A DNA stretch of 64,000 bases from a virus (taxonomy: Duplodnaviria; Caudoviricetes): IMG/VR virus record IMGVR_UViG_3300027715_000011, positions 1 to 64,000 of that record, one strand, 5' to 3'. The position numbers were made by a program, and so were the translations under genes. The notes beneath the pieces were generated by a model. That model made no database searches. It saw only the letters and a program-made list of their open reading frames with translations, and had not been told where the DNA came from. This document shows positions 1 to 64,000 of this stretch, in pieces. The stretch's first letter is position 1. Each line of letters starts with the position of its first letter.

Positions 1-2
1 AA

Positions 3-2087
3 CTCTCGAACGGTGCATTAGGGTGGCAGTCAACCGGCACCGGATCGGTGACCGGTCCTGCGGTAAGTGGTATAAACCATATAGCGGTATATGCAGATGT
101 ATCAGGGTTGATCTTAAAAGATGGTGGATCACTTGGTAACTCGGCATTTCTTGATATCGGCACTTCAACCGGCACCGTAGCTACCGGAGATCATACTCAT
201 GACGCTCTTCATACCCATTCCAACAGCACGGTGCTTGGTAACTTTGGAGAGACTGACGGGAATCTCACATACCGGGGACTTCAGATAACCGGTGTATCAG
301 GGGATGTAACACTTCAGAACCCTGCAGGTGTATCAGGGGATATCCAGATCAATGATAACGGGCTATGGGGAGCAGTAACACCAAAGACCGGGTTTAACAA
401 GGCGGTAGGTACTACATCTGGCACCATTGCAGCCGGTGATGATTACCGGTTCCATACCCATAAAAACTCAACTGTTATAGGCGCTCTAACCGATGTGAAC
501 GGGTATCTTGCATACAACGGATCGGCTCTTATCAACTTTGACTCTGCTGGAGACGTGTCAGGACCTGGAGGTGTGACATCACCCGGGCACTTTGCAATAT
601 GGACAGATGAGACCGGGAAGAAGATACATGACGGCGGTCTCCCTGGTGAAGGTGCGTTCAGGAACATTGGCACGGTTGCGAACTCACTCTGTGCCGGTGA
701 TGACAGCAGGTTATCTGATGCACGTACCCCAAAGATGCACGGGGATGAGTGTCACTCTAAAAACTACCTTGATGTATCAGATGTTACATTTGATAACCTC
801 AATGCAAATAATGCGGTCGGTGACCGGTCAAACCAGGTAGCATTTGGTAACCACACTCACTCATTACTGCACGGTCACTCCAACTGGAACACGATAAATG
901 CTATTCCGGTAATGACCACCGCGGTATCAGGTCAGGTGCTGGCATACAACGGTTCCACATTGGAATGGAAGGACCTGTCAGGTACATCAGGCGACGTACA
1001 TGGCCCTGACTCAGTAACTGTCAATGCCGTAGCACTCTTCTCTGATGATGGCGGGAAGCATCTTAAGTCAGGCGGGCTGCTTGGAAGTGCAGCATGGAGA
1101 GATGTGGGATCTGGTGGGAATCAGGTAGCTGCCGGGAATCATGATCATAACGGCGTATACGAACCGAAGTTCACCCATAACGATGCGTTCAACCTGGATT
1201 TTGGTACCGTAGCAGGTACTGTCTGTGAAGGGAATGATTCACGCATTCATGTTCATGAGAATGCTGCTGCATTAGCAGGTCTCACTGATGTTGCCGGGAA
1301 CATTGCATATAACGGTGTATTACTCCAGCAGGTGGGTCAGGGCACTGGAGATGTGATAGGACCAGCAGGATCCACACTGAATCATGTTGCCCTGTATGCA
1401 GACTCTACAGGAAAGGCATTAAAAGATGGCGGTACATTAGGTCAGGCAGCGTGGATGAGCGTAGGGACTACATCAGACTCTGTCTGTGTTGGAAATGATT
1501 ACCGGCTCTCTAATGCGAGAACACCGGTGAAGCATGACAACTCCTATCACTCTGTTGAGTATGCAACCAGATCAGAGATTAACTGGTATTATCTCAATGA
1601 GAACGGATCGGTAGGGACCGGAGAACATCAGGTAGCAGTAGGGAACCATACCCATGCATCACCCATCCCTGCTACCAGCTCAAACACAATCGGTATGGTG
1701 CTTGGATGCACATCATCTGATCAGATCGGGTGGATGGACACCGGTACAATAGGGAACGTTATCGGTGCTGCATCATCAGTGACCGGTGCTATGGTACTGT
1801 TTGCCAATGACAGCGGAAAGGTACTGAAGCAGGGAGGTATCCCGGGTGAGGCAGCATATCGTAATATTGGCTCTACATCAGGTACCGTCTGCGCTGGTGA
1901 CGATGTGCGCCTGTCTGATGCACGTACCCCATTAGCTCACACTCATGCGATAGCCACACCATCTTCAACCGGGTTTATACCAAAACTTGTGAATACAACC
2001 GGGAAGTTCCTGGATAGTTTTGGGAACTGGTCATATCCGACTGTTGGTAGTGTGGACATCATTGACGGGGGAGAGATCACCTTGTGA
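3..2087 (+). CDS. Tail-fibre/virion appendage-like repeat protein; 5' end lies outside the window
   Basis: The frame is open from base 3 (LSNGALGWQSTGTGSVTGP). Gly/Thr/His-rich mosaic of recurring units: GDV.GP......AL..D..GK.LK.GG, GT..GTVC.G.D.RLS.ARTP and VA.GNH.H, typical of tailed-virus fibres. Confidence 0.7.
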   Translation, partial: LSNGALGWQSTGTGSVTGPAVSGINHIAVYADVSGLILKDGGSLGNSAFLDIGTSTGTVATGDHTHDALHTHSNSTVLGNFGETDGNLTYRGLQITGVSGDVTLQNPAGVSGDIQINDNGLWGAVTPKTGFNKAVGTTSGTIAAGDDYRFHTHKNSTVIGALTDVNGYLAYNGSALINFDSAGDVSGPGGVTSPGHFAIWTDETGKKIHDGGLPGEGAFRNIGTVANSLCAGDDSRLSDARTPKMHGDECHSKNYLDVSDVTFDNLNANNAVGDRSNQVAFGNHTHSLLHGHSNWNTINAIPVMTTAVSGQVLAYNGSTLEWKDLSGTSGDVHGPDSVTVNAVALFSDDGGKHLKSGGLLGSAAWRDVGSGGNQVAAGNHDHNGVYEPKFTHNDAFNLDFGTVAGTVCEGNDSRIHVHENAAALAGLTDVAGNIAYNGVLLQQVGQGTGDVIGPAGSTLNHVALYADSTGKALKDGGTLGQAAWMSVGTTSDSVCVGNDYRLSNARTPVKHDNSYHSVEYATRSEINWYYLNENGSVGTGEHQVAVGNHTHASPIPATSSNTIGMVLGCTSSDQIGWMDTGTIGNVIGAASSVTGAMVLFANDSGKVLKQGGIPGEAAYRNIGSTSGTVCAGDDVRLSDARTPLAHTHAIATPSSTGFIPKLVNTTGKFLDSFGNWSYPTVGSVDIIDGGEITL

Positions 2088-2126
2088 TCACCCTCTTTAT
2101 AGATGCACAAACTACATTGATCATCT

Positions 2127-2510
2127 ATGCACTGGTCTGATGAACAACTGAATATGATTGATACATATCAATCACTTGAAGATATTCCTGAAAACGAGCG
2201 AGAATACATCTGTTTTGCATGTAAGGTATCAATTGCACATGAGCATCTTGTTGATGGGTGCTGCCCGGTATGTCATACAAAAGATTCGTTACATCAGCGA
2301 TGCCCGCTTGATACCGATATTGACTGTGGAAAGGTACATGCTACCGGGTTTGAAACATGCCCGATATGTGGGGAGATCATCTGTCCTGAATGCGGAAACC
2401 ATCAGGTTGATGCATATGCTCGTATTACCGGATACTTATCAAACCTGAAAGAATGGAATCAGGGGAAAGTATCAGAACTTGCAGATCGTCATCGTTATAA
2501 CATAGCATAA
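2127..2510 (+). CDS. nrdD: Stand-alone C-terminal glycyl-radical/Zn-ribbon part of class III ribonucleotide reductase
   Basis: Several CxxC pairs, then YARITGYL..WNQGK..E..DR, the NrdD glycyl-radical motif. Confidence 0.85.
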   Translation: MHWSDEQLNMIDTYQSLEDIPENEREYICFACKVSIAHEHLVDGCCPVCHTKDSLHQRCPLDTDIDCGKVHATGFETCPICGEIICPECGNHQVDAYARITGYLSNLKEWNQGKVSELADRHRYNIA

Positions 2511-2524
2511 TCAGAGATATATAC

Positions 2525-2752
2525 ATGGAAATTGTTGTATATACTCTACCTATTTGTCCTAACTGCGATAAGTTTAAGCAGTCACTCAATGATCACGCTA
2601 TACCATATACTACTCGTGATCTTGAGGATGATGATGTGAGGATGGAACTTCTTATGGAGTCTGTTACGTTAGTTGAGGCTCCGATCATCTGTATTGATGG
2701 TACATATATGAATAAGGTTGATGCTGAGAAGATGCTCTATGGTTCGAGTTAG
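2525..2752 (+). CDS. nrdH: Glutaredoxin-like NrdH redoxin
   Basis: VVYTLPICPNC (CxxC) and EAPIICIDG; lies between the two nrdD parts. Confidence 0.85.
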   Translation: MEIVVYTLPICPNCDKFKQSLNDHAIPYTTRDLEDDDVRMELLMESVTLVEAPIICIDGTYMNKVDAEKMLYGSS

Positions 2753-4769
2753 AAAAGATGATGGATCGATCGAACAGTTTGACCAGGTAAAGGTCATTGA
2801 GTCGATCAGGAAAGAGACCGGATGCACAGGAAAAGTTATTGATGAGATCGTTGATGAAGTTCATTCTATATTACAAGTTATTAAGATCAACCCGGTAAAC
2901 GGACCATTGATCAGGGAGTTCATCAATACAAAATTTCTTGAACGGGGGATGGATGAATGCAGAAGGAAGTATACCAGGGTCGGTATGCCAGTATATGATG
3001 CTAGACAGACTGATCTTGGAAAGGGAAAGGGTGATAATGCAAATCTAGGTGGCTCTCCTGAAACAGTACATAAGCGAAAAGCCGATCAGCTGAGTAAAGA
3101 GCAGGCTCTTTTAATGCTTCCTGAATATATTGCAGAAGCACATCTCAATGGAGATATTCATATTCATGATATGGAATATGTATCATGCCGAAGATTCTGT
3201 GCAGATTATGATCTGAGATTTGTATTATATTATGGGTTTGTTGGTGATGGATTAGGAGAGCATACATCTACAGCAGGTCCTGCTATGAGGGCAGATGTAG
3301 CAATTCTTCATGCTGTAAAAACATTATGTTCAGGACAGACTATGAAATCTGGCGGGCAGGGTTTTTATAACTTCCTTACGTTTATTGCTCCATATTTCAA
3401 AGACTATACATATAAAGATATTAAGCAGTGTATGCAGTGCTTTATTTATGAAATGAGTCAGAATCTCGTTGCAAGAGGTTCTCAAGTATGTTTCAGTTCT
3501 GTGCAGTTATCACCGTCTGTTCCTAAAATGTGGAGAGATAAACCAGCAGTTTTCAAAGGAAGAATAGGTCCTGAAAACTATGGTGATTTTGAACGTGAGA
3601 ATAGGCTATTATTTAAAGCTTTTATGGAAGTTATGCAAGAAGGTGACTATGTAGGTAAACCATTTTCATTCCCAAAACCTGAGATAGCATTAGAGCCTGA
3701 ATATATGGATACAATGGAGTATGAGGACACTTATGGCGTTGTAGATGAGTATCCAACTATTCGTGAACTTTATTTAGATGCGTTTAAACTTGCTGCAAAA
3801 TACGGCACCCCATATTTTGATAATATGATTCCACCGTATAGGGGAGCAGGAAATGGGATTAGTTGTTTCCAATGTTGTTCCTTCTCCTTCTCAAGCGGCC
3901 CTGAAGGAGATCCAGATTTTAACAATAAATTATACTTTAAAGATGGAAAACACTTCACTATGGGATCAAATCAAGTAATAACATTAAACATACCACGTTA
4001 TGCTTATGATGCCAAGGGAGATTATTCAGTACTTATTGAAGCATGTAAAAAGAATATTGATCTAGCTATTGATATCTTTAAACTGAAACTTCAGTGGATT
4101 CATGAGTGTGAACTTCAGAAGATGTATCCATTCTCTATGCAACGACAAAAGGATTATAATACAGGGAAGACATCTCCACCATTACTTGACTATAATGACT
4201 ATGCAAATACCATAGGTATTGTAGGTATCAACGAAGTATGCGAGATCATGCTTGGTAATCCGATATACGCAGATAAAGAATCTCACATGTTTGCACTCAG
4301 ACTCTGCAATGATCTTAATAAATATTGTAGAGAGAAAGCGAAAGAGTATAATATGAAATTAGCCCTATCTCGTACACCGGCAGAGACCACTGCACAGCGG
4401 TTTGCAGTACTTGACCTGCTAAACTACGGGAACGCCCATAAGCACGTTAAAGGTAATGTGAAAGAGGCCATACGGAAGTATGCCGAGACTGGAGCACGTG
4501 ACTTGCCCATCTATTATACCAACGGTACTCACTGCCCGGTAGATGCGGACATTCCACTGTCTGAAAAGATACGTATTGAGCAGGCATTCTTCCCTATCCT
4601 GGATGGCGGAAATATCTGCAACATCTATCTAGGAGAGAAATACCCTGATCCAGAAGGCCTTATGGACTTTACATTAAAGATCTGTAAGAACACTAATCTG
4701 GGGTACTTTGCATTCTCCCGGGATCTCACCGTCTGCCACCCTGAAATAGCCAGATATCAACCCGAGTAA
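2739..4769 (+). CDS. nrdD: Anaerobic (class III) ribonucleotide reductase, large N-terminal part with ATP cone and no glycyl-radical domain
   Basis: ATP cone VRKDDGSIEQFD, GDIHIHD, TPAETTAQRFA, YYTNGTH, GGNICNIYLGE. The protein ends at FSRDLTVCHPEIARYQPE without RITGY. Confidence 0.9.
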   Translation: MVRVRKDDGSIEQFDQVKVIESIRKETGCTGKVIDEIVDEVHSILQVIKINPVNGPLIREFINTKFLERGMDECRRKYTRVGMPVYDARQTDLGKGKGDNANLGGSPETVHKRKADQLSKEQALLMLPEYIAEAHLNGDIHIHDMEYVSCRRFCADYDLRFVLYYGFVGDGLGEHTSTAGPAMRADVAILHAVKTLCSGQTMKSGGQGFYNFLTFIAPYFKDYTYKDIKQCMQCFIYEMSQNLVARGSQVCFSSVQLSPSVPKMWRDKPAVFKGRIGPENYGDFERENRLLFKAFMEVMQEGDYVGKPFSFPKPEIALEPEYMDTMEYEDTYGVVDEYPTIRELYLDAFKLAAKYGTPYFDNMIPPYRGAGNGISCFQCCSFSFSSGPEGDPDFNNKLYFKDGKHFTMGSNQVITLNIPRYAYDAKGDYSVLIEACKKNIDLAIDIFKLKLQWIHECELQKMYPFSMQRQKDYNTGKTSPPLLDYNDYANTIGIVGINEVCEIMLGNPIYADKESHMFALRLCNDLNKYCREKAKEYNMKLALSRTPAETTAQRFAVLDLLNYGNAHKHVKGNVKEAIRKYAETGARDLPIYYTNGTHCPVDADIPLSEKIRIEQAFFPILDGGNICNIYLGEKYPDPEGLMDFTLKICKNTNLGYFAFSRDLTVCHPEIARYQPE

Positions 4770-4803
4770 TCTTTATCATTCTTCTTTTTGATACATACTG
4801 TAC

Positions 4804-4995
4804 ATGACAGAATCCATTGTAGAGTATATGCAGATGTCAACCGAGAAGATGCTTGATCTCGATGAGCGTGTTGCTATATTAGAAGGAGCATCATTCATTA
4901 ATAATGAACCTGATAAACGAGTTTCGCCATTAACAATCCTGAATATTGTGCTTGATATGGCGTTAATCGCTCTGATTATAAAATTGTATATGTAG
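4804..4995 (+). CDS. Small hypothetical protein with C-terminal hydrophobic helix
   Basis: 63-aa ORF ending ILNIVLDMALIALIIKLYM. Confidence 0.55.
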   Translation: MTESIVEYMQMSTEKMLDLDERVAILEGASFINNEPDKRVSPLTILNIVLDMALIALIIKLYM

Positions 4996-5029
4996 ACACA
5001 TATTTATATTTCTCACGTCAATTATTACA

Positions 5030-5290
5030 GGCACATATAGTGTGCTGTACTCTACACATCAACCCTCATGGAATATGGCGATCTCCATGTTGTAACCTGT
5101 TGATCAGTCTGATTGAACACGGTCATGATATCCCGGTGGGATCATCTAAAACCCCAGTAATGATGATATGATCAATAGGATGCCCGTGGGCAGCTGATTC
5201 ACGTTAATATAGGGCTCGATCAGCCTGGTGGCCAACTCTAGGGCTGACGTAGTTAGTTGGCGTAAAGGGACTGAAACAGGATCCCTTTCC
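5030..5290 (+). ncRNA. Candidate structured RNA or long leader with an H-type pseudoknot
   Basis: TATA-like TTTATA at 5003-5008. Helices 5031-35/5041-45, 5067-72/5084-89, 5096-5106/5169-79 (with G-U), 5185-89/5199-5203, 5193-98/5219-24 (crossing), 5231-36/5256-61 and 5264-70/5282-88. No ORF of 60 aa or more. Confidence 0.55.
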
Positions 5291-5301
5291 GTTAAGTCTA
5301 A

Positions 5302-5661
5302 ATGACTATACGTTCTATTCTTCTTATGCTTATTCGTGTTATTGATTATACCGACGATGAGTATGCATTTGAATATTACCCTGAATTATGGAATAAGATC
5401 AGAGGACCATTAGCTGACGGACATCAGGTAGTATTTGATTTTGTAGGTATAGAACGGGTAGGATCTGATTTTCTCCGTATAATAACAAAACCACTTATGT
5501 TTCTCTCATTTGAAGAGTATAGCAATCAAGTACGGTTTAAAAGAATGGGACATGATATTATTAATCGTGTTATTTGTAGTAGAATTAAAGATGCGCTTGA
5601 ACTAGAGAATTCCATCACCCGCAATCTCACATATACCAAACACATACTATCTTATTACTAA
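5302..5661 (+). CDS. STAS-like (DUF4325-type) protein
   Basis: VVFDFVGIERVGSDFL resembles the V.LDF.GV....SSF signature. Confidence 0.5.
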   Translation: MTIRSILLMLIRVIDYTDDEYAFEYYPELWNKIRGPLADGHQVVFDFVGIERVGSDFLRIITKPLMFLSFEEYSNQVRFKRMGHDIINRVICSRIKDALELENSITRNLTYTKHILSYY

Positions 5662-5723
5662 TAAGATCCAACTCTTTTATCGCAATTATGGTCAGTTGCA
5701 TTCCTCAATGCAACAGGTGAAAT

Positions 5724-8126
5724 ATGGAAGATATATGGGTTTTGGAAGGTATCGGCGCTGAAGTCGATCATGACTATAACACGATCATCAAACTGTATAG
5801 CAGAAACTACTATGACCGGTTTGAGACGACTATTCACACTATTAAGAACTATAAACCATACTTTTACATCCCTGCTCATCAGAAACTCCACGCAAAACTA
5901 TTCCCTGAAACGGTGCGTGTTGAAGAGTATGTATATAAAGATGCTATCGGTAGGGAAGTGCGTAAATGTTTTGTAAAGAACCATTATGCCATTAAAAAAC
6001 TGGCAAAAGAGTTTGAGTTCACCTGTATGTCAGATTACCCTATTGACAGGTTTTATCTGACAGATATCAAACTCAAGTATGCGTATACGGTGGATAAAAC
6101 AGGGAAGATCATCCCGAAAGAGGTCAAACATATCCTCTCTCCAAGGGTATTGATGTTTGATATCGAGATCAGATCATCTGACAGGAAACATGTCCCGATG
6201 CCTGATAACCCGATATGGCCGATTGTCTCTGTCCAGATCAAGGACTCATATACCGGTACCGTAAAGGTGTTCACCCATATGGTTCCTCAGCTTCATGATC
6301 CCGAACATGTAGCCTGTGCATCTGAACAGGATCTGTATATCAGGATGATGAACTACATCGAAGAGATGAACCCTGATCTCCTCACCGGGTGGAATACTGG
6401 TGGTTATGATATTCCATATATTTTAGAGAGAGGTAAACAGATTAATATTAATACTTCTCTACTTGGCAGGTATGGTAATACCAGAACATGGTATAATCCA
6501 GATAGTAGACAGTGGCTCAATACTATTCCCGGGCGATCAACACTTGATACCATGCTTGCGTTCAAGAAGTTCACCGCTGGCCAGGCCATGAGAGAATCAT
6601 ACTCATTGAAGGCTATCATCTCTGATAAGGATCTCCTGAAGGATGATGCGTTTGAGTATACCGACTTTGGTCCTATGATCGATGAACTCTTTGAGCAGCA
6701 GAGATGGGAGGAGTTTATCCAGTACTGTAAGTACGATGTTATTGCATTGGATAATATCAACAAGCATCTGGGTCTTATCGACTTTTATGAGAACCTTCGG
6801 CTTGTTACCGGGTGTAAACTGGATGATGTGTTATACAACTCAAAGATCATCGAGATGTTCCTCCTTCATGAAGGGATGAAACCGTTACCGGCAAGAGCAG
6901 CGTATGGAGATGATGAGTCATTTCAGGGCGCTATTGTGGTTGATCCTGTTATCGGGCTCCATGACTGGGTAGGTACATTTGATCTCGCGTCATTATATCC
7001 TAATATCATCTGCGGGTTTAATTTAAGTCCTGATATTGACTTTCTCATTCCAAAGACGTTAAAAAAGACGATGGATCTGCGAGAGGAGATGCGTGCTCTC
7101 CGTAAGAAAGAGCCTGACAACAAGACCGTTGCAAACATGGAGCTCTGTTATAAGTTTCTTAATAACTCGTTCTACGGCGTTATGGGTTTGAAGACGTTCA
7201 GGCTATATAACAAGGATATCGCGTCTACTGTCACCAGGTATGGTAGGGAATTGAATGAGTTTCTACAGGCCTGTGCTAGAAAGAAAGGATATACGGTCGT
7301 GGCGGGCGACACGGATAGTGTGTTTATACGAACTTTAGAAAACGTAACACAGGGTATTACGATGCAAGACTTTCTTAATGACTCTCTTGCTGACTGGTCA
7401 TTTGACCACGGCTCACGTGTTCCGTTTAACTTAAAGTTTGAGAAACTGTACAAGAAACTCCTCATTAAAAAGAAGAAGATGTACTGTGGGCACCTGATAT
7501 GGGAGGAAGGACAGGATCTGTCAGACAAAGAGGAACTTAACTATAAAGGGATCGAACTGAAACGGTCTGATCAGTGTAGAGCGACCAGAGAGACCCTGTA
7601 CAACTTCCTGAAGATCATTCTGGTCAAGGACGATCTCCAGGGAGCGATAAAATACGTGAAGGAGGTATATACGAAAGTCCTTACCGGAAAGATAGACATC
7701 CATGAGGTGGCTATACCAAAGTCTGTCAGATCGGTAAAGGAGAATACTCCATGGGCTCGCGGTATACAGAACACTCAGGCATACCTGGATTACAATCTCC
7801 CAGACGGCCAGAAGCCACGTCTCATTTACATTAAACCTGGAATACCACGGTTAGCCCTTGTTGAACGTGATATATATGACGAGAACGGGTATCTCAAGCG
7901 TGACAGTAACGGTCGTCCGGTTACTGAGATGGTAGAAGAGACGATCGTCATGACCGAGTTCTGTATTGATGAGGAGGTTGACGTCAGTAAGATCATCAAT
8001 CTTATCGACTGGGATCTCACTGCCAAGAAGACGATAGAGATGAAGATGTCTGGATACTTTGAGGTACTTGATATGGACTTTATGAACTGTATGAACGGTC
8101 AGCAGACTATAGATATGTGGTTTTAG
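5724..8126 (+). CDS. polB: Family B DNA polymerase
   Basis: ExoI FDIEI, ExoII GWNTGGYD, ExoIII YCKYDV, motif A DLASLYPNI, motif B K...NSFYG, motif C GDTDS. Confidence 0.97.
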   Translation: MEDIWVLEGIGAEVDHDYNTIIKLYSRNYYDRFETTIHTIKNYKPYFYIPAHQKLHAKLFPETVRVEEYVYKDAIGREVRKCFVKNHYAIKKLAKEFEFTCMSDYPIDRFYLTDIKLKYAYTVDKTGKIIPKEVKHILSPRVLMFDIEIRSSDRKHVPMPDNPIWPIVSVQIKDSYTGTVKVFTHMVPQLHDPEHVACASEQDLYIRMMNYIEEMNPDLLTGWNTGGYDIPYILERGKQININTSLLGRYGNTRTWYNPDSRQWLNTIPGRSTLDTMLAFKKFTAGQAMRESYSLKAIISDKDLLKDDAFEYTDFGPMIDELFEQQRWEEFIQYCKYDVIALDNINKHLGLIDFYENLRLVTGCKLDDVLYNSKIIEMFLLHEGMKPLPARAAYGDDESFQGAIVVDPVIGLHDWVGTFDLASLYPNIICGFNLSPDIDFLIPKTLKKTMDLREEMRALRKKEPDNKTVANMELCYKFLNNSFYGVMGLKTFRLYNKDIASTVTRYGRELNEFLQACARKKGYTVVAGDTDSVFIRTLENVTQGITMQDFLNDSLADWSFDHGSRVPFNLKFEKLYKKLLIKKKKMYCGHLIWEEGQDLSDKEELNYKGIELKRSDQCRATRETLYNFLKIILVKDDLQGAIKYVKEVYTKVLTGKIDIHEVAIPKSVRSVKENTPWARGIQNTQAYLDYNLPDGQKPRLIYIKPGIPRLALVERDIYDENGYLKRDSNGRPVTEMVEETIVMTEFCIDEEVDVSKIINLIDWDLTAKKTIEMKMSGYFEVLDMDFMNCMNGQQTIDMWF

Positions 8127-8400
8127 AACCACCCGCTGCAGCGGTTACGGGCGTTTCCATACCTTCAGTATTTATAGATCAAACAATCTTTTTTGTTATG
8201 GAAACGGAACATGTTCCATAATTAATTTGTTAAAATAGCGTTAAATACTCGTAATACATACCATAATATACGGTATAATAACAGGGAGTGACCCCTACAC
8301 CCAATCAAAGTTTATGGGTCACTCACAGAAAAGATACACTACAATATTGTCTTTTCTGAGATATAAAGGTTGCTTTCTGTGTTATATCTGGAGTAATATA

Positions 8401-9186
8401 ATGGAAGTTAAACCTGTCAAGAACGAGATTAATAATAAAACCTACTACTGGTTTTCAGATGGATTTGAAGAGTATATCCCAGTTGCATGTCTTGCAGAAG
8501 TATTTGATTTGCATGTAGATAATGCACATAAAATTGTTCAGCGTAACTATGAATTATTCGATGGATTTAGGGTAAATATTAAAAAAGATGATGTAAAATC
8601 GATACCAGACATGATGCAATTTGCCGGTAAATTAAGGACTATTTCATGTCTCACTCTTGCTGGTGCATTTCAATTTATTTCACTCCTTGATTATAAGAGA
8701 TATGATGAAGAGCGTAGAGAATTCATAATTAAACAGCGAAAGTGGATTGTTGATACTGGTGCTAATGTAATCAAACAGCAGAAGCATATCAGTGTCCCAC
8801 TCTGTGATACATGGGAGAAGCAACGCGGAGTATCGATAGAGTGTACGAAATCTCTAAACTCCACATTAAAGGAGGTTCTCACTCCGGTGTATGATCCAAA
8901 ACCAGTACCACAAAAAGAGTATATTGATGAAGCCATTATGCTCAATATCAAAACTACCGGCAAACATGAGAAGGGCATACGAAAAAGCATGTCATTTGAA
9001 GAGCAGTATATGATATCGGGAATGACCATTGTTGATATGACAACCCTTGAGATGGGCGTCACTGTCAGGGAAGATCGTGAAGAGATTCTTGATAGGATGA
9101 AGAAGCGGTTTGTATTGCCTGATGGAACCGGTAAGAAGTATCTTCCTAAAAATAAGCAGGCCACAACACTTGATAAATGGTTTTAA
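8401..9186 (+). CDS. KilA-N/Bro-N-like DNA-binding (antirepressor-type) protein
   Basis: N-terminal pattern IPVACLAEVF....NAHKIVQRN...CLTLAG..FI....RKW; ATG at 8401 preferred. Confidence 0.5.
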   Translation: MEVKPVKNEINNKTYYWFSDGFEEYIPVACLAEVFDLHVDNAHKIVQRNYELFDGFRVNIKKDDVKSIPDMMQFAGKLRTISCLTLAGAFQFISLLDYKRYDEERREFIIKQRKWIVDTGANVIKQQKHISVPLCDTWEKQRGVSIECTKSLNSTLKEVLTPVYDPKPVPQKEYIDEAIMLNIKTTGKHEKGIRKSMSFEEQYMISGMTIVDMTTLEMGVTVREDREEILDRMKKRFVLPDGTGKKYLPKNKQATTLDKWF

Positions 9187-9251
9187 GGCAGTAATAACGT
9201 CAGATGCCATAATGCAAAATCTATATCTATTTTTAATACAAACTATACTCA

Positions 9252-9584
9252 ATGCATACCATATACACCCGAGAGAATGAACTCCTCACTAAGTACAATA
9301 TGACAGAGGAGACCATCAATACCCTTGCAAACGCACTCAATGACCCGTCTCTTGTTGATGATCTGAAGAAGATCACTGCTGAATATAACCGCGGTACCAA
9401 ATCGATCTCTATCCCGATTGAAGAGGTGGAGCATTTCATGTCAGACCTGATCATCACCGCAAACCGATGGAGAGAACTGAGTGATAACGGTGAACAGGTA
9501 ACTATCTACCATGTGGTGCAAAACGTTATGAGCATCATAGGTCTGTTCGATGCCTGTATATACAAACAGTACATCGATCAGTAA
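9252..9584 (+). CDS. Hypothetical protein
   Basis: 110-aa ORF co-directional with its neighbours. Confidence 0.6.
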   Translation: MHTIYTRENELLTKYNMTEETINTLANALNDPSLVDDLKKITAEYNRGTKSISIPIEEVEHFMSDLIITANRWRELSDNGEQVTIYHVVQNVMSIIGLFDACIYKQYIDQ

Positions 9585-9618
9585 CTCTTTTATATGGAGT
9601 ATCGACAATACTCCTGTT

Positions 9619-9888
9619 ATGCTTAATTATGACGTAAATTACCATTTATCATGCTCTAATAATATCGTCACCGATGATGGATGGGATGTTGACATGTATG
9701 AACTCTCAAAACCTCATACATCTGCACTGAAGAAGTTCTGTAAAGAGAACCATATCAGATATTCTGCAGAACCGTTACCAAATAAGATCAATCCAGATGG
9801 CCCGGCCACCGATGTATATATGATCGGAATGAGTCTGCGTGACAAGAATAAGCTCATGAAGTTTATTGAAGATACAATTAATATTTAA
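9619..9888 (+). CDS. Hypothetical protein
   Basis: ORF with ATG at 9619 after a T-rich spacer. Confidence 0.5.
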   Translation: MLNYDVNYHLSCSNNIVTDDGWDVDMYELSKPHTSALKKFCKENHIRYSAEPLPNKINPDGPATDVYMIGMSLRDKNKLMKFIEDTINI

Positions 9889-9913
9889 ATACTCTTTTCT
9901 CTTTTTATATTGT

Positions 9914-10831
9914 ATGCATCGGGTGCCGCTCATACAGAAGATAACGCTGGATCTCACGTCAAACAGATTAAAAATAATAGATCTATCAGAAGCAGCCAAT
10001 AAGGTATATCTTGATCCCGGACAGGCTGCACCTCAGGGTACTGCAGTTCAGACCGGCCCTCATGGAGGAAAGTTCTACATATCTCAGATGATGGGGAAAC
10101 TTGTGCGTGAAGCCGGTGAGTTTAAAAAGAAGTCAGCCGAGGAGATGAAGGATCCAAATCACGGGAAGGAGGTCATCCATGACGACCCATATAATATCCA
10201 GGGATGGGATATCGCTACCGTTGATCCACGACTTGATACTGATATAAGTAAGTCATACCCGTCTGCTATTGTAAAGCGTGCAACCATACAGCGGCTTGAA
10301 CAGATTAAGAGCGTTGAACCTGAAATGACTCAGACTATGCAGGATATAGCACAGGTCTGTAAAGGTACCATGGCAGGACTTGACTTCAGACTCAAATCCC
10401 CGGAGTCTACATTACGTAAAGTATATGAGAAGATCAATGAGTGCCCATACTATGATCCTGAAAATGCTGTAAAGAACCTGAAGGATCTGGTCAGATATAC
10501 CATCCTGTTTGAGCCTGACACCTATACCGATGGGGTGAAAGGTGCTATTGATCTCATGGGGAAGCATGGGTTCGAACCGGTAGCGGTAAAGAACTACTGG
10601 GGATCTCCCGGGTATCATGGGATCAATTGTAACTTCAAGAATAAAGATGGGGTTGTGTTTGAGCTCCAGTTCCATACGCCACAGTCAATAGATATCAAAG
10701 AGGCCAAATCCCATCCATTATATGAGAAGTTACGCACATCGAAAGATCCGAAAGTTATTAATGAGATTAGCAACCAAATATCACAGTTGTGGGAGTCTGT
10801 AACCAAACCATCAGGAGCTGAATCAATATGA
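9914..10831 (+). CDS. RelA/SpoT-like (small alarmone synthetase-type) toxin domain with N-terminal shared motif
   Basis: C-terminal RLKSPES.LRK, DLVRYT, GYHGIN and ELQFHT match the synthetase motifs; N-terminus carries KVYLDPGQAAPQGTAVQTGPHGGKFY. Confidence 0.8.
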   Translation: MHRVPLIQKITLDLTSNRLKIIDLSEAANKVYLDPGQAAPQGTAVQTGPHGGKFYISQMMGKLVREAGEFKKKSAEEMKDPNHGKEVIHDDPYNIQGWDIATVDPRLDTDISKSYPSAIVKRATIQRLEQIKSVEPEMTQTMQDIAQVCKGTMAGLDFRLKSPESTLRKVYEKINECPYYDPENAVKNLKDLVRYTILFEPDTYTDGVKGAIDLMGKHGFEPVAVKNYWGSPGYHGINCNFKNKDGVVFELQFHTPQSIDIKEAKSHPLYEKLRTSKDPKVINEISNQISQLWESVTKPSGAESI

Positions 10832-11085
10832 TCACGTATTACGCAGGATATGAGGAGGGTGCTCCACAGGATATGGAACACCTCATCACGGTTGTCAAGT
10901 TTGATCCTGACGGTGAGTATGCATGTACCAGGTATGACTGGAGGGTAAAGCAGTTTGTATGGGATGAGTTTACACCTAAATATATGATGCATGCTGCTCC
11001 TATGGCTCCTATAGGAGAGGAAGATGTGCAGAATTACATCTCATATATCGATAATCGTGGCGCAGCGGTCCACCCTGAACAGTAA
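10828..11085 (+). CDS. Probable cognate immunity protein
   Basis: 85-aa acidic/aromatic ORF coupled to the toxin stop by an ATGA overlap; C-terminal IGEEDVQNYI. Confidence 0.55.
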   Translation: MITYYAGYEEGAPQDMEHLITVVKFDPDGEYACTRYDWRVKQFVWDEFTPKYMMHAAPMAPIGEEDVQNYISYIDNRGAAVHPEQ

Positions 11086-11117
11086 CCCTCTTTTACTCTC
11101 CTCTCCAAGTAGTATGT

Positions 11118-11849
11118 ATGTGTACAATCAATCTTGGCGGTCTTGTTTCATTATCTACGGTTGACTGGACAGGTTTAGCATCATGCGTTGTCTTCTTCAG
11201 GGGCTGTTCTGCACAATGCTGGTACTGCCATAACAAAGAGATCTGCACCGGTGAAGATATCAGGGATATCCATGAGATTGAGAAGTTTATCAGATCTGCA
11301 TCGTTTATGATATCAGGAGTGGTGTTCTCTGGGGGAGAATGCACCGAGCAGCCAGATGCATTGTACAAACTCTGCCGTGTATCACGATCTATCGGCCTTA
11401 AAACCAGCATCCATACAAACGGATTACAGCCTGATGTTATTCAGTACCTTATCCGTAAGAACCTTATAGACCATATATCCCTTGATATAAAGACTGCACC
11501 ATTACGGTATGAATGGCTTACACAGGTTGTAGATTCAGAAGAGTTGATACGCGAGTCTATGAAGATCTGTTTCAATGCCAGGAATAAGATCGATATCGAG
11601 TGTATCACTACTATGGTTCCTGATATGCAGCAATGGTTATCAAGTATAAGAGCGTGTATTCCTGAAGATGTGAAATGGGTGTTACAACAGTCCCGGGTAG
11701 CAAGTAAGGTGTATCCGGTAGGGATGCTTCTTGAACTTGGTGAACAGTATCATACGTATATTAGATCAGGAGAGACCGGTGAGATCTCCCCTGAACAGAT
11801 CAGCAACCTACCTCACAAAATACCAGGGCTTCCGGTTCTGGAGCAGTAA
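11118..11849 (+). CDS. nrdG: Anaerobic RNR activating radical-SAM enzyme
   Basis: SLSTVDWTG...VVFFRGCSAQCWYCHN (CxxxCxxC), VVFSGGE, IHTNG, SLDIKT. Confidence 0.9.
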   Translation: MCTINLGGLVSLSTVDWTGLASCVVFFRGCSAQCWYCHNKEICTGEDIRDIHEIEKFIRSASFMISGVVFSGGECTEQPDALYKLCRVSRSIGLKTSIHTNGLQPDVIQYLIRKNLIDHISLDIKTAPLRYEWLTQVVDSEELIRESMKICFNARNKIDIECITTMVPDMQQWLSSIRACIPEDVKWVLQQSRVASKVYPVGMLLELGEQYHTYIRSGETGEISPEQISNLPHKIPGLPVLEQ

Positions 11850-12035
11850 AAAGAGCGGTGTTCACAAACAGTACATTCCGGGTATCCTTCAGTTGAGCAG
11901 TGACCCGGTCCAAAACTTCTTGCATGTCGGTGTCATATCCCCGATACCAAACCCTCTGATAGCCCGGTGAGACCAGCCATACCATTACAGTCCAATCCAA
12001 ATATATGGAATCTGAAATACTCTACAGTTATACTC

Positions 12036-13349
12036 GTGAACTACCCCTCCCTGCAACATACTGTTGCGAGAATGGGGCTTCCTGCTTCACGGATCGATGC
12101 ATTCTTGCAAGCAACAATGTCTGACTCAATCTCCACAGGCTCACCGGGCAGATCCTGCCCTGTATTCTGTTTTAGTAACGCAAATCGTTTAATATTGATA
12201 GCAGCATTGATGTCCCGATCATGAACAGATCCACAATCAGGACAAATCCACTCTCGTTCTTTAAGGGTTAATCCTTTGTTGTGGTATCCACATCTACTGC
12301 ATATTTTAGATGATGGATCAAACCTACCGATAGTTAACAAGGTCTTTCCAAACTTCTCACATTTATAAGTGAGCATAGTTCTAAACTCTGACCAAGAGGC
12401 ATCAGCAATATGTTTAGCAAGTTTATGATTCTTCAGCATACCAGATACATTCAGATCTTCAATTGCGATTGCTTGGTTCTCGCTTACTAATTTAAAAGAA
12501 AGTTTGTGCAAGAAGTCTGATCTTTGGTTCGCTATGTCTTCATGACACTTAGCTAATTTACGAATTGCTTTCTTTCGATTATTTGATCCTTTTACTTTTC
12601 TGGATACTGATTGCTGCAGTTTCTTGAGTTTTGCTGAAGTCTTTTTCAGAATTCTTGGGTTTTCAATCTTGGTTCCATCAGATAGAATTGCAAAATGGGT
12701 TAACCCTACATCTATCCCTACAGTAGTATCAAATGTAAATGGTCCTAGTTCAGGAGTTGGTTTTCCATCATCTACCAGAACCGATATAAAATACTTACCA
12801 GTAATAGTTCGTGACACTGTACAGGTTTTAATTTCACCTGCAAAATATCTGTGAAGTTTACACCTTACTTTACCTATCTTTGGAAGTTGAACTGAACCTT
12901 TAATCCAATCTATCTTTACACCTTGAGGGAACTGGAAGGACTGAATAGAATTCTTTTTAGATTTGAACTTTGGAAACCCTTTCTTTTCCTTAAAGAACTT
13001 AGTGAATGCATTATCAAGATTGCGGGAAGCCATTTGCAATGCTTGAGAATGTACTTCTGATAGGAAAGGATACTCAATCTTCAAAGCAGGTAACATCTTG
13101 TTCAAAGCAAAACATGATAATGTTTTGCTGTGCTCTGCGTAATGTTTGATCTTCTTCTCAAGAAACAAGTTGTACACAAACCTACAGCATCCGATGTGTT
13201 TCTCAATACTTTCTTTCTGAACCGTATTGGGATACAACCTATACTTGTAGGCATGTAACATACTAATTAATTATACTTACAGATATTTATAGTTATATGT
13301 AAGCAGCAATCATCTCCTCCCTGTCACCGAGGAAGGGTCTTATTGAGCA
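12036..13349 (-). mobile_element. tnpB-only IS200/IS605-family (IS1341-like) element 1
   Basis: Right end GAAGCCCC...GGGGTAGTTCAC ends at 12036. Left-end hairpin at about 13308-13340, preceded on the minus strand by TTTAT (13354-13350). Confidence 0.85.
12041..13261 (-). CDS. tnpB: TnpB RNA-guided endonuclease
   Basis: AYKYRLYP HTH, VGIDVGL, IAIEDL, Zn ribbon CSRCG/CPDCG, DRDINAAINI; RuvC residues intact. Confidence 0.95.
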   Translation of the reverse strand: MLHAYKYRLYPNTVQKESIEKHIGCCRFVYNLFLEKKIKHYAEHSKTLSCFALNKMLPALKIEYPFLSEVHSQALQMASRNLDNAFTKFFKEKKGFPKFKSKKNSIQSFQFPQGVKIDWIKGSVQLPKIGKVRCKLHRYFAGEIKTCTVSRTITGKYFISVLVDDGKPTPELGPFTFDTTVGIDVGLTHFAILSDGTKIENPRILKKTSAKLKKLQQSVSRKVKGSNNRKKAIRKLAKCHEDIANQRSDFLHKLSFKLVSENQAIAIEDLNVSGMLKNHKLAKHIADASWSEFRTMLTYKCEKFGKTLLTIGRFDPSSKICSRCGYHNKGLTLKEREWICPDCGSVHDRDINAAINIKRFALLKQNTGQDLPGEPVEIESDIVACKNASIREAGSPILATVCCREG

Positions 13350-13385
13350 ATAAACTATAAACCTGTTTATACAAAATAAGTAGAT

Positions 13386-14042
13386 ATGCGAAAATGCTCA
13401 GCCTGCGGAAAGAATATAGGAGAGAAAGGCAAAGGTAATCTCTGCAAAATTCATTATAACCGGCAGAAACAGTATGGAAACCCGTATATTCACTTCATGA
13501 AGCAGCCGAATGGTAATCTTCATGTGCTAGTAGATGACCGGCTACAACCAGGCCAGACTGAACAGACCAGGCAAGGTACTGCATTTGCAAAAGAGGATAT
13601 TGATACTGTTACAGCAGATCAGATACGACAAGGAAAGAGGGTTAAAGTAATGTTTCTCGATCGGTTACCAAAACAGTATGATGTTCATGAAGTACTCTCA
13701 AAGACCAGGTTCGATCTCACCAAGGATGAGGGTGACCGGTTCGGTATGGTAGACTTTGACGGTAACCTAGTGAATATGGCATCTGACCGGTACAAGTGTT
13801 TCTCTCTTCACGGAACCACATGCATGACCTGCGGGCTGAAAGGGCGATACTTCTACCTTGAGAAGACGCAGATAGAAGCCAAACGGTATCACTTCAACCT
13901 GTATGGGGTGAACGATCACGGCGAAGAGATCCTTGTCACCAAAGACCATATCATCCCAAAGTCAAAAGGAGGATCTGATTCTATTGATAACTATCAGACT
14001 ATGTGTAAACCTTGTAACGAGATGAAGGGAAACGATCTATAA
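13386..14042 (+). CDS. HNH endonuclease with N-terminal Zn motif
   Basis: CMTCG...[31 protein letters not shown]. Confidence 0.85.
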
Positions 14043-14134
14043 TCCACGGAGTTGAAGAACCGCGTGTAGCAACTGCAGCACGTGGTTCTATACAAAATAA
14101 TTATCTATATAAGTATTCCTGATAATACTTATAT

Positions 14135-15148
14135 ATGAGAAAGTTAGCATCGGTTCAGAAGATATTATCAGTAGATCCACATCCTAATGCTGATACTCTT
14201 GATATTGCTACCATAGAGGGATGGCATTGTATTGTTAAGAAGGGTGACTTTAATGCCGGGGATCTCTGTATATTCTTTGAAGTAGATTCAGTTCTTCCTG
14301 ATACGAATCCTGTATTTGCATTTCTTGAGAAGTATCATTACCGCATCAGAACTCAGAAGCTCAGAGGATTTATAAGCCAGGGATTATGTATGCCCGTCTC
14401 TCTCATTCCTGATGAACTTGTTGAGGAAGGATCTGATGTCACTGATGTTCTTGGTGTAACCAAGTATGAGCCGCCTATCCATGAGAGTTTACGTGGACTG
14501 GTAAAAGGTAATTTCCCTGCGTTTATGCACAAAACGGATGAGATCCGCGTCCAAAATATTCAAGGCGTTCTCAACCGGTATAAAGGAGAGAACTTTACTA
14601 TATCAGAGAAGCTTGATGGAATGAGCTTCACATGCTACCTCCATGATAACGAGTTTGGTATCTGCTCCCGTAATATGGATCTTAAACCTGATGAGAATAA
14701 TAGTATGTGGAAGACTGCACGATCCTATGACTATGAGAGTATACTCAGGCATTATTACGAGATGCATGGTGTTGAACTTGCATTCCAAGGTGAGATCATT
14801 GGGTATAACATTGCAAAGAACCCGTATAAACTCCCATCCGGAGAACACAGGATCTATCTCTTCAACATCTTTGATATCACCAACCAAAAGTACTGGAGCA
14901 ATGTTGAAGTGCTGAAGTTCTGCCTTGAGAACTGCATCCTCATGGTTCCGATCATTGATATGGAGTTTCAGCTTATTACTGACATCGATGCACTGTCTGA
15001 TATGGCTGACGGGAAGTCTATGATCAACCATGATGTGAGACGTGAAGGCCTGGTGTTCAGACCGATAAAAGAGATGTATGATTATGAGATAGGAAGACTG
15101 TCATTTAAGTCGGTGAGCAAAGAATATCTGCTCAAACACGACTCTTAA
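14135..15148 (+). CDS. ATP-dependent RNA ligase, Rnl2/DRB0094 type with N-terminal tRNA-binding-like OB fold
   Basis: MRKLASVQKI...HPNAD.L, motif I EKLDGMS, FQGEIIG, REGLVFR, FKSVSKEYLL. Confidence 0.9.
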   Translation: MRKLASVQKILSVDPHPNADTLDIATIEGWHCIVKKGDFNAGDLCIFFEVDSVLPDTNPVFAFLEKYHYRIRTQKLRGFISQGLCMPVSLIPDELVEEGSDVTDVLGVTKYEPPIHESLRGLVKGNFPAFMHKTDEIRVQNIQGVLNRYKGENFTISEKLDGMSFTCYLHDNEFGICSRNMDLKPDENNSMWKTARSYDYESILRHYYEMHGVELAFQGEIIGYNIAKNPYKLPSGEHRIYLFNIFDITNQKYWSNVEVLKFCLENCILMVPIIDMEFQLITDIDALSDMADGKSMINHDVRREGLVFRPIKEMYDYEIGRLSFKSVSKEYLLKHDS

Positions 15149-15441
15149 TTTATTTTATCAGTTCTTTTCGTATACATTATATCATCAAGTCTTTCATAGA
15201 TAGATGATAACTCAATTTTTAATGCCTCGTTATATACTTCAAGATATTTAACCCGATCTGATAGATCAACCGATTCCTCATTATATCCAAGAGGATTCCA
15301 ATTTGGAATAAACTTACCTTTGATGAATATCCCATCATCGTCAACAGTTCCAAATGCAATAATATTACCGGTACTCTTATATCTACGTCTTCCTAATGAT
15401 TGAACTTCATGTCCGGCTGTAATACCTTCATACGTTGCCAT
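15145..15441 (-). CDS. Hypothetical protein
   Basis: 98-aa ORF in the minus-strand block. Confidence 0.55.
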   Translation of the reverse strand: MATYEGITAGHEVQSLGRRRYKSTGNIIAFGTVDDDGIFIKGKFIPNWNPLGYNEESVDLSDRVKYLEVYNEALKIELSSIYERLDDIMYTKRTDKIN

Positions 15442-15468
15442 AATTATAGTATTGATATGTGAAGATAA

Positions 15469-16860
15469 TTAATCTTCTGTATATCTGAGTTCATCAGAAG
15501 TAGTCTCATCACCACCCTCATCTTCATCTTTGAAATCATCTTCTTTTATATCAGACGGGGCGCCGGGCCATCTCTCATCTATAGCGGTAAACTTCAAGTC
15601 ATTCAATGATATTGGCTCAAAATCAACCTCTTCTGTTTTTGGATCGCAGGTTACGATACTCCCATTGGATCCCATATAGAGAACATATGGCTTGAGATAA
15701 TCAGGAACCCGTGACATGTCATTCCCGGGAGCAGCCTTTAATATATCTTTTATTCTATCAAGAGGGAATCCTTCTTCACTATAAAATAATGCAGCTGAAT
15801 TAGCAGTTTTTGCATTAGGTTTCTTCTTAAATGCTGCATCCATTACAGGTTTGGTTGCTGCGTAGATCTTGTCATTAAACTCCTGATATGTGAGCAGTTT
15901 ACCGGTATCATTGTTTATAACCTCTCCTACATCGGTAAATGATATCGTATCTATAATTGGAGATATTGCTTTACTCAATGCGTTAGATGAATCATTAAAC
16001 ATTCCCTGTATAGTAGCAAATACGGTAATAGGTTTTGTTTTATCAGATGTACTAAGATCACCTATCTCACCCATCTCTTCAGTAATTCCATCAACAATAT
16101 TCTTGTAATGGTTTCTTGGTATTGAGTTTATTCTGTTCTCGATATTGAGATCGTCATTTCCTTTTATATACGTATAGCCTGGTTTTAGTACACTCCGTAT
16201 ATTCTTATATTTTGATATACTCTCTTTATATCTTTCTAATACAGGCATTGCTTTATCATATTTGGGATCATCAACGATATTTTCAATGCATATGTTTATA
16301 TTATTTGTATAATTAGAAACGATCCCCTCAAGTAATTTCATACCTTGCATATCATTGATACCGATCTGCTGCATTAATTGTTCGGTATCATTTGGATTCT
16401 TCTTCAGCTCATCGATGAGGTATTGTGCATGTGCCTGTTTCATTGCATCCTTTTTACTGGCTACATCCATCCAGTCAGGAGCGTCATACCTATTCCAGTG
16501 ATCATACTCATCAAGTTTGTCAATATCATGAGGATCTTTTAATGCTTTTATATGGTCAGGTATCTCGGTTGGTAATGAGGCATGAGTTGCTTTACCGCTA
16601 TATGATTTATCATAATATGGACTGTTATGATCAGGATTCTCTTTAACTTTCTTTAAATATTCTAATCTATCATTGAGGATATCCTGTCTTGTATTTAGAG
16701 TGAGATCAGGTTTACTACTGTATGGGATCTCATAGAACTCCCCTCCATGAGGGCCGGTCTGAACGTTCACGCCTTTTGGCGCTTTATGATACTCATCCAG
16801 ATAGATCTTATGCATAGCAAGATCCAGAACAATCTTCCTCATGACGCGAATATAATCCAT
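15469..16860 (-). CDS. Hypothetical 463-aa protein with N-terminal shared motif
   Basis: VLDLAMHKIYLDEYHKAPKGVNVQTGPHGGEFY at the N-terminus; acidic C-terminal tail. Confidence 0.8.
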   Translation of the reverse strand: MDYIRVMRKIVLDLAMHKIYLDEYHKAPKGVNVQTGPHGGEFYEIPYSSKPDLTLNTRQDILNDRLEYLKKVKENPDHNSPYYDKSYSGKATHASLPTEIPDHIKALKDPHDIDKLDEYDHWNRYDAPDWMDVASKKDAMKQAHAQYLIDELKKNPNDTEQLMQQIGINDMQGMKLLEGIVSNYTNNINICIENIVDDPKYDKAMPVLERYKESISKYKNIRSVLKPGYTYIKGNDDLNIENRINSIPRNHYKNIVDGITEEMGEIGDLSTSDKTKPITVFATIQGMFNDSSNALSKAISPIIDTISFTDVGEVINNDTGKLLTYQEFNDKIYAATKPVMDAAFKKKPNAKTANSAALFYSEEGFPLDRIKDILKAAPGNDMSRVPDYLKPYVLYMGSNGSIVTCDPKTEEVDFEPISLNDLKFTAIDERWPGAPSDIKEDDFKDEDEGGDETTSDELRYTED

Positions 16861-16884
16861 TAGAAAAGAATGGGTGGTGATCCA

Positions 16885-17619
16885 TTAAAATACTGGATCT
16901 GGTGTGATAGGTACAATAGCATTAAAGATAACATCAACCTGGTTTGAGATGGTTGATAACTGGGGAAGATATACTCGCATGTACTTCCGCCTGATCGTAC
17001 CATTGATCTGCACCGGTCTCTTCAGGATATAGGTACCTCTCTTTTCAGCAGGGGTGAGATCATTCCAGTTGATCCCTTTTTGATACAGCATCTCATGGAG
17101 ATCAGGTATCTTCTTGTATGCCAGTTCCTTTGGAGAGTAATGAGCCCGGGCAACCATCTGAATTGAGTTCTTTGCAGCATCAGACTCCCTCCATATGAGT
17201 ACATTAACAGCCTCCATCAGGGTTGGAACCTGGAATGCTCGACAGTCGAACCATCCCAGTTTCTGCCTACCCATATACTGATTGAATTTTGCAGATGCTA
17301 ATCCTGCCAGTGTTGAGACGATCTTGTGTACCTTTCCATCAAAGTAGATCTGCTTCTCATGATCATCAGAGTACAGAATAAGGGTGATCTCATCAGACTG
17401 TGTATACGCCATCACCGCACATGACTCTTCTGCAACGTCCATAGCAGTTCTGATCATGGCATCCATGAACCCTACATCAAATGGCCGGTCAAGTCCCCTG
17501 GTATATGAGTGGAATGACTTCCCATCTATTCGTACGATTACTGGAAGCCGCGGGATGAACTTCTGATCTGTTGTTACTGACTCGTATCGTTTGATCCGAT
17601 CACCGAACGCATCCTTCAT
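16885..17619 (-). CDS. thg1: Thg1-like 3'-5' polymerase (tRNA-His guanylyltransferase family)
   Basis: VIVRIDGKSFHSYT..L.RPFD, AYTQSDEITL, FDCRAF, WRE.DA.KNSI. Confidence 0.95.
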   Translation of the reverse strand: MKDAFGDRIKRYESVTTDQKFIPRLPVIVRIDGKSFHSYTRGLDRPFDVGFMDAMIRTAMDVAEESCAVMAYTQSDEITLILYSDDHEKQIYFDGKVHKIVSTLAGLASAKFNQYMGRQKLGWFDCRAFQVPTLMEAVNVLIWRESDAAKNSIQMVARAHYSPKELAYKKIPDLHEMLYQKGINWNDLTPAEKRGTYILKRPVQINGTIRRKYMRVYLPQLSTISNQVDVIFNAIVPITPDPVF

Positions 17620-17864
17620 AATGAGACCTCTTTCGGCTGTGCATCAAGGATACAGTAGATCTCACCCATACGACTCTTTACCGTTGTTACCGGGAGTCTC
17701 GTTGCTTTTGTGATGTCACTCATTGAGATGAGTGGCGTGATCTTTACGCCTGGAACTGTCTGCGGGTAGATGATCCGTGTCTTCATTCCTGCCTTATTCA
17801 TGTCGTTCATAAACTTATGAATGGCATCTGCTTTAATCATACAAAATAATTGTGTGTAAGACAA
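17616..17864 (-). CDS. Hypothetical protein
   Basis: ORF overlaps the thg1 start. Confidence 0.5.
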   Translation of the reverse strand: MSYTQLFCMIKADAIHKFMNDMNKAGMKTRIIYPQTVPGVKITPLISMSDITKATRLPVTTVKSRMGEIYCILDAQPKEVSL

Positions 17865-17875
17865 AATAAATCTTT

Positions 17876-18568
17876 CTATAATCGCTCTATGGTAGGTTCA
17901 GGCATCCATGACTTGTATGCTTCACCCATATCAATAAGCCACCATTTACCATTGATATCCTTCATGTAATCGACAGACCAGTCAACGGTATCAAGTCTGG
18001 GGAGTTTCATGCACAGTCTTACGTTATCGGTATACTTATTGAGCAGATCCTCTTCCTCCTGTGTAATGGTGTTTATTGCGTTGAGATAATACGTAGGAAT
18101 GATATAGGTACCGTCATTCACAGACATATTGTTCCAGTACGGCATCCCTTTGTATATCACATCCTCTATGATGAAGTATCTCCGTTCACTCCCTACAGGA
18201 AGGCCGTTCATGAGTTTTTCGGTACCGTTTGACTTGATAAACTTCCTGATGCATATTGCCTCTACCGGTTTCTCTTCCTCAAATGATGATGCTACCAGTT
18301 TTACCAAATTATTGAAGAGATCATCCTGCGTTCTCACGATGCATACACCATCAAACTTTGCAGAATAGTATGCAGTCCTCATAAAACACGGATATCCTAC
18401 ATCAACCGCTGCCTGATGGATTGCTCTAATCTTTTTACCTACAGTCCAGTACTCAGGTGATAACAGTCTGATACAGTCTTTATGAGAGAATGGTATGATG
18501 ATAGTTTCAGGTTGTGGTACATCCGATAATATGCAAGGATACCACTCCTCCAATGATGTCGGGTTCAT
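17876..18568 (-). CDS. ATP-grasp-fold protein (tentative)
   Basis: CFMRT...SAK, ERRYFI and WSVDYM.....WWLIDMGE resemble ATP-grasp motifs. Confidence 0.5.
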   Translation of the reverse strand: MNPTSLEEWYPCILSDVPQPETIIIPFSHKDCIRLLSPEYWTVGKKIRAIHQAAVDVGYPCFMRTAYYSAKFDGVCIVRTQDDLFNNLVKLVASSFEEEKPVEAICIRKFIKSNGTEKLMNGLPVGSERRYFIIEDVIYKGMPYWNNMSVNDGTYIIPTYYLNAINTITQEEEDLLNKYTDNVRLCMKLPRLDTVDWSVDYMKDINGKWWLIDMGEAYKSWMPEPTIERL

Positions 18569-18829
18569 TTACTGACCAAACGCATACCCTTTCATTTGTT
18601 TATACATATCATCGGTGATATTATACACGAAATAGTATTCAGTATTATTACTGCAGTTGAAATGTCCCATATAACTAATATCAGGATACCATTCATGTGC
18701 TGTTAACGATATATTATCTCCGGTAATGTTGTAATACGCCTTATTATCCTCGTTCTGGTAATCATATACGTGAAGTATCAAACTTGAGAACACCAATAAT
18801 GCCAGTACAGTATTAAAACAATTATGCAT
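18569..18829 (-). CDS. Small membrane-anchored or secreted protein
   Basis: N-terminal hydrophobic helix and several N-x-S/T sequons. Confidence 0.55.
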   Translation of the reverse strand: MHNCFNTVLALLVFSSLILHVYDYQNEDNKAYYNITGDNISLTAHEWYPDISYMGHFNCSNNTEYYFVYNITDDMYKQMKGYAFGQ

Positions 18830-18882
18830 ATATAATATTTATCTCCATAATCAATAAATCTTATGGATAATATACACTTATT

Positions 18883-19065
18883 ATGCAATGCCCTAATTGT
18901 GGTTCTTTAAATATTCGCTGTTACGCTGGACCTGCTGTAACATGTCCTGATTGTAATTATACCCATACATTCACCCATGATGAAATGTTTGTAGATCCTA
19001 TATCATCAGCATCTGATGATAGATTAATCACTGAGATGGTGTCTCGCGGGTATACGGTGGCTTAA
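18883..19065 (+). CDS. Small Zn-ribbon protein
   Basis: CPNCGS...CPDC. Confidence 0.6.
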   Translation: MQCPNCGSLNIRCYAGPAVTCPDCNYTHTFTHDEMFVDPISSASDDRLITEMVSRGYTVA

Positions 19066-19332
19066 ATGTCTGATACCGCATTCCATGACTTCTTTGGGCG
19101 TGAGATACATATCGGAGATTACTGTGCTTTTGTCGGCGCAGAGATGGGTAAAATTGCTATTGTAAAGGTGGTATCTCTGTCTGAAAGAATAGGGATCAGA
19201 TCATACCGGGATTGTTGGCGCACTCCAGAGATAGGTAAACCAGGGTTTACTCCATATGGTCATCGGTTGATAATTGCAAACGATCTTGTAAAGGATGAGA
19301 TCAAGCAGGTCTTTAAGAAGAATGGTGCATAA
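19066..19332 (+). CDS. Hypothetical protein
   Basis: DFFGREIHIGD-type viral ORF directly after the preceding stop. Confidence 0.6.
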   Translation: MSDTAFHDFFGREIHIGDYCAFVGAEMGKIAIVKVVSLSERIGIRSYRDCWRTPEIGKPGFTPYGHRLIIANDLVKDEIKQVFKKNGA

Positions 19333-19946
19333 TGTATTCTTTATTGATTTGCGATTGTCCATGGTCGTACAATGATAAAGCTTCTGCAGGGAATCGCGGC
19401 GCAGAGTTTAAATATCCGTGCATGCCTTTACAAGATTTAGCTAATATGGACACGTATATTGATTCTATTGCACATAATGACTCGGTATTGTATATGTGGA
19501 CAACCGGCCCCATGATGCCAGAAGCGATCACATTAATGGCTGCATGGCATTATACATACAAAACTATAGCATTTACCTGGATCAAGACCAACAAGAATCC
19601 ATGTGGGAAAGATGATAATTTCAGGCCTATGTTTCTTGAGACCTATGAGGATCTCAACCATAATATCATAACAGTGGGAGATTTCATGTCTATGGGAAAC
19701 CATACGCGGAGCAATGCTGAGTTTGTACTGCTTGGAATCCGTGGAAAGGGAGTGAAACGTGTGAGTGCGTCGGTGCGATCTACTATTATATCACCGGTAC
19801 GTGAGCACTCCAGAAAGCCAGACGAGATCTTCTCGCGCCTTGATACATTATACGGCGATATTCCAAAAATTGAGTTATTCTCACGTGAGAAAAGGCCTGG
19901 ATGGGATCAACACGGGAACCAGACCGAAATGTTTAATACAAATTAA
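19332..19946 (+). CDS. MT-A70 family N6-adenine methyltransferase
   Basis: LLICDCPWSY (DPPW-like), LYMWTT, FTWIK, HSRKPD, KIELFSRE..GWD..GNQ. Confidence 0.9.
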   Translation: MYSLLICDCPWSYNDKASAGNRGAEFKYPCMPLQDLANMDTYIDSIAHNDSVLYMWTTGPMMPEAITLMAAWHYTYKTIAFTWIKTNKNPCGKDDNFRPMFLETYEDLNHNIITVGDFMSMGNHTRSNAEFVLLGIRGKGVKRVSASVRSTIISPVREHSRKPDEIFSRLDTLYGDIPKIELFSREKRPGWDQHGNQTEMFNTN

Positions 19947-19959
19947 TTACCACATTGTA

Positions 19960-29266: not shown

Positions 29267-30451
29267 TTAACTTGATTTGAAATTGTAAATGGGCTTAATA
29301 ATATCTATGATATCTACAGTATCTCCAATATACTTAGTGATCTCTTCCATTGGCTTGTATACAAATGGGCTTTCATCAATGGTGTTTTGATTTACTGATG
29401 TGGTAAAGATACCTTCCATAGACTTTTTGAAATCATCCAATTTGAATGTGCGCTTGGCTTCTTTACGACCCATAACTCTCCCTGCACCATGTGGAGCACT
29501 ATAATTCCAGTCAGGATTACCTTTACCTACTGCAATAATAGCACCATCACGCATATTCATTGGGATGATAACTTTCTCACCATTTTGCGCAGAAATTGCT
29601 CCTTTACGAAGGATCATGTGTTCAGTATCGATATAATTATGAACAGTCTCAAATTGGCTATCTACTGAAATACCAGGAACATTTCTAATGATCTCTTGTA
29701 ACATAGATTCCCGGTTGAGATGTGCATATATCTGTAACACCTTCATATCATGAATATAATCATCAAATGATACACCATCCAAAAACGCAAGATCATCGAC
29801 CAATGGATCTATTGTACTTAACTTTTCACCAATGAAAGATTTATCAATTGTATTATTAATAATCTCTGTTCTAATAGTGCTTTTTGTTTCACGGCACTCT
29901 TTAATTGCTAATTTCTGATAATATTCAGCAACCTGCTTCCCAATATTACGAGATCCTGAATGAATAATGAGATACACATCACCATTTTTATCAGAATCTA
30001 ATTCAATCATGTGGTTCCCTCCACCGAGAGTTCCAATTTGATAATAAGCTGATTCTAACCGTTTAAGATTATTTGCACACTTTAAATCACTTAAATTGAT
30101 ACCATTAGCAATAGGATGTATTGTCTTACGAGAATTAAATCCAGATGGTACACTTCTTCTCACCTGGTGATCAAATTCAGCAAAATCAATCGGTTTCTCA
30201 ATATTCAACTTTGCACAGATCACCCCACATGAAACATCCACACCTACCAAGTTTGGAGTGATTCTATCATGAATGGTCATGGTTGTACCAATTGTACATC
30301 CATTTCCTTCATGACAATCAGGCATCACTTTAATATTAGATTCGCAAGCAGCTTCATTATTACATAAATTTGTAATTTGTGCAATAGCACCATCTTCTAC
30401 CAAATCCGAATAGATCACGGCATTGGTATACTTACCATTAATTTCAATCAT
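29267..30451 (-). CDS. rtcB: RtcB 3'-phosphate RNA ligase
   Basis: VMPDCH.G.G..IG, VGVDVSCG, GTLGGGNH.IE, IHSGSRN.G, SAPHGAGR, ESPFVYK. Confidence 0.96.
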   Translation of the reverse strand: MIEINGKYTNAVIYSDLVEDGAIAQITNLCNNEAACESNIKVMPDCHEGNGCTIGTTMTIHDRITPNLVGVDVSCGVICAKLNIEKPIDFAEFDHQVRRSVPSGFNSRKTIHPIANGINLSDLKCANNLKRLESAYYQIGTLGGGNHMIELDSDKNGDVYLIIHSGSRNIGKQVAEYYQKLAIKECRETKSTIRTEIINNTIDKSFIGEKLSTIDPLVDDLAFLDGVSFDDYIHDMKVLQIYAHLNRESMLQEIIRNVPGISVDSQFETVHNYIDTEHMILRKGAISAQNGEKVIIPMNMRDGAIIAVGKGNPDWNYSAPHGAGRVMGRKEAKRTFKLDDFKKSMEGIFTTSVNQNTIDESPFVYKPMEEITKYIGDTVDIIDIIKPIYNFKSS

Positions 30452-30458
30452 GATATCC

Positions 30459-30695
30459 TTACATACCTGATTTATACTCTTTCACAAACCAGTCCTTTGC
30501 ACATTTCGATGGAGGTTGTTCCTGATACTCAGCATCTACTACAATAAACTCGCGAATGAGATATACAGAATTTCCGGTAGCATTCGCTATACCTTGAATT
30601 CGATTCTGATCTACCTCGTTATCTGTATCATACGATCCTTTCTCAAAGAATCCTTCCTTCTTTGACCAAAGTGCAGCATTCTCATACACTACCAT
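30459..30695 (-). CDS. Hypothetical protein
   Basis: 78-aa ORF from ATG 30695, between tRNA-Met and rtcB. Confidence 0.5.
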   Translation of the reverse strand: MVVYENAALWSKKEGFFEKGSYDTDNEVDQNRIQGIANATGNSVYLIREFIVVDAEYQEQPPSKCAKDWFVKEYKSGM

Positions 30696-30730
30696 ATATA
30701 TAATATGGAGAGAAAAGAAGATAAAAGTTA

Positions 30731-30804
30731 TGGGCGATATCGGGTTCGAACCGATGATCTCTCGGGTATGAGCCGAGTGCATTAACCAACTATGCTAAAC
30801 GCCC
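30731..30804 (-). tRNA. tRNA with CAT anticodon (elongator Met or Ile2)
   Basis: GGGCGTT/ATCGCCC acceptor, CTCGG-CTCATAC-CCGAG, T loop TTCGAAC; lacks initiator features. Confidence 0.88.
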
Positions 30805-30992
30805 GACAAGTTCCCCTTACCCACCCTCGTTTGATCGTAATCATCGCATTGGTATTAACATTAAATTATACACATTACACAAATAACAATATGGAACTGA
30901 ATTGTAAATTATGATTTGGTTCCTTCAATATCCAATTAATCATTGTGTGGTTTATGCAATCGCCTTACTTACAAACTACCAAACTTGTTTAA

Positions 30993-31286
30993 TTAATCAT
31001 GAATGATCCTGATCCCATACTGCTCCGCTACAGTATGTTCAATACAGCAACCCCTAGCCTTATTCCATCCTTCCATGAAATATGCAGCATCTGATTGTGC
31101 TAGCATCTGTATTGATTTCCCTAGGTACCATGCTCCCATTGCAGATGTTTCAGGAGCGTCTTCAGCAATGATAGAGTCAATTACCTCATCTCCATTATCA
31201 GTAATGAATTTAACTACTTGATCTCGTTAATACCTGATCTGTTCATTTGACATCCCTAACATTGGTTGACTGATGAATACTTTCAT
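30993..31286 (-). pseudogene. DUF4406-like (nucleoside deoxyribosyltransferase-fold) gene with an in-frame TAA at codon 20
   Basis: Reads MKVFISQPMLGMSNEQIRY*RDQVV...YLGKSIQMLAQSDAAYFMEGWNKARGCCIEH; stop at 31227-31229; absent from the ORF track. Confidence 0.75.
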
Positions 31287-31287
31287 A

Positions 31288-31752
31288 TTATCCCTCGATC
31301 AGTTCTGTTTTCCAGTTCATTTCCTGGAGTTTTGTATCAATAGTTCGGAATTCTGATGCTACTTTATCTGCTTTATCTCGGTAATCAGAAACATTTATCG
31401 TTGTAATAGTTCTAATTTCAGTTCTTGAGTACCTTGATATTCCGGCATTTGATGCCTGATTTGCAATACTTGAGTAGAATTCATGTTCTGATTTAAGGCG
31501 ATCCCGGTGAGCAATCGCATCTGATATAGACATTGCATCATCGAATGCTGTCTGTGAGTTGATTTTATTGATACATCTAACCAGATATTCCATCCTGGAT
31601 AGCACTGACCTGATATCAGTTAAGATCTCAAGTGGTTTTTCAGATGGTTCTTCACCTTCCTGCACAACTACACAACTTGACATTCTACTCTTTAATTCGT
31701 TGAACTTCTTTTGTGCATCTGCACGTTCAATCAATGCTTCGGCAAGTCTCAT
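31288..31752 (-). CDS. DIP1984-family helical protein
   Basis: MRLAEALIERAD.QKK...L..R, VQEGEEPSE.P, IN..N, R.IDT.LQE.NW..EL. Confidence 0.8.
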   Translation of the reverse strand: MRLAEALIERADAQKKFNELKSRMSSCVVVQEGEEPSEKPLEILTDIRSVLSRMEYLVRCINKINSQTAFDDAMSISDAIAHRDRLKSEHEFYSSIANQASNAGISRYSRTEIRTITTINVSDYRDKADKVASEFRTIDTKLQEMNWKTELIEG

Positions 31753-31767
31753 TATACACCTTTGAGA

Positions 31768-31840
31768 AGCCAGATGTGAGATTCGGACTCACGATCTCCT
31801 GTTTACAGGACAGGTGCCTTAACCACTAGGCTAATCTGGC
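31768..31840 (-). tRNA. trnT: tRNA-Thr(TGT) with C33 and C55
   Basis: GCCAGAT/ATCTGGC acceptor, U73, CCTGT-CCTGTAA-ACAGG, T loop TCCGAAT. Confidence 0.85.
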
Positions 31841-31974
31841 AAATTGAGAGTATTATACAGACTTTTATTCCTCTCATATCCATGATCGACGATAACATTA
31901 CTAACAAGCGGATATTACACAGTGCCCTCCTTAAACACATAAGTAACTCGTTAGCATGCTTTTTCTGCATGGAA

Positions 31975-32050
31975 TCCGGTTGCTCGGATTTGAACCGAGG
32001 GTAATACAGGATCTACAGTCCCGCCCGTTCGACCACTCTGGCACAACCGG
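31975..32050 (-). tRNA. trnY: tRNA-Tyr(GTA), archaeal type
   Basis: C1:G72 acceptor CCGGTTG/CAACCGG, A73, loop CTGTAGA, no long variable arm. Confidence 0.9.
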
Positions 32051-32067
32051 TACATTATGTTTCTCTG

Positions 32068-32135
32068 GTGACTGCTCCCACGACTAAAGTCATGGGCTTC
32101 TGGGATTCTATACCGTGCTATACAGCCCTAGAGCA
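32068..32135 (-). mobile_element. Orphan IS200/IS605 right end / omegaRNA-like remnant
   Basis: Minus strand ...GCTCTAGGGCTGTATAGCACGGTATAGAATCCCAGAAGCCCATGACTTTAGTCGTGGGAGCAGTCAC, collinear with the 3' end of the tnpB at 33420-33498. Confidence 0.75.
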
Positions 32136-32256
32136 AGGCAGACATGTCTGCCAGAAACTATCAGTACAAACAGATGATCCAGTTTCTTCCACTTTGATCT
32201 TAAGGTGTGTCCAATCTGTTATACATATGTTGGATCTAATAAAAGATAAACTTTAT

Positions 32257-33498
32257 GCCATTCATCTCACTTCTTTAGATGTGAGATGAATTGAGTAGAT
32301 AGAGATAAGTATAAATATTAAGCGGTACAATTATAATGTGCAATGTCGCTTAAAGCGTATAAGTTCAGAATATATCCTACCAAGGCGCAAGAGACTGTGT
32401 TAGAACAGACTCTTGAGACGTGCCGTAGAATATATAACAGGACATTAGCTTTAAGAAAAGATGAGTATGAAGCAACAAAAACCTCTATTTCTCTGTTTGA
32501 AACCAACAAACAGTTGACTCAGTGGAAGAAACAAAACCCGTTTTATTTATCTAAAGTACATTCTCAGGTATTGCAGAATGTTCAGGTTAGAGTAGATTTA
32601 GCATTTCAAGGTTTCTTCCGTAGAGTCAAGATAGATCCAACTAATGCAGGGTATCCACGGTTTAAGGGACGCGGTAGATATAACTCTATCACGTATCCTC
32701 AACCCGGTACTGCATTCAGATTAAGATCTGGGTACATTGAACTCTCGAAGATCGGTAAAGTTAAGGTTAAACAGCACAGAGCAGTAGAAGGTAACCCCAA
32801 AACCTGCACGGTTTCAAAGACATGTACCGGTAAATGGTTTATTTCTCTCGCCTGTGAACAAGAACCAAAACAGAAATCTGAACGAGAGTTTAAAGCAGTT
32901 GGTATTGATCTAGGAGTTAGAACTCTTTGCACTTTATCGAATGGTGATGAAGTTCAGCCGCCACGGTTCCTTATGCAGGATGAGCCTATCCTTAAAAAAG
33001 CACAACAAAAGTTAAGTGCTGCTGAAAAAGGGTCTAAACTTAGGAAGAAGTGTAAGAAGGTAGTTGCTCATATTCATGAACGAATAGCAAACAAACGGAA
33101 AGATTTCTGTGATAAGTTAAGTCTATCTTTAGTTCAGACCTACTCTTTTATTGCGTTTGAAGAACTTGAGATTGATGAAATGGTGCAGAGATCTGATTGT
33201 TATATTGAGAAACATATTCTGGATGCTGCATGGAACCAGTTAGTCAGTAAAACTCAGTGCAAAGCGGAAGATGCTGGTACAACGGTTATATTGGTTAACC
33301 CACGCAACACCACTAAAATGTGTTCTCAGTGTGGGACGTTAGTACCAAAAGATAGGAATGAAACGGTACATGACTGTCCTGCGTGTGGTCTCTCGTTAGG
33401 AAGAGACCATAACGCTGCAATCAACATACTCAGACTGGGGTTGCAGTCTGTGGGTTCAATCCCTAGATGCCCGTCACTTCAGTGATGGGAGTAATCAC
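32257..33498 (+). mobile_element. tnpB-only IS200/IS605-family element 2, inserted in the tRNA cluster
   Basis: TTTAT at 32252-56, then left-end hairpin ATTCATCTCAC/GTGAGATGAAT; right end ...GGGAGTAATCAC at 33498. Confidence 0.85.
32343..33485 (+). CDS. tnpB: TnpB RNA-guided endonuclease
   Basis: KAYKFRIYP, VGIDLGV, IAFEEL, CSQCG/CPACG, RDHNAAINI. Confidence 0.95.
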   Translation: MSLKAYKFRIYPTKAQETVLEQTLETCRRIYNRTLALRKDEYEATKTSISLFETNKQLTQWKKQNPFYLSKVHSQVLQNVQVRVDLAFQGFFRRVKIDPTNAGYPRFKGRGRYNSITYPQPGTAFRLRSGYIELSKIGKVKVKQHRAVEGNPKTCTVSKTCTGKWFISLACEQEPKQKSEREFKAVGIDLGVRTLCTLSNGDEVQPPRFLMQDEPILKKAQQKLSAAEKGSKLRKKCKKVVAHIHERIANKRKDFCDKLSLSLVQTYSFIAFEELEIDEMVQRSDCYIEKHILDAAWNQLVSKTQCKAEDAGTTVILVNPRNTTKMCSQCGTLVPKDRNETVHDCPACGLSLGRDHNAAINILRLGLQSVGSIPRCPSLQ

Positions 33499-33563
33499 GG
33501 ACACCCTCATATGGAGCAATTGATCGCTTAACGCTGATTCTCCATAGTTTCTGATACCAGAGA

Positions 33564-33633
33564 TGGACCACGTAGGAGTTGAACCTACATCACGAGTTTT
33601 GGAAACTCGTTTCCTGCCATTGGAGAATGATCC
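33564..33633 (-). tRNA. trnW: tRNA-Trp(CCA)
   Basis: GGATCAT/GTGGTCC acceptor, CGAGT-TTCCAAA-ACTCG, GTAGG-TTCAACT-CCTAC; compact D arm. Confidence 0.82.
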
Positions 33634-33771
33634 TATGAATCAGGCCTTGGGCCGAATTATTAGAGGTTTGTCCCGAAGCAGGCTCCTTTGCACCATGCTG
33701 TTGATCAAAATCCCATGACCGCTATCTGATCCATTATTATAATTGACTATAATAGTTATAAATCTTTTGTT

Positions 33772-34080
33772 TTACCAATTCACCTTCTCAATTGGATACC
33801 ATGTTCTATTTGCAGGATTTCTATGCCATTTCTGTATAGCCTCTTCAGGTGTTTTAAATTCTCCTGTCTGGCATCCACACCCATCATGATCTTTACAGTT
33901 TACGTAATAGTAATACTCGATATGACAATCCCCATATTCGATACACCAAACCTCTGATGGGCCATTACATAATGGACAACCAAGAAGAGCCTCTTTTAAT
34001 TCTATACAACAATGAGGACATACTGCAGTATCATCTGTTTCGATTGTATACCTACATTTAGGGCAGATTAATGTCTTCAT
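33772..34080 (-). CDS. Lar-like Zn-finger protein
   Basis: CPKC, CPHC and CPLCNG...C....C....G.FKTPEEAIQKW. Confidence 0.55.
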   Translation of the reverse strand: MKTLICPKCRYTIETDDTAVCPHCCIELKEALLGCPLCNGPSEVWCIEYGDCHIEYYYYVNCKDHDGCGCQTGEFKTPEEAIQKWHRNPANRTWYPIEKVNW

Positions 34081-34430
34081 CTTAACACCATAAAATTGCA
34101 ATGGTATTCAACATTAAAATCAGATGTTTTCTTTCGTGCAATATAACCGGTTATCTTCTTTCCACCAAAGATAGATGTATGAATCTCATCATCATGAATG
34201 ATATATTTATCAGATAACTCTTTAGTAAGTTTCTCTTCCTCTAAATAATCATGATTTATCATTTTACCGATGATATGAAATGATTTATCTTTTATTTCAA
34301 TTGTAGCGTTGACAACAAGAATATCTTTAGTTGGATCATATGTTGGCATATTATCTGTATTCATGAAAATAAAGATAGTATTATTCTTCCTTTCTTTAAG
34401 CATAATACCTTTAACGTTTTCAACGACCAT
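34077..34430 (-). CDS. Hypothetical protein
   Basis: 117-aa ORF in the minus-strand block. Confidence 0.5.
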   Translation of the reverse strand: MVVENVKGIMLKERKNNTIFIFMNTDNMPTYDPTKDILVVNATIEIKDKSFHIIGKMINHDYLEEEKLTKELSDKYIIHDDEIHTSIFGGKKITGYIARKKTSDFNVEYHCNFMVLR

Positions 34431-34581
34431 GTTTTACCTCCAGTCTTATACCATCTTGCGTTTCGATGATGTCAAAATCTACATTAGTATATTTATCAAT
34501 TTTTGCACTAATAGATTCTGATGGATCCAAACCTCTAAAATCACCAACACTTCCTTTTATAATTCCTTTTACCATAATAGA

Positions 34582-34669
34582 TGGGTCAGACCGGACTTGA
34601 ACCGGTGCGTTTACCCTTCGGTGGCAGATCTTAAGTCTGCTGGATTCTGCCAAGCTCTCCCACTGACCC
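34582..34669 (-). tRNA. trnL: tRNA-Leu(TAA)
   Basis: GGGTCAG/CTGACCC acceptor, GCAGA-CTTAAGA-TCTGC, long variable arm, T arm ACCGG-TTCAAGT-CCGGT, A73. Confidence 0.92.
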
Positions 34670-34706
34670 AATATAGTTAGAATAATTTCATATAAATAAT
34701 TTAGCA

Positions 34707-35037
34707 TTATGTATAGATCCTACCACACCCGGTGCATTTAAACATTTTATAAAATCCGGTGACATTATCATATTTGTGTGTAATAGTTTGTATAAACTGT
34801 ATTGGAGCGCTACACCATGTACATGTATGATTATTAGGGATATCTCCAGCAAATATCGCATTATTTAAGTTTTTACTGTACATAAATCATCCCACAACCA
34901 GGGCATTTATATAATGTAAAGAATCCTTTAACCAATTCATCTGGATCACAGGTAACATTATCTTTACATTCTAATAGAGATCCACACCTAGTGCAGATAT
35001 AATCTTCAGTGATAGCATCTGCATATATCATCTGCAT
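34707..35037 (-). CDS. Two tandem paralogous ~55-aa Zn-ribbon ORFs (34873-35037 and 34707-34883)
   Basis: Both read CT.C.........GF..(Y/F)KC.GCG.IY; the second is not in the ORF track. Confidence 0.6.
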
Positions 35038-35110
35038 AAATCTTTGATTTATACTATAATAATTATTTGAATACAAAATAATTATATACAATAACCTCCT
35101 ATCAGTAAAT

Positions 35111-36400
35111 ATGACAGAACTTATGGTGGCATCCCCGGTGGAAACCGGTCGCCAGATCATGAGTGAGATATTCAATAACCATACCATCAGGTTTGTTGAT
35201 GATGGCGATCGATGGGTCTCACTCACTGACATACGGAATGCTATTGGTATTGATCGAAGTACATCGGGAAAGATTGTTAAGCGAATTGAGTCAACTTTCC
35301 CCGGATGTTCAAGAGTGGACGTGGCGTCCACGCTAGGAGAGACTGATCCACTCAGGGCAATTCAGAAAGAGACGGTGCTGAACAAAGAGGGTGTTGTGCA
35401 TTACTTCCAGATGATGCATGTCGAACGACTGTCCAACCCAAACGTGAAGGCAAACTGTATTGCATTTCAGAAGTGGGTTGCTACATTCATCGGCAATGTC
35501 CTGTCCGGTGACCTTGCAGTACTCGATACCCCTGCAGTAACAGCGCACAGTATTGCATCTGGTATCTACCTTCAGCAGCTTAAGATCGGGAAAGAGATGG
35601 TACGCTCCCATTTCATCCAGACCGAGCAGATGCATATCATGGCACTGAAGAAGGCCGAGGTGGATTCAGGTGTTGATCTGAGTTGCTGGTACTCCATCAT
35701 CCCGCAGGAGCATGTATTCTATGATACGCTCAATGCAACCGAGATCGGGGAACAACTTGAACCTGCATTACCGGCGCGAAAGGTGAATATGCTCTTACAG
35801 GAGCACGGGTTCATCAGAAAGATCGGAGAGGGTGAATGGGAGATTACCGATAAAGGTATCCAATATGGAAAGTCGGTACCTGTGCATAAGTCTCTCCCTG
35901 CACTGATCGCATCTGAACATAATCCGGTGATCAGAAAACCACGGTGGATGAGAAGTATCGTTGATGTACTGCAACAGATCATCAACCCTGATATCCATGA
36001 AGAGCCGGTGCAGGTCCCACAACTTCCAGAACCAGAGGTGCCTGATGTGGTGCCACCAGTTCAGGATGCCATACTGGGTGATCTGGTCTATAACGGCACG
36101 CCTATCAGGATCCTGAAAGGCATGGTATCCACCTATGATATCATGCGTGCAGCTGGATTCACCAATGCACATCTCCAGCACGCATTAAGCATCCTATGCA
36201 GGAACTACCCGGCGTTATGCTACGAATGCACGCTCGCGGATCTTGGAGAGAAAGAGTATGACAAATCCACCAGGGATGAAGTACTACTCAGCAAGAAGGG
36301 TGTTCAGATCCTGTTTGACCTCATCCCGGCTTCATCGGTACCATCAGTAAATGAGGCGACGCTGAAAGTGAAAATGATGGTATTATCAAAACTTAATTAA
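35111..36400 (+). CDS. Bro-N / antirepressor-like multidomain DNA-binding protein
   Basis: FNNHTIRFV...WVSLTDI..AIG, FQKWV, and a KilAC-like LNATEIG...ARKVN.LL...GF...WEITDKG segment. Confidence 0.75.
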   Translation: MTELMVASPVETGRQIMSEIFNNHTIRFVDDGDRWVSLTDIRNAIGIDRSTSGKIVKRIESTFPGCSRVDVASTLGETDPLRAIQKETVLNKEGVVHYFQMMHVERLSNPNVKANCIAFQKWVATFIGNVLSGDLAVLDTPAVTAHSIASGIYLQQLKIGKEMVRSHFIQTEQMHIMALKKAEVDSGVDLSCWYSIIPQEHVFYDTLNATEIGEQLEPALPARKVNMLLQEHGFIRKIGEGEWEITDKGIQYGKSVPVHKSLPALIASEHNPVIRKPRWMRSIVDVLQQIINPDIHEEPVQVPQLPEPEVPDVVPPVQDAILGDLVYNGTPIRILKGMVSTYDIMRAAGFTNAHLQHALSILCRNYPALCYECTLADLGEKEYDKSTRDEVLLSKKGVQILFDLIPASSVPSVNEATLKVKMMVLSKLN

Positions 36401-36426
36401 TCTTTATCTCTTTTTACTACGTAACC

Positions 36427-37323
36427 TTGAGTATGGTCAAGGTTGCTCTGAACACAATAGATGGCACATTCAACCTATCAAAGATAGGGTATACATGGCT
36501 GATCACCCATAAAGGCTGGTTCTTCTCAGGTTATTTACCAACCGAAGCCGAGGTAACAACTGAACTTACCAGGGTAACAACATTACTTGCACAGAAAGAT
36601 CTGGTGATAACCACATCATATACCGGTGAAGGTACTATCACACTCAGTAACTCAACCCCAAAGACCGGGGATGATGTAACGGTATCAATAGTCCCGGGAA
36701 CCGGATACTATATCAGTTCAGTGCTGGTAGACGGGGAAGAGCGGGGATCGGTATCATTGATAAAGCTGAACTCATTATCAGTAAATCATACAATAGCGAT
36801 TACATTTACATTAAAGCCTGATATTATCACTCCTGCTATTATTACGGCCATGACTGAAGGCGGTGTTATTACAACTCCGGGAACTCATTATGTTGAGGCA
36901 GGCACCAACTATATTGTTGCATTACGCCCATCTGACGGGTATACTGTAGATTATATCATGGTTGATGCTATTGAGATCATATCGCCGGTGTATAACGCTG
37001 ACGGATCCTATACCACTCAGTTTACTAATATCACCGAGAACCATACGGTATTTGTAGCATTTAAAAAGATAGATGCCTCTGTGCTGGTAACCGATAGTGT
37101 CAAGATCATATACGAAGACAAGTACGGGCAGTGGCAGACAAACGTCGATGATCGTACCGACGTTGATCGTATTGCGTGTATTGAGGCGTTAGGCACCGTT
37201 GCCAATGGAGATTATGCAGTGCTTGAGGTTGCAACTGTGCCAGATACAGTCTCTAAATGGTATGTAAAGCGTAATTGTAAGGGTGGAGAGGTCGTTACAG
37301 AGTCGTATAATACATGGGGATGA
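36427..37323 (+). CDS. Paralog of 26286-27194 (viral domain with inserted Ig-like repeats)
   Basis: Same N-terminal KVALNT...F.LS, two beta repeats, and C-terminal R.D.DRIACIE.LG..A.G...VP..W.V.R.C.GGE. Confidence 0.7.
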   Translation: MSMVKVALNTIDGTFNLSKIGYTWLITHKGWFFSGYLPTEAEVTTELTRVTTLLAQKDLVITTSYTGEGTITLSNSTPKTGDDVTVSIVPGTGYYISSVLVDGEERGSVSLIKLNSLSVNHTIAITFTLKPDIITPAIITAMTEGGVITTPGTHYVEAGTNYIVALRPSDGYTVDYIMVDAIEIISPVYNADGSYTTQFTNITENHTVFVAFKKIDASVLVTDSVKIIYEDKYGQWQTNVDDRTDVDRIACIEALGTVANGDYAVLEVATVPDTVSKWYVKRNCKGGEVVTESYNTWG

Positions 37324-37363
37324 TAGCGATAATATTATATACTTACATTAAAAAACAACACAT

Positions 37364-37669
37364 TTGATATTTATGGATCTTACACTATTTACACCGATCA
37401 TCGGTGCCATGGTCTATGCGATCGTCGGACTGGTCAGGTCAATACCTGCCGGAGATGATATCTCTGCACCAAAGTTCATTGTGACTATTATTGTCGGAGC
37501 AGCCGCAGGATATGTCATGATGATGAACGGCATTACCGTTACTGATGCAAGTTTCACTGCTGAGATGGCAAACAACTCTGCGCTCTACCTTGCAGTCACC
37601 TATGTAGCTAATAAACTGGTATCCTTCGTCTACGATTTCATTAATAGCAGGAAAGCAGTTACAGCATAA
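37364..37669 (+). CDS. Small integral membrane protein (holin-like, tentative)
   Basis: Three hydrophobic helices in 101 aa and a basic C-terminus. Confidence 0.55.
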   Translation: MIFMDLTLFTPIIGAMVYAIVGLVRSIPAGDDISAPKFIVTIIVGAAAGYVMMMNGITVTDASFTAEMANNSALYLAVTYVANKLVSFVYDFINSRKAVTA

Positions 37670-37700
37670 CTTATTTATCCTTTTTTAGCGTATATAATCC

Positions 37701-39086
37701 ATGATGGATTATCAGTTCTATTCGATGGATCTGTCAGGGTATATTCCTGACCATGTGTCAGATGTGATGCAACGATTTGATCAGCACCAGATCTATATCG
37801 TAGGAGGGGCATCACTCAGTACGTTTGCAACCATCCACAACCTATCTCCATATAATACAACACCGCATGACTGGGATCTGTTCTGTTCAGCAACCCCTGA
37901 TGTCATTATGAAGTACGTACCTGAAGCGGTACCTATCAGAGGCCAGGACCGGATATTTACGGTATCCATCCCTCATACAGATATCGAGATCTCTACATTC
38001 AGACGAGGGGGAGATCGTACCACATTTGGAACTACCATCCTAGAGCACCTTGATACCTGTGACTTTACCATCAATGCAATAGCAATGGATAAGACCGGGT
38101 TTATCATGAAGAAGAATGTAGTGAACGATATCCATACAAAAACCCTGAGGTGTGTAGGGAATGCAGAGGAGAGAATATCAGAGGATCTTAACCGGATAGT
38201 GAGAGCTTTACGATTTGCATCAAAGTACAACATGATAATCCATTATGACCTGTACAAGATACTGAGGTCGTGTTCACTGGTAGGTATTCCTGTAGAGACG
38301 ATAGCAAAAGAGCTGATGAAAGCGGCTCCCCATCCCGCTATCGCAGATCTCCTCATTGATACAGGGCTGATGTTTCGTATATTTCCAAAGATGGAGGATA
38401 TGGTTGCCATGACTGCCGGTAAGAACCATACCGAGTCGTTGATAGATCATACCCTCATGGTGTACAAGGGTGTCTGTAAACTTACAGACAACGCTAATCT
38501 CTGCTTAGCTGCATGGCTTCATGATTACGGCAAGATCGATACCATGGATGAGAACGGCAGAGCATACGGGCATGACAAACTTGGAGCAGACCAGGTGCGT
38601 GATCTGCTTACCGGGTACAAGTTCAGTAAACATGATACAGACTATATCACGACACTGATCAGGTATCACATGTACGGGTATGTGGACACTCTACGAAACG
38701 CCACATGGGCGAAAGCGTTCGATGACATGCTTAAACATAACGTATACCCGTTAGATCTGGTGATGCTTCAGTATGCAGATCATACCGGTAGAATCCTCCC
38801 TGACGGGTCTAAATGTAAGTACACATTCGATGAGTTCAAGAATACCAATGCCTGCTGGCAGGCATGGCTTCACTTCCAGGAGAAAGAGATCCCGGTGAAC
38901 ACCAACTCACTTGCAGTTAATGGAAATGATATCATGGCACTGGGGATACCTGCAGGTCCTAAGATCAAACTGATCCTGAACAAGCTTCATGATATGGTGG
39001 CTGATGGTATCATCGAGAATGATAAGGATGTCATGATAGACATCATCAATACTTTCATTATTCAGCCTGAATTGATAGCAGCGTGA
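37701..39086 (+). CDS. cca: Class II (bacterial-type) CCA-adding/poly(A) nucleotidyltransferase with HD domain
   Basis: YIVGG...DWD (DxD), EISTFR, DFTINAIA, EDLNRIVRALRF, HT...LHDYGK...GH...GA, C-terminal LAVNGNDIMALG. Confidence 0.88.
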   Translation: MMDYQFYSMDLSGYIPDHVSDVMQRFDQHQIYIVGGASLSTFATIHNLSPYNTTPHDWDLFCSATPDVIMKYVPEAVPIRGQDRIFTVSIPHTDIEISTFRRGGDRTTFGTTILEHLDTCDFTINAIAMDKTGFIMKKNVVNDIHTKTLRCVGNAEERISEDLNRIVRALRFASKYNMIIHYDLYKILRSCSLVGIPVETIAKELMKAAPHPAIADLLIDTGLMFRIFPKMEDMVAMTAGKNHTESLIDHTLMVYKGVCKLTDNANLCLAAWLHDYGKIDTMDENGRAYGHDKLGADQVRDLLTGYKFSKHDTDYITTLIRYHMYGYVDTLRNATWAKAFDDMLKHNVYPLDLVMLQYADHTGRILPDGSKCKYTFDEFKNTNACWQAWLHFQEKEIPVNTNSLAVNGNDIMALGIPAGPKIKLILNKLHDMVADGIIENDKDVMIDIINTFIIQPELIAA

Positions 39087-39094
39087 GTTGTAGT

Positions 39095-39880
39095 TTAGAA
39101 ATCAACTACAAACTTATGGATATCGTAATCGTAATCGTTTCCGTTCACTTCTATGTAGACATACCCGCATTCAGACGGGATCAACGAGTTTGTTGTCTTT
39201 GATGCAAAGTCATCTATCGTCTTCCATACCGGGGAGATGATCCCATGGATATCATGGGCATTCACTTCTGTAGAGTAATGAGTATGTCCTCTGATAATGA
39301 TGTCAGGTCTATTGGATGTGTCGTAATAGTACGGGTTTGCAACGATGTTGTTGATCTCACTGATCAGCCCGTTTGGCCGGTTCAGATAGTTAGACCGGTA
39401 TGATGTCTTATGTCTCAGGTTGATCTTCAGTTTCTCTACCTTATCGGTATACTGTCCTGAGAACCTGTACTTGATCTTCTTCCTGGATGCAAGTTCCATC
39501 ATAACTGCCCGGTCAGCAGACATATTGAGGTCAACATGATAGGGAGAGCCCTGTACCATAATATACTCTTCAGATGGGATGTCCTCCAGCATGGTTGCAG
39601 CGATATTCACCTGTTCATGCATATCTGATGTGATGAGATGGTATCCCCTGCCTTTCTCATTGGTGCCGTCGCAGAAGTCACCCATACAGTAGACCTTGTC
39701 AACATGATCATATGTATGGATCATCTCGTTCCACTCTTTTCTGAGTTCATCCTGTGCTTCGTTTGATAAAATAGTGAATTGTTGGTTGGATTCAGGATCT
39801 CCGATGGTAACCCGTTCTTTCATTAAACTACAGGGAGCACCACCGTGAATATCTGAAATAACCAGTATACTCGTTGTCAT
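39095..39880 (-). CDS. Calcineurin-like metallophosphoesterase
   Basis: ISDIHGG, MGDFCDG, GSPYH, RGHTH. Confidence 0.75.
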   Translation of the reverse strand: MTTSILVISDIHGGAPCSLMKERVTIGDPESNQQFTILSNEAQDELRKEWNEMIHTYDHVDKVYCMGDFCDGTNEKGRGYHLITSDMHEQVNIAATMLEDIPSEEYIMVQGSPYHVDLNMSADRAVMMELASRKKIKYRFSGQYTDKVEKLKINLRHKTSYRSNYLNRPNGLISEINNIVANPYYYDTSNRPDIIIRGHTHYSTEVNAHDIHGIISPVWKTIDDFASKTTNSLIPSECGYVYIEVNGNDYDYDIHKFVVDF

Positions 39881-40061
39881 TGAAAAGAGTTGATGTACTG
39901 AGTATATAAAGTTACTGGTCTATAACTTAAAATTATACTTATTTACTCTCCCAACCGGGCTATGCTTATATGTACACCCACACGTACATTCTCGTATTAT
40001 AGCACCACCAAGCATCTTAACAAATTTGCCCTTTTCATTGCATTCAGGACAGCGTTCTATA

Positions 40062-40424
40062 TCATGCATACTTCTTTACCCACATCTCACGGGAGACTGC
40101 CTGCACCAACATATTCCGTTCGAAGTAATCAGACTGTATATCATCCTTTAGATCTGATCTCCCGGCAGCCTCTGCAGCGATCTTCTCAGCAGATTGCCGG
40201 TAATCAGATGCACTCTCGCTGATTCGTTCAAGCGTGTGACCTGCACTTGCTGGATACTGTTTGAGGTATGGGATGTCATCAGGAAGGATGACAACAATCT
40301 CGATCCAGTTGGATGCTGTGCCTTTACCCTTCCGGGCACGAACAACATCATACCCTTGTTCCTTGAGAGCCTTCTTTGCTAGTTTTGCACCTTCAGACGC
40401 TGATATGTATTCCATTTGTTTCAT
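40062..40424 (-). CDS. Hypothetical protein (possible LPD29-like N-terminus)
   Basis: AKLAKKALK.....VRARKG.GTASNWIEI. Confidence 0.5.
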   Translation of the reverse strand: MKQMEYISASEGAKLAKKALKEQGYDVVRARKGKGTASNWIEIVVILPDDIPYLKQYPASAGHTLERISESASDYRQSAEKIAAEAAGRSDLKDDIQSDYFERNMLVQAVSREMWVKKYA

Positions 40425-41322
40425 CTCCTGTGATGAGACACTTCGTCATAACCACATACTATACTATGAGGTATTAGTATTTATATTGATCGATCTTGTG
40501 AAATTCACACAACATGGGCATTAATTGTTGTCAAACATGATTGAACGATAACTGATGGTTTTATATATGTGAAAAGTGGTGTTTAGGAGTGGAAACGAAA
40601 GTTGTTTAAATAAAACAGTAAATCGGAGCGATGTTGTTTCCTAACATGTATAAGAATTTGCTATTATTTAAGGGTGAATTAAAGGTGCGCATGTTAATTT
40701 GATTGATTATTATTGAGATATTGTATTATTATTACGTATCATATTACAAAAACGGCGGTTTACCGGTACATGATGAGTGGAAAATGAGCTCGAAATGAAC
40801 ATGTCGGATACCCATGACATATTCATTACATGAACAGTCGAATATACCCATTATCATATTACCATTATAACTATATATACTTTATCAATATACTTTATAT
40901 AATAGTTTTATAATTTATATACTACAGTATGCGCGTATTATTAATATGTACACATCAAAATAAAACTCATATTACTGTCTGTTTATGGGTTATGAGGATG
41001 AGTCTTACCACGATCCACCACTACGTCACGGTAACTGAATAATGTTAGGAATCAAGTATGACTAATCTATAATATCACTCATATAATATCACTTAAAATT
41101 AGTTTTAGAGTATGTATATTGCAGCGCTTTTTAATAAAAACTATAAAATGAATGTAAATGTTAGGTATAATTGCTACTGTTGTTTTATGATGAGGGTTAG
41201 AATCTCAAATAAACGAAGTAAATAAGTCAAATCTGAAAATAAATTAAATGATAGGGGGCATGAAAGGGCCAAAAATATAATATGAAAACTATTATATACA
41301 TCTCTGAGTAAATATAAGGGTC
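40425..41322. promoter_or_regulatory. ~900-bp AT-rich divergent intergenic region; candidate replication origin or control region
   Basis: No ORFs; gene strand switches here; tandem repeats ATATACTTTAT (40875, 40888) and TATAATATCACT (41068, 41082). Confidence 0.45.
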
Positions 41323-41859
41323 ATGTCGCGTAGACCATTATCATGCGATCATGATGCAATTCTTGAAATGTATAAAGACGGAGTTACCTACACCCAAATT
41401 GCTAAGAAGATGGGTATATCATATGGAACAGTGCGTAACATCCTGATACGGTATGGTGTATTATCAGGAGAGAGGCGTGTATACAAATTACGCGAGAAAC
41501 CCAAAACAACGAACAATCATTTTGGTAATATCTGGGCTACATATGAGTCGTTCTCCCTTATAGAGCAGATATTAAAGGATCAGTATCTTACTGTTGAGCA
41601 GATATCTGACATTATAAAACGTCCAGAATCTGACATTATAGCGATGGTTAATGATTATATGCGTAATAAGAATAATGTTGCAGAGCGGAGATGTCCTATC
41701 TGTAATAGAGAGATATTCGGAAAGCAAAGGAGTGCAAAGACCTGCGGTTCTCCTATGTGTGCATCCCAGATGCGAAGGTTTACACGTATAGAAACTCTGA
41801 AACGAGAGCGTGAGAACCTGCGTATTGATAAGATTCAACAGGCAATATCAGCGGAATAA
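41323..41859 (+). CDS. HTH and Zn-finger DNA-binding protein
   Basis: YKDGVTYTQIAKKMGISYGTVRNIL; CPICN...TCGSPMC. Confidence 0.75.
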   Translation: MSRRPLSCDHDAILEMYKDGVTYTQIAKKMGISYGTVRNILIRYGVLSGERRVYKLREKPKTTNNHFGNIWATYESFSLIEQILKDQYLTVEQISDIIKRPESDIIAMVNDYMRNKNNVAERRCPICNREIFGKQRSAKTCGSPMCASQMRRFTRIETLKRERENLRIDKIQQAISAE

Positions 41860-41921
41860 CCATCTTTTTTGTTGGTATTACATAAATTATATATAATTTG
41901 TGTTGATAGACTAAATTCACG

Positions 41922-42320
41922 GTGTTATATACCGTGGTGAAACGTGGAAGACCGGTCCTATCAATTCCGGTTGAAGATATTATCGCTGACTATAAGTCAG
42001 GACTCTCCTTGATGGATATTGCAGGAAAATACAGTATATCTGATATGACTGTATACAACAGGCTCAAGAAAGCAGGCGTTGAGACTCGTCCGCGTTACAG
42101 GCAGGAGAATCGGCGTGTACGGTCAAGACTGAAGCCTGAGGATAAATCACAGTTTACGGCTGATGTTGAATTATACCTGTATGATGGAAAGAATGCGTAT
42201 GAGATATCCGTATATACCGGTATCTCGATCAAGGACGTTATCACTGAAGTGAAACGCCAGGAGAGACGGAAATGTTTGTCATCAACGAAAACACAATCGG
42301 ACAAGCCCACGAATCAGTGA
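41922..42320 (+). CDS. Double-HTH DNA-binding protein
   Basis: YKSGLSLMDIAGKYSISDMTVYNRL, plus a second HTH-like segment. Confidence 0.7.
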   Translation: MLYTVVKRGRPVLSIPVEDIIADYKSGLSLMDIAGKYSISDMTVYNRLKKAGVETRPRYRQENRRVRSRLKPEDKSQFTADVELYLYDGKNAYEISVYTGISIKDVITEVKRQERRKCLSSTKTQSDKPTNQ

Positions 42321-43120
42321 TCAATTACATATCTGATAACAGCACCTGTCTCAAGACTGAAGACGGTGAATGTACTATCGAGACCGGTGAACCTATTGCT
42401 ATAAAGGTGAATAACCCGTTGCAGGAACCGATGATATCATCAGCATCACTGTTTAAAAAGGGATTTGCTGATACCTATAAGAACTCATTCTACTCAGTCA
42501 CCCTGCGAAAGAACGACGGTACCGATGCAGTATACACCTATGGGAACCGGTTATGTGATTACTTCTCTCCTACTGTCATGTTCCACTGTTCAGGAAAGAG
42601 AACATATGTTCAGAGGATTTTTGATAAAGTATTTTCATATATCGGATATATGCCGTCAGGCGTTGCAAACTATATTAAATGGAAAGGTGACGGGAATTCA
42701 GGGGGTATCAACCAGATTCATACATCCATCATCGATCGTATCGTGAAATCACCAAATACACGGCGTGCGATCGCTATTACATGGTCACCAAACCATGATA
42801 TTGAGCAGAACGAACCACCATGTCTCCAGTCTGTATACTGTCGTGTACGACCACATACATCCTATATCGATCTTACCGCACTCTTCAGGAGCAATGATAT
42901 GCTCTCTGCATGGGGACAGAATGCATACGGACTTGCTTACCTGCAGAAATACATCGTTGATGAGATAAACAAGAGATCCAGTATTACCTACAGTGTCGGT
43001 ACGCTTGAGACGATCTCACTGTCAGCACATATCTATTATACCCGTGACTGCCTTGAATTGAGTAGATTCAAAGATAAGGCTGATATAGTCAGATCATACT
43101 CGTCATTCCAGCGAACCTGA
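42272..43120 (+). CDS. thyA: Methanogen-type thymidylate synthase (ThyA fold) with ~45-aa insertion
   Basis: YTYGNRL, RRAIAITW, PPCLQ, FRSNDM..AW.QN, SAHIY. Confidence 0.85.
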   Translation: MFVINENTIGQAHESVINYISDNSTCLKTEDGECTIETGEPIAIKVNNPLQEPMISSASLFKKGFADTYKNSFYSVTLRKNDGTDAVYTYGNRLCDYFSPTVMFHCSGKRTYVQRIFDKVFSYIGYMPSGVANYIKWKGDGNSGGINQIHTSIIDRIVKSPNTRRAIAITWSPNHDIEQNEPPCLQSVYCRVRPHTSYIDLTALFRSNDMLSAWGQNAYGLAYLQKYIVDEINKRSSITYSVGTLETISLSAHIYYTRDCLELSRFKDKADIVRSYSSFQRT

Positions 43121-43163
43121 CCCTATCTTTTTAAGTTTTATTTACACCTATTATGTAGGTGTT

Positions 43164-44018
43164 TTGTATTTGTACTCTCCAGCAAAAGAATCTATCAGTA
43201 TACACAGGGATCTATGTACCCGTATAAAGAAGTCATCTCATTACAGACAGATACATGAGATGCATGGGCGAATGCAGGAGTATACTCCTCAATATACAGC
43301 AATGATGAATGCATATGCATCTGCCATGAAAGAGTACTTCAGGGATCCGTCAGTATACGATACCAAGATAAAACCCATTCTTGCACAGCTTACCCGGTAT
43401 GACGAGATGGTATCTCCGATGAAAGCCAGGATGCATGAGTATACAAAACACCTGACATCATCTGCATTAGACCGGGTATCAGCAAACCCTATGCATTCAG
43501 ACAAAGGATCATTCACATTTACAGGGGAGAATATAGGTAATGCTCAGTACACCGTGGATCAGATCAAACGTATCATGCATCCTGACATATTTGATAACCT
43601 TGTTGTTACTATACAGGTGAATGATACCGTGCAGCAGTCCAGGGTGCAGCCTTTATCAACTGGATACTTGGTTACGCTTCCATCACAGTATACAACCGGT
43701 GACGTGGCCCATGAGATAGGCCATGTTATAGAGATGTATAAACCTGACATTATGGTACGTGCAAAACAGTTCCAGGCATCGAGAACCAGAGGAGAGAACT
43801 ATCAGTTGTTATCCAAAATCATGCCTGAACATGCATATGACTCTGAATACTGTAGAGCCGGTAACTTCCCTGATCCGTATTGTGGAAAGATCACAAAAGA
43901 CGGGTCTACTGAGGTGTTTGCAATGGGACTTGAGTTTATGGTCATTGATCCGATAACGTTCGCTCATGTTGATCCTGAGTACTTCCAGATGATACTTGAC
44001 TGTATTAGAGGTGTCTGA
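43164..44018 (+). CDS. HExxH zincin-like metallopeptidase-domain protein 1
   Basis: AHEIGHVIE and FPDPYCGK...TEVFAMGLEF...DPEYF. Confidence 0.75.
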   Translation: MYLYSPAKESISIHRDLCTRIKKSSHYRQIHEMHGRMQEYTPQYTAMMNAYASAMKEYFRDPSVYDTKIKPILAQLTRYDEMVSPMKARMHEYTKHLTSSALDRVSANPMHSDKGSFTFTGENIGNAQYTVDQIKRIMHPDIFDNLVVTIQVNDTVQQSRVQPLSTGYLVTLPSQYTTGDVAHEIGHVIEMYKPDIMVRAKQFQASRTRGENYQLLSKIMPEHAYDSEYCRAGNFPDPYCGKITKDGSTEVFAMGLEFMVIDPITFAHVDPEYFQMILDCIRGV

Positions 44019-45652
44019 TGAAGGCATATCCGATAACGGTATGTGGGAATGTTGCGTATACCGATGGTATAACCTGGAAGTCAAAAGATCCTGCACTTGC
44101 AGAGTTCTTGAACCATATCAGGAAGAGTCTTGATATGCCCCGGTTGATGCATACACCTGATAAGGCATACTATGTAGCAGAACGAACGCTCAAACGTCTC
44201 AAGGAGTATGGGTTCTGGGATGCAGAACGGCATAGTTCATTCAATTTGTCGCGTGAATGCACTATAGACTGTGAACATGTATCATATCAGGATGATTATA
44301 CACCGTTTATTGATATACCAACTATCAACCCGGCATATAGCAGACATATCATGCTTGAGTCAGGTATCAAGCCGGTCATGACTGACGTAATATCACCGTA
44401 TCTCCCGGTATCGATGCAGACAGCGTTTACAGCGGTGATCACCGGTGCCATGAATCAGGTCACAACATCAATACAGGAGAGAGATAACAATTCTGATGAT
44501 ATCATCAGTGAACTTGATATATACTTCACGGCAACAAAACCCCTTCCATCAGGTTTGACAATATTCACCCCTCTGATAGCTGATGGATCACCCGGGGATC
44601 AGGTGGATGTTCCTGAGTACATTACTGGATCGCTCAGCTCAAAGGAGATAGACGGAAGGTATTGTGAGATACATGCTGATGGATTCTTAAAAGGGGCATT
44701 CATTGATGATCCACGGTATCTTATTATCCTGAACCGTGGGATGAAGTACAGGATTGACGCTGCTGACTCTATCAAGGTGGTGCTCACACCGGTAGGGGTA
44801 TGTGACACCCCTGATGTAAAGGTGACGTATGCCCCGTCTCCAGAGGCTGAAGAGGTATATAATGCCATTAAAGGGCATGTTATGTCAGAGTCAGACATCA
44901 ATACATCTGCTGATGCATATGCAAAAGAGGTGGACGATCGGCTTGCCAGGTGGCGTATCATGCCTCATACTGATCTTGCATATACCCCTGAACATAAGTC
45001 ATGGTTTACCAGATCAAAAGAGTATGTGAAGAGGATGCGTGAGTTTATCAGACAGGCGCAGCATGAGACGTTGTCAACCGGTACAGTGGGGCATCTTATA
45101 TACCGGCTATCAGGTGACGCTACCCTGGATGATGAGACTGTTCAGTCAATAAACCGTATAACGATATATCCAGTAATTGACTGGTATAAGACTCATCTCC
45201 CGCAGAAACTCCTAGACCGGATACTGGTCACCATCATCTGCCAGGATGAGGACGGAAGATCCGCGATGGTAGGGTATGACGAGTATCAGGAGATATACCT
45301 GAAGTATCAGGCCTATGATGATCCGTCAGTATTAGCTCATGAGATGGGTCATGTCATTGAGATGTGTAACATGGGTGTAAGGCAGGCGGTGCTCAGGTTT
45401 CTTGCATTCAGAGCAGGATCAACCAGGCTTATACGTATGTCTGATGCGTATCCTGACTGGGGATATGGAGAGGACGAGATGGCATACCCTGATCATTTTC
45501 CGAATCCGTACTGTGGAAAGATCTATGATGATATGAGTACAGAACTCATCTCAATGGGAATAGAGTATATGTTTCGTGATCCTGCAACATTTATGGTTAA
45601 AGATCCTGAATACTTTATGTTTATGGTTGATGTGATTAAGGGGAGATACTGA
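44018..45652 (+). CDS. Modular protein: partner domain, degenerate ART-like domain, HExxH zincin
   Basis: TGATG coupling; N-terminal DGITWKSKDPAL; ILNRGMKYRID; AHEMGHVIE...FPNPYCGK.Y...TELISMG. Confidence 0.75.
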   Translation: MKAYPITVCGNVAYTDGITWKSKDPALAEFLNHIRKSLDMPRLMHTPDKAYYVAERTLKRLKEYGFWDAERHSSFNLSRECTIDCEHVSYQDDYTPFIDIPTINPAYSRHIMLESGIKPVMTDVISPYLPVSMQTAFTAVITGAMNQVTTSIQERDNNSDDIISELDIYFTATKPLPSGLTIFTPLIADGSPGDQVDVPEYITGSLSSKEIDGRYCEIHADGFLKGAFIDDPRYLIILNRGMKYRIDAADSIKVVLTPVGVCDTPDVKVTYAPSPEAEEVYNAIKGHVMSESDINTSADAYAKEVDDRLARWRIMPHTDLAYTPEHKSWFTRSKEYVKRMREFIRQAQHETLSTGTVGHLIYRLSGDATLDDETVQSINRITIYPVIDWYKTHLPQKLLDRILVTIICQDEDGRSAMVGYDEYQEIYLKYQAYDDPSVLAHEMGHVIEMCNMGVRQAVLRFLAFRAGSTRLIRMSDAYPDWGYGEDEMAYPDHFPNPYCGKIYDDMSTELISMGIEYMFRDPATFMVKDPEYFMFMVDVIKGRY

Positions 45653-48057
45653 TGAAGATAACGTGCAACGGCGTCCAGGCAGAGATAAAAGGAAGCAGAT
45701 GGACATCTGCAGACAAAGAACTTCAGGAGATCCTCACTGAGTATACCGATATCATCCTGATGTCCACCGATACCATGCTTCATATCCCTGATGTATCCAA
45801 ATATATTACATCATTTATTGTTAATAGGCTTACCGATCAGGGAGTAACCTGTGTCATTACTGATCAGCATCCTGACGAGCCTGAACAGGTTATCATTAGT
45901 AGATCAAATAAATTTGATTTTGATAAGAAATATGTGCGTAGAGGAGAAACTCCTCCAAAATGGGCAAAACTGAAACGAGGGCCAAAAGGAGGACTGCATT
46001 ATGATGACATCGATCGCACTGTATCATTTATAGAAGACAGGAACTTCTCCCCTGTTCCAGAGACCACTCCTCATCCGGTGTATATGACAGATAAAGATGG
46101 AAACATGATATCTGTCACGTATATCATGAGTGTAGTGAAAAACGTTGTCGGGAAAGAGGGTACTCTGTTCACCATGTACTCACTTCCGTCTGATGCGTTT
46201 AATGCTCAGTACGGAAGGGGTGAGAACGATTCAGGTGCGTTCAGAGATGGAACAAATCTTATCCTATCGGATGACACCAGGCTGGGTCCCATTCGTGAAG
46301 AGGTGCGGGTAGCACTCGGCCAGATATATCAGATAGACTCGTTGTTAAAACAGGGCATTCTTGAGTATATCACAAACAGTGTTGCCATTATGCTGAATGT
46401 AACGCCTGGTGAGAATACCGAGCTTATGAGGGATATGCTGGATATCCTTGATATACCTGCTAAAACAGCCATATCGATATTTCTCTCACCATATGTAGAG
46501 CGTGATATAGCAGGCATTCTTACAGACCGGTTCAAACAGTTGTTCAATGATGGGTACCAGATTATATTTGACAACCTGGTCTCTGAGCTTGAGAGCACAG
46601 TCCCTGGTATGGCATGTCGGTTGGATGAGATACTTAAGTCTGTTCAGGAGAGAAAGCCGTTGTCAGTAGCACTGATGGTAACCAAGGTATCAGACGATGA
46701 TCTCAACCAGTTCACTGATGCATACCGGTTCAAGATCACTCATGCAGACTCATGGAAGAGGTTCACCGATCAGATAGCAAAAATAAAAGAAGATCCCTTT
46801 GAGATGAAAGTATTCTTTGAACAGGTACAGTATACCCAGTTTCACATATCACCTGGTATCATCGACAGTATATCAGTTCATCTGATTGATCAGGCATGCA
46901 CCGGGCTCCTGCCTCCTAACACCTATATGGCAGGTGTCCCGTCATATATCACAGATGTATTTGATACGGCAGTCATTGGTGATGTAGTATATCCCTGTAC
47001 CTGGATACATACCCAGTTCTCACCTGCAGCTGAACTTGTCATCTCGTTCAAGGCAGATAACACAAAAGCTGGTATCCTGTATCAGGATGACTGGAGTAAA
47101 GAGTATATTATAGACAGGAATGTAGGGTGGAAGGTTATAGACCGGTATGAGAACGTCATCTTTGTAGAACCGGTGAACCCTGATCCTGTACTTGATCTGT
47201 CAGAGTATCAGAGTGATATCACTATGGATGACTGTAATCGTGCAGTATCAGGGGATCTCGTATCTATTCTTGCGGTTGAAAAAGAGATGAAGTTCCAGAT
47301 CCCTGAAACCACATTGTATATGGTAAATGGTATTAAAGGGTTGGATGTATACAGTTTGAAAGATGGTGATGAGTTTGTGCAGCCTGATATTCAGATATGC
47401 TCACTTGCTCCGCAGAATCTGTCATTATGTATCGTTGAGTTTGTATACGCGGGTACCTGTGCATGTGTGCATGACTGTGTCATTCTTCCACGAAATAGAT
47501 CGTATAAGGTGATCAATTCCCGGGTAAAACATATGGTTGTTGATACGGGCACTCTTGACGTGGTGCAGATGACGTATCTCACGATACTCCCTATTGAGTC
47601 ACCTCTTCCGGTATCATGTAACGGTACGGTTATTATGGAGCAGATCCCGAATGTGATACCTGAGAAGGTAGAGCCTGGTGTCATCCTGTATAAAGGGCTT
47701 GATGGGTTTGGGTATACTGTATTGCAGGATCTTCTGATAGGTGATATCATCACCAGTGATGAGGATCACCTGTTTGTGTATGATTTTGCACTGGCATTAG
47801 ACCAGGCGGTTCCTATTCTTACTATACCGAACGGGAAACGGGTTATATTCAGAGTGGTACTGAAAGATGGTGATCCATTCGTGACCGGAGATAATGCGGT
47901 GATATTCCCGATGAACAGGCCTATGGTAGTAAGGGATATCCATATTGGAACGCTTGAGCAGTTCAACAGTCCTGAATCGGTATACCTGTATGATCTGGAG
48001 TATATCGACTCCCCGGTTGCAACAGATTATGAGTATGTTCAGTATCTGGAGATGTGA
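45652..48057 (+). CDS. 801-aa modular protein: partner domain, shared motif, three degenerate ART-like repeats
   Basis: GSRWTSADKEL; KYVRRGETPPKWAKLKRGPKGGLHY; repeats ending IIDRNVGWKVID, ILPRNRSYKVIN and IFPMNRPMVVRD. Confidence 0.75.
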   Translation: MKITCNGVQAEIKGSRWTSADKELQEILTEYTDIILMSTDTMLHIPDVSKYITSFIVNRLTDQGVTCVITDQHPDEPEQVIISRSNKFDFDKKYVRRGETPPKWAKLKRGPKGGLHYDDIDRTVSFIEDRNFSPVPETTPHPVYMTDKDGNMISVTYIMSVVKNVVGKEGTLFTMYSLPSDAFNAQYGRGENDSGAFRDGTNLILSDDTRLGPIREEVRVALGQIYQIDSLLKQGILEYITNSVAIMLNVTPGENTELMRDMLDILDIPAKTAISIFLSPYVERDIAGILTDRFKQLFNDGYQIIFDNLVSELESTVPGMACRLDEILKSVQERKPLSVALMVTKVSDDDLNQFTDAYRFKITHADSWKRFTDQIAKIKEDPFEMKVFFEQVQYTQFHISPGIIDSISVHLIDQACTGLLPPNTYMAGVPSYITDVFDTAVIGDVVYPCTWIHTQFSPAAELVISFKADNTKAGILYQDDWSKEYIIDRNVGWKVIDRYENVIFVEPVNPDPVLDLSEYQSDITMDDCNRAVSGDLVSILAVEKEMKFQIPETTLYMVNGIKGLDVYSLKDGDEFVQPDIQICSLAPQNLSLCIVEFVYAGTCACVHDCVILPRNRSYKVINSRVKHMVVDTGTLDVVQMTYLTILPIESPLPVSCNGTVIMEQIPNVIPEKVEPGVILYKGLDGFGYTVLQDLLIGDIITSDEDHLFVYDFALALDQAVPILTIPNGKRVIFRVVLKDGDPFVTGDNAVIFPMNRPMVVRDIHIGTLEQFNSPESVYLYDLEYIDSPVATDYEYVQYLEM

Positions 48058-48254
48058 GTATGTATATCATCGAGCATGTGGATCTGTTTACGAAAGAAAA
48101 TTTGATGTATTTAAACAAATGTGCATTAGATCGAACCTTGTCGATCTATAAGGGGAATGTTATTCCCCTAACCAGTGATAACGCTGAAGAATACACAGAG
48201 AATGATACTGATACAGGGGAAGAAACTTCCCCTTACTATATGGGGATGATCTGA
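48054..48254 (+). CDS. Small hypothetical protein
   Basis: 66-aa ORF bridging 48057 and 48255. Confidence 0.45.
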   Translation: MSMYIIEHVDLFTKENLMYLNKCALDRTLSIYKGNVIPLTSDNAEEYTENDTDTGEETSPYYMGMI

Positions 48255-50192
48255 ATGGTAGATCTTCGCAAGGTGTATGTCACCAAGAATCCTAAGCTTG
48301 CACCGAAGGGTGCCAAACTCATCACAACCAAGAGGAATGCGGTCTATTACGATACTGATGATCTTAAAGGCGTAAAGACGAATGATGTAAAACCATCAGT
48401 TACTACACCTGAAAAGAAAGATACCCCTCCAAAGAAGAAACGGTTATACATAAAAGAGGGAAAGAGGTATCATCCATCCTTTGAGGTGAAGAAGACAAAG
48501 ACCGGGAGAGGGTATATCGAGTATGACGGGAAGAAACCTGCTGAATATACCGGTATAGACTCACTTAATGATTTAACCACTCTCCTTGAACAGAAGTCTG
48601 GTGATACTACAGTCATTCAGAAGTATAAGAAGTTGTATTATAATGAAGAATTGTCTGATAAGACAAATAGGCATATATCACGTTATGTTTTAGAGAATAA
48701 ATCGTATAAAGTATTATCAGTCGGTGACGATATATTTGAGTCATTAAAAGGATATAAGGGGGAGGGTGCTATCTCTGATGGTGTAGGAAATACTATAGCT
48801 ATTATATACAAAAATAACATTATTCAACCATATAGGGGATTATTGGCAGTACCTTATATATCTGCACGAAGGTTACGGGAGACACAGAAGCACCCACTTC
48901 CTCAGGATATGATGGAGAGTATCATCTCATCGGTAATGGCAACCGATCATTATGCTCAATTTGGTGATTATGATCCATCATATGATAAGATGATTGATTA
49001 TTATCGATCTATTCTTGGAAAACAGGGTTCCCGGGATGTGGCATTGAAGGCTATCCTGTCACATTATGACATTAATATGAATGACCTGTATGCCAGTCTT
49101 AAGACAGCACCATATGACAACCCTTCAGGATGGTTATTCAATCAGATTAAGAAGGATTACCCGGAAGCGCCAAAAGAATTACTATCATCATTGAAGAAGT
49201 CGTTATCGAGTGAGAACTGTTTTAATGATGAGTTTTTAAAAACAGTATCAAAACTGGCTCATTTTTATGATCCAAAACTTGATTTCGGAAGTGATCATAT
49301 TGCAAATAATGCAGTTCAGATCTGTAATGATGGAATATATCTGAAGTATATGAGTGATGGCGCCCTGAAGTGTAAGAATTTTGGTATACTTGACAATATC
49401 ATCTTTAAACTTGATGATCAGAATATCCATACAAAAAGACAGGATCTCTATAAAGTAGTGAATGAGCATGGAAATACAGTTGTATACCTGCGGAAAGGTG
49501 TGAACGCTCTCTCAAAAGAGTCACAGTTTGATATTATTCATAAGGTTATGGGTGATCTCGTCTACGAAAAGTTGAACAGTATCGGTGCATTACCGTTATC
49601 AGATCTCTTCACTGATGATCCTGAAACCAGGAAGGATTTGTTTGTTCAGACGTTTATAAATCAGAGTAAGGATGCTACTACGTTATCTGATGATGATATT
49701 AAGAGAAGGCATGAACTGAAAGCATTAGTGTATAATAAGATGTATACCGATTCTCCGCTGGTATATTTCAATACCACTCCTGAAGGTATGAAGAACAAGA
49801 GTATGGTAGATGATCTTGCACAACGATACAGTGATGTGAGTAAGAATGCAGAGCATGCCCAGCGGTTAACAATAAAGCTGCGTGAGACTATCGATCCTGT
49901 TGAGAGAGCACGTCTGGAGAGAAATATAGCAGAAGCATTAGGGTTATCTACTGATGAATCATCCCGGGTTGCAGAGTTGAGATCCAAGTCTGAACAGATA
50001 AATCTTAAAGCAACTGCATTACAGGAAGAGTATCTGAAACGGGTGAACGGTTACTGTGAGCAGACCGGTGCCGATCTGGATGATGTGCTTGAACGGCTTC
50101 CATTACTGGATCCTACAGCGGATAAGATATTTAAAGAGTTTAATGAGTTATGTAGGCAGGCTTCAGAGTATAATAATAGGCTCTTGCATTAA
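48255..50192 (+). CDS. 645-aa hypothetical protein with N-terminal shared motif and C-terminal coiled coil
   Basis: MVDLRKVYVTKNPKLAPKGAKLITTKRNAVYY, with a second degenerate copy KRLYIKEGK. Confidence 0.8.
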   Translation: MVDLRKVYVTKNPKLAPKGAKLITTKRNAVYYDTDDLKGVKTNDVKPSVTTPEKKDTPPKKKRLYIKEGKRYHPSFEVKKTKTGRGYIEYDGKKPAEYTGIDSLNDLTTLLEQKSGDTTVIQKYKKLYYNEELSDKTNRHISRYVLENKSYKVLSVGDDIFESLKGYKGEGAISDGVGNTIAIIYKNNIIQPYRGLLAVPYISARRLRETQKHPLPQDMMESIISSVMATDHYAQFGDYDPSYDKMIDYYRSILGKQGSRDVALKAILSHYDINMNDLYASLKTAPYDNPSGWLFNQIKKDYPEAPKELLSSLKKSLSSENCFNDEFLKTVSKLAHFYDPKLDFGSDHIANNAVQICNDGIYLKYMSDGALKCKNFGILDNIIFKLDDQNIHTKRQDLYKVVNEHGNTVVYLRKGVNALSKESQFDIIHKVMGDLVYEKLNSIGALPLSDLFTDDPETRKDLFVQTFINQSKDATTLSDDDIKRRHELKALVYNKMYTDSPLVYFNTTPEGMKNKSMVDDLAQRYSDVSKNAEHAQRLTIKLRETIDPVERARLERNIAEALGLSTDESSRVAELRSKSEQINLKATALQEEYLKRVNGYCEQTGADLDDVLERLPLLDPTADKIFKEFNELCRQASEYNNRLLH

Positions 50193-50230
50193 AGGAGAAG
50201 AACAGCCTGTCTGCTATTGAAACTGAAATA

Positions 50231-50827
50231 ATGGCATTAACGGGGGGGTTAACGTCTGACACTCCATTGATAGTGAAACAGTCAACATATCCTGGATATA
50301 CAGATATCCCTGATAAAACTGCATTTAACAAAACAGTAACGCATGTGAGTGATTGGTTTAGGACTCATGTTTCAGAGTCGTTATGGAATAAGATACGATT
50401 ATCAGCAGGGGTTATCACTAGCGGTAGAGCGCATTGTAACAGTAATACCAGTGATGGGAGTATCATAGGGATATCTAAAGGAGGATTTATAAGCGCATCT
50501 ACGCTCATTCATGAGATTGGTCATGCAATAGAGCATGATAACCCAAAGGTGAAATCAGAAATTAACGAGTTTTATAACCGACGTACTGCCGCATCAGAAC
50601 TATCCAGGTTAAAGGATATACTTCCTTCATCAGGGTATGATAACGATGAATATACAAAAACTGACAGTTTTCCTGATCCCTACTGCGGAAAGGTGTACAG
50701 TGATCATGCCACTGAACTCCTCTCGATGGGGTTGCAGTTTATGTACGAAGACCCAAACTTATTTATGAAAAAAGATCCAGAATACTTCAACCTGATATAT
50801 GATATCATGAAGGGGTGTTACGTATGA
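50231..50827 (+). CDS. HExxH zincin-like metallopeptidase-domain protein 3
   Basis: IHEIGHAIE...GY...E....D.FPDPYCGKVY...TELLSMGLQF. Confidence 0.78.
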   Translation: MALTGGLTSDTPLIVKQSTYPGYTDIPDKTAFNKTVTHVSDWFRTHVSESLWNKIRLSAGVITSGRAHCNSNTSDGSIIGISKGGFISASTLIHEIGHAIEHDNPKVKSEINEFYNRRTAASELSRLKDILPSSGYDNDEYTKTDSFPDPYCGKVYSDHATELLSMGLQFMYEDPNLFMKKDPEYFNLIYDIMKGCYV

Positions 50828-51093
50828 GATTCTGGTTATGGTTCGGGAATCATAAGGTCTATGCAGACTTTGATGGTACTGAATGGACTGCTGAGTTCCC
50901 GGTGTTTACCCTTATACTCAACAGACAGATGCCTGCTATTATAGAGGATATGAAAGGACGATACACTCCTATCCCTGAACTCTTTATCATGAACAGTATC
51001 AATGCAGCATTAGAGCAGTATAGCCTTAAACTTGAGCCTGAAACACCGTTTGTTATCACCGGTGAGATGCCGTGGCTTGAGTCTACAGTATAA
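50824..51093 (+). CDS. Stand-alone partner (immunity-like) protein
   Basis: ATGA overlap; FDGTEWTAEFP.F..ILN resembles the N-termini of 44018 and 45652. Confidence 0.6.
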   Translation: MRFWLWFGNHKVYADFDGTEWTAEFPVFTLILNRQMPAIIEDMKGRYTPIPELFIMNSINAALEQYSLKLEPETPFVITGEMPWLESTV

Positions 51094-51132
51094 CGACCTC
51101 TTTTTATCTTGTAGTATCAGGTAATATGTGAT

Positions 51133-51753
51133 ATGGATTTCAGATCTATACGCCAGAAACTGTTGGTTGATCTTGCACGAATATATGTCACGCATGGTAA
51201 ACCCATCCCGAAAGGGGCAGTGATTCATAAAGGCGCCAGGAACGGTGAGTGGTATGAGTCAACTCGTGGAACTACGCGGATGGATCCTGACTACTTAAAC
51301 CGTACATCGAATAGACATAATGATAAGCAGTATGCCATGGATTCTTATGGTCATGAAGAGGCATTTAATCATGCTCTTTCATGGGCATCAAACGGTGATG
51401 GAAGCGAATATGGATATAAATCACCTCATGAGTTCAAGAAAGGAGTAAAGAAACTGACTGATTTTATATCAATGTATGGATCATATCCTGAGTTTGGTGA
51501 GATGCAACGTGAACTAATGACTGCTATGAGAGATTCTGGATATAATAGTCCGTTTTCAAAATTGTGTAATTACTTCCTTGATCATTATGATAGATTTAAA
51601 AAGGAGAGAATATCACGAAACCCTGATTACAAGACTGGTGTGGGGAATGATACTGATAGATCAGAACATAAACGTAATACATATGGGGAACAGTGGCATT
51701 CTGAAGATCACCGAGTGGATAGGCGACGTAACCCAAAATATAAAGATGAGTAG
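51133..51753 (+). CDS. 206-aa hypothetical protein with N-terminal shared motif
   Basis: LLVDLARIYVTHGKPIPKGAVIHKGARNGEWY. Confidence 0.75.
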   Translation: MDFRSIRQKLLVDLARIYVTHGKPIPKGAVIHKGARNGEWYESTRGTTRMDPDYLNRTSNRHNDKQYAMDSYGHEEAFNHALSWASNGDGSEYGYKSPHEFKKGVKKLTDFISMYGSYPEFGEMQRELMTAMRDSGYNSPFSKLCNYFLDHYDRFKKERISRNPDYKTGVGNDTDRSEHKRNTYGEQWHSEDHRVDRRRNPKYKDE

Positions 51754-51768
51754 CACCAAACTCTTTTT

Positions 51769-52173
51769 ATGGCAATAATAGTCATAGATTTTGACAATAC
51801 GATAACATCAGGCGAATCCTATCCGGCCTGTGATCCTATCAGACCTGGAGCGCCAAGGGTTATCAACAAATATTATGATCAGGGTCACTGTATCATTATC
51901 AATACCTGCAGGTGTGGAGAACCGCAGGATGACGCAGAGCAGTTTCTGATAGATAACGGTGTTAAGTTCTGCCATATCAATCAAAACTGTAATATTCGGA
52001 TAGAACAGTATGGGAATGATACCAGGAAGATCGGTGGAGATATCTTCATTGATGACAAGGATATTCACGTTATCTGCAGTGATTATGGTATTGACTGGGG
52101 TATGATGGATCTTAAGATATCGATGGCGTTACGGTATATTAATGCGACACCTTCCAGATGTAACCGGTATTAA
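51769..52173 (+). CDS. HAD-superfamily phosphatase (capless)
   Basis: IVIDFDNTIT (DxDxT), IINTCR, KIGGDIFIDDK. Confidence 0.85.
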   Translation: MAIIVIDFDNTITSGESYPACDPIRPGAPRVINKYYDQGHCIIINTCRCGEPQDDAEQFLIDNGVKFCHINQNCNIRIEQYGNDTRKIGGDIFIDDKDIHVICSDYGIDWGMMDLKISMALRYINATPSRCNRY

Positions 52174-52210
52174 TTTGTATTATATTTGATATATTACCGA
52201 TTACAAACAT

Positions 52211-53341
52211 TTGTTCGTGGAACTAAATAAAATATATTGTGGAGACTCTTTGGAAGTATTGAAGACATTTCCTGATAACTCAATAGACTGTGTTGTAACT
52301 AGCCCTCCTTACTTTTCTTTGAGATCTTACCTTCCTGAAGATCATCCTGATAAAGATAAAGAAGTTGGTACTGAAACGTCACCTGAAGAGTATGTAAACA
52401 CTCTTACTATATTATTTAGAGAAGTGAGAAGAGTATTATCACCATCAGGTACATGCTGGTTAAATTTAGGAGACTCTTATGCTTCTAATGGTATTTATAT
52501 AGGGGATTATCTTAAGAATAAACCCGATCATACTGATTTACATACGAATCATGCATCAGCATACCCTCAAAAACTTAAAGGATTTAGAGGTGGGGAATAT
52601 AATATTAAAAAGAAAGATTTATTAATGATGCCTCATCGAGTGGCTATTGCTTTACAAATGGATGGGTGGTATGTTAGATCTGATATTACATATCATAAAA
52701 AAAACTGCATGCCATCCAGCGTTAAAGATAGACCAGTATCTTCAAAAGAGTATGTATTCCTTTTAACTAAATCACCCGAATATTATTACGATTGGGAGGC
52801 TATAGCCACAGAACCATCAGATAGTTATGTAAAAGATAAAAGACCTCAAGGTGTAATACGCCAGCGAGTGAATAAAGTATCAAAGTATCATGATTGTGAT
52901 TCAAAGATTGCTAAACAATTTATTAAAAATCCATGGCATAAATATTGTGATGGGGAAATAACTGAAGAAGAATATTTAGAATGGCATAAGAAACGATTTA
53001 ATATAGAGGATGATACACAACGTAAGCAGGATGAAGTTGGTAGATCTGATTATACTGGATTTAATGATAGATATAAGCCAGTATCTAAAGTGAGAAGACG
53101 AGATGTATGGTCTCTGACTGTTCCTGGTAATAAATTAAAGCATTTTGCGATGATGAATGTTAAGCTTATTGATCTTTGTATTAAAGCCGGGTGCCCGGAA
53201 GGTGGAGTAGTTCTTGATCCCTTTATGGGCGCTGGGTCTGTAGGGCTTGTAGCCAAACAACTTGGAAGAAATTATGTGGGAATAGAACTAAATCCAGAAT
53301 ATGTAAAAATAGCAGAAGATCGAATAAATAATGATAGTTAA
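52211..53341 (+). CDS. Beta-class N4-C/N6-A DNA methyltransferase
   Basis: VVTSPPY, KHFA, VVLDPFMGAGS..L.A...GRNYVGIE. Confidence 0.92.
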   Translation: MFVELNKIYCGDSLEVLKTFPDNSIDCVVTSPPYFSLRSYLPEDHPDKDKEVGTETSPEEYVNTLTILFREVRRVLSPSGTCWLNLGDSYASNGIYIGDYLKNKPDHTDLHTNHASAYPQKLKGFRGGEYNIKKKDLLMMPHRVAIALQMDGWYVRSDITYHKKNCMPSSVKDRPVSSKEYVFLLTKSPEYYYDWEAIATEPSDSYVKDKRPQGVIRQRVNKVSKYHDCDSKIAKQFIKNPWHKYCDGEITEEEYLEWHKKRFNIEDDTQRKQDEVGRSDYTGFNDRYKPVSKVRRRDVWSLTVPGNKLKHFAMMNVKLIDLCIKAGCPEGGVVLDPFMGAGSVGLVAKQLGRNYVGIELNPEYVKIAEDRINNDS

Positions 53342-53390
53342 GGTAATATTGTAGAAACAAATAAATACTACCTATTGGAAACATTTAAGT

Positions 53391-56040
53391 ATGCGTGAAG
53401 TAGAACGAAATGAGCGTGCTCAGTTTCTTGATGTAGCAAAGGGAAGAGTCAAGCGTATCGGTCAGATTCTCACCAAGGCAAATGCTACCATCAAGTCACT
53501 TGAAGATACCAGGGATCAGTTAAATACTGTTATTAGCCGTGACCTTTCTGAACAGGGAGATGTAACGGTTGTCAAGAATCTTATCAAGAAGATGAACATG
53601 GCTCTTGATGATCTTGAACATACAAGCTGATCACTTGTATAGATATCATTAACTTATTTTACAGCATATATCCAGTATGGATATTGTGATGCAGATAACA
53701 CCAGATACAACGTATATGGATGTTGTCAGGAACTATCAGATGGATAAGGATCTGGCGCATGCCAGATATGAGGTACTGCTTGATATCATCAGATGGGATA
53801 AGAAGAAGTCATCAAAAGACGAGTATATTGATGCAGCAGATCGGTATATTGCTGACCATACGTCAGAGTTCCTTAATACATACCGGAATACATCGGTTGA
53901 TATCGAGATACCGTTCAGGGCATTTCTGTTCAGCATAGCCAGGTCACGACGTACCTCGTTCTTTGGAAGAGGAAAATTCGACTGGCACACCGGCGAATGG
54001 CCTGATTTCTGGAAGATAGTAGGATTTGAAAGTTAATTTGTTGTATTATTTATATAGATTAAATAGAAACTATGTTGTATGGAAGATACATCCTTTATAT
54101 CAGTAATTGAGAAAGTTGACAGGATCAACGAACAGATGAGAGATGCTGCGGTAGGGTTAACCCAGACTGAATGGTTTTACATCGACAAACTCAGGGATGA
54201 TCCGCTTACAAACTTCAGTGCATACATTGATGCGGTAAATGAACTCCATTATCATGTAGAGTCGATCCTTAACTTTGTGAATGCAATGAATGAGGATCTC
54301 GGCATCACCCCTCTCAACGACTGTTGATGAAACCGTTTATCAGACATATACGAAATATCCCGGCTGGTAACCATATACCCATATTAAATCCCATAGAGAA
54401 AGAGGATAACGGGGAGGTTAAATTACAGGAAACTCCCAGGGTGTTCTCATCCGACGATGACCTTCTGATAAAAGAGAAGGAAGAGAAGGACGAACATACT
54501 AAATGGTATGGGTATGATACAGTTAATACGAAGACAGGAATCTATAAGAAAGAGTTTGTGAGGAAGTTATGAAGTGTAATATGTATATTGTTGATTGGAT
54601 CGGTAAAGACGGAAAATCAAAAGGAACAAACGAGTCTTCATTCCGTTCTGACCAGGTATATTCAGGACGAATTACCATAAGCGGGCTCACTCCGGAGCAG
54701 GAAGAGGAGTTACAGTCACGTATGGATAATGGTCAGCTCGTAAAACTTATTGTGGAGGCTGATGAGTAATGTACTTTGTAGGAGAGAAAGGTACCATAAC
54801 ACCGGTCGTTGATGTCCATGCCGTTATTGCATATGAGATACGGGAGGACGAGAACGGCTGTACCATTATAGCAAAGACGTTCAGGCATGATCTTGATTAT
54901 GTGGTAAAGAAGACGAAGACTGTTGATGAAGCACTTTCGTGGATCAAGAGTCTGGAGAAACAGGCAGATACCATAGGATCCAGACATAAGGTGATTGAAG
55001 ATGTTTGAGCCACAGGTGTTTGCAGAGTCTACCATAGGCTCTCATCTCTGGTCTGACACACCAAACCAGGTAAAGAACATCACCGAGATCAGGTTTTATC
55101 CGTCAAAGGCTCTCCTGTTGAACAGAGTATCAGATGAACTGATATTCCTGCCAGAGCAGTTGACTAGGTTCAACAATACCGATGGTATCAAGGAGGATAT
55201 CCTCAGATATGAGATAGCAGGGTTCATCTCATCTCTTGCAGCAGGAAACTGGGCATCGTTCATCTCTCTGATCAGTAATATCGTAGCAATACCTGATGAG
55301 AAGTACACCAGTCTCTGGTATGATCTCAGAGATGTAGTTATCTCCCACTTTCATGAGAACAAGATCCTGTATGATGGGTTTGTTGATGTCATGAATGATG
55401 TAAAGGAGTATCCTGATATCATCAATAGGAACTGCAGTATTGTAGAGCAGATTCTCGCTAATAAAGAGATTGACTTCAAGAAACATACAAAGGTTACTGT
55501 TGAGAAGATATCTGATAAGTGGAGTAAAGGTATCAATGATACCTACCCGATGCAGGTATTCCAGCAGGATCTTATGAATTGGCTCTATGAGTTCAGGTTA
55601 TACTCTATCGAGGAGAGTAGATGAAGGACCTCTACATCGTCAACAAGGATGGTGAGAAACTATTGTCAGTGATAGATGGGTCATCGGTCACATACCTGAA
55701 CATCAACTCACCAGATTTTGATAAGTCATTAACACTGATACTGCTCGGAACTGCTGTTACGGTGTTATCTGGAATCCTGTCATCTGATCCGAAGGTGATG
55801 TATAAAGGAGTACCTATCACGGTACCATGCTACTCATCGATCACCATTGTGGGTGAGGTAATACTGGCGTATTATGGTATTGAAGGTACTGCCAGTTACC
55901 AGGAACTTACAACGAATACATTATATGCGCTAATACGCGATCGTATTGCAAATATAGAGTATAAGATGAAGGACATTGATATAGCACAGACGACCAAAGA
56001 AACATCAGATCGTATCTTATACATCGGTGGATTTCATTGA
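53391..56040 (+). other. Run of eight short hypothetical ORFs (53391, 53677, 54079, 54324, 54569, 54769, 54995, 55621)
   Basis: Tightly packed, often overlapping start/stop codons; no recognisable motifs. Confidence 0.55.
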
Positions 56041-56076
56041 TTCTTTTTTATAAGTAGGGTTGTTGACCTATGATCC

Positions 56077-56436
56077 ATGGAACTGAATGGTCATTGGGGG
56101 ATCCATACGATCCTCGATATAACAGAGTGTACAGACCGTATTGCAGAGCGTGACACCATTGAGCAGTATGTCAAGACCCTGTGTGATGACATCCTTGATA
56201 TGAAGCGGTTTGGTGAGCCTACCATAGAGCGCTTCGGTGATGGGGACAAATATGGTTATACACTTGTACAGCTCATATATACATCAAGTATTACTGCACA
56301 CTTTGCAGAAGATACCGGATCCATGTATATCGATATCTTCTCATGTAAACCATATAATCCAGATGCTGTGTCAGATTATACAATTCAGACCTTCGGTGGC
56401 AAGATAGTAGCAAAAGAGGTTATATATCGTGGTTAG
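56077..56436 (+). CDS. speD: S-adenosylmethionine decarboxylase-like proenzyme
   Basis: WG.H.ILD...C, DM...GEP....FG...GYTLVQLI.TSSIT.HF...Y.DIFSCK.Y. Confidence 0.8.
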   Translation: MELNGHWGIHTILDITECTDRIAERDTIEQYVKTLCDDILDMKRFGEPTIERFGDGDKYGYTLVQLIYTSSITAHFAEDTGSMYIDIFSCKPYNPDAVSDYTIQTFGGKIVAKEVIYRG

Positions 56437-57661
56437 GAAGAATTGTAAACAGTGTGGGAAACCATTAAAACTCTCCCCATATAAAGCGAAAGAGTTCTGT
56501 AATAGAAAATGCGAAACATTATATAAAGAATCACACAATCTTATAAAAAAGAAATGTATAGGATGTGGCTGTATATTTGAGGTAGATAAGGCTCACAGAC
56601 ATCAAAAATACCATAGCGATGATTGTTATCATGTAAACAAACCGAAAACTTAATATATAACGTAATAGAAAACTATTTATTATGGAATGTGACAAGTGTC
56701 AACATCATAGTGAATGGAAAGGCGGGCCATTCGATAAGATCCATTATTGTTGGTTTACCGGCAATCAGGTAGAGATGGATGAGAAGTTTGTATGTCCTGA
56801 TAAGAAAGATACGATAACACCTATTCTGAAAGACGTGATCACCTTCTGTTCATCATGCAATGCCATGGATCCGGCTTTTATATCTGACTATCTGTATCAG
56901 CAGGCAAAACAGTTTGAATCTATTGCGTTTGATAACAAACCTAATACTGATAATAAACTGAATCGGGATAGGCTTGTAATGCAGTATGATGCAGAGACCA
57001 ATACCAAGAAGTTCACTATATGTGACAGCAGGTTCTGTAACGGATGCCCGTCACATATAGTAACAAATCATGATCAGGTATTCTTTTGTAAGAGTCTTTC
57101 CAGTGGGTTTGTAAAGAATATCATCGTCGTTGATGGACATGAGATGATAATCAGACCGGAGGAGTGTAAAAAATGAACGCTGATGATGAGAAGGCGATCA
57201 GGCAGTATATCGAGAAGATAGAGGATATACTCGAACGATCCCCTATCAGAACCGGGGATTATGTCATGAGTAAGATCACCATCACCGGGATTATCCAGGG
57301 CAATAAGTATCTGGTGAGTGATGTAATCGAGACACAGGATGAGAGGTTCCTTGTTTTGAAAGGAGAGACCTGCTATATGTATACAAGCAGTCCATATACC
57401 TATCCAGGGCCAACAGTTACGTGGGATACCACTCTGATGTCTGGATCAACTCCTACCATAACCAGCGACTCATTTAAGTATAACTCACCGGCGTATTCAG
57501 AGAGTAAACCGTTGAACTCAGTTGATGGTACATCCACGTCAAATGTTAAGGACTGGTTAAATGGTAGTGTGTCATGGTATTCAACTACCGTATCAGGTAA
57601 CTATATAGTGGTTGTACCTGAAACATTAGTAGAGAAAGTTGTGAGTGTGAAAGTAGAGTGA
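56429..57661 (+). other. Three hypothetical ORFs (56429 Cys-rich, 56682 Cys-rich, 57173 Ser/Thr-rich)
   Basis: Coupled ORFs; CxxC motifs in the first two. Confidence 0.55.
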
Positions 57662-58737
57662 TCGAGAATACCCGTATACCAACATATTCAGACTGTGTTA
57701 ACTTGGTAGAGTCAAATGTTGCCTTCATCAAGAAGATTGATGTGGTGAATGATATCCCGGTTGCATCGTTTAAATATAAGCTGGCTTCATATGGGGATTT
57801 CATATCCACTCCGTTTGCCCGTAATATGAGAGGCATCACATTCAGGGAAGATACAGAAGAACTTCTTGCGTTACCATACTTCAAGTTCTTTAACTATAAT
57901 GAGAACCCGCTCACAGAATCATCAAAGGTTGATAAATGGAATATCAATAAGATACGGGATAAACTTGATGGATCCCTGGTATACTACTATCAACTTGACG
58001 GTGAAGTTATGGCAAAGACAACGATGTCATGCGAATCATCAATGGCTGTAGCAACACTCTCAATGACTGATATAGAGCATATCAGTACATTCGTTGAGGC
58101 AGGGATTACACCTATGGTAGAGTATACCTCACCTGATAATCATATTATTGTACCGTATCAGACAACCAGACTTACCATGCTTGGTATGAGGGATATGCAC
58201 ACCGGAGAAGTATATGACTATGACCGGGGAGTATACCCACTTCCTGATGAGTATAGCGACGGGATGCACTCAACATCGGATATTATACGGTTCTGTTCAA
58301 CATATGAGACTATCGACAGGGAAGGGTTTGTTGTCACGTTTCAGAACGGAGAGATGGCAAAGTTCAAGACTGATAGATATAGGGCGATGCATAAACTCAA
58401 GGATTCACTATCATACTCCACAATTGCTGAGCTTACGCTTATGGAAGGGTTAGACGACATGATCTCGCTCTTTTATAATGATCCGGTGGCGTTGAATAGG
58501 ATCAATACGGTATCTGCAGAGGTGCGGGATACCTGGAATACCTTGTGTAGTCAGGCTGAATCATTCTACAATGATACTTATACAAAGGAGAGAAAAGAGT
58601 ATGCACTCTCTGCACTCGACCGGTTTGGAAAAGAGTCTCTGCAGTTTGGATATGCGATGAATCTGTATAATGGAAAGGATAATATGGATAAACTTAAGCA
58701 GTCGTTTCTGATGCACCTAAAGGAACAAGATAACTGA
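57658..58737 (+). CDS. T4 RnlA (Rnl1)-like RNA ligase
   Basis: RGITF...KFFNYNE, motif I DKLDGSL, EYTSP.N.IIV.Y, EGFVV, KFKT..Y. Confidence 0.9.
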   Translation: MIENTRIPTYSDCVNLVESNVAFIKKIDVVNDIPVASFKYKLASYGDFISTPFARNMRGITFREDTEELLALPYFKFFNYNENPLTESSKVDKWNINKIRDKLDGSLVYYYQLDGEVMAKTTMSCESSMAVATLSMTDIEHISTFVEAGITPMVEYTSPDNHIIVPYQTTRLTMLGMRDMHTGEVYDYDRGVYPLPDEYSDGMHSTSDIIRFCSTYETIDREGFVVTFQNGEMAKFKTDRYRAMHKLKDSLSYSTIAELTLMEGLDDMISLFYNDPVALNRINTVSAEVRDTWNTLCSQAESFYNDTYTKERKEYALSALDRFGKESLQFGYAMNLYNGKDNMDKLKQSFLMHLKEQDN

Positions 58738-59412
58738 CGTCATATAACCCATACTTCCCCTCCCGATACTCTTTTACCTCACCGTTGAACTTCACAGGTG
58801 TTCCAGCATCACACGTCTTTATCTTGCTAAACCATCTGTACGGCACAATCACCCATATATGGTTTGCAATGAGTTTATCAACACCATCACGTTTCACACT
58901 GTGAATACAGATACAGTTGTCAGCAAACATGTTGATCACGCTGCAGCTCAGTATACCGGTAAGGGTGAGCCTTTTTCCGACATAATGTCTCAGATCTTCA
59001 CGGAGATCAAGAGTCTCTTTATACTCGGTATACTTGTTGAACATCTGCCGTTCATACTGGTTCATTTCATCCCCAAGCTCAGATGTGAAGAGTAACACCA
59101 CTTTATAAACTGGTCAGCATTACAATCAGGTTGAAGAAACGAGCATACTACATGCACCTCTCCTGCAAATGCATCCCTGTTCCGCTCTTTATGAATCTTG
59201 ATAGAATTATGATCATCTATCTCAAGGTACTCATCAACGGTCATGGCAGTTGTGGTTGATGATGTGGTACTGCTTAACTCTAATCCGTATACCTCATTTA
59301 TCTTTGCAATAAACTCTTTGAACCTGGTACGGCAGTGAGTGGTATACGTAACATCAATACAGATACAGTCCGAACCATCAACATAGTTTGGACTGATACG
59401 GATATCTAACAT
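58694..59412 (-). other. Two minus-strand hypothetical ORFs (58694-59101, 59062-59412)
   Basis: ORF track; the first has an OB-like NHIW...F.GEVKEY pattern. Confidence 0.5.
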
Positions 59413-59465
59413 ATCCTATATGTTGGGAGAGACAACATAAATATTATTGTGACAGAGATCTGATC

Positions 59466-62400
59466 ATGATACGTGTCAAGATTACTGATGCGGATGCGAT
59501 AAAATCTCTAAAATATGAGAATGTGAAACGGTATCTTATCGATCATGGATGGAAAATTGAGGTGATGCAGGAGTATGGATGCAGATGGTCTAATCCTGAT
59601 TATGATGATATTCTGCTTGTAGCACTTGATATCGCAGGTGATTATGGCAGACGGTTAAACCATGCGATAGAACTCATTAGTGAACTTGAGAAGAGATCAG
59701 AACTTGATATATTCACAGAGATGGGTGGAGATCTTGGAATCACCGTATAAAGCATACCGGGTATATATCTGGGAACCTGAATACTCGACGATCATCTATG
59801 CCAAATCGGCATCTCAGGCGAAATCGAAATATTATAATGATGGTGAGTTTGGACTCGACTTCTTTGATGCAGTAAGACAGATGGTGGTAAGGAGAGAAAA
59901 GGATAGAGATATTAACCAACCGCTAGAGTATATAAACCGGAGATATGGTACTTCGTTCATAATAGGGCAGCATATAATTGCAGATAACGCACGAGGGTGG
60001 ATCATCGGAGAGAAGAACGGGTACGTAAAGGTAGGTCATGGAAATGGACGAGAATGGGTATATCATCCATCTGATGTGAAAGCAATATGATCTACAAGAA
60101 CTTCCTGTATATGGGTAGAGTCGATAGATCCCCGTGTGAAGTGATAAACGGGTTAATGAGTTATTATCCAAAACGGGATAAGATCCATTACGCATTACAA
60201 CCTGATATCCATTATGCGGAGAGTATATCAGCATATAACTTCTGGCATGGCGTAGAGTTATTATTGCAACCAACCGGATACCGGCTACGCATGGAGGAGT
60301 GTCGTGGCCCTATGGGAGAATGGTCATTCCATGCCAGGGTAGAAGATAACTCAGGGTATATACCGATCCTGAATCTGGATGAGAATAATTATAATTATCG
60401 GTCAGAGTATTACACGATGGATGGGAATATCTTCCAGGTGATCATCAATGCAGTGCAGGAATTTGTCGATGAATGGAAGAAGGAGAAGAAAAGTCTTATT
60501 ATGCATAATATACTAACAACTATATAATGGCTAAATTGTATGAAACTATACCAAACGGGGATATCATCTACCATATGGTATGCTGCAAAAATGCATTTAG
60601 GTGTAAAAAGACTGCATGTAGACTGTCATGCACTTCATTTGTGCATGTTGATGAGATTACGGACGATGTATGAGATTACTTTTATTAATTCTACTTATTG
60701 TTGTGCTAACCTGTGGATGCACATCAAGTTTTCCATGTGATGGCGTATGCGTAAACAAATATATGGTTGATCCCGGGTATCATTCTGCGTATCCTATGTA
60801 TTATGTGGTATACCAGGATGAGAATGGATATAACAATACCAGACAGGTAAGTCCCGATGCCTATGCCAATGCGTGTATTGGAAAGCAGTATGTATGGAGC
60901 CCTATATGAGAGAATGTCCGTTCTGTCATTGTACTGATCTGCATCTTATCATGATAGATATCAGGCAGAAAGAGGGACAGTTGGTGGCGATGGGATGTGA
61001 TGAGTGTGGGACACAGGGGCCTACTGCATATTGTCAGTCAACTGATGAAGCGGCTATGGAACGTGTTGCACAGCATGAATGGGATTATAACCCTAATGTT
61101 AGGTGTATCCATGAAGTATGTCTCAATAAAGAGACCGGGATCTACTACTGTAATGAGATCAGCGATCCTGACCTGAGCAGGTTCAGATACTGTATACTTG
61201 AGATGGTAGATCAACCCAAGTGCCGATGCTATGAGCCGGTTTGATGAAGCACTGTGTGTAGCCAGGTATGGTATATCAAATATACCCGATACCATTAATT
61301 ATGATGTAAACATACCAGTTGATCCAGTACAGGATCTAGAAAAAGCAGTACGGTATATTACAAATCAGATGAGTGTGATAGGACCGGAGATTCTCATCAC
61401 TGTTCATGATGATTGTATTGGAGTATGGGATATATCAGTATTAAAGAGGCGCACATGGGAGACTTTGTTCACGGTAAGTATGTAGGAGAGAAAGAGCAGA
61501 AAGAGCATATCGTAGAACTTACTACGGTTGATGGTGAGAAGGTCAGGGTAAACATTACCGGTATTGCCGAGATATTACAGGATTATAATGATGAACTGTA
61601 TGATCTCCATATTACCATGTTAAAGGTTTTGCAACGGACGGATATCTTGATCGCAATGGTGGGGCAGCATATCAATCATGATTATACATAGTCCGTCAAC
61701 GTGTATGTGGTGCAGATTCTCAGAGAATATCAATAAAAATAAAGGGTTACCGCTGTACTTGTGCAACAGATCAAACACGGTATGCATGGAACCCGTTATA
61801 GAATGCGATGCATTCAGGGATTACAGGGAGTGTAAGTATAGAGACGCGGTATGCCTGAAGTATGGGCATGTATGTAATATTGCCGGGAACCATGTTACAT
61901 GCCAGAGATATTGTGTATCATTCGAGATGATAGGGAAGGTGAAGTATGAGGACGATGTATCAGCTTGACAAAAACGGAGAAGTGTACAAATCCAGGAAAC
62001 AGGCGTTTATTAAAGCGTTTAGTTTATCAAGTAAACTGTATGAGAAGAGAACTATATCAGGGCCGTTATCAATCCTGCAGTTGCTTACTGATTTCAAGAG
62101 AGGGAATATTGCAGTAACTGAACGGAATAAGAAGCATAGTGACCGGTATATTGTGAATTACTATATGGTTACCGATGACAAGACAAAGAACCCATATATT
62201 GTATACTCAAATCCACTCTCTAAAGTAGTTGAGTTTATGACAACCAATGGGAGTATTATCATTAAGGATATCATCATGGTGAAGATGTACTCGCTTACTG
62301 ATATTGCCAGGTATGTATCAAGTATTGCAACGTATGATATTAATAAATGTAAATCATGCATCAAATCTGTGACATATCGCACACTTTTATTCACGAAGGT

Positions 62401-62500
62401 TGATGAAGGGATACCTGAAACAATCCTGGTGTGTTTCAAATATGGTAGTATTGTTACACCGATTAACGTCTCATCATTGCGGCTGAATTGCAACCAATAA
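59466..62500 (+). other. Run of small hypothetical ORFs, including a second Lar-like Zn finger (60906-61244) and a small membrane-anchored Cys protein (60670-60909)
   Basis: Coupled ORFs; MRECPFC...CDECGTQGP is the Lar-like pattern. Confidence 0.55.
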
Positions 62501-62531
62501 CTATTTTACCATACAATACCAAATAATTTAT

Positions 62532-63572
62532 ATGAAATGTTTATATCATCATGATCCTGATGGCAAGTGTGCTGCAACACATGTTAAACAGAACACGCCA
62601 GACTGCACACCAGATGACTTCTTTGAGTGTAATTATGATAAACCGCTCCCTGATATGTCCAGGTGGTTTGGTGAATTCATCTATATCGTAGACTTCAGCA
62701 TCCCGGTAGAACTCATGAAAGAACTCCATGAGAGAAATAATATCGTTATCTGGATAGATCACCATGAGACTGCAATAGAGAAATATAAAGATTATCCTGA
62801 AGCTATTGAAGGGGTGAGAATTGTAGGTATTGCAGGCTGTATGCTCACATGGCTGTATTTTAATAGATACGATGTCATTACAGCAGCAGAATTAAATAAA
62901 GATATGGTTATTGACTGTATATATGAACAGGCTCCTTTGTACACCAGGTATATCCATCTATGGGATACGTGGCAGTGGAAGGATAATGACCGATCAGATA
63001 ATATTAAATTATTTGTAATAGCACTTGAGGCAGAAGAGAATGATCCATTTGCAGGAATATGGTATGATTTATTTGATTTCCCTGATGCGTTTATTTATGA
63101 GATGGTAGAACATGGTGCAAATATGCTTAAGTTCAGGGATGCATATAGCAAGAATGTATGTGATGAAATAGGTGAGGTTATAGAGTTTGAGGGATATCGG
63201 TGTTATGTCTGTAACATCCCGAAGAGCAACTCAGAATGGTTCAACTCTATATCGAAAGATACATACGATATAATAATTCCGTATTACTATAATAATAAGA
63301 CTAAATTATGGGTAGCAAGCCTATATACGCTTAAAGACATCGACGTATCGAAGATTGCAGTGAAATACGGAGGCGGAGGACATCACTCTGCTGCTGGGTT
63401 CCAAGTAAAGGAATTACCATTTGTTATTAATGAAACAGAGGCTAAATTAAAGGCATTACTGTATGCATTGTATGAGTTAGGTATCACTGAATGGTCAGGG
63501 TATAAGGATGCTATTGGATATTACAAATCAAGTGATTTCCCAGATCATGCAATACCGGGGTACATAGAATGA
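62532..63572 (+). CDS. DHH/DHHA1 phosphoesterase
   Basis: YHHDPDG..AA, IVDFS, WIDHH, GGGGH..AAGF. Confidence 0.9.
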   Translation: MKCLYHHDPDGKCAATHVKQNTPDCTPDDFFECNYDKPLPDMSRWFGEFIYIVDFSIPVELMKELHERNNIVIWIDHHETAIEKYKDYPEAIEGVRIVGIAGCMLTWLYFNRYDVITAAELNKDMVIDCIYEQAPLYTRYIHLWDTWQWKDNDRSDNIKLFVIALEAEENDPFAGIWYDLFDFPDAFIYEMVEHGANMLKFRDAYSKNVCDEIGEVIEFEGYRCYVCNIPKSNSEWFNSISKDTYDIIIPYYYNNKTKLWVASLYTLKDIDVSKIAVKYGGGGHHSAAGFQVKELPFVINETEAKLKALLYALYELGITEWSGYKDAIGYYKSSDFPDHAIPGYIE

Positions 63573-63895
63573 TGTCAGAGTGGATGATCAATCTTTCAAA
63601 TGCAGCCAATATAAAATCAGATGAGGATGCAAATAAATTTATTGAAATTATTACAACTCTAAATGATAATTTTGATGTATTATCATGTGCAGAGTTTAAA
63701 GACATGGTTAAGCTAACTCAATCGGAATATATTCCAGTTGAAGCATTAAATAAGATTATATATGATTTTGAAGTTTTATATAATGAAATAAAAAGTATGC
63801 CATTTCAGAATGATATGGATGCCAGGATGTTATGTCAACTACAACGATTTATAGATCATTTAAAGAAAGGGAGGAATTTACTGTATGAACTATGA
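63569..63895 (+). CDS. Hypothetical protein
   Basis: 108-aa ORF with ATGA-type overlap. Confidence 0.55.
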   Translation: MMSEWMINLSNAANIKSDEDANKFIEIITTLNDNFDVLSCAEFKDMVKLTQSEYIPVEALNKIIYDFEVLYNEIKSMPFQNDMDARMLCQLQRFIDHLKKGRNLLYEL

Positions 63896-64000
63896 CGTGA
63901 TCGAGTATAACGACCATCTGGGTCATGATGCCTATGTTCTCTATAGTATCAACATCAGGGATCTTGATGAGAAAGAGAAAGATGAACTTTTGGCTATAAT

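Follow-up and report, generated by a model that had tools for sequence, protein, structure and literature searches.

The locus analysed here raises the question of why five otherwise unrelated proteins of one virus carry the same short segment, and what this segment does. The window (the whole stretch of 64,000 nucleotides that was analysed) is part of a 76,278-bp contig of a virus of ~220 kb whose hosts are probably methanogenic archaea. The original prediction, made from these letters, read the segment as an addressing tag for proteins that travel in the virion.

Five tagged proteins in the window

All five predicted sites were found in long open reading frames at the positions given. To assess the similarity, the contig was translated in six frames and its 1,622 ORFs were searched with leave-one-out HMMs. 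In every case, the copy that had been withheld ranked immediately after the four training copies, and the next ORF had an E value of at least 0.08. With a profile built from 19 sequences (alignment A2), the five copies scored E ≤ 1e-13 and the sixth-best ORF 4.6, so that there are exactly five clear copies; neither profile search revealed a sixth copy in the contig.

9977..10087, + strand: tag copy 1 (leave-one-out E = 1e-8; A2 profile 7.7e-15)
16723..16827, − strand: tag copy 2 (leave-one-out E = 4.9e-10; AlphaFold2 model with pLDDT 90 and three strands)
45913..46011, + strand: tag copy 3, internal and the weakest (leave-one-out E = 0.016; A2 profile 9.5e-14)
48255..48353, + strand: tag copy 4 (leave-one-out E = 2.7e-4; A2 profile 8.8e-15)
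51163..51264, + strand: tag copy 5 (leave-one-out E = 2.4e-8; A2 profile 1.9e-14)

The leader M..[IL]..K[IL].[LV]DL that had been noticed in three of the proteins (starting at 9914, 16860 and 51133) is real. The 48255 protein has a degenerate second tag copy (aa 63-90; 48441-48524) that stays below significance with the HMM and is kept in the homologue P0009. Chance or low-complexity similarity was rejected on the basis of the leave-one-out test and of 788 matching protein clusters (see below). A recent gene duplication was rejected as well, because the tags are only 25-54% identical and the remainder of each protein is unrelated.

The tagged proteins and their neighbours are as follows.

9914..10831, + strand: tagged protein 1, 305 aa; leader, tag (aa 22-58), RelA/SpoT-type small alarmone synthetase domain (aa ~128-305)
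15469..16860, − strand: tagged protein 2, 463 aa; leader, tag, ~420 aa without recognised fold, acidic tail
43260..44018, + strand: untagged protein with zincin-like (HExxH) domain, first gene of the tag island (phrog_33618, 1.5e-14)
44018..45652, + strand: untagged protein with shared N-domain (alignment A3) and C-terminal zincin-like domain (phrog_33618, 8.1e-25)
45652..48057, + strand: tagged protein 3, 801 aa; shared N-domain (alignment A3), tag (aa 88-120), ~680 aa without family
48255..50192, + strand: tagged protein 4, 645 aa; tag from residue 1, degenerate copy, uncharacterised cargo
50231..50827, + strand: zincin-like domain, frameshifted continuation of protein 4 (46% identity to the P0009 C-terminus)
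50824..51093, + strand: stand-alone shared N-domain, 89 aa (alignment A3)
51133..51753, + strand: tagged protein 5, 206 aa; leader, tag, uncharacterised cargo

An alarmone synthetase had been proposed among the cargo, and this holds for protein 1, which matches SaSAS (PDB 8vx3) with E = 1.4e-19 and Tas1 with E = 0.002. Its C-terminal part also matches phrog_7625, annotated as 'head morphogenesis', and the NCBIfam family XopAD, each at 2.8e-26. ART-like repeats, on the other hand, found no support in any window protein in Pfam and NCBIfam searches. For proteins 2 and 3, no Pfam, PHROG or NCBIfam family was found. Protein 4 is 29% identical to P0009 over its full length, both tag copies included. 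DNA comparison with a sister contig of 178 kb (L004) revealed one missing base at ~50175; as the protein 4 reading frame is unbroken in the sister contig, the zincin-like domain at 50231..50827 is its continuation. A protein identical to protein 5 is present on the 178,064-bp contig.

The tagged genes lie on both strands amid tRNA-repair, replication and nucleotide-metabolism genes, and head genes are not adjacent. Annotation of the 76-kb contig revealed no portal, terminase, capsid or MuF gene, and no window protein matched PF04233 (Phage_Mu_F) at E ≤ 1. The C-terminal part of the 43260..44018 protein does match phrog_19443, 'minor head protein' (9.4e-8). On the sister contig, the ~25 kb upstream of the window carry giant tail-fibre/adhesin genes (PEGA, PKD, Laminin_G_3, DUF2793) and no tags.

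Sequence, predicted fold and closest known domain

The tag is ~31 residues long and has the consensus K-x-[RK]-[VI]-Y-[IVL]-x2-P-x2-A-P-x-G-[AV]-x-V-Q-x-G-P-[RK]-G-G-x-[YF]-Y-[ED]. It often follows a short helix, ends in a conserved Y-Y-[ED]-[TS] and is followed by a linker rich in acidic, Gly, Ser and Pro residues that is predicted to be disordered. In a logo of 261 tags, Y (95%), P (98%), G (96%), GG (94/92%) and Y (97%) are near-invariant; these residues are structural. Modelled alone with AlphaFold2, as the original prediction had proposed, the tag folds confidently (pLDDT 90) into a three-stranded beta meander with strands at residues 6-9, 22-24 and 30-34. In the model of P0057, a tandem-tag protein predicted with moderate confidence, the tags reach pLDDT 76-83.

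With this model, which as a query comprises only 35 residues, the best Foldseek hit in the PDB was the zinc-finger hairpin of MutM (E = 2.2), and the best VIA-align Z score was 3.0; at this length, both values are uninformative. The best ESM Atlas match, a 62-aa Nucleocytoviricota cluster at 0.78, was under the noise level, and a profile search of PDB sequences gave nothing at E ≤ 10. We found no description of the tag in Pfam, NCBIfam, PDB sequences or the literature searched; 'GPRGG' led to no phage paper, and the motif is absent from Liu et al. 2021.

The original prediction stated that no described domain matches the tag. This is correct insofar as no library domain scores; the GPRGG-YY hairpin nevertheless resembles Pfam PF08789, the "basic adaptor" of chloroviruses, which is the closest known domain, although the link is weak. 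Like the tag, PF08789 is a viral mini-domain of ~30-38 aa attached to unrelated enzymes, among them the chlorovirus kinases A278L and A282L, and it occurs as a C-terminal module of many phage and giant-virus proteins. Both share a core hairpin [VI]-x-T-G-P-R-G-G-x-Y-Y, which for the tag was read from the logo. An hhalign comparison of the tags (A2) with PF08789 modules (A7) gave 94.5% probability over 15 columns, but is partly circular because the A7 set was picked by the pattern GPRGG.YYI; this leaves the flanking [VI]-x-T columns as the only independent ones.

The PF08789 model itself gave nothing at E ≤ 10 with ten isolated tags, where the speed filters of HMMER may hide very weak matches, and no match in the 76-kb contig. 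The tags do not reach its gathering threshold of 20.4 bits. Control modules from IMG/VR reached up to 31.6 bits, and nothing scored in an unbiased set from giant-virus records. In PF08789, a third strand, N-x-x-G-x-K-x-Y-[IV], comes after the hairpin. The tag lacks it there and instead carries an equivalent K-x-[RK]-x-Y-[IV] together with P-x-x-A-P before the hairpin, with the E/G/S/P linker after it. Furthermore, PF08789 modules are basic, whereas the charge of the tag is not conserved: over 264 tags, the net charge has a median of 0 and extremes of -10 and +9, a spread for which the acidity of halophile proteins is a confounder.

The resemblance brings up the possibility that the tag is a generic mini-domain that anchors enzymes, either on nucleic acid (DNA or RNA) within the infected cell or on the viral chromosome, and no packaging signal as such. 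The PBCV-1 proteins A278L and A282L, present at ~400-530 copies per virion, co-purify with DNA (PMC3281028). In the window, a strongly basic composition is seen in copies 3, 4 and 5, and topoisomerase IB, a ParB nuclease and poly(A)/CCA polymerases are among the enzymes joined to the tag elsewhere. We nevertheless regard tethering as improbable. Besides the charge spread, conservation falls on Y, P and G and, save for two positions near the N-terminus, not on K or R, and portal, prohead protease, GNAT, ART and alarmone synthetase partners have no obvious need to be tethered to DNA. Nor does the resemblance turn the tag into a nucleic-acid-binding domain unrelated to virions, since the PBCV-1 proteins carrying PF08789 are packaged in the virion (PMC3281028).

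Distribution and fusion partners in other viruses

As had also been proposed, proteins were searched with the tag profile and the cargo was surveyed. Among 1.84 billion cluster representatives, the 19-tag profile matched 788 clusters at E ≤ 1e-3, of which 101 reached E ≤ 1e-10. The tag is thus a conserved domain in viral proteins, where it spans hundreds of clusters. A search of cellular genomes found it in only 2/301 and 0/401 archaeal genomes, so that it is virus-restricted; one contig with four tags (G209) has no Pfam annotation. Its carriers include halophilic and methanogen-associated viruses; among isolates, tailed viruses with the tag are archaeal only so far. We examined 280 tags in 153 proteins, which carry one to five tags each, with a median spacing of 244 aa in multi-domain proteins. 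The tag forms the C-terminal end in 8 of the 153 proteins, 11 tandem pairs were counted, and a C-terminal double-tag cassette is recurrent.

The survey identified both head-protein and effector-type partners. The former are Phage_portal, the Peptidase_S78 prohead protease and MuF, all three of which point towards the inside of the capsid; the latter comprise GNAT, ART/DRAT, zeta toxin, RelA_SpoT, SAM lyase and topoisomerase IB. In these proteins, the tag precedes or separates effector-type enzyme modules, as in P0113 (portal-tag-SAM lyase-tag-RelA/SpoT); P0056 has the order S78-DUF5661-tag-x-tag-x, and P0008 combines tag and MuF. A recognisable head domain was present in only ~9% of the tagged proteins scanned. 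Tagged genes also lie within head-gene blocks. In L002, a terminase gene is followed by a tagged portal gene and a tagged small protein, and in the cultured haloviruses HVTV-1 (genes 113, 115 and 116) and HCTV-5 (gene 114) they are located between portal/MuF and protease/capsid genes.

These data bear out that the tag is modular and portable, being attached to proteins that have nothing else in common. A folding unit or neutral spacer, which domain shuffling has spread through fast-recombining viral genes and which binds no specific partner, could also turn up in many unrelated contexts and in scattered genes such as those of the window. This is very unlikely, since the sequence is strongly conserved over hundreds of clusters, of halophilic as well as methanogen-associated viruses, and head proteins are tagged repeatedly.

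A probable label for particle cargo

Since the tag is joined elsewhere to portal, head-protease, MuF and toxin-like enzymes, it is, judged by sequence, probably a previously undescribed label of proteins that travel within the virion. The addressing-tag reading is plausible: portability, the head and effector fusions, the head-block genes of haloviruses and, by analogy, the virion-packaged PBCV-1 proteins with PF08789 speak for it, but the tagged genes of the window are not beside head genes. The explanation we favour, at a probability of roughly 55%, is an autonomous, position-independent adaptor mini-domain put on each module of 'polyvalent' cargo inside the heads of tailed viruses. Such a tag would dock to a common partner as the head assembles, for which packaged DNA, an interior head protein, or the tags on portal, protease and MuF are candidates. 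Unlinked proteins such as the five of the window would thereby be co-packaged and delivered along with the DNA, and the head protease or co-encoded zincins might additionally cleave the adjoining linker. A more specific version, in which archaeal tailed viruses use the tag as a portable signal for capsid loading and co-ejection, appears tentative. Here, tags on portal, protease and MuF would form a docking platform, and free tagged proteins would attach to it through contacts between tags or between tag and DNA, to be carried into the head and then the next host.

It is conceivable, though rather unlikely, that the tag has no targeting role and, together with its linker, marks the site where the prohead protease or zincins split polyproteins. 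Multi-domain proteins are punctuated by tags at the spacing given above, a disordered linker follows each tag, and the conserved Y-Y-[ED]-[TS] closes it. The direct fusion to Peptidase_S78, the three zincin genes in the tag island and the zincins of P0009, P0013 and P0016 fit as well, and zincin processing of polyvalent proteins has been proposed (Iyer et al. 2017, PMC5512222). Against this, tags at the extreme C-terminus and in tandem pairs leave nothing downstream to be released, certain tags begin at residue 1, and Y-Y-E lies within the predicted third strand. Thirty conserved, folded residues are also far above what known head-protease sites need. A docking module is favoured over a simple cleavage site because tags occur C-terminally and in tandem. 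Cleavage next to the tag and docking by an adaptor are compatible with each other.

The favoured adaptor shares features with three known cargo systems. Signals of the T4 proteins IPI-III and Alt (the capsid targeting sequence) and of P1 DarB are N-terminal, unstructured and ~10-30 aa long, and the T4 sequence is removed by the prohead protease at L/I-x-E. Like the tag, they are short peptides common to unrelated proteins of scattered genes, and in T4 and P1 they direct proteins into the prohead. They have no sequence similarity to the tag, and while the T4-type sequence is strictly N-terminal, the tag is a predicted folded domain found at N-terminal, internal, C-terminal or tandem positions. 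MuF-fused polymorphic toxins were reportedly described in temperate phages by Jamet et al. in 2017. The match of the RelA/SpoT-type cargo of protein 1 to a 'head morphogenesis' PHROG and the combination of tag and MuF in P0008 recall them, but the five window proteins have no MuF domain and share the tag instead. The P1 work is cited in PMC9024508.

Polyvalent proteins (Iyer, Burroughs, Anand, de Souza and Aravind 2017, PMC5512222) are strings of effectors (GNAT, ART, ParB, SAM lyase, topoisomerase) on MuF or portal anchors, accompanied by zincins. A word search of that paper gave no matching motif or linker, with 'linker' and 'glycine' occurring 0 times each. Their multi-domain architecture is found in P0001, P0113, P0056 and P0030, but in the window only in the frameshifted gene at 48255-50827 (tag-cargo-zincin); the other four proteins have a single cargo. 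A position beside portal-terminase head-packaging genes is seen in L002, HVTV-1 and HCTV-5 and not in the window, where most modules are encoded singly, carry a tag of their own and lie far from head genes.

To our knowledge, how enzymes are chosen for packing into the head and injection is understood for only a few phages (T4, P1, MuF/portal fusions), and we know of nothing on the choice of head cargo in archaeal viruses. If the capsid-loading version is true, cargo loading in these viruses would be modular and programmable, unlike the T4 capsid targeting sequence or direct MuF fusion. The tag would give a sequence handle to list candidate injected effectors in metagenomes and would permit direct tests of cargo loading in HVTV-1 or HCTV-5. 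Possibly, it could be used to load foreign proteins into archaeal virus particles. Additionally, it may widen the chlorovirus 'basic adaptor' into a family of virion-cargo adaptors in viruses of all three domains.

Tag copies and the virus that carries them

A tag of about 30 residues had been proposed to be common to five otherwise unrelated proteins of the window. All five quoted peptides are present, each within a long ORF:

9914-10831, plus strand, tagged ORF 1
15469-16860, minus strand, tagged ORF 2
45652-48057, plus strand, tagged ORF 3
48255-50192, plus strand, tagged ORF 4
51133-51753, plus strand, tagged ORF 5

Leave-one-out profiles, each built from four copies, were searched against all six-frame ORFs (1,622) of the complete contig, which is 76,278 bp long and begins with the 64 kb of the window. 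The left-out copy always ranked directly behind the four training copies (E = 4.9e-10, 1e-8, 2.4e-8, 2.7e-4 and 0.016), and the top unrelated ORF had an E-value of at least 0.08. With a 19-sequence profile, the five window copies scored E ≤ 1e-13 and the sixth-best contig ORF E = 4.6. Together, these scores confirm the five-copy observation, and the contig contains exactly five clear copies. A degenerate second copy at residues 63-90 of the ORF 48255 protein, kept in a homologue, is not significant alone. The leader M..[IL]..K[IL].[LV]DL, described as common to three copies, is also real.

AlphaFold2 applied to the tag alignment predicted a three-stranded beta meander with a mean pLDDT of 90. 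In the model of P0057, a natural tandem-tag protein from outside the window, a helix directly precedes the first tag and both tags have a pLDDT of 76-83. Judging from this relative, the leader may be such a pre-tag helix. Foldseek and VIA-align returned nothing informative for so small a tag model, and no PDB chain matched the tag sequence profile.

The contig has genes for a family B DNA polymerase, NrdD, a probable NrdD activase (read from the ORF translation), RtcB, a CCA-adding enzyme, a DNA ligase, a helicase and two TnpB proteins, and its 5′ end is the C-terminal part of a tail fibre gene. No portal, terminase, capsid or MuF gene was found among the annotated genes of the 76-kb contig. 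A 178,064-bp metagenome contig (ena:ERZ27245805:k141_1051449) overlaps the window from about 49502 at one end, and at about 1-5296 at the other; its two ends carry, in identical form, the 206-aa tagged protein and NrdD. If both assemblies represent the same genome, the molecule appears to be circular or circularly permuted, with a size of about 222 kb. Upstream of the window start, this sister contig carries about 25 kb of giant fibre/adhesin genes, whose proteins (2,527, 1,853, 1,181, 1,113, 763 and 751 aa) contain PEGA, PKD, Laminin_G_3, DUF2793 and Band_7 domains; no tags were found in these genes.

The RNA/tRNA repair set is unusually rich, comprising RtcB, the CCA-adding enzyme with an HD domain, the DNA ligase and a T4 Rnl1-type ligase, as well as a putative Thg1-like protein and a further putative RNA ligase read from translations alone (window 14135-15148, 16885-17619, 29267-30451, 37701-39086 and 27492-28379; sister contig 8157-9236). 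The two TnpB genes are located as follows:

12041-13261, minus strand, TnpB, IS200/IS605-type
32343-33485, plus strand, TnpB, IS200/IS605-type

The first has counterparts at 61-66% identity in Methanoculleus, Methanofollis, Methanocalculus and other Methanomicrobiales, which suggests, without proving it, a methanogen host of this order. Its best match (79%) lies on an 11-kb contig assigned to a Saccharibacteria bin; this contig may be viral and wrongly binned.

Cargos and the island at 43-52 kb

The protein of ORF 9914 contains a small alarmone synthetase domain (PDB 8vx3 SaSAS, 1.4e-19; Tas1, 0.002), as the original prediction had claimed. The same cargo type (RelA/SpoT) lies downstream of a tag in P0113, a portal fusion from outside the window. 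For the cargos of the remaining four tagged proteins, family searches gave no recognisable family. An island at 43.2-51.8 kb contains three of the window's tags as well as other domains:

43260-44018, zincin-like HExxH domain (family match)
C-terminus of 44018-45652, zincin-like HExxH domain (family match)
50231-50827, zincin-like HExxH domain (46% identity to the C-terminus of P0009)
44018-44317, 45652-45951 and 50824-51093, second shared N-domain module of about 70 aa (alignment of three copies)

The second module, with the pattern M-K..I...G..A...G..W.s.d..L..iL......P and without family assignment, forms the N-terminus of two large proteins and also occurs in a lone 89-aa ORF. In both the sister contig and the homologue P0009, ORFs 48255 and 50231 form one continuous gene. 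Near 50175, the window differs from the sister contig by a one-base indel and one substitution, which split this tag-cargo-zincin gene into 48255-50192 and 50231-50827. Possible explanations are true sequence variation, misassembly and programmed frameshifting. Given its tags, its zincins and this split gene, the island looks like a polyvalent-protein locus that is partly broken into separate genes. Phage polyvalent proteins are the general phenomenon (PMC5512222); word searches of that paper did not find the tag motif. The genes on either side of the island are for thymidylate synthase and a methylase rather than for head proteins.

Distribution and fusion partners of the tag

A word-indexed search with the five tags returned a 1,586-aa protein in which five tags separate GNAT domains, a portal-like protein bearing two tags, a tag-MuF protein and a fusion of two window genes. 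The profile from 19 aligned tags, searched against 1.84 billion cluster representatives, gave 788 matches at E ≤ 1e-3, of which 101 reached E ≤ 1e-10. We examined 280 tags in 153 proteins, with one to five tags per protein. The first tag starts within 70 residues of the N-terminus in 89 of the 153; tags also occur between modules, in tandem pairs (11 cases) and at the extreme C-terminus (8 of 153), which makes the tag position-independent. The logo of 261 tags reads [LIV]-x-K-x-[RK]-[VI]-Y-[IVL]-x-x-P-x-x-A-P-x-G-[AV]-x-V-Q-x-G-P-[RK]-G-G-x-[YF]-Y-[ED]-[TS], in which Y, P, G, GG and Y are each 92-98% conserved, and is followed by an unconserved E/G/S/P-rich stretch. Searches of cellular genomes, from archaea, found the tag in 2 of 301 and in 0 of 401, so it is almost missing there. 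The tag is real and widespread, and no description of it was found in the searched domain libraries (Pfam, NCBIfam, PDB sequences) or literature.

Among 50,697 deposited phage genomes, two different tag queries matched nothing but Druskaviridae, siphoviruses of haloarchaea (HVTV-1, HVTV-2, HCTV-1, HCTV-5 and HCTV-16), in a tblastn scan whose short queries limit sensitivity. HVTV-1 genes 113, 115 (zeta toxin) and 116 carry tags, and HCTV-5 gene 114 (zeta toxin and ParB nuclease) has one N-terminal and two C-terminal tags. All four genes lie between the portal/MuF and prohead protease/capsid genes. HCTV-5 gene 26 is also tagged and lies outside the head block, as do the tagged genes of the window. 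In HCTV-5, gene 114 alone is the counterpart of HVTV-1 genes 115 and 116. Several unrelated proteins of haloviruses share a C-terminal cassette with two tags; it consists of a conserved WLPLASESPDP...W.EV, a helix and two tags 8-9 residues apart, and ends in EHPRGQ[RY] (HVTV-1 locus, 8785-9246; HCTV-5 locus, 12640-12852; also in the tagged relatives P0057, P0084 and P0103).

A Pfam scan of 144 tagged proteins identified effector-type partners, namely GNAT, ART, DRAT, exoenzyme ART, zeta toxin, RelA_SpoT, SAM lyase, topoisomerase IB, poly(A) polymerase, PI3/4-kinase-like domains and ParB. Head-protein partners (Phage_portal, Peptidase_S78/S78_2 and MuF) together account for roughly 9% of the scanned proteins. 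Three architectures are as follows:

P0113, portal-tag-SAM lyase-tag-RelA/SpoT
P0056, S78-DUF5661-tag-x-tag-x
P0030 (1,209 aa), EncFtn-tag...tag-topoisomerase IB

One 47-kb contig has a terminase, then a tagged portal and, two genes further on, another tagged gene. In P0030, the domain upstream of a tag (aa 534-602) is encapsulated-ferritin/rubrerythrin-like, a case of ferritin-type cargo on a protein of a tailed virus. In P0053, P0056 and five other tagged proteins, DUF5661 (PF18905) sits immediately ahead of a tag; in P0056 it also comes after Peptidase_S78. This domain may be another head-associated module.

Proposed role of the tag and possible relation to PF08789

An IMG/VR scan with the pattern GPRGG.YYI returned two classes. 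The minority class is the tag; the majority class has a C-terminal I-x-T-G-P-R-G-G-x-Y-Y-I-N-x-x-G-x-K-x-Y-[IV] and matches PF08789, the Pfam PBCV-specific basic adaptor domain, with up to 31.6 bits. Dozens of phage and giant-virus proteins in IMG/VR end in this module, followed by K-[RK]-K-stop; in front of it there is often a region rich in Ser/Thr or one with Cys-x-W-Q-H. The "PBCV-specific" domain therefore extends beyond chloroviruses. Neither isolated tags nor the window's own contig scored against the PF08789 model. Hhalign aligned the hairpin of the tag with that of a PF08789-type profile (94.5% probability, 15 columns), a match that is only partly independent because the comparison set was picked by this motif. 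Both modules have the GPRGG-YY hairpin, but the K-x-Y-[IV] strand lies before it in the tag and after it in PF08789, possibly through permutation or because the repeat is in another register. The tag is possibly a distant relative of PF08789.

The two PBCV-1 kinases with PF08789 are packaged at some 400-530 copies per virion and purify together with the DNA (PMC3281028). These findings are consistent with a role as virion-cargo adaptor, and they also keep alive the rival reading that the tag tethers proteins to DNA. The net tag charge ranges from -10 to +9, a spread that speaks against simple electrostatic binding to DNA, with halophile acidity as a confounding factor. At a C-terminus, a site for protease cleavage and nothing else would be pointless, and such a site does not require thirty conserved, confidently folded residues. 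For these reasons a module for docking, an adaptor, is favoured. The S78 protease or the zincins might cut in the adjoining linker, which would be compatible with docking, and both may coexist.

The fusion of the tag to three head-interior-facing proteins, together with the effector-type cargos, suggests that tagged proteins would be incorporated into the virus head. The proposed addressing function is plausible as a hypothesis; the window itself supplies no head genes as context for it. The tag is best placed among the adaptor or tag modules that virion-cargo and polyvalent proteins carry, and it is linked both to methanogen-associated viruses and to haloviruses.

Follow-up and report, generated by a model that had tools for sequence, protein, structure and literature searches.

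What might a RelA/SpoT-type synthetase do in a large tailed virus whose probable host order is nearly devoid of such enzymes, and why does it begin with a sequence that recurs on other proteins of the same virus? The locus in question lies in a 64,000-nucleotide stretch of DNA (hereafter the window), positions 1 to 64,000 of the virus record IMGVR_UViG_3300027715_000011. An initial annotation, made from the letters alone, had described it as a tagged synthetase of the toxic small alarmone kind, coupled to an immunity-like gene in an archaeal virus.

The synthetase and its nearest relatives

The toxin gene (9914..10831, plus strand) encodes a stop-free translation of 305 amino acids, which sequence, profile and structure matches assign to the tagged small alarmone synthetases (toxSAS/EAS type). 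Its product has three parts: a 57-residue N-terminal tag (residues 1-57, 9914..10084), a disordered linker of about 55 residues (58-112, 10085..10249) and a synthetase-only RelA/SpoT domain, or SYNTH domain (113-305, 10250..10828), delimited by invariant columns and by its structural match to 8vx3. The aligned N-termini of four relatives place the start at the ATG at 9914, not at the upstream TTG at 9866. Centred about 26 nucleotides upstream of this ATG is a candidate TATA-like box, TTTAAATA (9884..9891, plus strand), read from the sequence, which would fit an archaeal promoter with a leaderless or near-leaderless transcript. The linker, to which the AF2 model gives a pLDDT of 31-54 (residues 58-110), shows conservation in the alignment with the closest relative only. 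The ORF has no signal peptide, and neither Pfam nor PHROGs finds a Phage_Mu_F domain in it.

All of the synthetase motifs initially picked out (RLKS..S..RK, D..RY, GYHG and ELQFHT) are present: RLKSPESTLRK at residues 159-169 (10388-10420), DLVRYT at 191-196 (10484-10501), GYHGIN at 233-238 (10610-10627) and ELQFHT at 250-255 (10661-10678). They supply R159, K161, S165 and K169 of syn1, D191 of syn2, the G233-N238 loop of syn3, and E250 and Q252 of syn4; across 15 homologues there is no variation at K161, S165, K169, D191, R194-Y195-T196, E250 or Q252-T255. D191 aligns with the position of the D121A substitution in the crystal construct of SaEAS, the exported synthetase of Streptomyces albidoflavus, where this change is inactivating (PMC12691689), and is the equivalent catalytic aspartate.

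SaEAS (8vx3) is the closest solved structure. With phmmer against the PDB it is matched at E 1.4e-19, and Tas1 at E 2e-3; with the family profile the two values are 1e-41 and 2.8e-4. The AF2 model, whose pLDDT exceeds 90 over residues 130-305, superimposes on 8vx3 with a Foldseek TM of 0.87 and an rmsd of 1.6 A, followed by Tas1 (0.60) and by the RelP, RelQ and Rel structures (about 0.5, with RelP/RelQ at about 0.55); the probability is 1.00 in each case. In contrast, CapRel, FaRel2 and PhRel gave no sequence match at E values up to 10, and the toxSAS enzymes of toxin-antitoxin type 8pu1 and 7ztb reach a TM of only about 0.36. Among toxSAS subfamilies the enzyme therefore falls on the Apk/EAS side, in line with the toxic character first proposed for it, its nearest relatives by sequence and model being SaEAS, Apk2 and Tas1.

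The absence of a hydrolase (HD) domain, as first described, is borne out by Pfam, NCBIfam and PHROGs. The Pfam model PF04607 (RelA_SpoT) scores the toxin at 16.2 bits (E 0.013), under its 27-bit gathering cut-off; since two MuF-fused phage relatives (19.3 and 26.1 bits) likewise fall below it, this model under-detects the Apk/EAS clade. With its last 200 positions, the NCBIfam XopAD model aligns to residues 109-305 (E 2.8e-26). XopAD/skwp type III effectors of plant pathogens carry a C-terminal Rel-like domain of the same SYNTH clade, but the domain is all that is common: the toxin scores 91 bits against a cut-off of 2000, and lacks SKWP repeats and a T3SS context.

A tblastn search with the synthetase against 50,697 phage records matched 128 of them. 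Among the matches listed, which include pneumococcal, Pasteurella and Mannheimia Apk2 phages, the domain lies inside MuF 'head morphogenesis' genes and is 33-39% identical to ours. Homologous domains in IMG/VR mostly belong to long proteins, in some of which a MuF domain was confirmed, and a small ORF comes directly after them. The toxin also has the RYT, GxN and aromatic-H motif variants that form the Apk2 signature (PMC12226406), whereas in a quick tree the four tagged synthetases form a group of their own, separate from Apk2.

Members of the EAS family combine a SYNTH domain with an exchangeable N-terminal module for delivery (PMC12691689). In SaEAS this is a Sec signal peptide, and the enzyme acts outside the cell and has no immunity gene, unlike the viral toxin with its coupled inhibitor. 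Tas1 (Apk1) of Pseudomonas aeruginosa, a delivered (p)ppApp synthetase paired with the small active-site inhibitor Tis1 (6ox6), has the same fold and the same logic; however, it is a bacterial protein on a PAAR/T6SS carrier, and its sequence similarity to the toxin is very low. The products of these enzymes differ: SaEAS makes both (p)ppApp and (p)ppGpp, Apk2 (p)ppApp only, and VpEAS and AaEAS (p)ppGpp only (PMC12691689, PMC12226406), so product specificity is unreadable from the motifs. Taken at the level of sequence and model, the domain is apparently an active, intact synthetase-only RelA/SpoT enzyme of the toxic Apk/EAS kind.

The coupled 85-residue gene

The second gene (10828..11085, plus strand) encodes 85 amino acids, and its ATG at 10828 overlaps the toxin stop in the ATGA arrangement noted at the outset. 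A GGAG 10 nucleotides upstream of this ATG, inside the toxin gene (10814..10817, plus strand), is a possible ribosome-binding site. In a related virus, a 61%-identical copy follows a 74%-identical toxin with the same four-nucleotide overlap. The family is very small: a profile search of 1.84 billion representatives yielded just three further members, for four to five clusters in all, and every member with enough contig context, including two of the three new ones, lies directly after a tagged synthetase. The pair as a whole was found in the window and at L001/L034, L031 and L002/L033. A word-index search with one protein (P0002) alone returned the self-match only.

Is this small protein related to a known immunity protein? 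Apk2, IapK and Aph1 together form modules of the MuF polymorphic toxins that are encoded by temperate phages of S. pneumoniae, M. haemolytica and P. multocida (PMC12226406). When the 85-residue family was aligned by hhalign with the family of small ORFs behind phage MuF-synthetases, which includes IapK, the probability was 92.7% (E 4.2e-7, 67 columns); with IapK removed it was 82%, and against two IapK sequences alone just 10.9%. This points to a remote homologue of IapK. As in the Apk2-IapK pair, the synthetase is followed directly by a small gene (69-85 residues), and here too the predicted mode of action is a block of the acceptor site.

The latter comes from structure prediction of the toxin with its partner, which gave ipSAE values of 0.83, 0.80 and 0.83, the best control reaching 0.01; in calibration, the ipSAE mark was passed by 58 of 80 solved complexes and by 2 of 110 mismatched pairs. 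Contacts agree to at least 96% between runs, and the pLDDT of the partner is at least 91. On the toxin, the predicted interface includes residues 190-191 (with D191), 231-234, 248 and 250 (E250), so that the 85-residue protein would cover the acceptor-nucleotide side of the active site. In full, the predicted contacts join toxin residues 175-181, 190-191, 231-234, 250 and 270-290 to inhibitor residues 9-14, 45-58 and 74-82. Likeness to Tas1-Tis1 may be part of the score of this prediction. Tis1 (6ox6_B) itself ranks second of 48,161 chains against the model of the 85-residue protein, a weak match tied with unrelated ones (Z 3.7, rmsd 3.4 A, 62 residues). Neither Foldseek nor a sequence profile finds anything significant for it in the PDB, and in the ESM Atlas only unnamed bacterial proteins of 74-86 residues resemble its shape (TM 0.67-0.74). 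Co-occurrence with the synthetase in all relatives, remote homology to IapK and predicted binding in the pocket together favour the immunity-like role first suggested for this gene.

Separately, a 1,506-residue NACHT/WD40-type protein (P0037) matched the immunity profile at E 1.9e-4 and was discarded as a repeat or composition artefact.

The N-terminal tag and its other carriers

The tag consists of a helix with the pattern M..I..K(I/L).(L/V)DL followed by (I/V)Y(L/V)..P.G.....G..GG.(F/W/Y)Y. According to the initial annotation it is shared with other proteins of the virus. To avoid circularity, an HMM built solely from the four synthetase tags was searched against the 334 ORFs of the virus record. 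It recovered the N-terminus of a 463-residue protein (15469..16860, minus strand; E 2.5e-11), also matched by tblastn (E 5.2e-8), and that of a 206-residue protein (51133..51753, plus strand; E 2.1e-8), where the alignment agrees. An internal site of an 801-residue ORF (45652-48057) carries a weaker tag core (45913..46005, plus strand), with E 1.9e-3 in this search and 3.5e-6 with the inclusive profile. A degenerate tag at the N-terminus of a 645-residue ORF (48255-50192; 48255..48353, plus strand) is doubtful, being visible by eye and to the inclusive profile but missed by the non-circular HMM. The claim of a shared tag thus holds firmly for two unrelated virus proteins and weakly for two more.

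In all, no more than a handful of sequences with the tag turned up, among them a MuF-domain protein (P0040), at whose head it stands on another contig. A 178-kb contig encodes a protein identical to the 206-residue tagged one. In a related 66.5-kb record (G403) it is on the synthetase alone, and this record stops before the homologue of the window's tagged cluster. Back-translated QTGPHGG had 22 matches in IMG/VR, none with the tag around this core; these are apparently chance matches, mostly in short frames of GC-rich DNA. We dropped the idea that the tag is the glycine-rich linker G.GR.G..GGS of three bacterial homologues, which was seen in none of 71 viral homologues. The other tagged proteins have no function match in Pfam, PHROGs or the Atlas.

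Short terminal peptides that direct unrelated cargo, several per genome and joined by a flexible linker, are known from phage T4, whose internal proteins bear capsid-targeting sequences, and from encapsulins with their cargo-loading peptides. The tag resembles these in layout, without sequence relation. Its recurrence on unrelated proteins, and at the head of a MuF protein, suggests that the tag may be a common delivery or packaging address. More specifically, and somewhat doubtfully, the leader of 45-57 residues could be a portable address for virion loading and ejection in a lineage of large tailed methanogen viruses, loading unrelated effectors, among them a synthetase toxin that would act by damage to the purine pool without host alarmone signalling.

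Role of the pair in the virus

The pair lies between the gene for a family B DNA polymerase (PolB; 5724..8126, plus strand) and, immediately downstream, that for a radical-SAM activating enzyme (NrdG-like; 11118..11849, plus strand), in a module for replication and nucleotide metabolism rather than for the head. The anaerobic ribonucleotide reductase NrdD (2718..4769, plus strand) is its conserved neighbour: the pair again stands behind NrdD in more distant relatives. Apk2, in contrast, sits in the head module, in the order terminase-portal-Apk2. In the present virus, a search of the 76-kb record (53% complete by CheckV) for genes of the capsid, portal or terminase found none that could give the tag a structural context. 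Further differences from Apk2-IapK-Aph1 are a 57-residue tag and disordered linker in place of the MuF domain, and the lack of an Aph1-type HD hydrolase beside the pair, PF13328 having no match in either viral record (G000 and G403, both incomplete).

Despite these differences, we consider it likely (a probability of about 0.6) that the pair is a toxin-immunity system of the Apk2-IapK kind, in a large tailed virus probably infecting methanogens of the Methanomicrobiales type. Characterised Apk/EAS enzymes use ATP as the pyrophosphate donor for the 3'-OH of ATP/ADP and/or GTP/GDP, and do so extremely fast, draining nucleotide pools and killing cells (PMC12691689, PMC12226406). By extension, the viral enzyme would make (p)ppApp and/or (p)ppGpp from the purine nucleotides of the cell, while the 85-residue inhibitor would silence it in the producing cell. 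In a host order nearly without RelA/SpoT, its effect would presumably come from nucleotide depletion or enzyme inhibition, not from alarmone signalling. Our view of delivery is more tentative. The tag and flexible linker might stand in for the MuF carrier domain of the bacterial homologues and send the toxin to a destination that it would share with at least two more tagged proteins, most plausibly the virion interior; the toxin might then reach the next cell without its inhibitor, to shut off the host early or to attack cells or viruses without the immunity gene. The location of the pair agrees equally well with an intracellular or metabolic role and with a packaged one.

Could the pair instead be an unpackaged, intracellular toxin-antitoxin module? 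A competing virus or an insult to the host would then free the synthetase and abort the replication of the competitor, as has reportedly been proposed for the RelA/SpoT-like gp29 of mycobacteriophage Phrann with its partner gp30, and for CapRel. The position of the pair amid replication and nucleotide genes of early or middle type is harder to reconcile with a packaged effector and speaks for such a module, and the tight coupling of toxin and inhibitor, with the predicted active-site block, fits it equally well. The pair is also virus-only, as the synthetase and immunity profiles have no match in 401 genomes of the Methanoculleus reference order; the genomes searched thus offer no link to a host by way of a provirus or an orphan immunity gene. 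In such a module the tag would serve another shared purpose, such as localisation, binding of a common partner or turnover. However, the domain clusters with toxins that are delivered (Apk2 on MuF, Tas1 on T6SS, SaEAS via Sec) and not with CapRel, FaRel2 and PhRel, and an intracellular module leaves unexplained a tag and disordered linker common to unrelated proteins and to a MuF protein. We regard this explanation as rather unlikely.

Of the two targets first put forward, nucleotide pools and tRNA CCA ends, the former is favoured, since the enzyme stands nearest to SaEAS, Apk2 and Tas1 and not to CapRel, FaRel2 or PhRel. Pyrophosphorylation of the tRNA 3'-CCA end, as by CapRel, FaRel2 and PhRel2, would block translation and give a protective role to an unusually rich viral set for tRNA and RNA repair (a Thg1-like enzyme, RtcB, a CCA-adding enzyme with an HD domain, Rnl1- and Rnl2-like ligases and seven tRNAs), and the tRNA-modifying toxSAS enzymes do have the same fold. 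Nevertheless, the proximity of nucleotide-acting enzymes in sequence, profile and structure, an RYT/GxN/FH signature of Apk-type enzymes, and an inhibitor predicted to occupy, in the manner of IapK and Tis1, the small pocket for the acceptor make action on tRNA improbable.

How secure is the archaeal host on which part of this argument depends? We see little chance that the virus infects bacteria and that the pair is a usual Apk2-like phage module, only on an uncommon carrier, even though each of the 128 deposited phage records in which a homologous domain was matched is bacterial and the CCA-adding enzyme belongs to the HD-containing type of bacteria. The TnpB gene (12041-13261, minus strand) has relatives 61-66% identical in Methanoculleus, Methanofollis and other Methanomicrobiales, and most of its 23 relatives (60-68% identity) are from Methanomicrobiales or other methanogens. 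Its best match (79%) is on an 11-kb contig binned as Saccharibacteria, which may be a binning error. Among deposited phages, the relatives of PolB that span most of the query are haloarchaeal tailed viruses. On the strength of these TnpB relatives and PolB affinities, that is, of a mobile gene and of a 25%-identical polymerase, a Methanomicrobiales-like host is probable, as the initial annotation had supposed for an archaeon in general. It had also remarked that most archaea lack a stringent response; in this order, RelA_SpoT exceeds the cut-off in 1 of 151 genomes.

Finally, a regulated metabolic enzyme, whose controlled (p)ppApp or (p)ppGpp would inhibit host purine and energy enzymes and divert nucleotides to viral DNA, with the 85-residue protein as a regulatory subunit, is very improbable: NrdD/NrdG synteny kept even in relatives about 37% identical, and guanylate kinase and thymidylate-synthase-like genes elsewhere in the window, would suit it, but characterised members of the clade are lethal, the partner has a relative that serves as a dedicated immunity protein, and the tag is left unexplained.

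Toxins with an alarmone synthetase domain, along with their small immunity proteins, are under active study in the biology of bacterial phages and secretion systems. A toxin-immunity pair of this type is known from bacterial phages; what is new here is a short tag instead of a capsid-protein carrier. The occurrence of the pair in a virus whose probable host order is nearly without RelA/SpoT would show that such weapons can be used independently of the stringent response. If the tag is a virion address, it would be a split, tag-based counterpart of the MuF and polyvalent-protein fusions of bacterial phages and a tool for loading proteins into particles; we know of no packaging signal described before in archaeal tailed viruses, of which this would then be the first. 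The tag, linker and toxin offer a simple three-part test bed for cargo addressing in these viruses. Even if the tag is no packaging signal, the locus provides a compact example of an Apk2-IapK system, probably from an archaeal virus, with a previously undescribed immunity subfamily.

The synthetase domain and its gene

The predicted toxin gene (305 aa, 9914-10831, + strand) and the predicted immunity gene (85 aa, 10828-11085, + strand) overlap in the window by the ATGA on which the initial annotation based their coupling. The same 4-nt overlap occurs in G403, a related virus in which the toxin is 74% identical and the 85-aa gene, at the same position, 61% identical. The toxin likely starts at ATG 9914 rather than at the upstream in-frame TTG 9866, because the aligned methionine begins four relatives. 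In an AF2 model (mean pLDDT 76) the protein has three parts: residues 1-57 are partly ordered and form a helix followed by short strands, residues 58-112 are disordered (pLDDT 31-54), and a well-ordered domain begins at about residue 113, with pLDDT above 90 across 130-305.

Pfam RelA_SpoT scores the toxin at only 16.2 bits, under its 27-bit cut-off, but all the other comparisons give an unambiguous result. By phmmer, the toxin matches PDB 8vx3, that is SaEAS, the exported alarmone synthetase of Streptomyces albidoflavus (PMC12691689), at E 1.4e-19 and Tas1 at 2e-3; a 15-sequence profile gives 1e-41 and 2.8e-4, respectively, and the toxin model superposes on 8vx3 with a TM of 0.87 and an rmsd of 1.6 Å. 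The last 200 positions of the NCBIfam XopAD model (E 2.8e-26) and the C-terminal ends of PHROG 'head morphogenesis / minor head protein' families also match the toxin. A tblastn search of 50,697 deposited phage records matched the domain in 128, all bacterial, and among the matches listed the homologous domains sit within MuF 'head morphogenesis' genes. The Apk2 domains of S. pneumoniae, P. multocida and M. haemolytica phages, of which (p)ppApp is the sole product made (PMC12226406), are 33-39% identical to the toxin domain in tblastn.

The alignment shows a complete set of catalytic and nucleotide-binding residues, most of them invariant across homologues. Toxin D191 falls at the position of SaEAS D121, where D121A is the inactivating mutation used for crystallisation (PMC12691689), and in RYT, GxN and aromatic-H the toxin follows the motif pattern reported for Apk2 rather than that of (p)ppGpp-type RSH enzymes. 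With these residues all present, the SaEAS match in hand and the hydrolase domain absent from the toxin, the earlier reading of synthetase motifs without a hydrolase domain is borne out, and we conclude from alignment and model that the toxin belongs to the Apk/EAS clade and is an intact, synthetase-only enzyme. Products differ within the clade: SaEAS makes both (p)ppApp and (p)ppGpp, Apk2 the adenosine type only, VpEAS and AaEAS the guanosine type only (PMC12691689). Which of (p)ppApp, (p)ppGpp or both the toxin makes cannot be read from its sequence.

The small partner and its predicted complex

Searched against 1.84 billion representative proteins, a profile of the 85-aa protein recovered only three more members (79-86 aa). 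Two, on contigs of sufficient length, lie directly 3' of a gene for a tagged synthetase that is itself 37-38% identical; the third is on a contig of 548 bp. A WD40 protein matched in the same search was rejected as spurious. At the 80 best IMG/VR loci, a small ORF (about 47-94 aa) comes only a few bases after the homologous synthetase gene in about two thirds of cases (43 of the 80), and 29 of these ORFs form one family, into which IapK, an experimentally characterised immunity protein of 69-72 aa, falls (hmmsearch about 1e-5). Comparison of the 85-aa family with this family plus IapK by hhalign gives 92.7% (E 4.2e-7) over 67 columns, nearly the full length, and 82% without IapK. AF2 models the 85-aa protein with confidence (pLDDT 92.7). 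Foldseek found no significant match to it in the PDB; an exhaustive aligner ranked Tis1, the immunity protein of Tas1, second of 48,161 chains with a weak Z of 3.7, a resemblance between structures, one of them modelled, that we take as a lead only.

Complex prediction with toxin residues 113-305 and the 85-aa protein gave ipSAE values of 0.83, 0.80 and 0.83 (best control, 0.01), which may partly be memory of a like complex, since Tas1-Tis1 is already solved. Of 80 solved complexes, 58 come up to that mark, as do 2 of 110 mismatched pairs. The runs share at least 96% of their contacts, with a partner pLDDT of at least 91. The predicted interface takes in D191, loop 231-234, residue 248 and E250, which in the model would be the acceptor side of the active site, the region that IapK and Tis1 are reported to occlude (PMC12226406). 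The prediction supports, but does not show, binding of the two proteins. In silico, then, one member of the pair is a pyrophosphokinase of the Apk/EAS type with its domain intact, and the other is a small relative of IapK that is inherited with it and is predicted to lie over the acceptor pocket.

The shared tag and a putative route of delivery

Over residues 22-57 the toxin is 56% identical to the N-terminal end of ORF 15469-16860 (-) (E 5.2e-8). An HMM built solely from the tags of four synthetase proteins, searched against the 334 ORFs of the 76-kb record, matches that ORF (E 2.5e-11), ORF 51133-51753 (E 2.1e-8) and an internal site of ORF 45652-48057 (E 1.9e-3). The shared tag of the initial annotation stands for the first two of these and, more weakly, for the third; the proposed fifth carrier, 48255-50192, gave no match. 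Beyond the tag the proteins are mutually unrelated, and no recognisable family was found in these regions. A profile search for longer proteins found P0040 (404 aa), from another contig, which has the tag at its head (62% identical over the core) and a MuF domain at its end. Among 71 distinct viral synthetase homologues, the tag is present in the close relative alone; most of the others are longer, and in some of them a MuF domain is confirmed.

Since the enzyme family is built of a SYNTH domain and interchangeable N-terminal delivery modules (Sec, T7SS LXG, T3SS XopAD, MuF, eCIS, PAAR; PMC12691689), the tag and disordered linker are, by analogy, most simply read as another such module. Because the tag also heads a MuF protein, the tagged proteins would probably be bound for the capsid interior. 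By the example of characterised relatives, the free toxin would quickly turn ATP, possibly GTP, into 3'-pyrophosphorylated nucleotides and arrest the cell, and the 85-aa partner would block this in the producing cell. The architecture suggests that the tag would carry the toxin to the same place as the other tagged proteins, probably the virion, and that the toxin would then enter a new cell devoid of inhibitor. The fragment yielded no head genes. An unpackaged TA-like or exclusion module, the foremost alternative for the coupled pair, seems unlikely beside a tag shared with a MuF protein. The toxin model has a TM of 0.60 to Tas1, about 0.55 to RelP/RelQ and about 0.36 to FaRel2 and CapRel, which act on tRNA; modification of tRNA 3' ends by this synthetase is improbable.

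Three proteins (43164-44018, 44018-45652 and 50231-50827) have a C-terminal zincin-like domain in common (HExxH; phrog_33618, 'minor head protein' phrog_19443) and alternate with the tag-bearing or proposed tag-bearing ORFs at 45652, 48255 and 51133; the group looks like an effector or internal-protein cluster. A 178,064-base contig also encodes an identical copy of the 206-aa tagged protein P0038 (51133-51753) and may represent the genome of this virus more completely.

Host, genomic setting and relation to known modules

Two TnpB genes (IS200/IS605 OrfB, Cas12f-like) are present, at 12041-13261 (-) and 32343-33485 (+). The first has relatives at 61-66% identity in Methanoculleus, Methanofollis and other Methanomicrobiales; its closest relative (79%) is on an 11-kb contig of a 'Candidatus Saccharibacteria' MAG (L008, CAZCND010000024.1), and this contig could be viral or methanogen DNA that was binned in error. 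The PolB relatives with most query coverage among deposited viruses are haloarchaeal tailed viruses (about 25% identity), and the toxin ATG is preceded, at a distance of about 26 nt, by a TATA-like TTTAAATA, a direct reading of low weight. Beside these archaeal relatives, a bacterial host is improbable. In the order to which the Methanoculleus reference belongs, RelA_SpoT exceeds its cut-off in 1 of 151 genomes (a 315-aa frame, G113:C133:50288-50677, L136); Methanosarcina acetivorans, in the control set, also matches, so some methanogens have such genes. The synthetase and immunity profiles matched in none of the 401 genomes searched, and the alarmone hydrolase (HD_4) is absent from both viral records.

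The full IMG/VR record (76,278 bases, of which the window is the first 64 kb) is judged 53% complete. The gene order is NrdD, a 119-aa ORF, PolB, three small ORFs, toxin, immunity gene, an NrdG-like radical-SAM gene, TnpB, HNH and an Rnl2-like ligase, and NrdD is again just upstream of the pair in more distant relatives. A regulated metabolic role within this nucleotide module is very improbable for a synthetase with a coupled, IapK-related partner. G403 is collinear with the window to about 38.5 kb, and the 31 kb of G403 before this stretch holds numerous genes for tail-fibre and baseplate-wedge paralogues, so the virus is a large tailed one. It also has a GNAT-type acetyltransferase gene, absent from the window, between the immunity gene and NrdG (L001 9009-9626, G403 41723-42340). 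On metagenome contigs L003-L005, which carry P0008, a contractile-tail or baseplate gene cluster includes a 370-aa radical-SAM protein directly 5' of an untagged, non-MuF 340-aa homologous synthetase, which is followed in turn by a coupled ORF of 107 aa or more.

The virus has an unusually complete RNA/tRNA repair kit: an Rnl2-like ligase (PHA02142 OB domain), a Thg1-like protein, an ATP-dependent DNA ligase, RtcB, a CCA-adding enzyme of the bacterial HD-containing type and a T4 Rnl1-like ligase (14135-15148; 16885-17619, -; 27492-28379, -; 29267-30451, -; 37701-39086; 57658-58737), with seven tRNA genes (28945-34670). ARAGORN predicts a 78-nt tRNA-Cys (29076-29153, -) whose anticodon, ACA, is unusual; it adjoins a normal tRNA-Cys(GCA). 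A DHH/DHHA1 phosphoesterase, two calcineurin-like phosphoesterases and a guanylate-kinase-like protein are also encoded (62532-63572, 25554-26246, 39095-39880, 25045-25566), any of which could act on unusual nucleotides, including 3'-phosphorylated ones.

The pair would work in the manner of Apk2-IapK, and both of its components are related to that system. However, the MuF domain, Aph1 and the head-module location are missing, and the failure of these three defining features sets it apart from the Apk2/MuF family. We found no description of a RelA/SpoT-type synthetase in an archaeal virus in the literature searched. Particular to this pair are the probable methanogen-virus setting, the short shared tag standing in for a carrier domain, the replication-module placement and a very small, previously undescribed immunity subfamily.

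Follow-up and report, generated by a model that had tools for sequence, protein, structure and literature searches.

Three genes of a tailed virus end in paralogous zinc metalloprotease-like (zincin) domains, each followed through overlapping stop and start codons by a small partner domain, and two of the three partners form, by in-frame fusion, the N-terminal domain of the next large protein. The genes lie in the 64,000-nucleotide stretch of IMG/VR record IMGVR_UViG_3300027715_000011 that was analysed (the window), and both fusions are conserved in a distant relative (contig L102) of only 30–60% identity, which is new. The explanation that we favor, with moderate confidence, is that the region encodes a battery of virion-cargo proteins of the early-effector type built on one repeated module. 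The module would consist of a predicted catalytically intact zinc metalloprotease that forms the very C-terminus of a cargo protein, translationally coupled to a dedicated small partner. By binding its own zincin, the partner most likely silences or escorts it in the producing cell, in an immunity-like or pro-peptide-like role.

The 284-, 544- and 198-aa ORFs (Table 1) share a C-terminal domain of ~150 aa that ends 0–2 aa before the stop codon in all three genes. The three copies have 34 invariant columns and conserve the motifs HExxHxxE, R, E, FPxPYCGK, TE..MG and DPEYF, and independent PHROG profiles match each of them (E 2e-14 to 6e-29). These results bear out a sequence-only reading of the window, which had described paralogous HExxH domains with a common tail closing the genes that end at 44018, 45652 and 50827. 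Residues H49, E50, H53, Tyr105 and E116 are invariant in the family alignment, and each of Z1, Z2 and Z3 keeps the H, E, H, E, R, E, Y, E, G and D that are invariant across its 42 members. Gene callers place the start of Z1 at Met33 of the 284-aa ORF, and its AF2 model has a pLDDT of 94.9.

Table 1. Zincin, partner and cargo features of the region (positions in the window)
Feature	Start	End	Strand	Description
Z1	43164	44018	+	284 aa; zincin is the last ~150 aa, 43566-44015
544-aa protein	44018	45652	+	P1 partner, ART-like middle (a lead only), Z2 zincin 45200-45649
P1	44018	44257	+	partner, aa 1-80, fused at the N-terminus of the 544-aa protein
801-aa cargo protein	45652	48057	+	P2, shared leader motif (about aa 86-120), body; no zincin
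P2	45652	45897	+	partner, aa 1-82, fused at the N-terminus of the 801-aa protein
645-aa ORF	48255	50192	+	N-terminal leader motif; aligns to aa 6-711 of the 928-aa protein of L102
Z3	50231	50827	+	198-aa ORF here; fused to the upstream ORF in L102 and in another assembly
P3	50824	51093	+	free partner, 89 aa from ATG 50824; mechanical ORF start is GTG 50815

The AF2 model of the zincin, with three strands plus helices, is that of a compact gluzincin, nearest in fold to Pro-Pro endopeptidase and anthrax lethal factor. Its best structural matches in VIA-align all belong to peptidase family M34 (Z 7.6–8.2 over 113–118 residues): PPEP-3 (9g0j; Z 8.2, rmsd 3.1, 116 aa), the lethal factor catalytic domain (1yqy; Z 8.0) and PPEP-2 (6fpc; Z 7.6). 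Other zincin folds score Z 5.5 or less, the Foldseek E-values are weak (about 0.035), and searching PDB sequences with the zincin profile gave chance ribosomal matches only. As judged from the alignment, the family appears to share with M34 the HExxH motif with a downstream invariant Tyr and Glu; unlike M34 enzymes, to which it is 14–18% identical, the domain is far smaller (~150 aa) and sits within phage cargo proteins. Pfam ATLF (PF07737) matches one of the 42 family members, at E 0.0027.

The zincin family comprises 7,539 cluster representatives at E<=1e-3 and has no Pfam model. The domain ends <=5 aa from the C-terminus in 133 of the 151 best of these representatives, and ~21 of the same 151 hold 2–4 copies, in polyproteins of up to 4,676 aa. 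Its place is almost always the extreme C-terminus of a MuF, portal or virion protein, or it recurs within giant polyvalent proteins; among 79 family representatives, Phage_Mu_F was found in 21, minor capsid protein 2 in two and portal domains in two. ORF081R of PaV-LD is annotated in its record as a 'virion structural protein', and the adjoining ORF082R is a partner (E 2e-25). The zincin-partner module is also carried by Streptococcus pyogenes prophages. Two zincin loci were found across 185,579 prokaryote species (one genome scanned per species) vs 136 in viral contigs; these counts are not like for like, since genomes were scanned with a single peptide pattern and viral contigs with two.

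All three junctions between zincin and partner have overlapping stop and start codons (TGATG at 44016-44020, TGATG at 45650-45654 and ATGA at 50824-50827), as the sequence-only reading had stated, and in each case a partner domain of ~80 aa begins at the zincin stop codon. The start of P3 is most likely ATG 50824, not GTG 50815; its orthologue on L102 (88 aa, 40% identity) starts at the equivalent Met. BLASTP among the partners matched P1 to P2 (E 1e-7) and P1 to P3 (E 0.003), with no match between P2 and P3. A partner HMM built from 57 foreign downstream ORFs, none from the window, and run against 4,244 background sequences recovered P1 (E 1.6e-5), P2 (E 1.1e-4) and P3 (E 3.4e-3), with no other window match below E 6. 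Alignment by hhalign to 38 foreign partners gave probabilities of 96.9% for P1 (E 1.5e-10), 95.7% for P2 (E 1e-8) and 91.8% for P3 (E 7.5e-7). The earlier proposal of a similar domain behind each zincin thus stands up to profile comparison, as does the observation that P1 and P2 are fused to the next large protein and P3 is a free ORF. In the AF2 model of P1 (pLDDT 83.5), three strands precede three helices. A fold search with the partner model gave a best Z of 3.6 in VIA-align (wide) and nothing at E<=0.001 in Foldseek against BFVD, and 41 partners had no match in Pfam or PHROGs.

Among relatives, the next ORF is partner-HMM-positive after 48 of 82 distinct zincin genes; 47 of these 48 ORFs are small, mostly at −4 to +10 nt from the zincin gene, and several small downstream ORFs that are HMM-negative still have a VY end. 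In the tandem arrays L038 and L075 most zincins have their own partner, and other arrays contain back-to-back zincin genes of which the first lacks any partner. Partners diverge faster than zincins (mean identity 19% vs 34.5%) and co-diverge with them (Mantel r 0.34, p 5e-4). Fusion of a zincin and its partner in one polypeptide was found neither among the 151 best representatives nor in the loci. A word-based search of longer proteins for partner domains was negative, though this is weak evidence, and a 'near' search for partners yielded 26 small hypothetical proteins.

A C-terminal Tyr is present in 26 of 41 non-redundant partners (63%) vs a background of 6.9% (p 1.6e-20), and the conserved [VI][VI]Y tail of the partner is the likely contact with the conserved active-site cleft in most phages. 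Potato and leech carboxypeptidase inhibitors are small proteins whose terminal tail plugs a metalloprotease; a partner with its conserved extreme C-terminus in the active site would resemble them by pure analogy. The folds are unrelated. The three window partners, with tails VSY-Q..., QVII-S... and FVI-TGE..., all lack a free C-terminal Tyr, and because this residue would be the key contact in our model, the partners of this lineage may only dock, or may need cleavage.

The gene order of L102 is the same as that of the window (Z1, P1-X-Z2, P2-cargo, body-Z3, P3), at 29–52% identity: the Z1 orthologue is 52% identical, the counterpart of the 544-aa protein has 533 aa, the same architecture and 49% identity, and the orthologue of the 801-aa protein has 939 aa, with 59% identity over P2 and 36% over the whole protein. 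All parts of the cassettes are kept in the relative, a comparison that the sequence-only reading had suggested. Its idea that fusion chains the cassettes together is sustained by L102, but the 'read-through' that it invoked is not involved, because the fusions are fixed, genomic and in open frames. Contigs from a third study run through the two junctions, and through the boundary between partner and body in each fusion, with no indels. A search of IMG/VR for further relatives with the fusions, using P0024 and the 801-aa alignment, found none, and the region had no megablast match among cultured phages. No RNA data sets were listed as containing the stretch; the wastewater 'RNA-Seq' runs are probably DNA.

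P2 directly precedes, in the 801-aa protein, a motif that is the N-terminal leader of cargo proteins elsewhere. The 198-aa Z3 ORF is probably not free-standing but the end of an 857-aa leader-body-zincin gene, because another assembly has one extra base at 50177: in Logan contigs from two runs, T50177A and an inserted G join 48255-50192 and 50231-50827 into an 857-aa ORF, which is colinear with the 928-aa orthologue on L102. A one-base assembly difference explains the split better than a programmed frameshift, for which no slippery site was found in the 11 bases open in both frames. In this lineage, with two partner genes fused in frame onto the next cargo gene, the favored explanation predicts a non-covalent chain of Z1, P1-ART-like-Z2 and P2-leader-cargo, beside a separate pair formed by leader-body-Z3 and the free P3. 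No MuF, portal or capsid domains are detectable in the window's own proteins and the zincin array sits among nucleotide-metabolism genes, so packaging into the virion would here follow from the relatives only.

Two known systems resemble the module. In MuF polymorphic toxins, metallopeptidases are among the reported C-terminal domain types (Jamet 2017, PMC5576092; Zhang 2012, PMC3482391). As in the window, the enzyme is C-terminal and followed by a small, tightly linked gene; the carrier protein is head-associated, and many zincin relatives likewise carry Phage_Mu_F. In contrast to these toxins, the window has three consecutive cassettes, its virus is large and apparently non-temperate, two of its 'immunity' positions are domains of the next protein, and zincin and partner both lack a Pfam model. 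Phage_Mu_F (PF04233) has no Pfam match in the window proteins at E<=0.1 or in the 76-kb record at E<=1, and hhalign found no likeness of the middle region of the 544-aa protein to the MuF regions of relatives (probability 0.1%). The other system is the zincin-like MPTase hub of phage and plasmid polyvalent proteins, which are predicted to travel with the DNA (Iyer 2017, PMC5512222). As described there, this hub (PF18818) resembles the zincin family in having HExxH with a downstream Glu, a link to lethal factor by profile or fold, and 1–5 copies per polypeptide combined with ART, MuF and portal domains. Such embedding is seen here in the 544-aa protein, which combines a partner, an ART-like region (about aa 95-262; from ESM Atlas, a lead only) and a zincin; a Pfam ART domain is absent from the record. 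PF18818 has no match in the window zincins and matches four of the 42 family members weakly (E 1.9e-5 or weaker), and term searches of the Iyer 2017 text found no dedicated downstream partner with a C-terminal Tyr. Of the polymorphic toxin/immunity array proposed earlier, the cassettes are real and their class is that described both as MuF toxins (PMC5576092) and as metallopeptidase hubs (PMC5512222), but the window's proteins have no detectable MuF domain.

Toxin-immunity between lysogens, with the zincin as injected toxin and the partner as the immunity protein of a resident prophage, would account for the matching architecture of a C-terminal enzyme followed by a small ORF, for the MuF domain of many relatives and for the module in Streptococcus pyogenes prophages. 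We consider it quite improbable: the family appears to lie mostly outside prophages (by scans, as noted, not like for like), the C-terminal domain is always the same zincin and not polymorphic in kind, the virus is large, with replication genes and tRNAs and 64 kb without sign of lysogeny (the record is ~53% complete), and fused immunity domains would be co-delivered with the effectors. Toxin-immunity systems in general do not typically have the immunity protein fused to another effector, which also counts against our favored explanation, as do the missing free C-terminal Tyr of the window partners, the lack of detectable virion domains in the window's own proteins and the partner-less first zincins of some arrays. 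The small domain could instead be a packaging or assembly accessory, such as a portal or capsid adaptor, co-inherited with the C-terminal end of the cargo and not acting on the zincin; its lack of a recognizable fold (VIA-align, Foldseek) and the missing tail of the fused partners fit this idea. It is nevertheless highly improbable, as the partner is found behind the zincin in settings as different as MuF proteins, portal fusions, tandem arrays and this non-structural region, partner numbers track zincins and not head modules, and zincin-less cargo genes, for example 51133-51753, have no partner behind them by the partner HMM.

In a processing relay, the zincin would act as a maturation protease, with the partner serving as its substrate or as the handle that it recognizes; a cut after the [VI]x[YI] tail would free the downstream cargo, and free partners elsewhere would mimic a bound cleavage product. 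Metallopeptidases of polyvalent proteins have been proposed to process those proteins (Iyer 2017, PMC5512222). The very C-terminus is the most conserved feature of free partners, P2 sits exactly before the usual cargo leader, and multi-zincin polyproteins exist. We nonetheless regard a relay as unlikely, since most partners stand alone and have no cargo to release, and the residues at the P1 boundary are not conserved between the window and L102. That the partner is a docking handle and the fusions are what the system is for, each zincin gripping or later cutting the N-terminal partner of the next cargo to give an ordered train or a proteolytic relay, is likewise doubtful. If true, it would provide an ordered non-covalent effector train for packaging and ejection, or sequential proteolytic activation after injection, a 'daisy chain' at the protein level that is not known from phage cargo.

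Phage-injected proteins decide the first minutes of infection, and few have been studied. With its thousands of clusters, the zincin is among the commonest unnamed domains on injected proteins; the partner dedicated to it is wholly unannotated. Fusion of the partner to the next cargo is an unusual variant of the phage pattern of a carried enzyme plus a small partner gene. The conserved fusions predict contacts of Z1 with the 544-aa protein and of the 544-aa with the 801-aa protein, so that a few constructs would suffice to test the inhibitor, docking and substrate models directly, and cultured carriers of the module exist in PaV-LD, Streptococcus pyogenes phage 315.3 and Lactococcus phage 62503.

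The same domain of about 150 aa closes Z1 (the first zincin protein of the array), the 544-aa protein that carries the second zincin, and Z3 (the third zincin ORF). Its motifs are HExxHxxE, R, E, FPxPYCGK, TE..MG and DPEYF, and 34 columns are invariant across the three window copies, which bears out the proposal that three paralogous HExxH domains form gene ends here. The window zincin proteins gave no match in Pfam; weak hits to PF18818, M90 or ATLF came from just a few relatives. Five PHROG families, including one labelled 'minor head protein', match the window zincins (E down to 6e-29). The AF2 model of the Z1 domain (pLDDT 94.9) is closest in fold to the Pro-Pro endopeptidase PPEP-3 (Z 8.2, rmsd 3.1, 116 aa), followed by the anthrax lethal factor catalytic domain (Z 8.0), PPEP-2 (Z 7.6) and Certhrax (Z 7.0); remaining zincins score Z 5.5 or less, and Foldseek by itself gives weak support for the assignment. 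Because ten residues are invariant in 42 members, among them those of HExxH, one Tyr and the Glu of TE, the enzyme looks active.

An exhaustive profile search at E<=1e-3 recovered 7,539 cluster representatives of the zincin. Of the top 151, 133 have the domain no more than 5 aa from the C-terminus, and about 21 proteins (the longest of 4,676 aa) carry 2-4 copies. The giant proteins P0003-P0020, each with 2-4 copies, repeat an EKHLPGQHDQ..HG motif in the linkers between copies and contain no internal partner domain. Phage_Mu_F occurs in 21 of 79 representatives, and minor capsid protein 2 and portal domains in two each. Cultured carriers include Streptococcus pyogenes phage 315.3, Lactococcus phage 62503, Vibrio phages of 150 kb and Planktothrix phage PaV-LD, in whose record ORF081R is called a virion structural protein. 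This zincin appears to be the metallopeptidase that Iyer et al. 2017 (PMC5512222) describe as the hub of polyvalent proteins and tie to lethal factor. Among the MuF toxins of Jamet et al. 2017 (PMC5576092) it likewise figures as one kind of C-terminal domain.

The window belongs to a 76-kb IMG/VR virus record (estimated completeness 53%) and encodes a DNA polymerase, an anaerobic ribonucleotide reductase, a helicase, seven tRNAs and a tail-fibre-like gene. All long ORFs of 43164-51093 lie on the + strand, and the stop/start junctions to the next frame are TGATG after Z1 and the 544-aa protein and ATGA after Z3. The TTG start given here for Z1 is tentative: the database protein P0023 begins at Met33 and lacks codons 1-32 (43164-43259). 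Fragments in the wastewater metagenome runs X3 and X4, from a different study, match parts of the array at 90-100% identity, so the same virus or close strains occur in wastewater, besides subsurface and freshwater samples.

Features of the zincin-partner array and of its syntenic relative, metagenome contig L102
Feature	Position	Strand	Length (aa)	Remark
Z1	ends 44018	+	284	first long ORF of 43164-51093
P1 (partner after Z1)	44018-44257
544-aa protein	ends 45652	+	544	ends in zincin domain
ADP-ribosyltransferase-like middle	44300-44803			aa ~95-262 of 544-aa protein
P2 (partner after second zincin)	45652-45897
801-aa protein		+	801	P2 at N-terminus
645-aa protein	48255-50192	+	645	leader motif at N-terminus
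Z3	50231-50827	+	198	ends in zincin domain
P3 (partner after Z3)	50824-51093
92-aa ORF		+	92	last of 43164-51093; contains P3
Leader motif	45907-46020, 48255-48360, 51160-51270			also in zincin proteins of viral contigs L007 and L009 and in L102 orthologues
L102 gene 1				thymidylate-synthase-like gene
L102 gene 2				Z1
L102 gene 3			533	P1-X-Z2
L102 gene 4			939	P2-cargo
L102 gene 5	12024-14462		812	extra gene; in its place the window has just short ORFs over about 200 nt
L102 gene 6			928	body-Z3
L102 gene 7			88	P3
L102 gene 8				the 206-aa gene
L102 gene 9				methylase

Pairwise BLASTP among the partners supported only P1/P2 (1e-7) and, weakly, P1/P3. Relatives of the zincin were therefore collected from viral contigs, and an ORF-and-HMM script sorted them into 82 distinct zincin genes. 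An HMM built from 57 foreign downstream ORFs was then run over a set of 4,244 ORFs and six-frame pieces; its window matches were exactly P1 (1.6e-5), P2 (1.1e-4) and P3 (3.4e-3). Profile-profile comparison of each window partner plus its L102 orthologue with 38 foreign partners gave probabilities of 96.9%, 95.7% and 91.8%, respectively. The similarity of the three segments, which the sequence-only reading had exposed to refutation by profile comparison, therefore holds.

In the 82 zincin genes the domain is nearly always the protein end, and an ORF of 70-100 aa usually begins -4 to +10 nt from it. [quoted passage not shown] Tyr is the last residue in 26 of 41 non-redundant partners against a background of 6.9% (p 1.6e-20). 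In PaV-LD, ORF082R is a partner (E 2e-25); in S. pyogenes, the MuF-zincin is followed by a 77-aa ORF that the HMM missed yet that ends ENAIY. Partners are more divergent than zincins (mean identity 19% versus 34.5%), but their divergence tracks that of the zincins (Mantel r 0.34, p 5e-4), a signal that linkage alone would also give. The AF2 model of P1 (pLDDT 83.5) has three strands followed by three helices; a fold search with it gave no match, and no homologue was found in Pfam, PHROG or named proteins.

P1 and P2 are fused onto the next protein. L102 (protein identity 29-61%, cassette genes 29-52%) keeps the entire gene order of the array; the fused partner domains are 53% and 59% identical between the two, versus 51% and 36% for the whole proteins, and are thus conserved at least as well as the remainder. 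Contigs from a third study run without indels through both junctions and through the two partner/body boundaries. Together, these sequence comparisons indicate that the fusions are old and maintained, not an artefact. The chaining of cassettes proposed earlier stands as far as the fusions go, but these are gene fusions and involve no read-through.

A gap of 38 nt and a change of frame separate the 645-aa ORF from the 198-aa one, and their junction has no slippery site. Their counterparts in L102 form a single gene. At position 50177, Logan contigs of runs X1 and X2, possibly the source sample, show T>A plus an inserted G. With this change the two ORFs merge into a single one of 857 aa, which can be aligned with the L102 928-aa protein from one end to the other (E 6e-128); the window assembly may hold a one-base error or minority variant there. 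From the L102 gene and the 857-aa ORF, the third zincin probably also ends a large cargo protein. Z3, first read as a separate gene, thus keeps its zincin end at 50827 but is probably the C-terminus of that ORF.

In the 801-aa protein, P2 immediately precedes a leader motif, D(L/F)xK(V/I)YV..PKGA..RG..YY(D/E), which elsewhere is N-terminal, both in the 645-aa and 206-aa proteins and in zincin proteins from other viruses; thus, a partner gene was joined to a complete cargo gene. The cargo proteins sharing this motif, which may be a packaging signal or cleavage site, are otherwise unrelated. As a lead from ESM Atlas only, the central part of the 544-aa protein falls beside ADP-ribosyltransferase exoenzyme domains that accompany MuF and portal domains in other proteins (feature score 0.86, TM by row up to 0.74); searched with the ART and MuF profiles of Pfam, the whole record gave no match.

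Zincin-ending genes also stand in tandem on other large viral contigs (L023-L029, L039, L041, PaV-LD ORF080R-082R), in arrays of two to at least six; a 100-kb contig (L038/L075, IMGVR_UViG_3300017971_007885) bears at least six. A small partner of its own accompanies most of these genes, and the partners of the six-gene array have L or Q, never Tyr, as their last residue. A zincin gene directly after another starts without a partner domain in these arrays, whereas in the window two partners are fused to the next protein.

We favour, at roughly even confidence, the reading that the partner is a dedicated, putative zincin binder that silences or escorts the protease. A simple inhibitor fits the window less well, since P1, P2 and P3 lack a free tyrosine tail and an immunity domain fused to an effector is atypical. 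Rival explanations cast the system as a proteolytic relay or as classical toxins of lysogen competition, or the partner as a packaging accessory without relation to the zincin. Under the favoured binder reading, the partner would bind the zincin and so silence or escort the protease, and the fusions would link adjacent cargo proteins into a chain.
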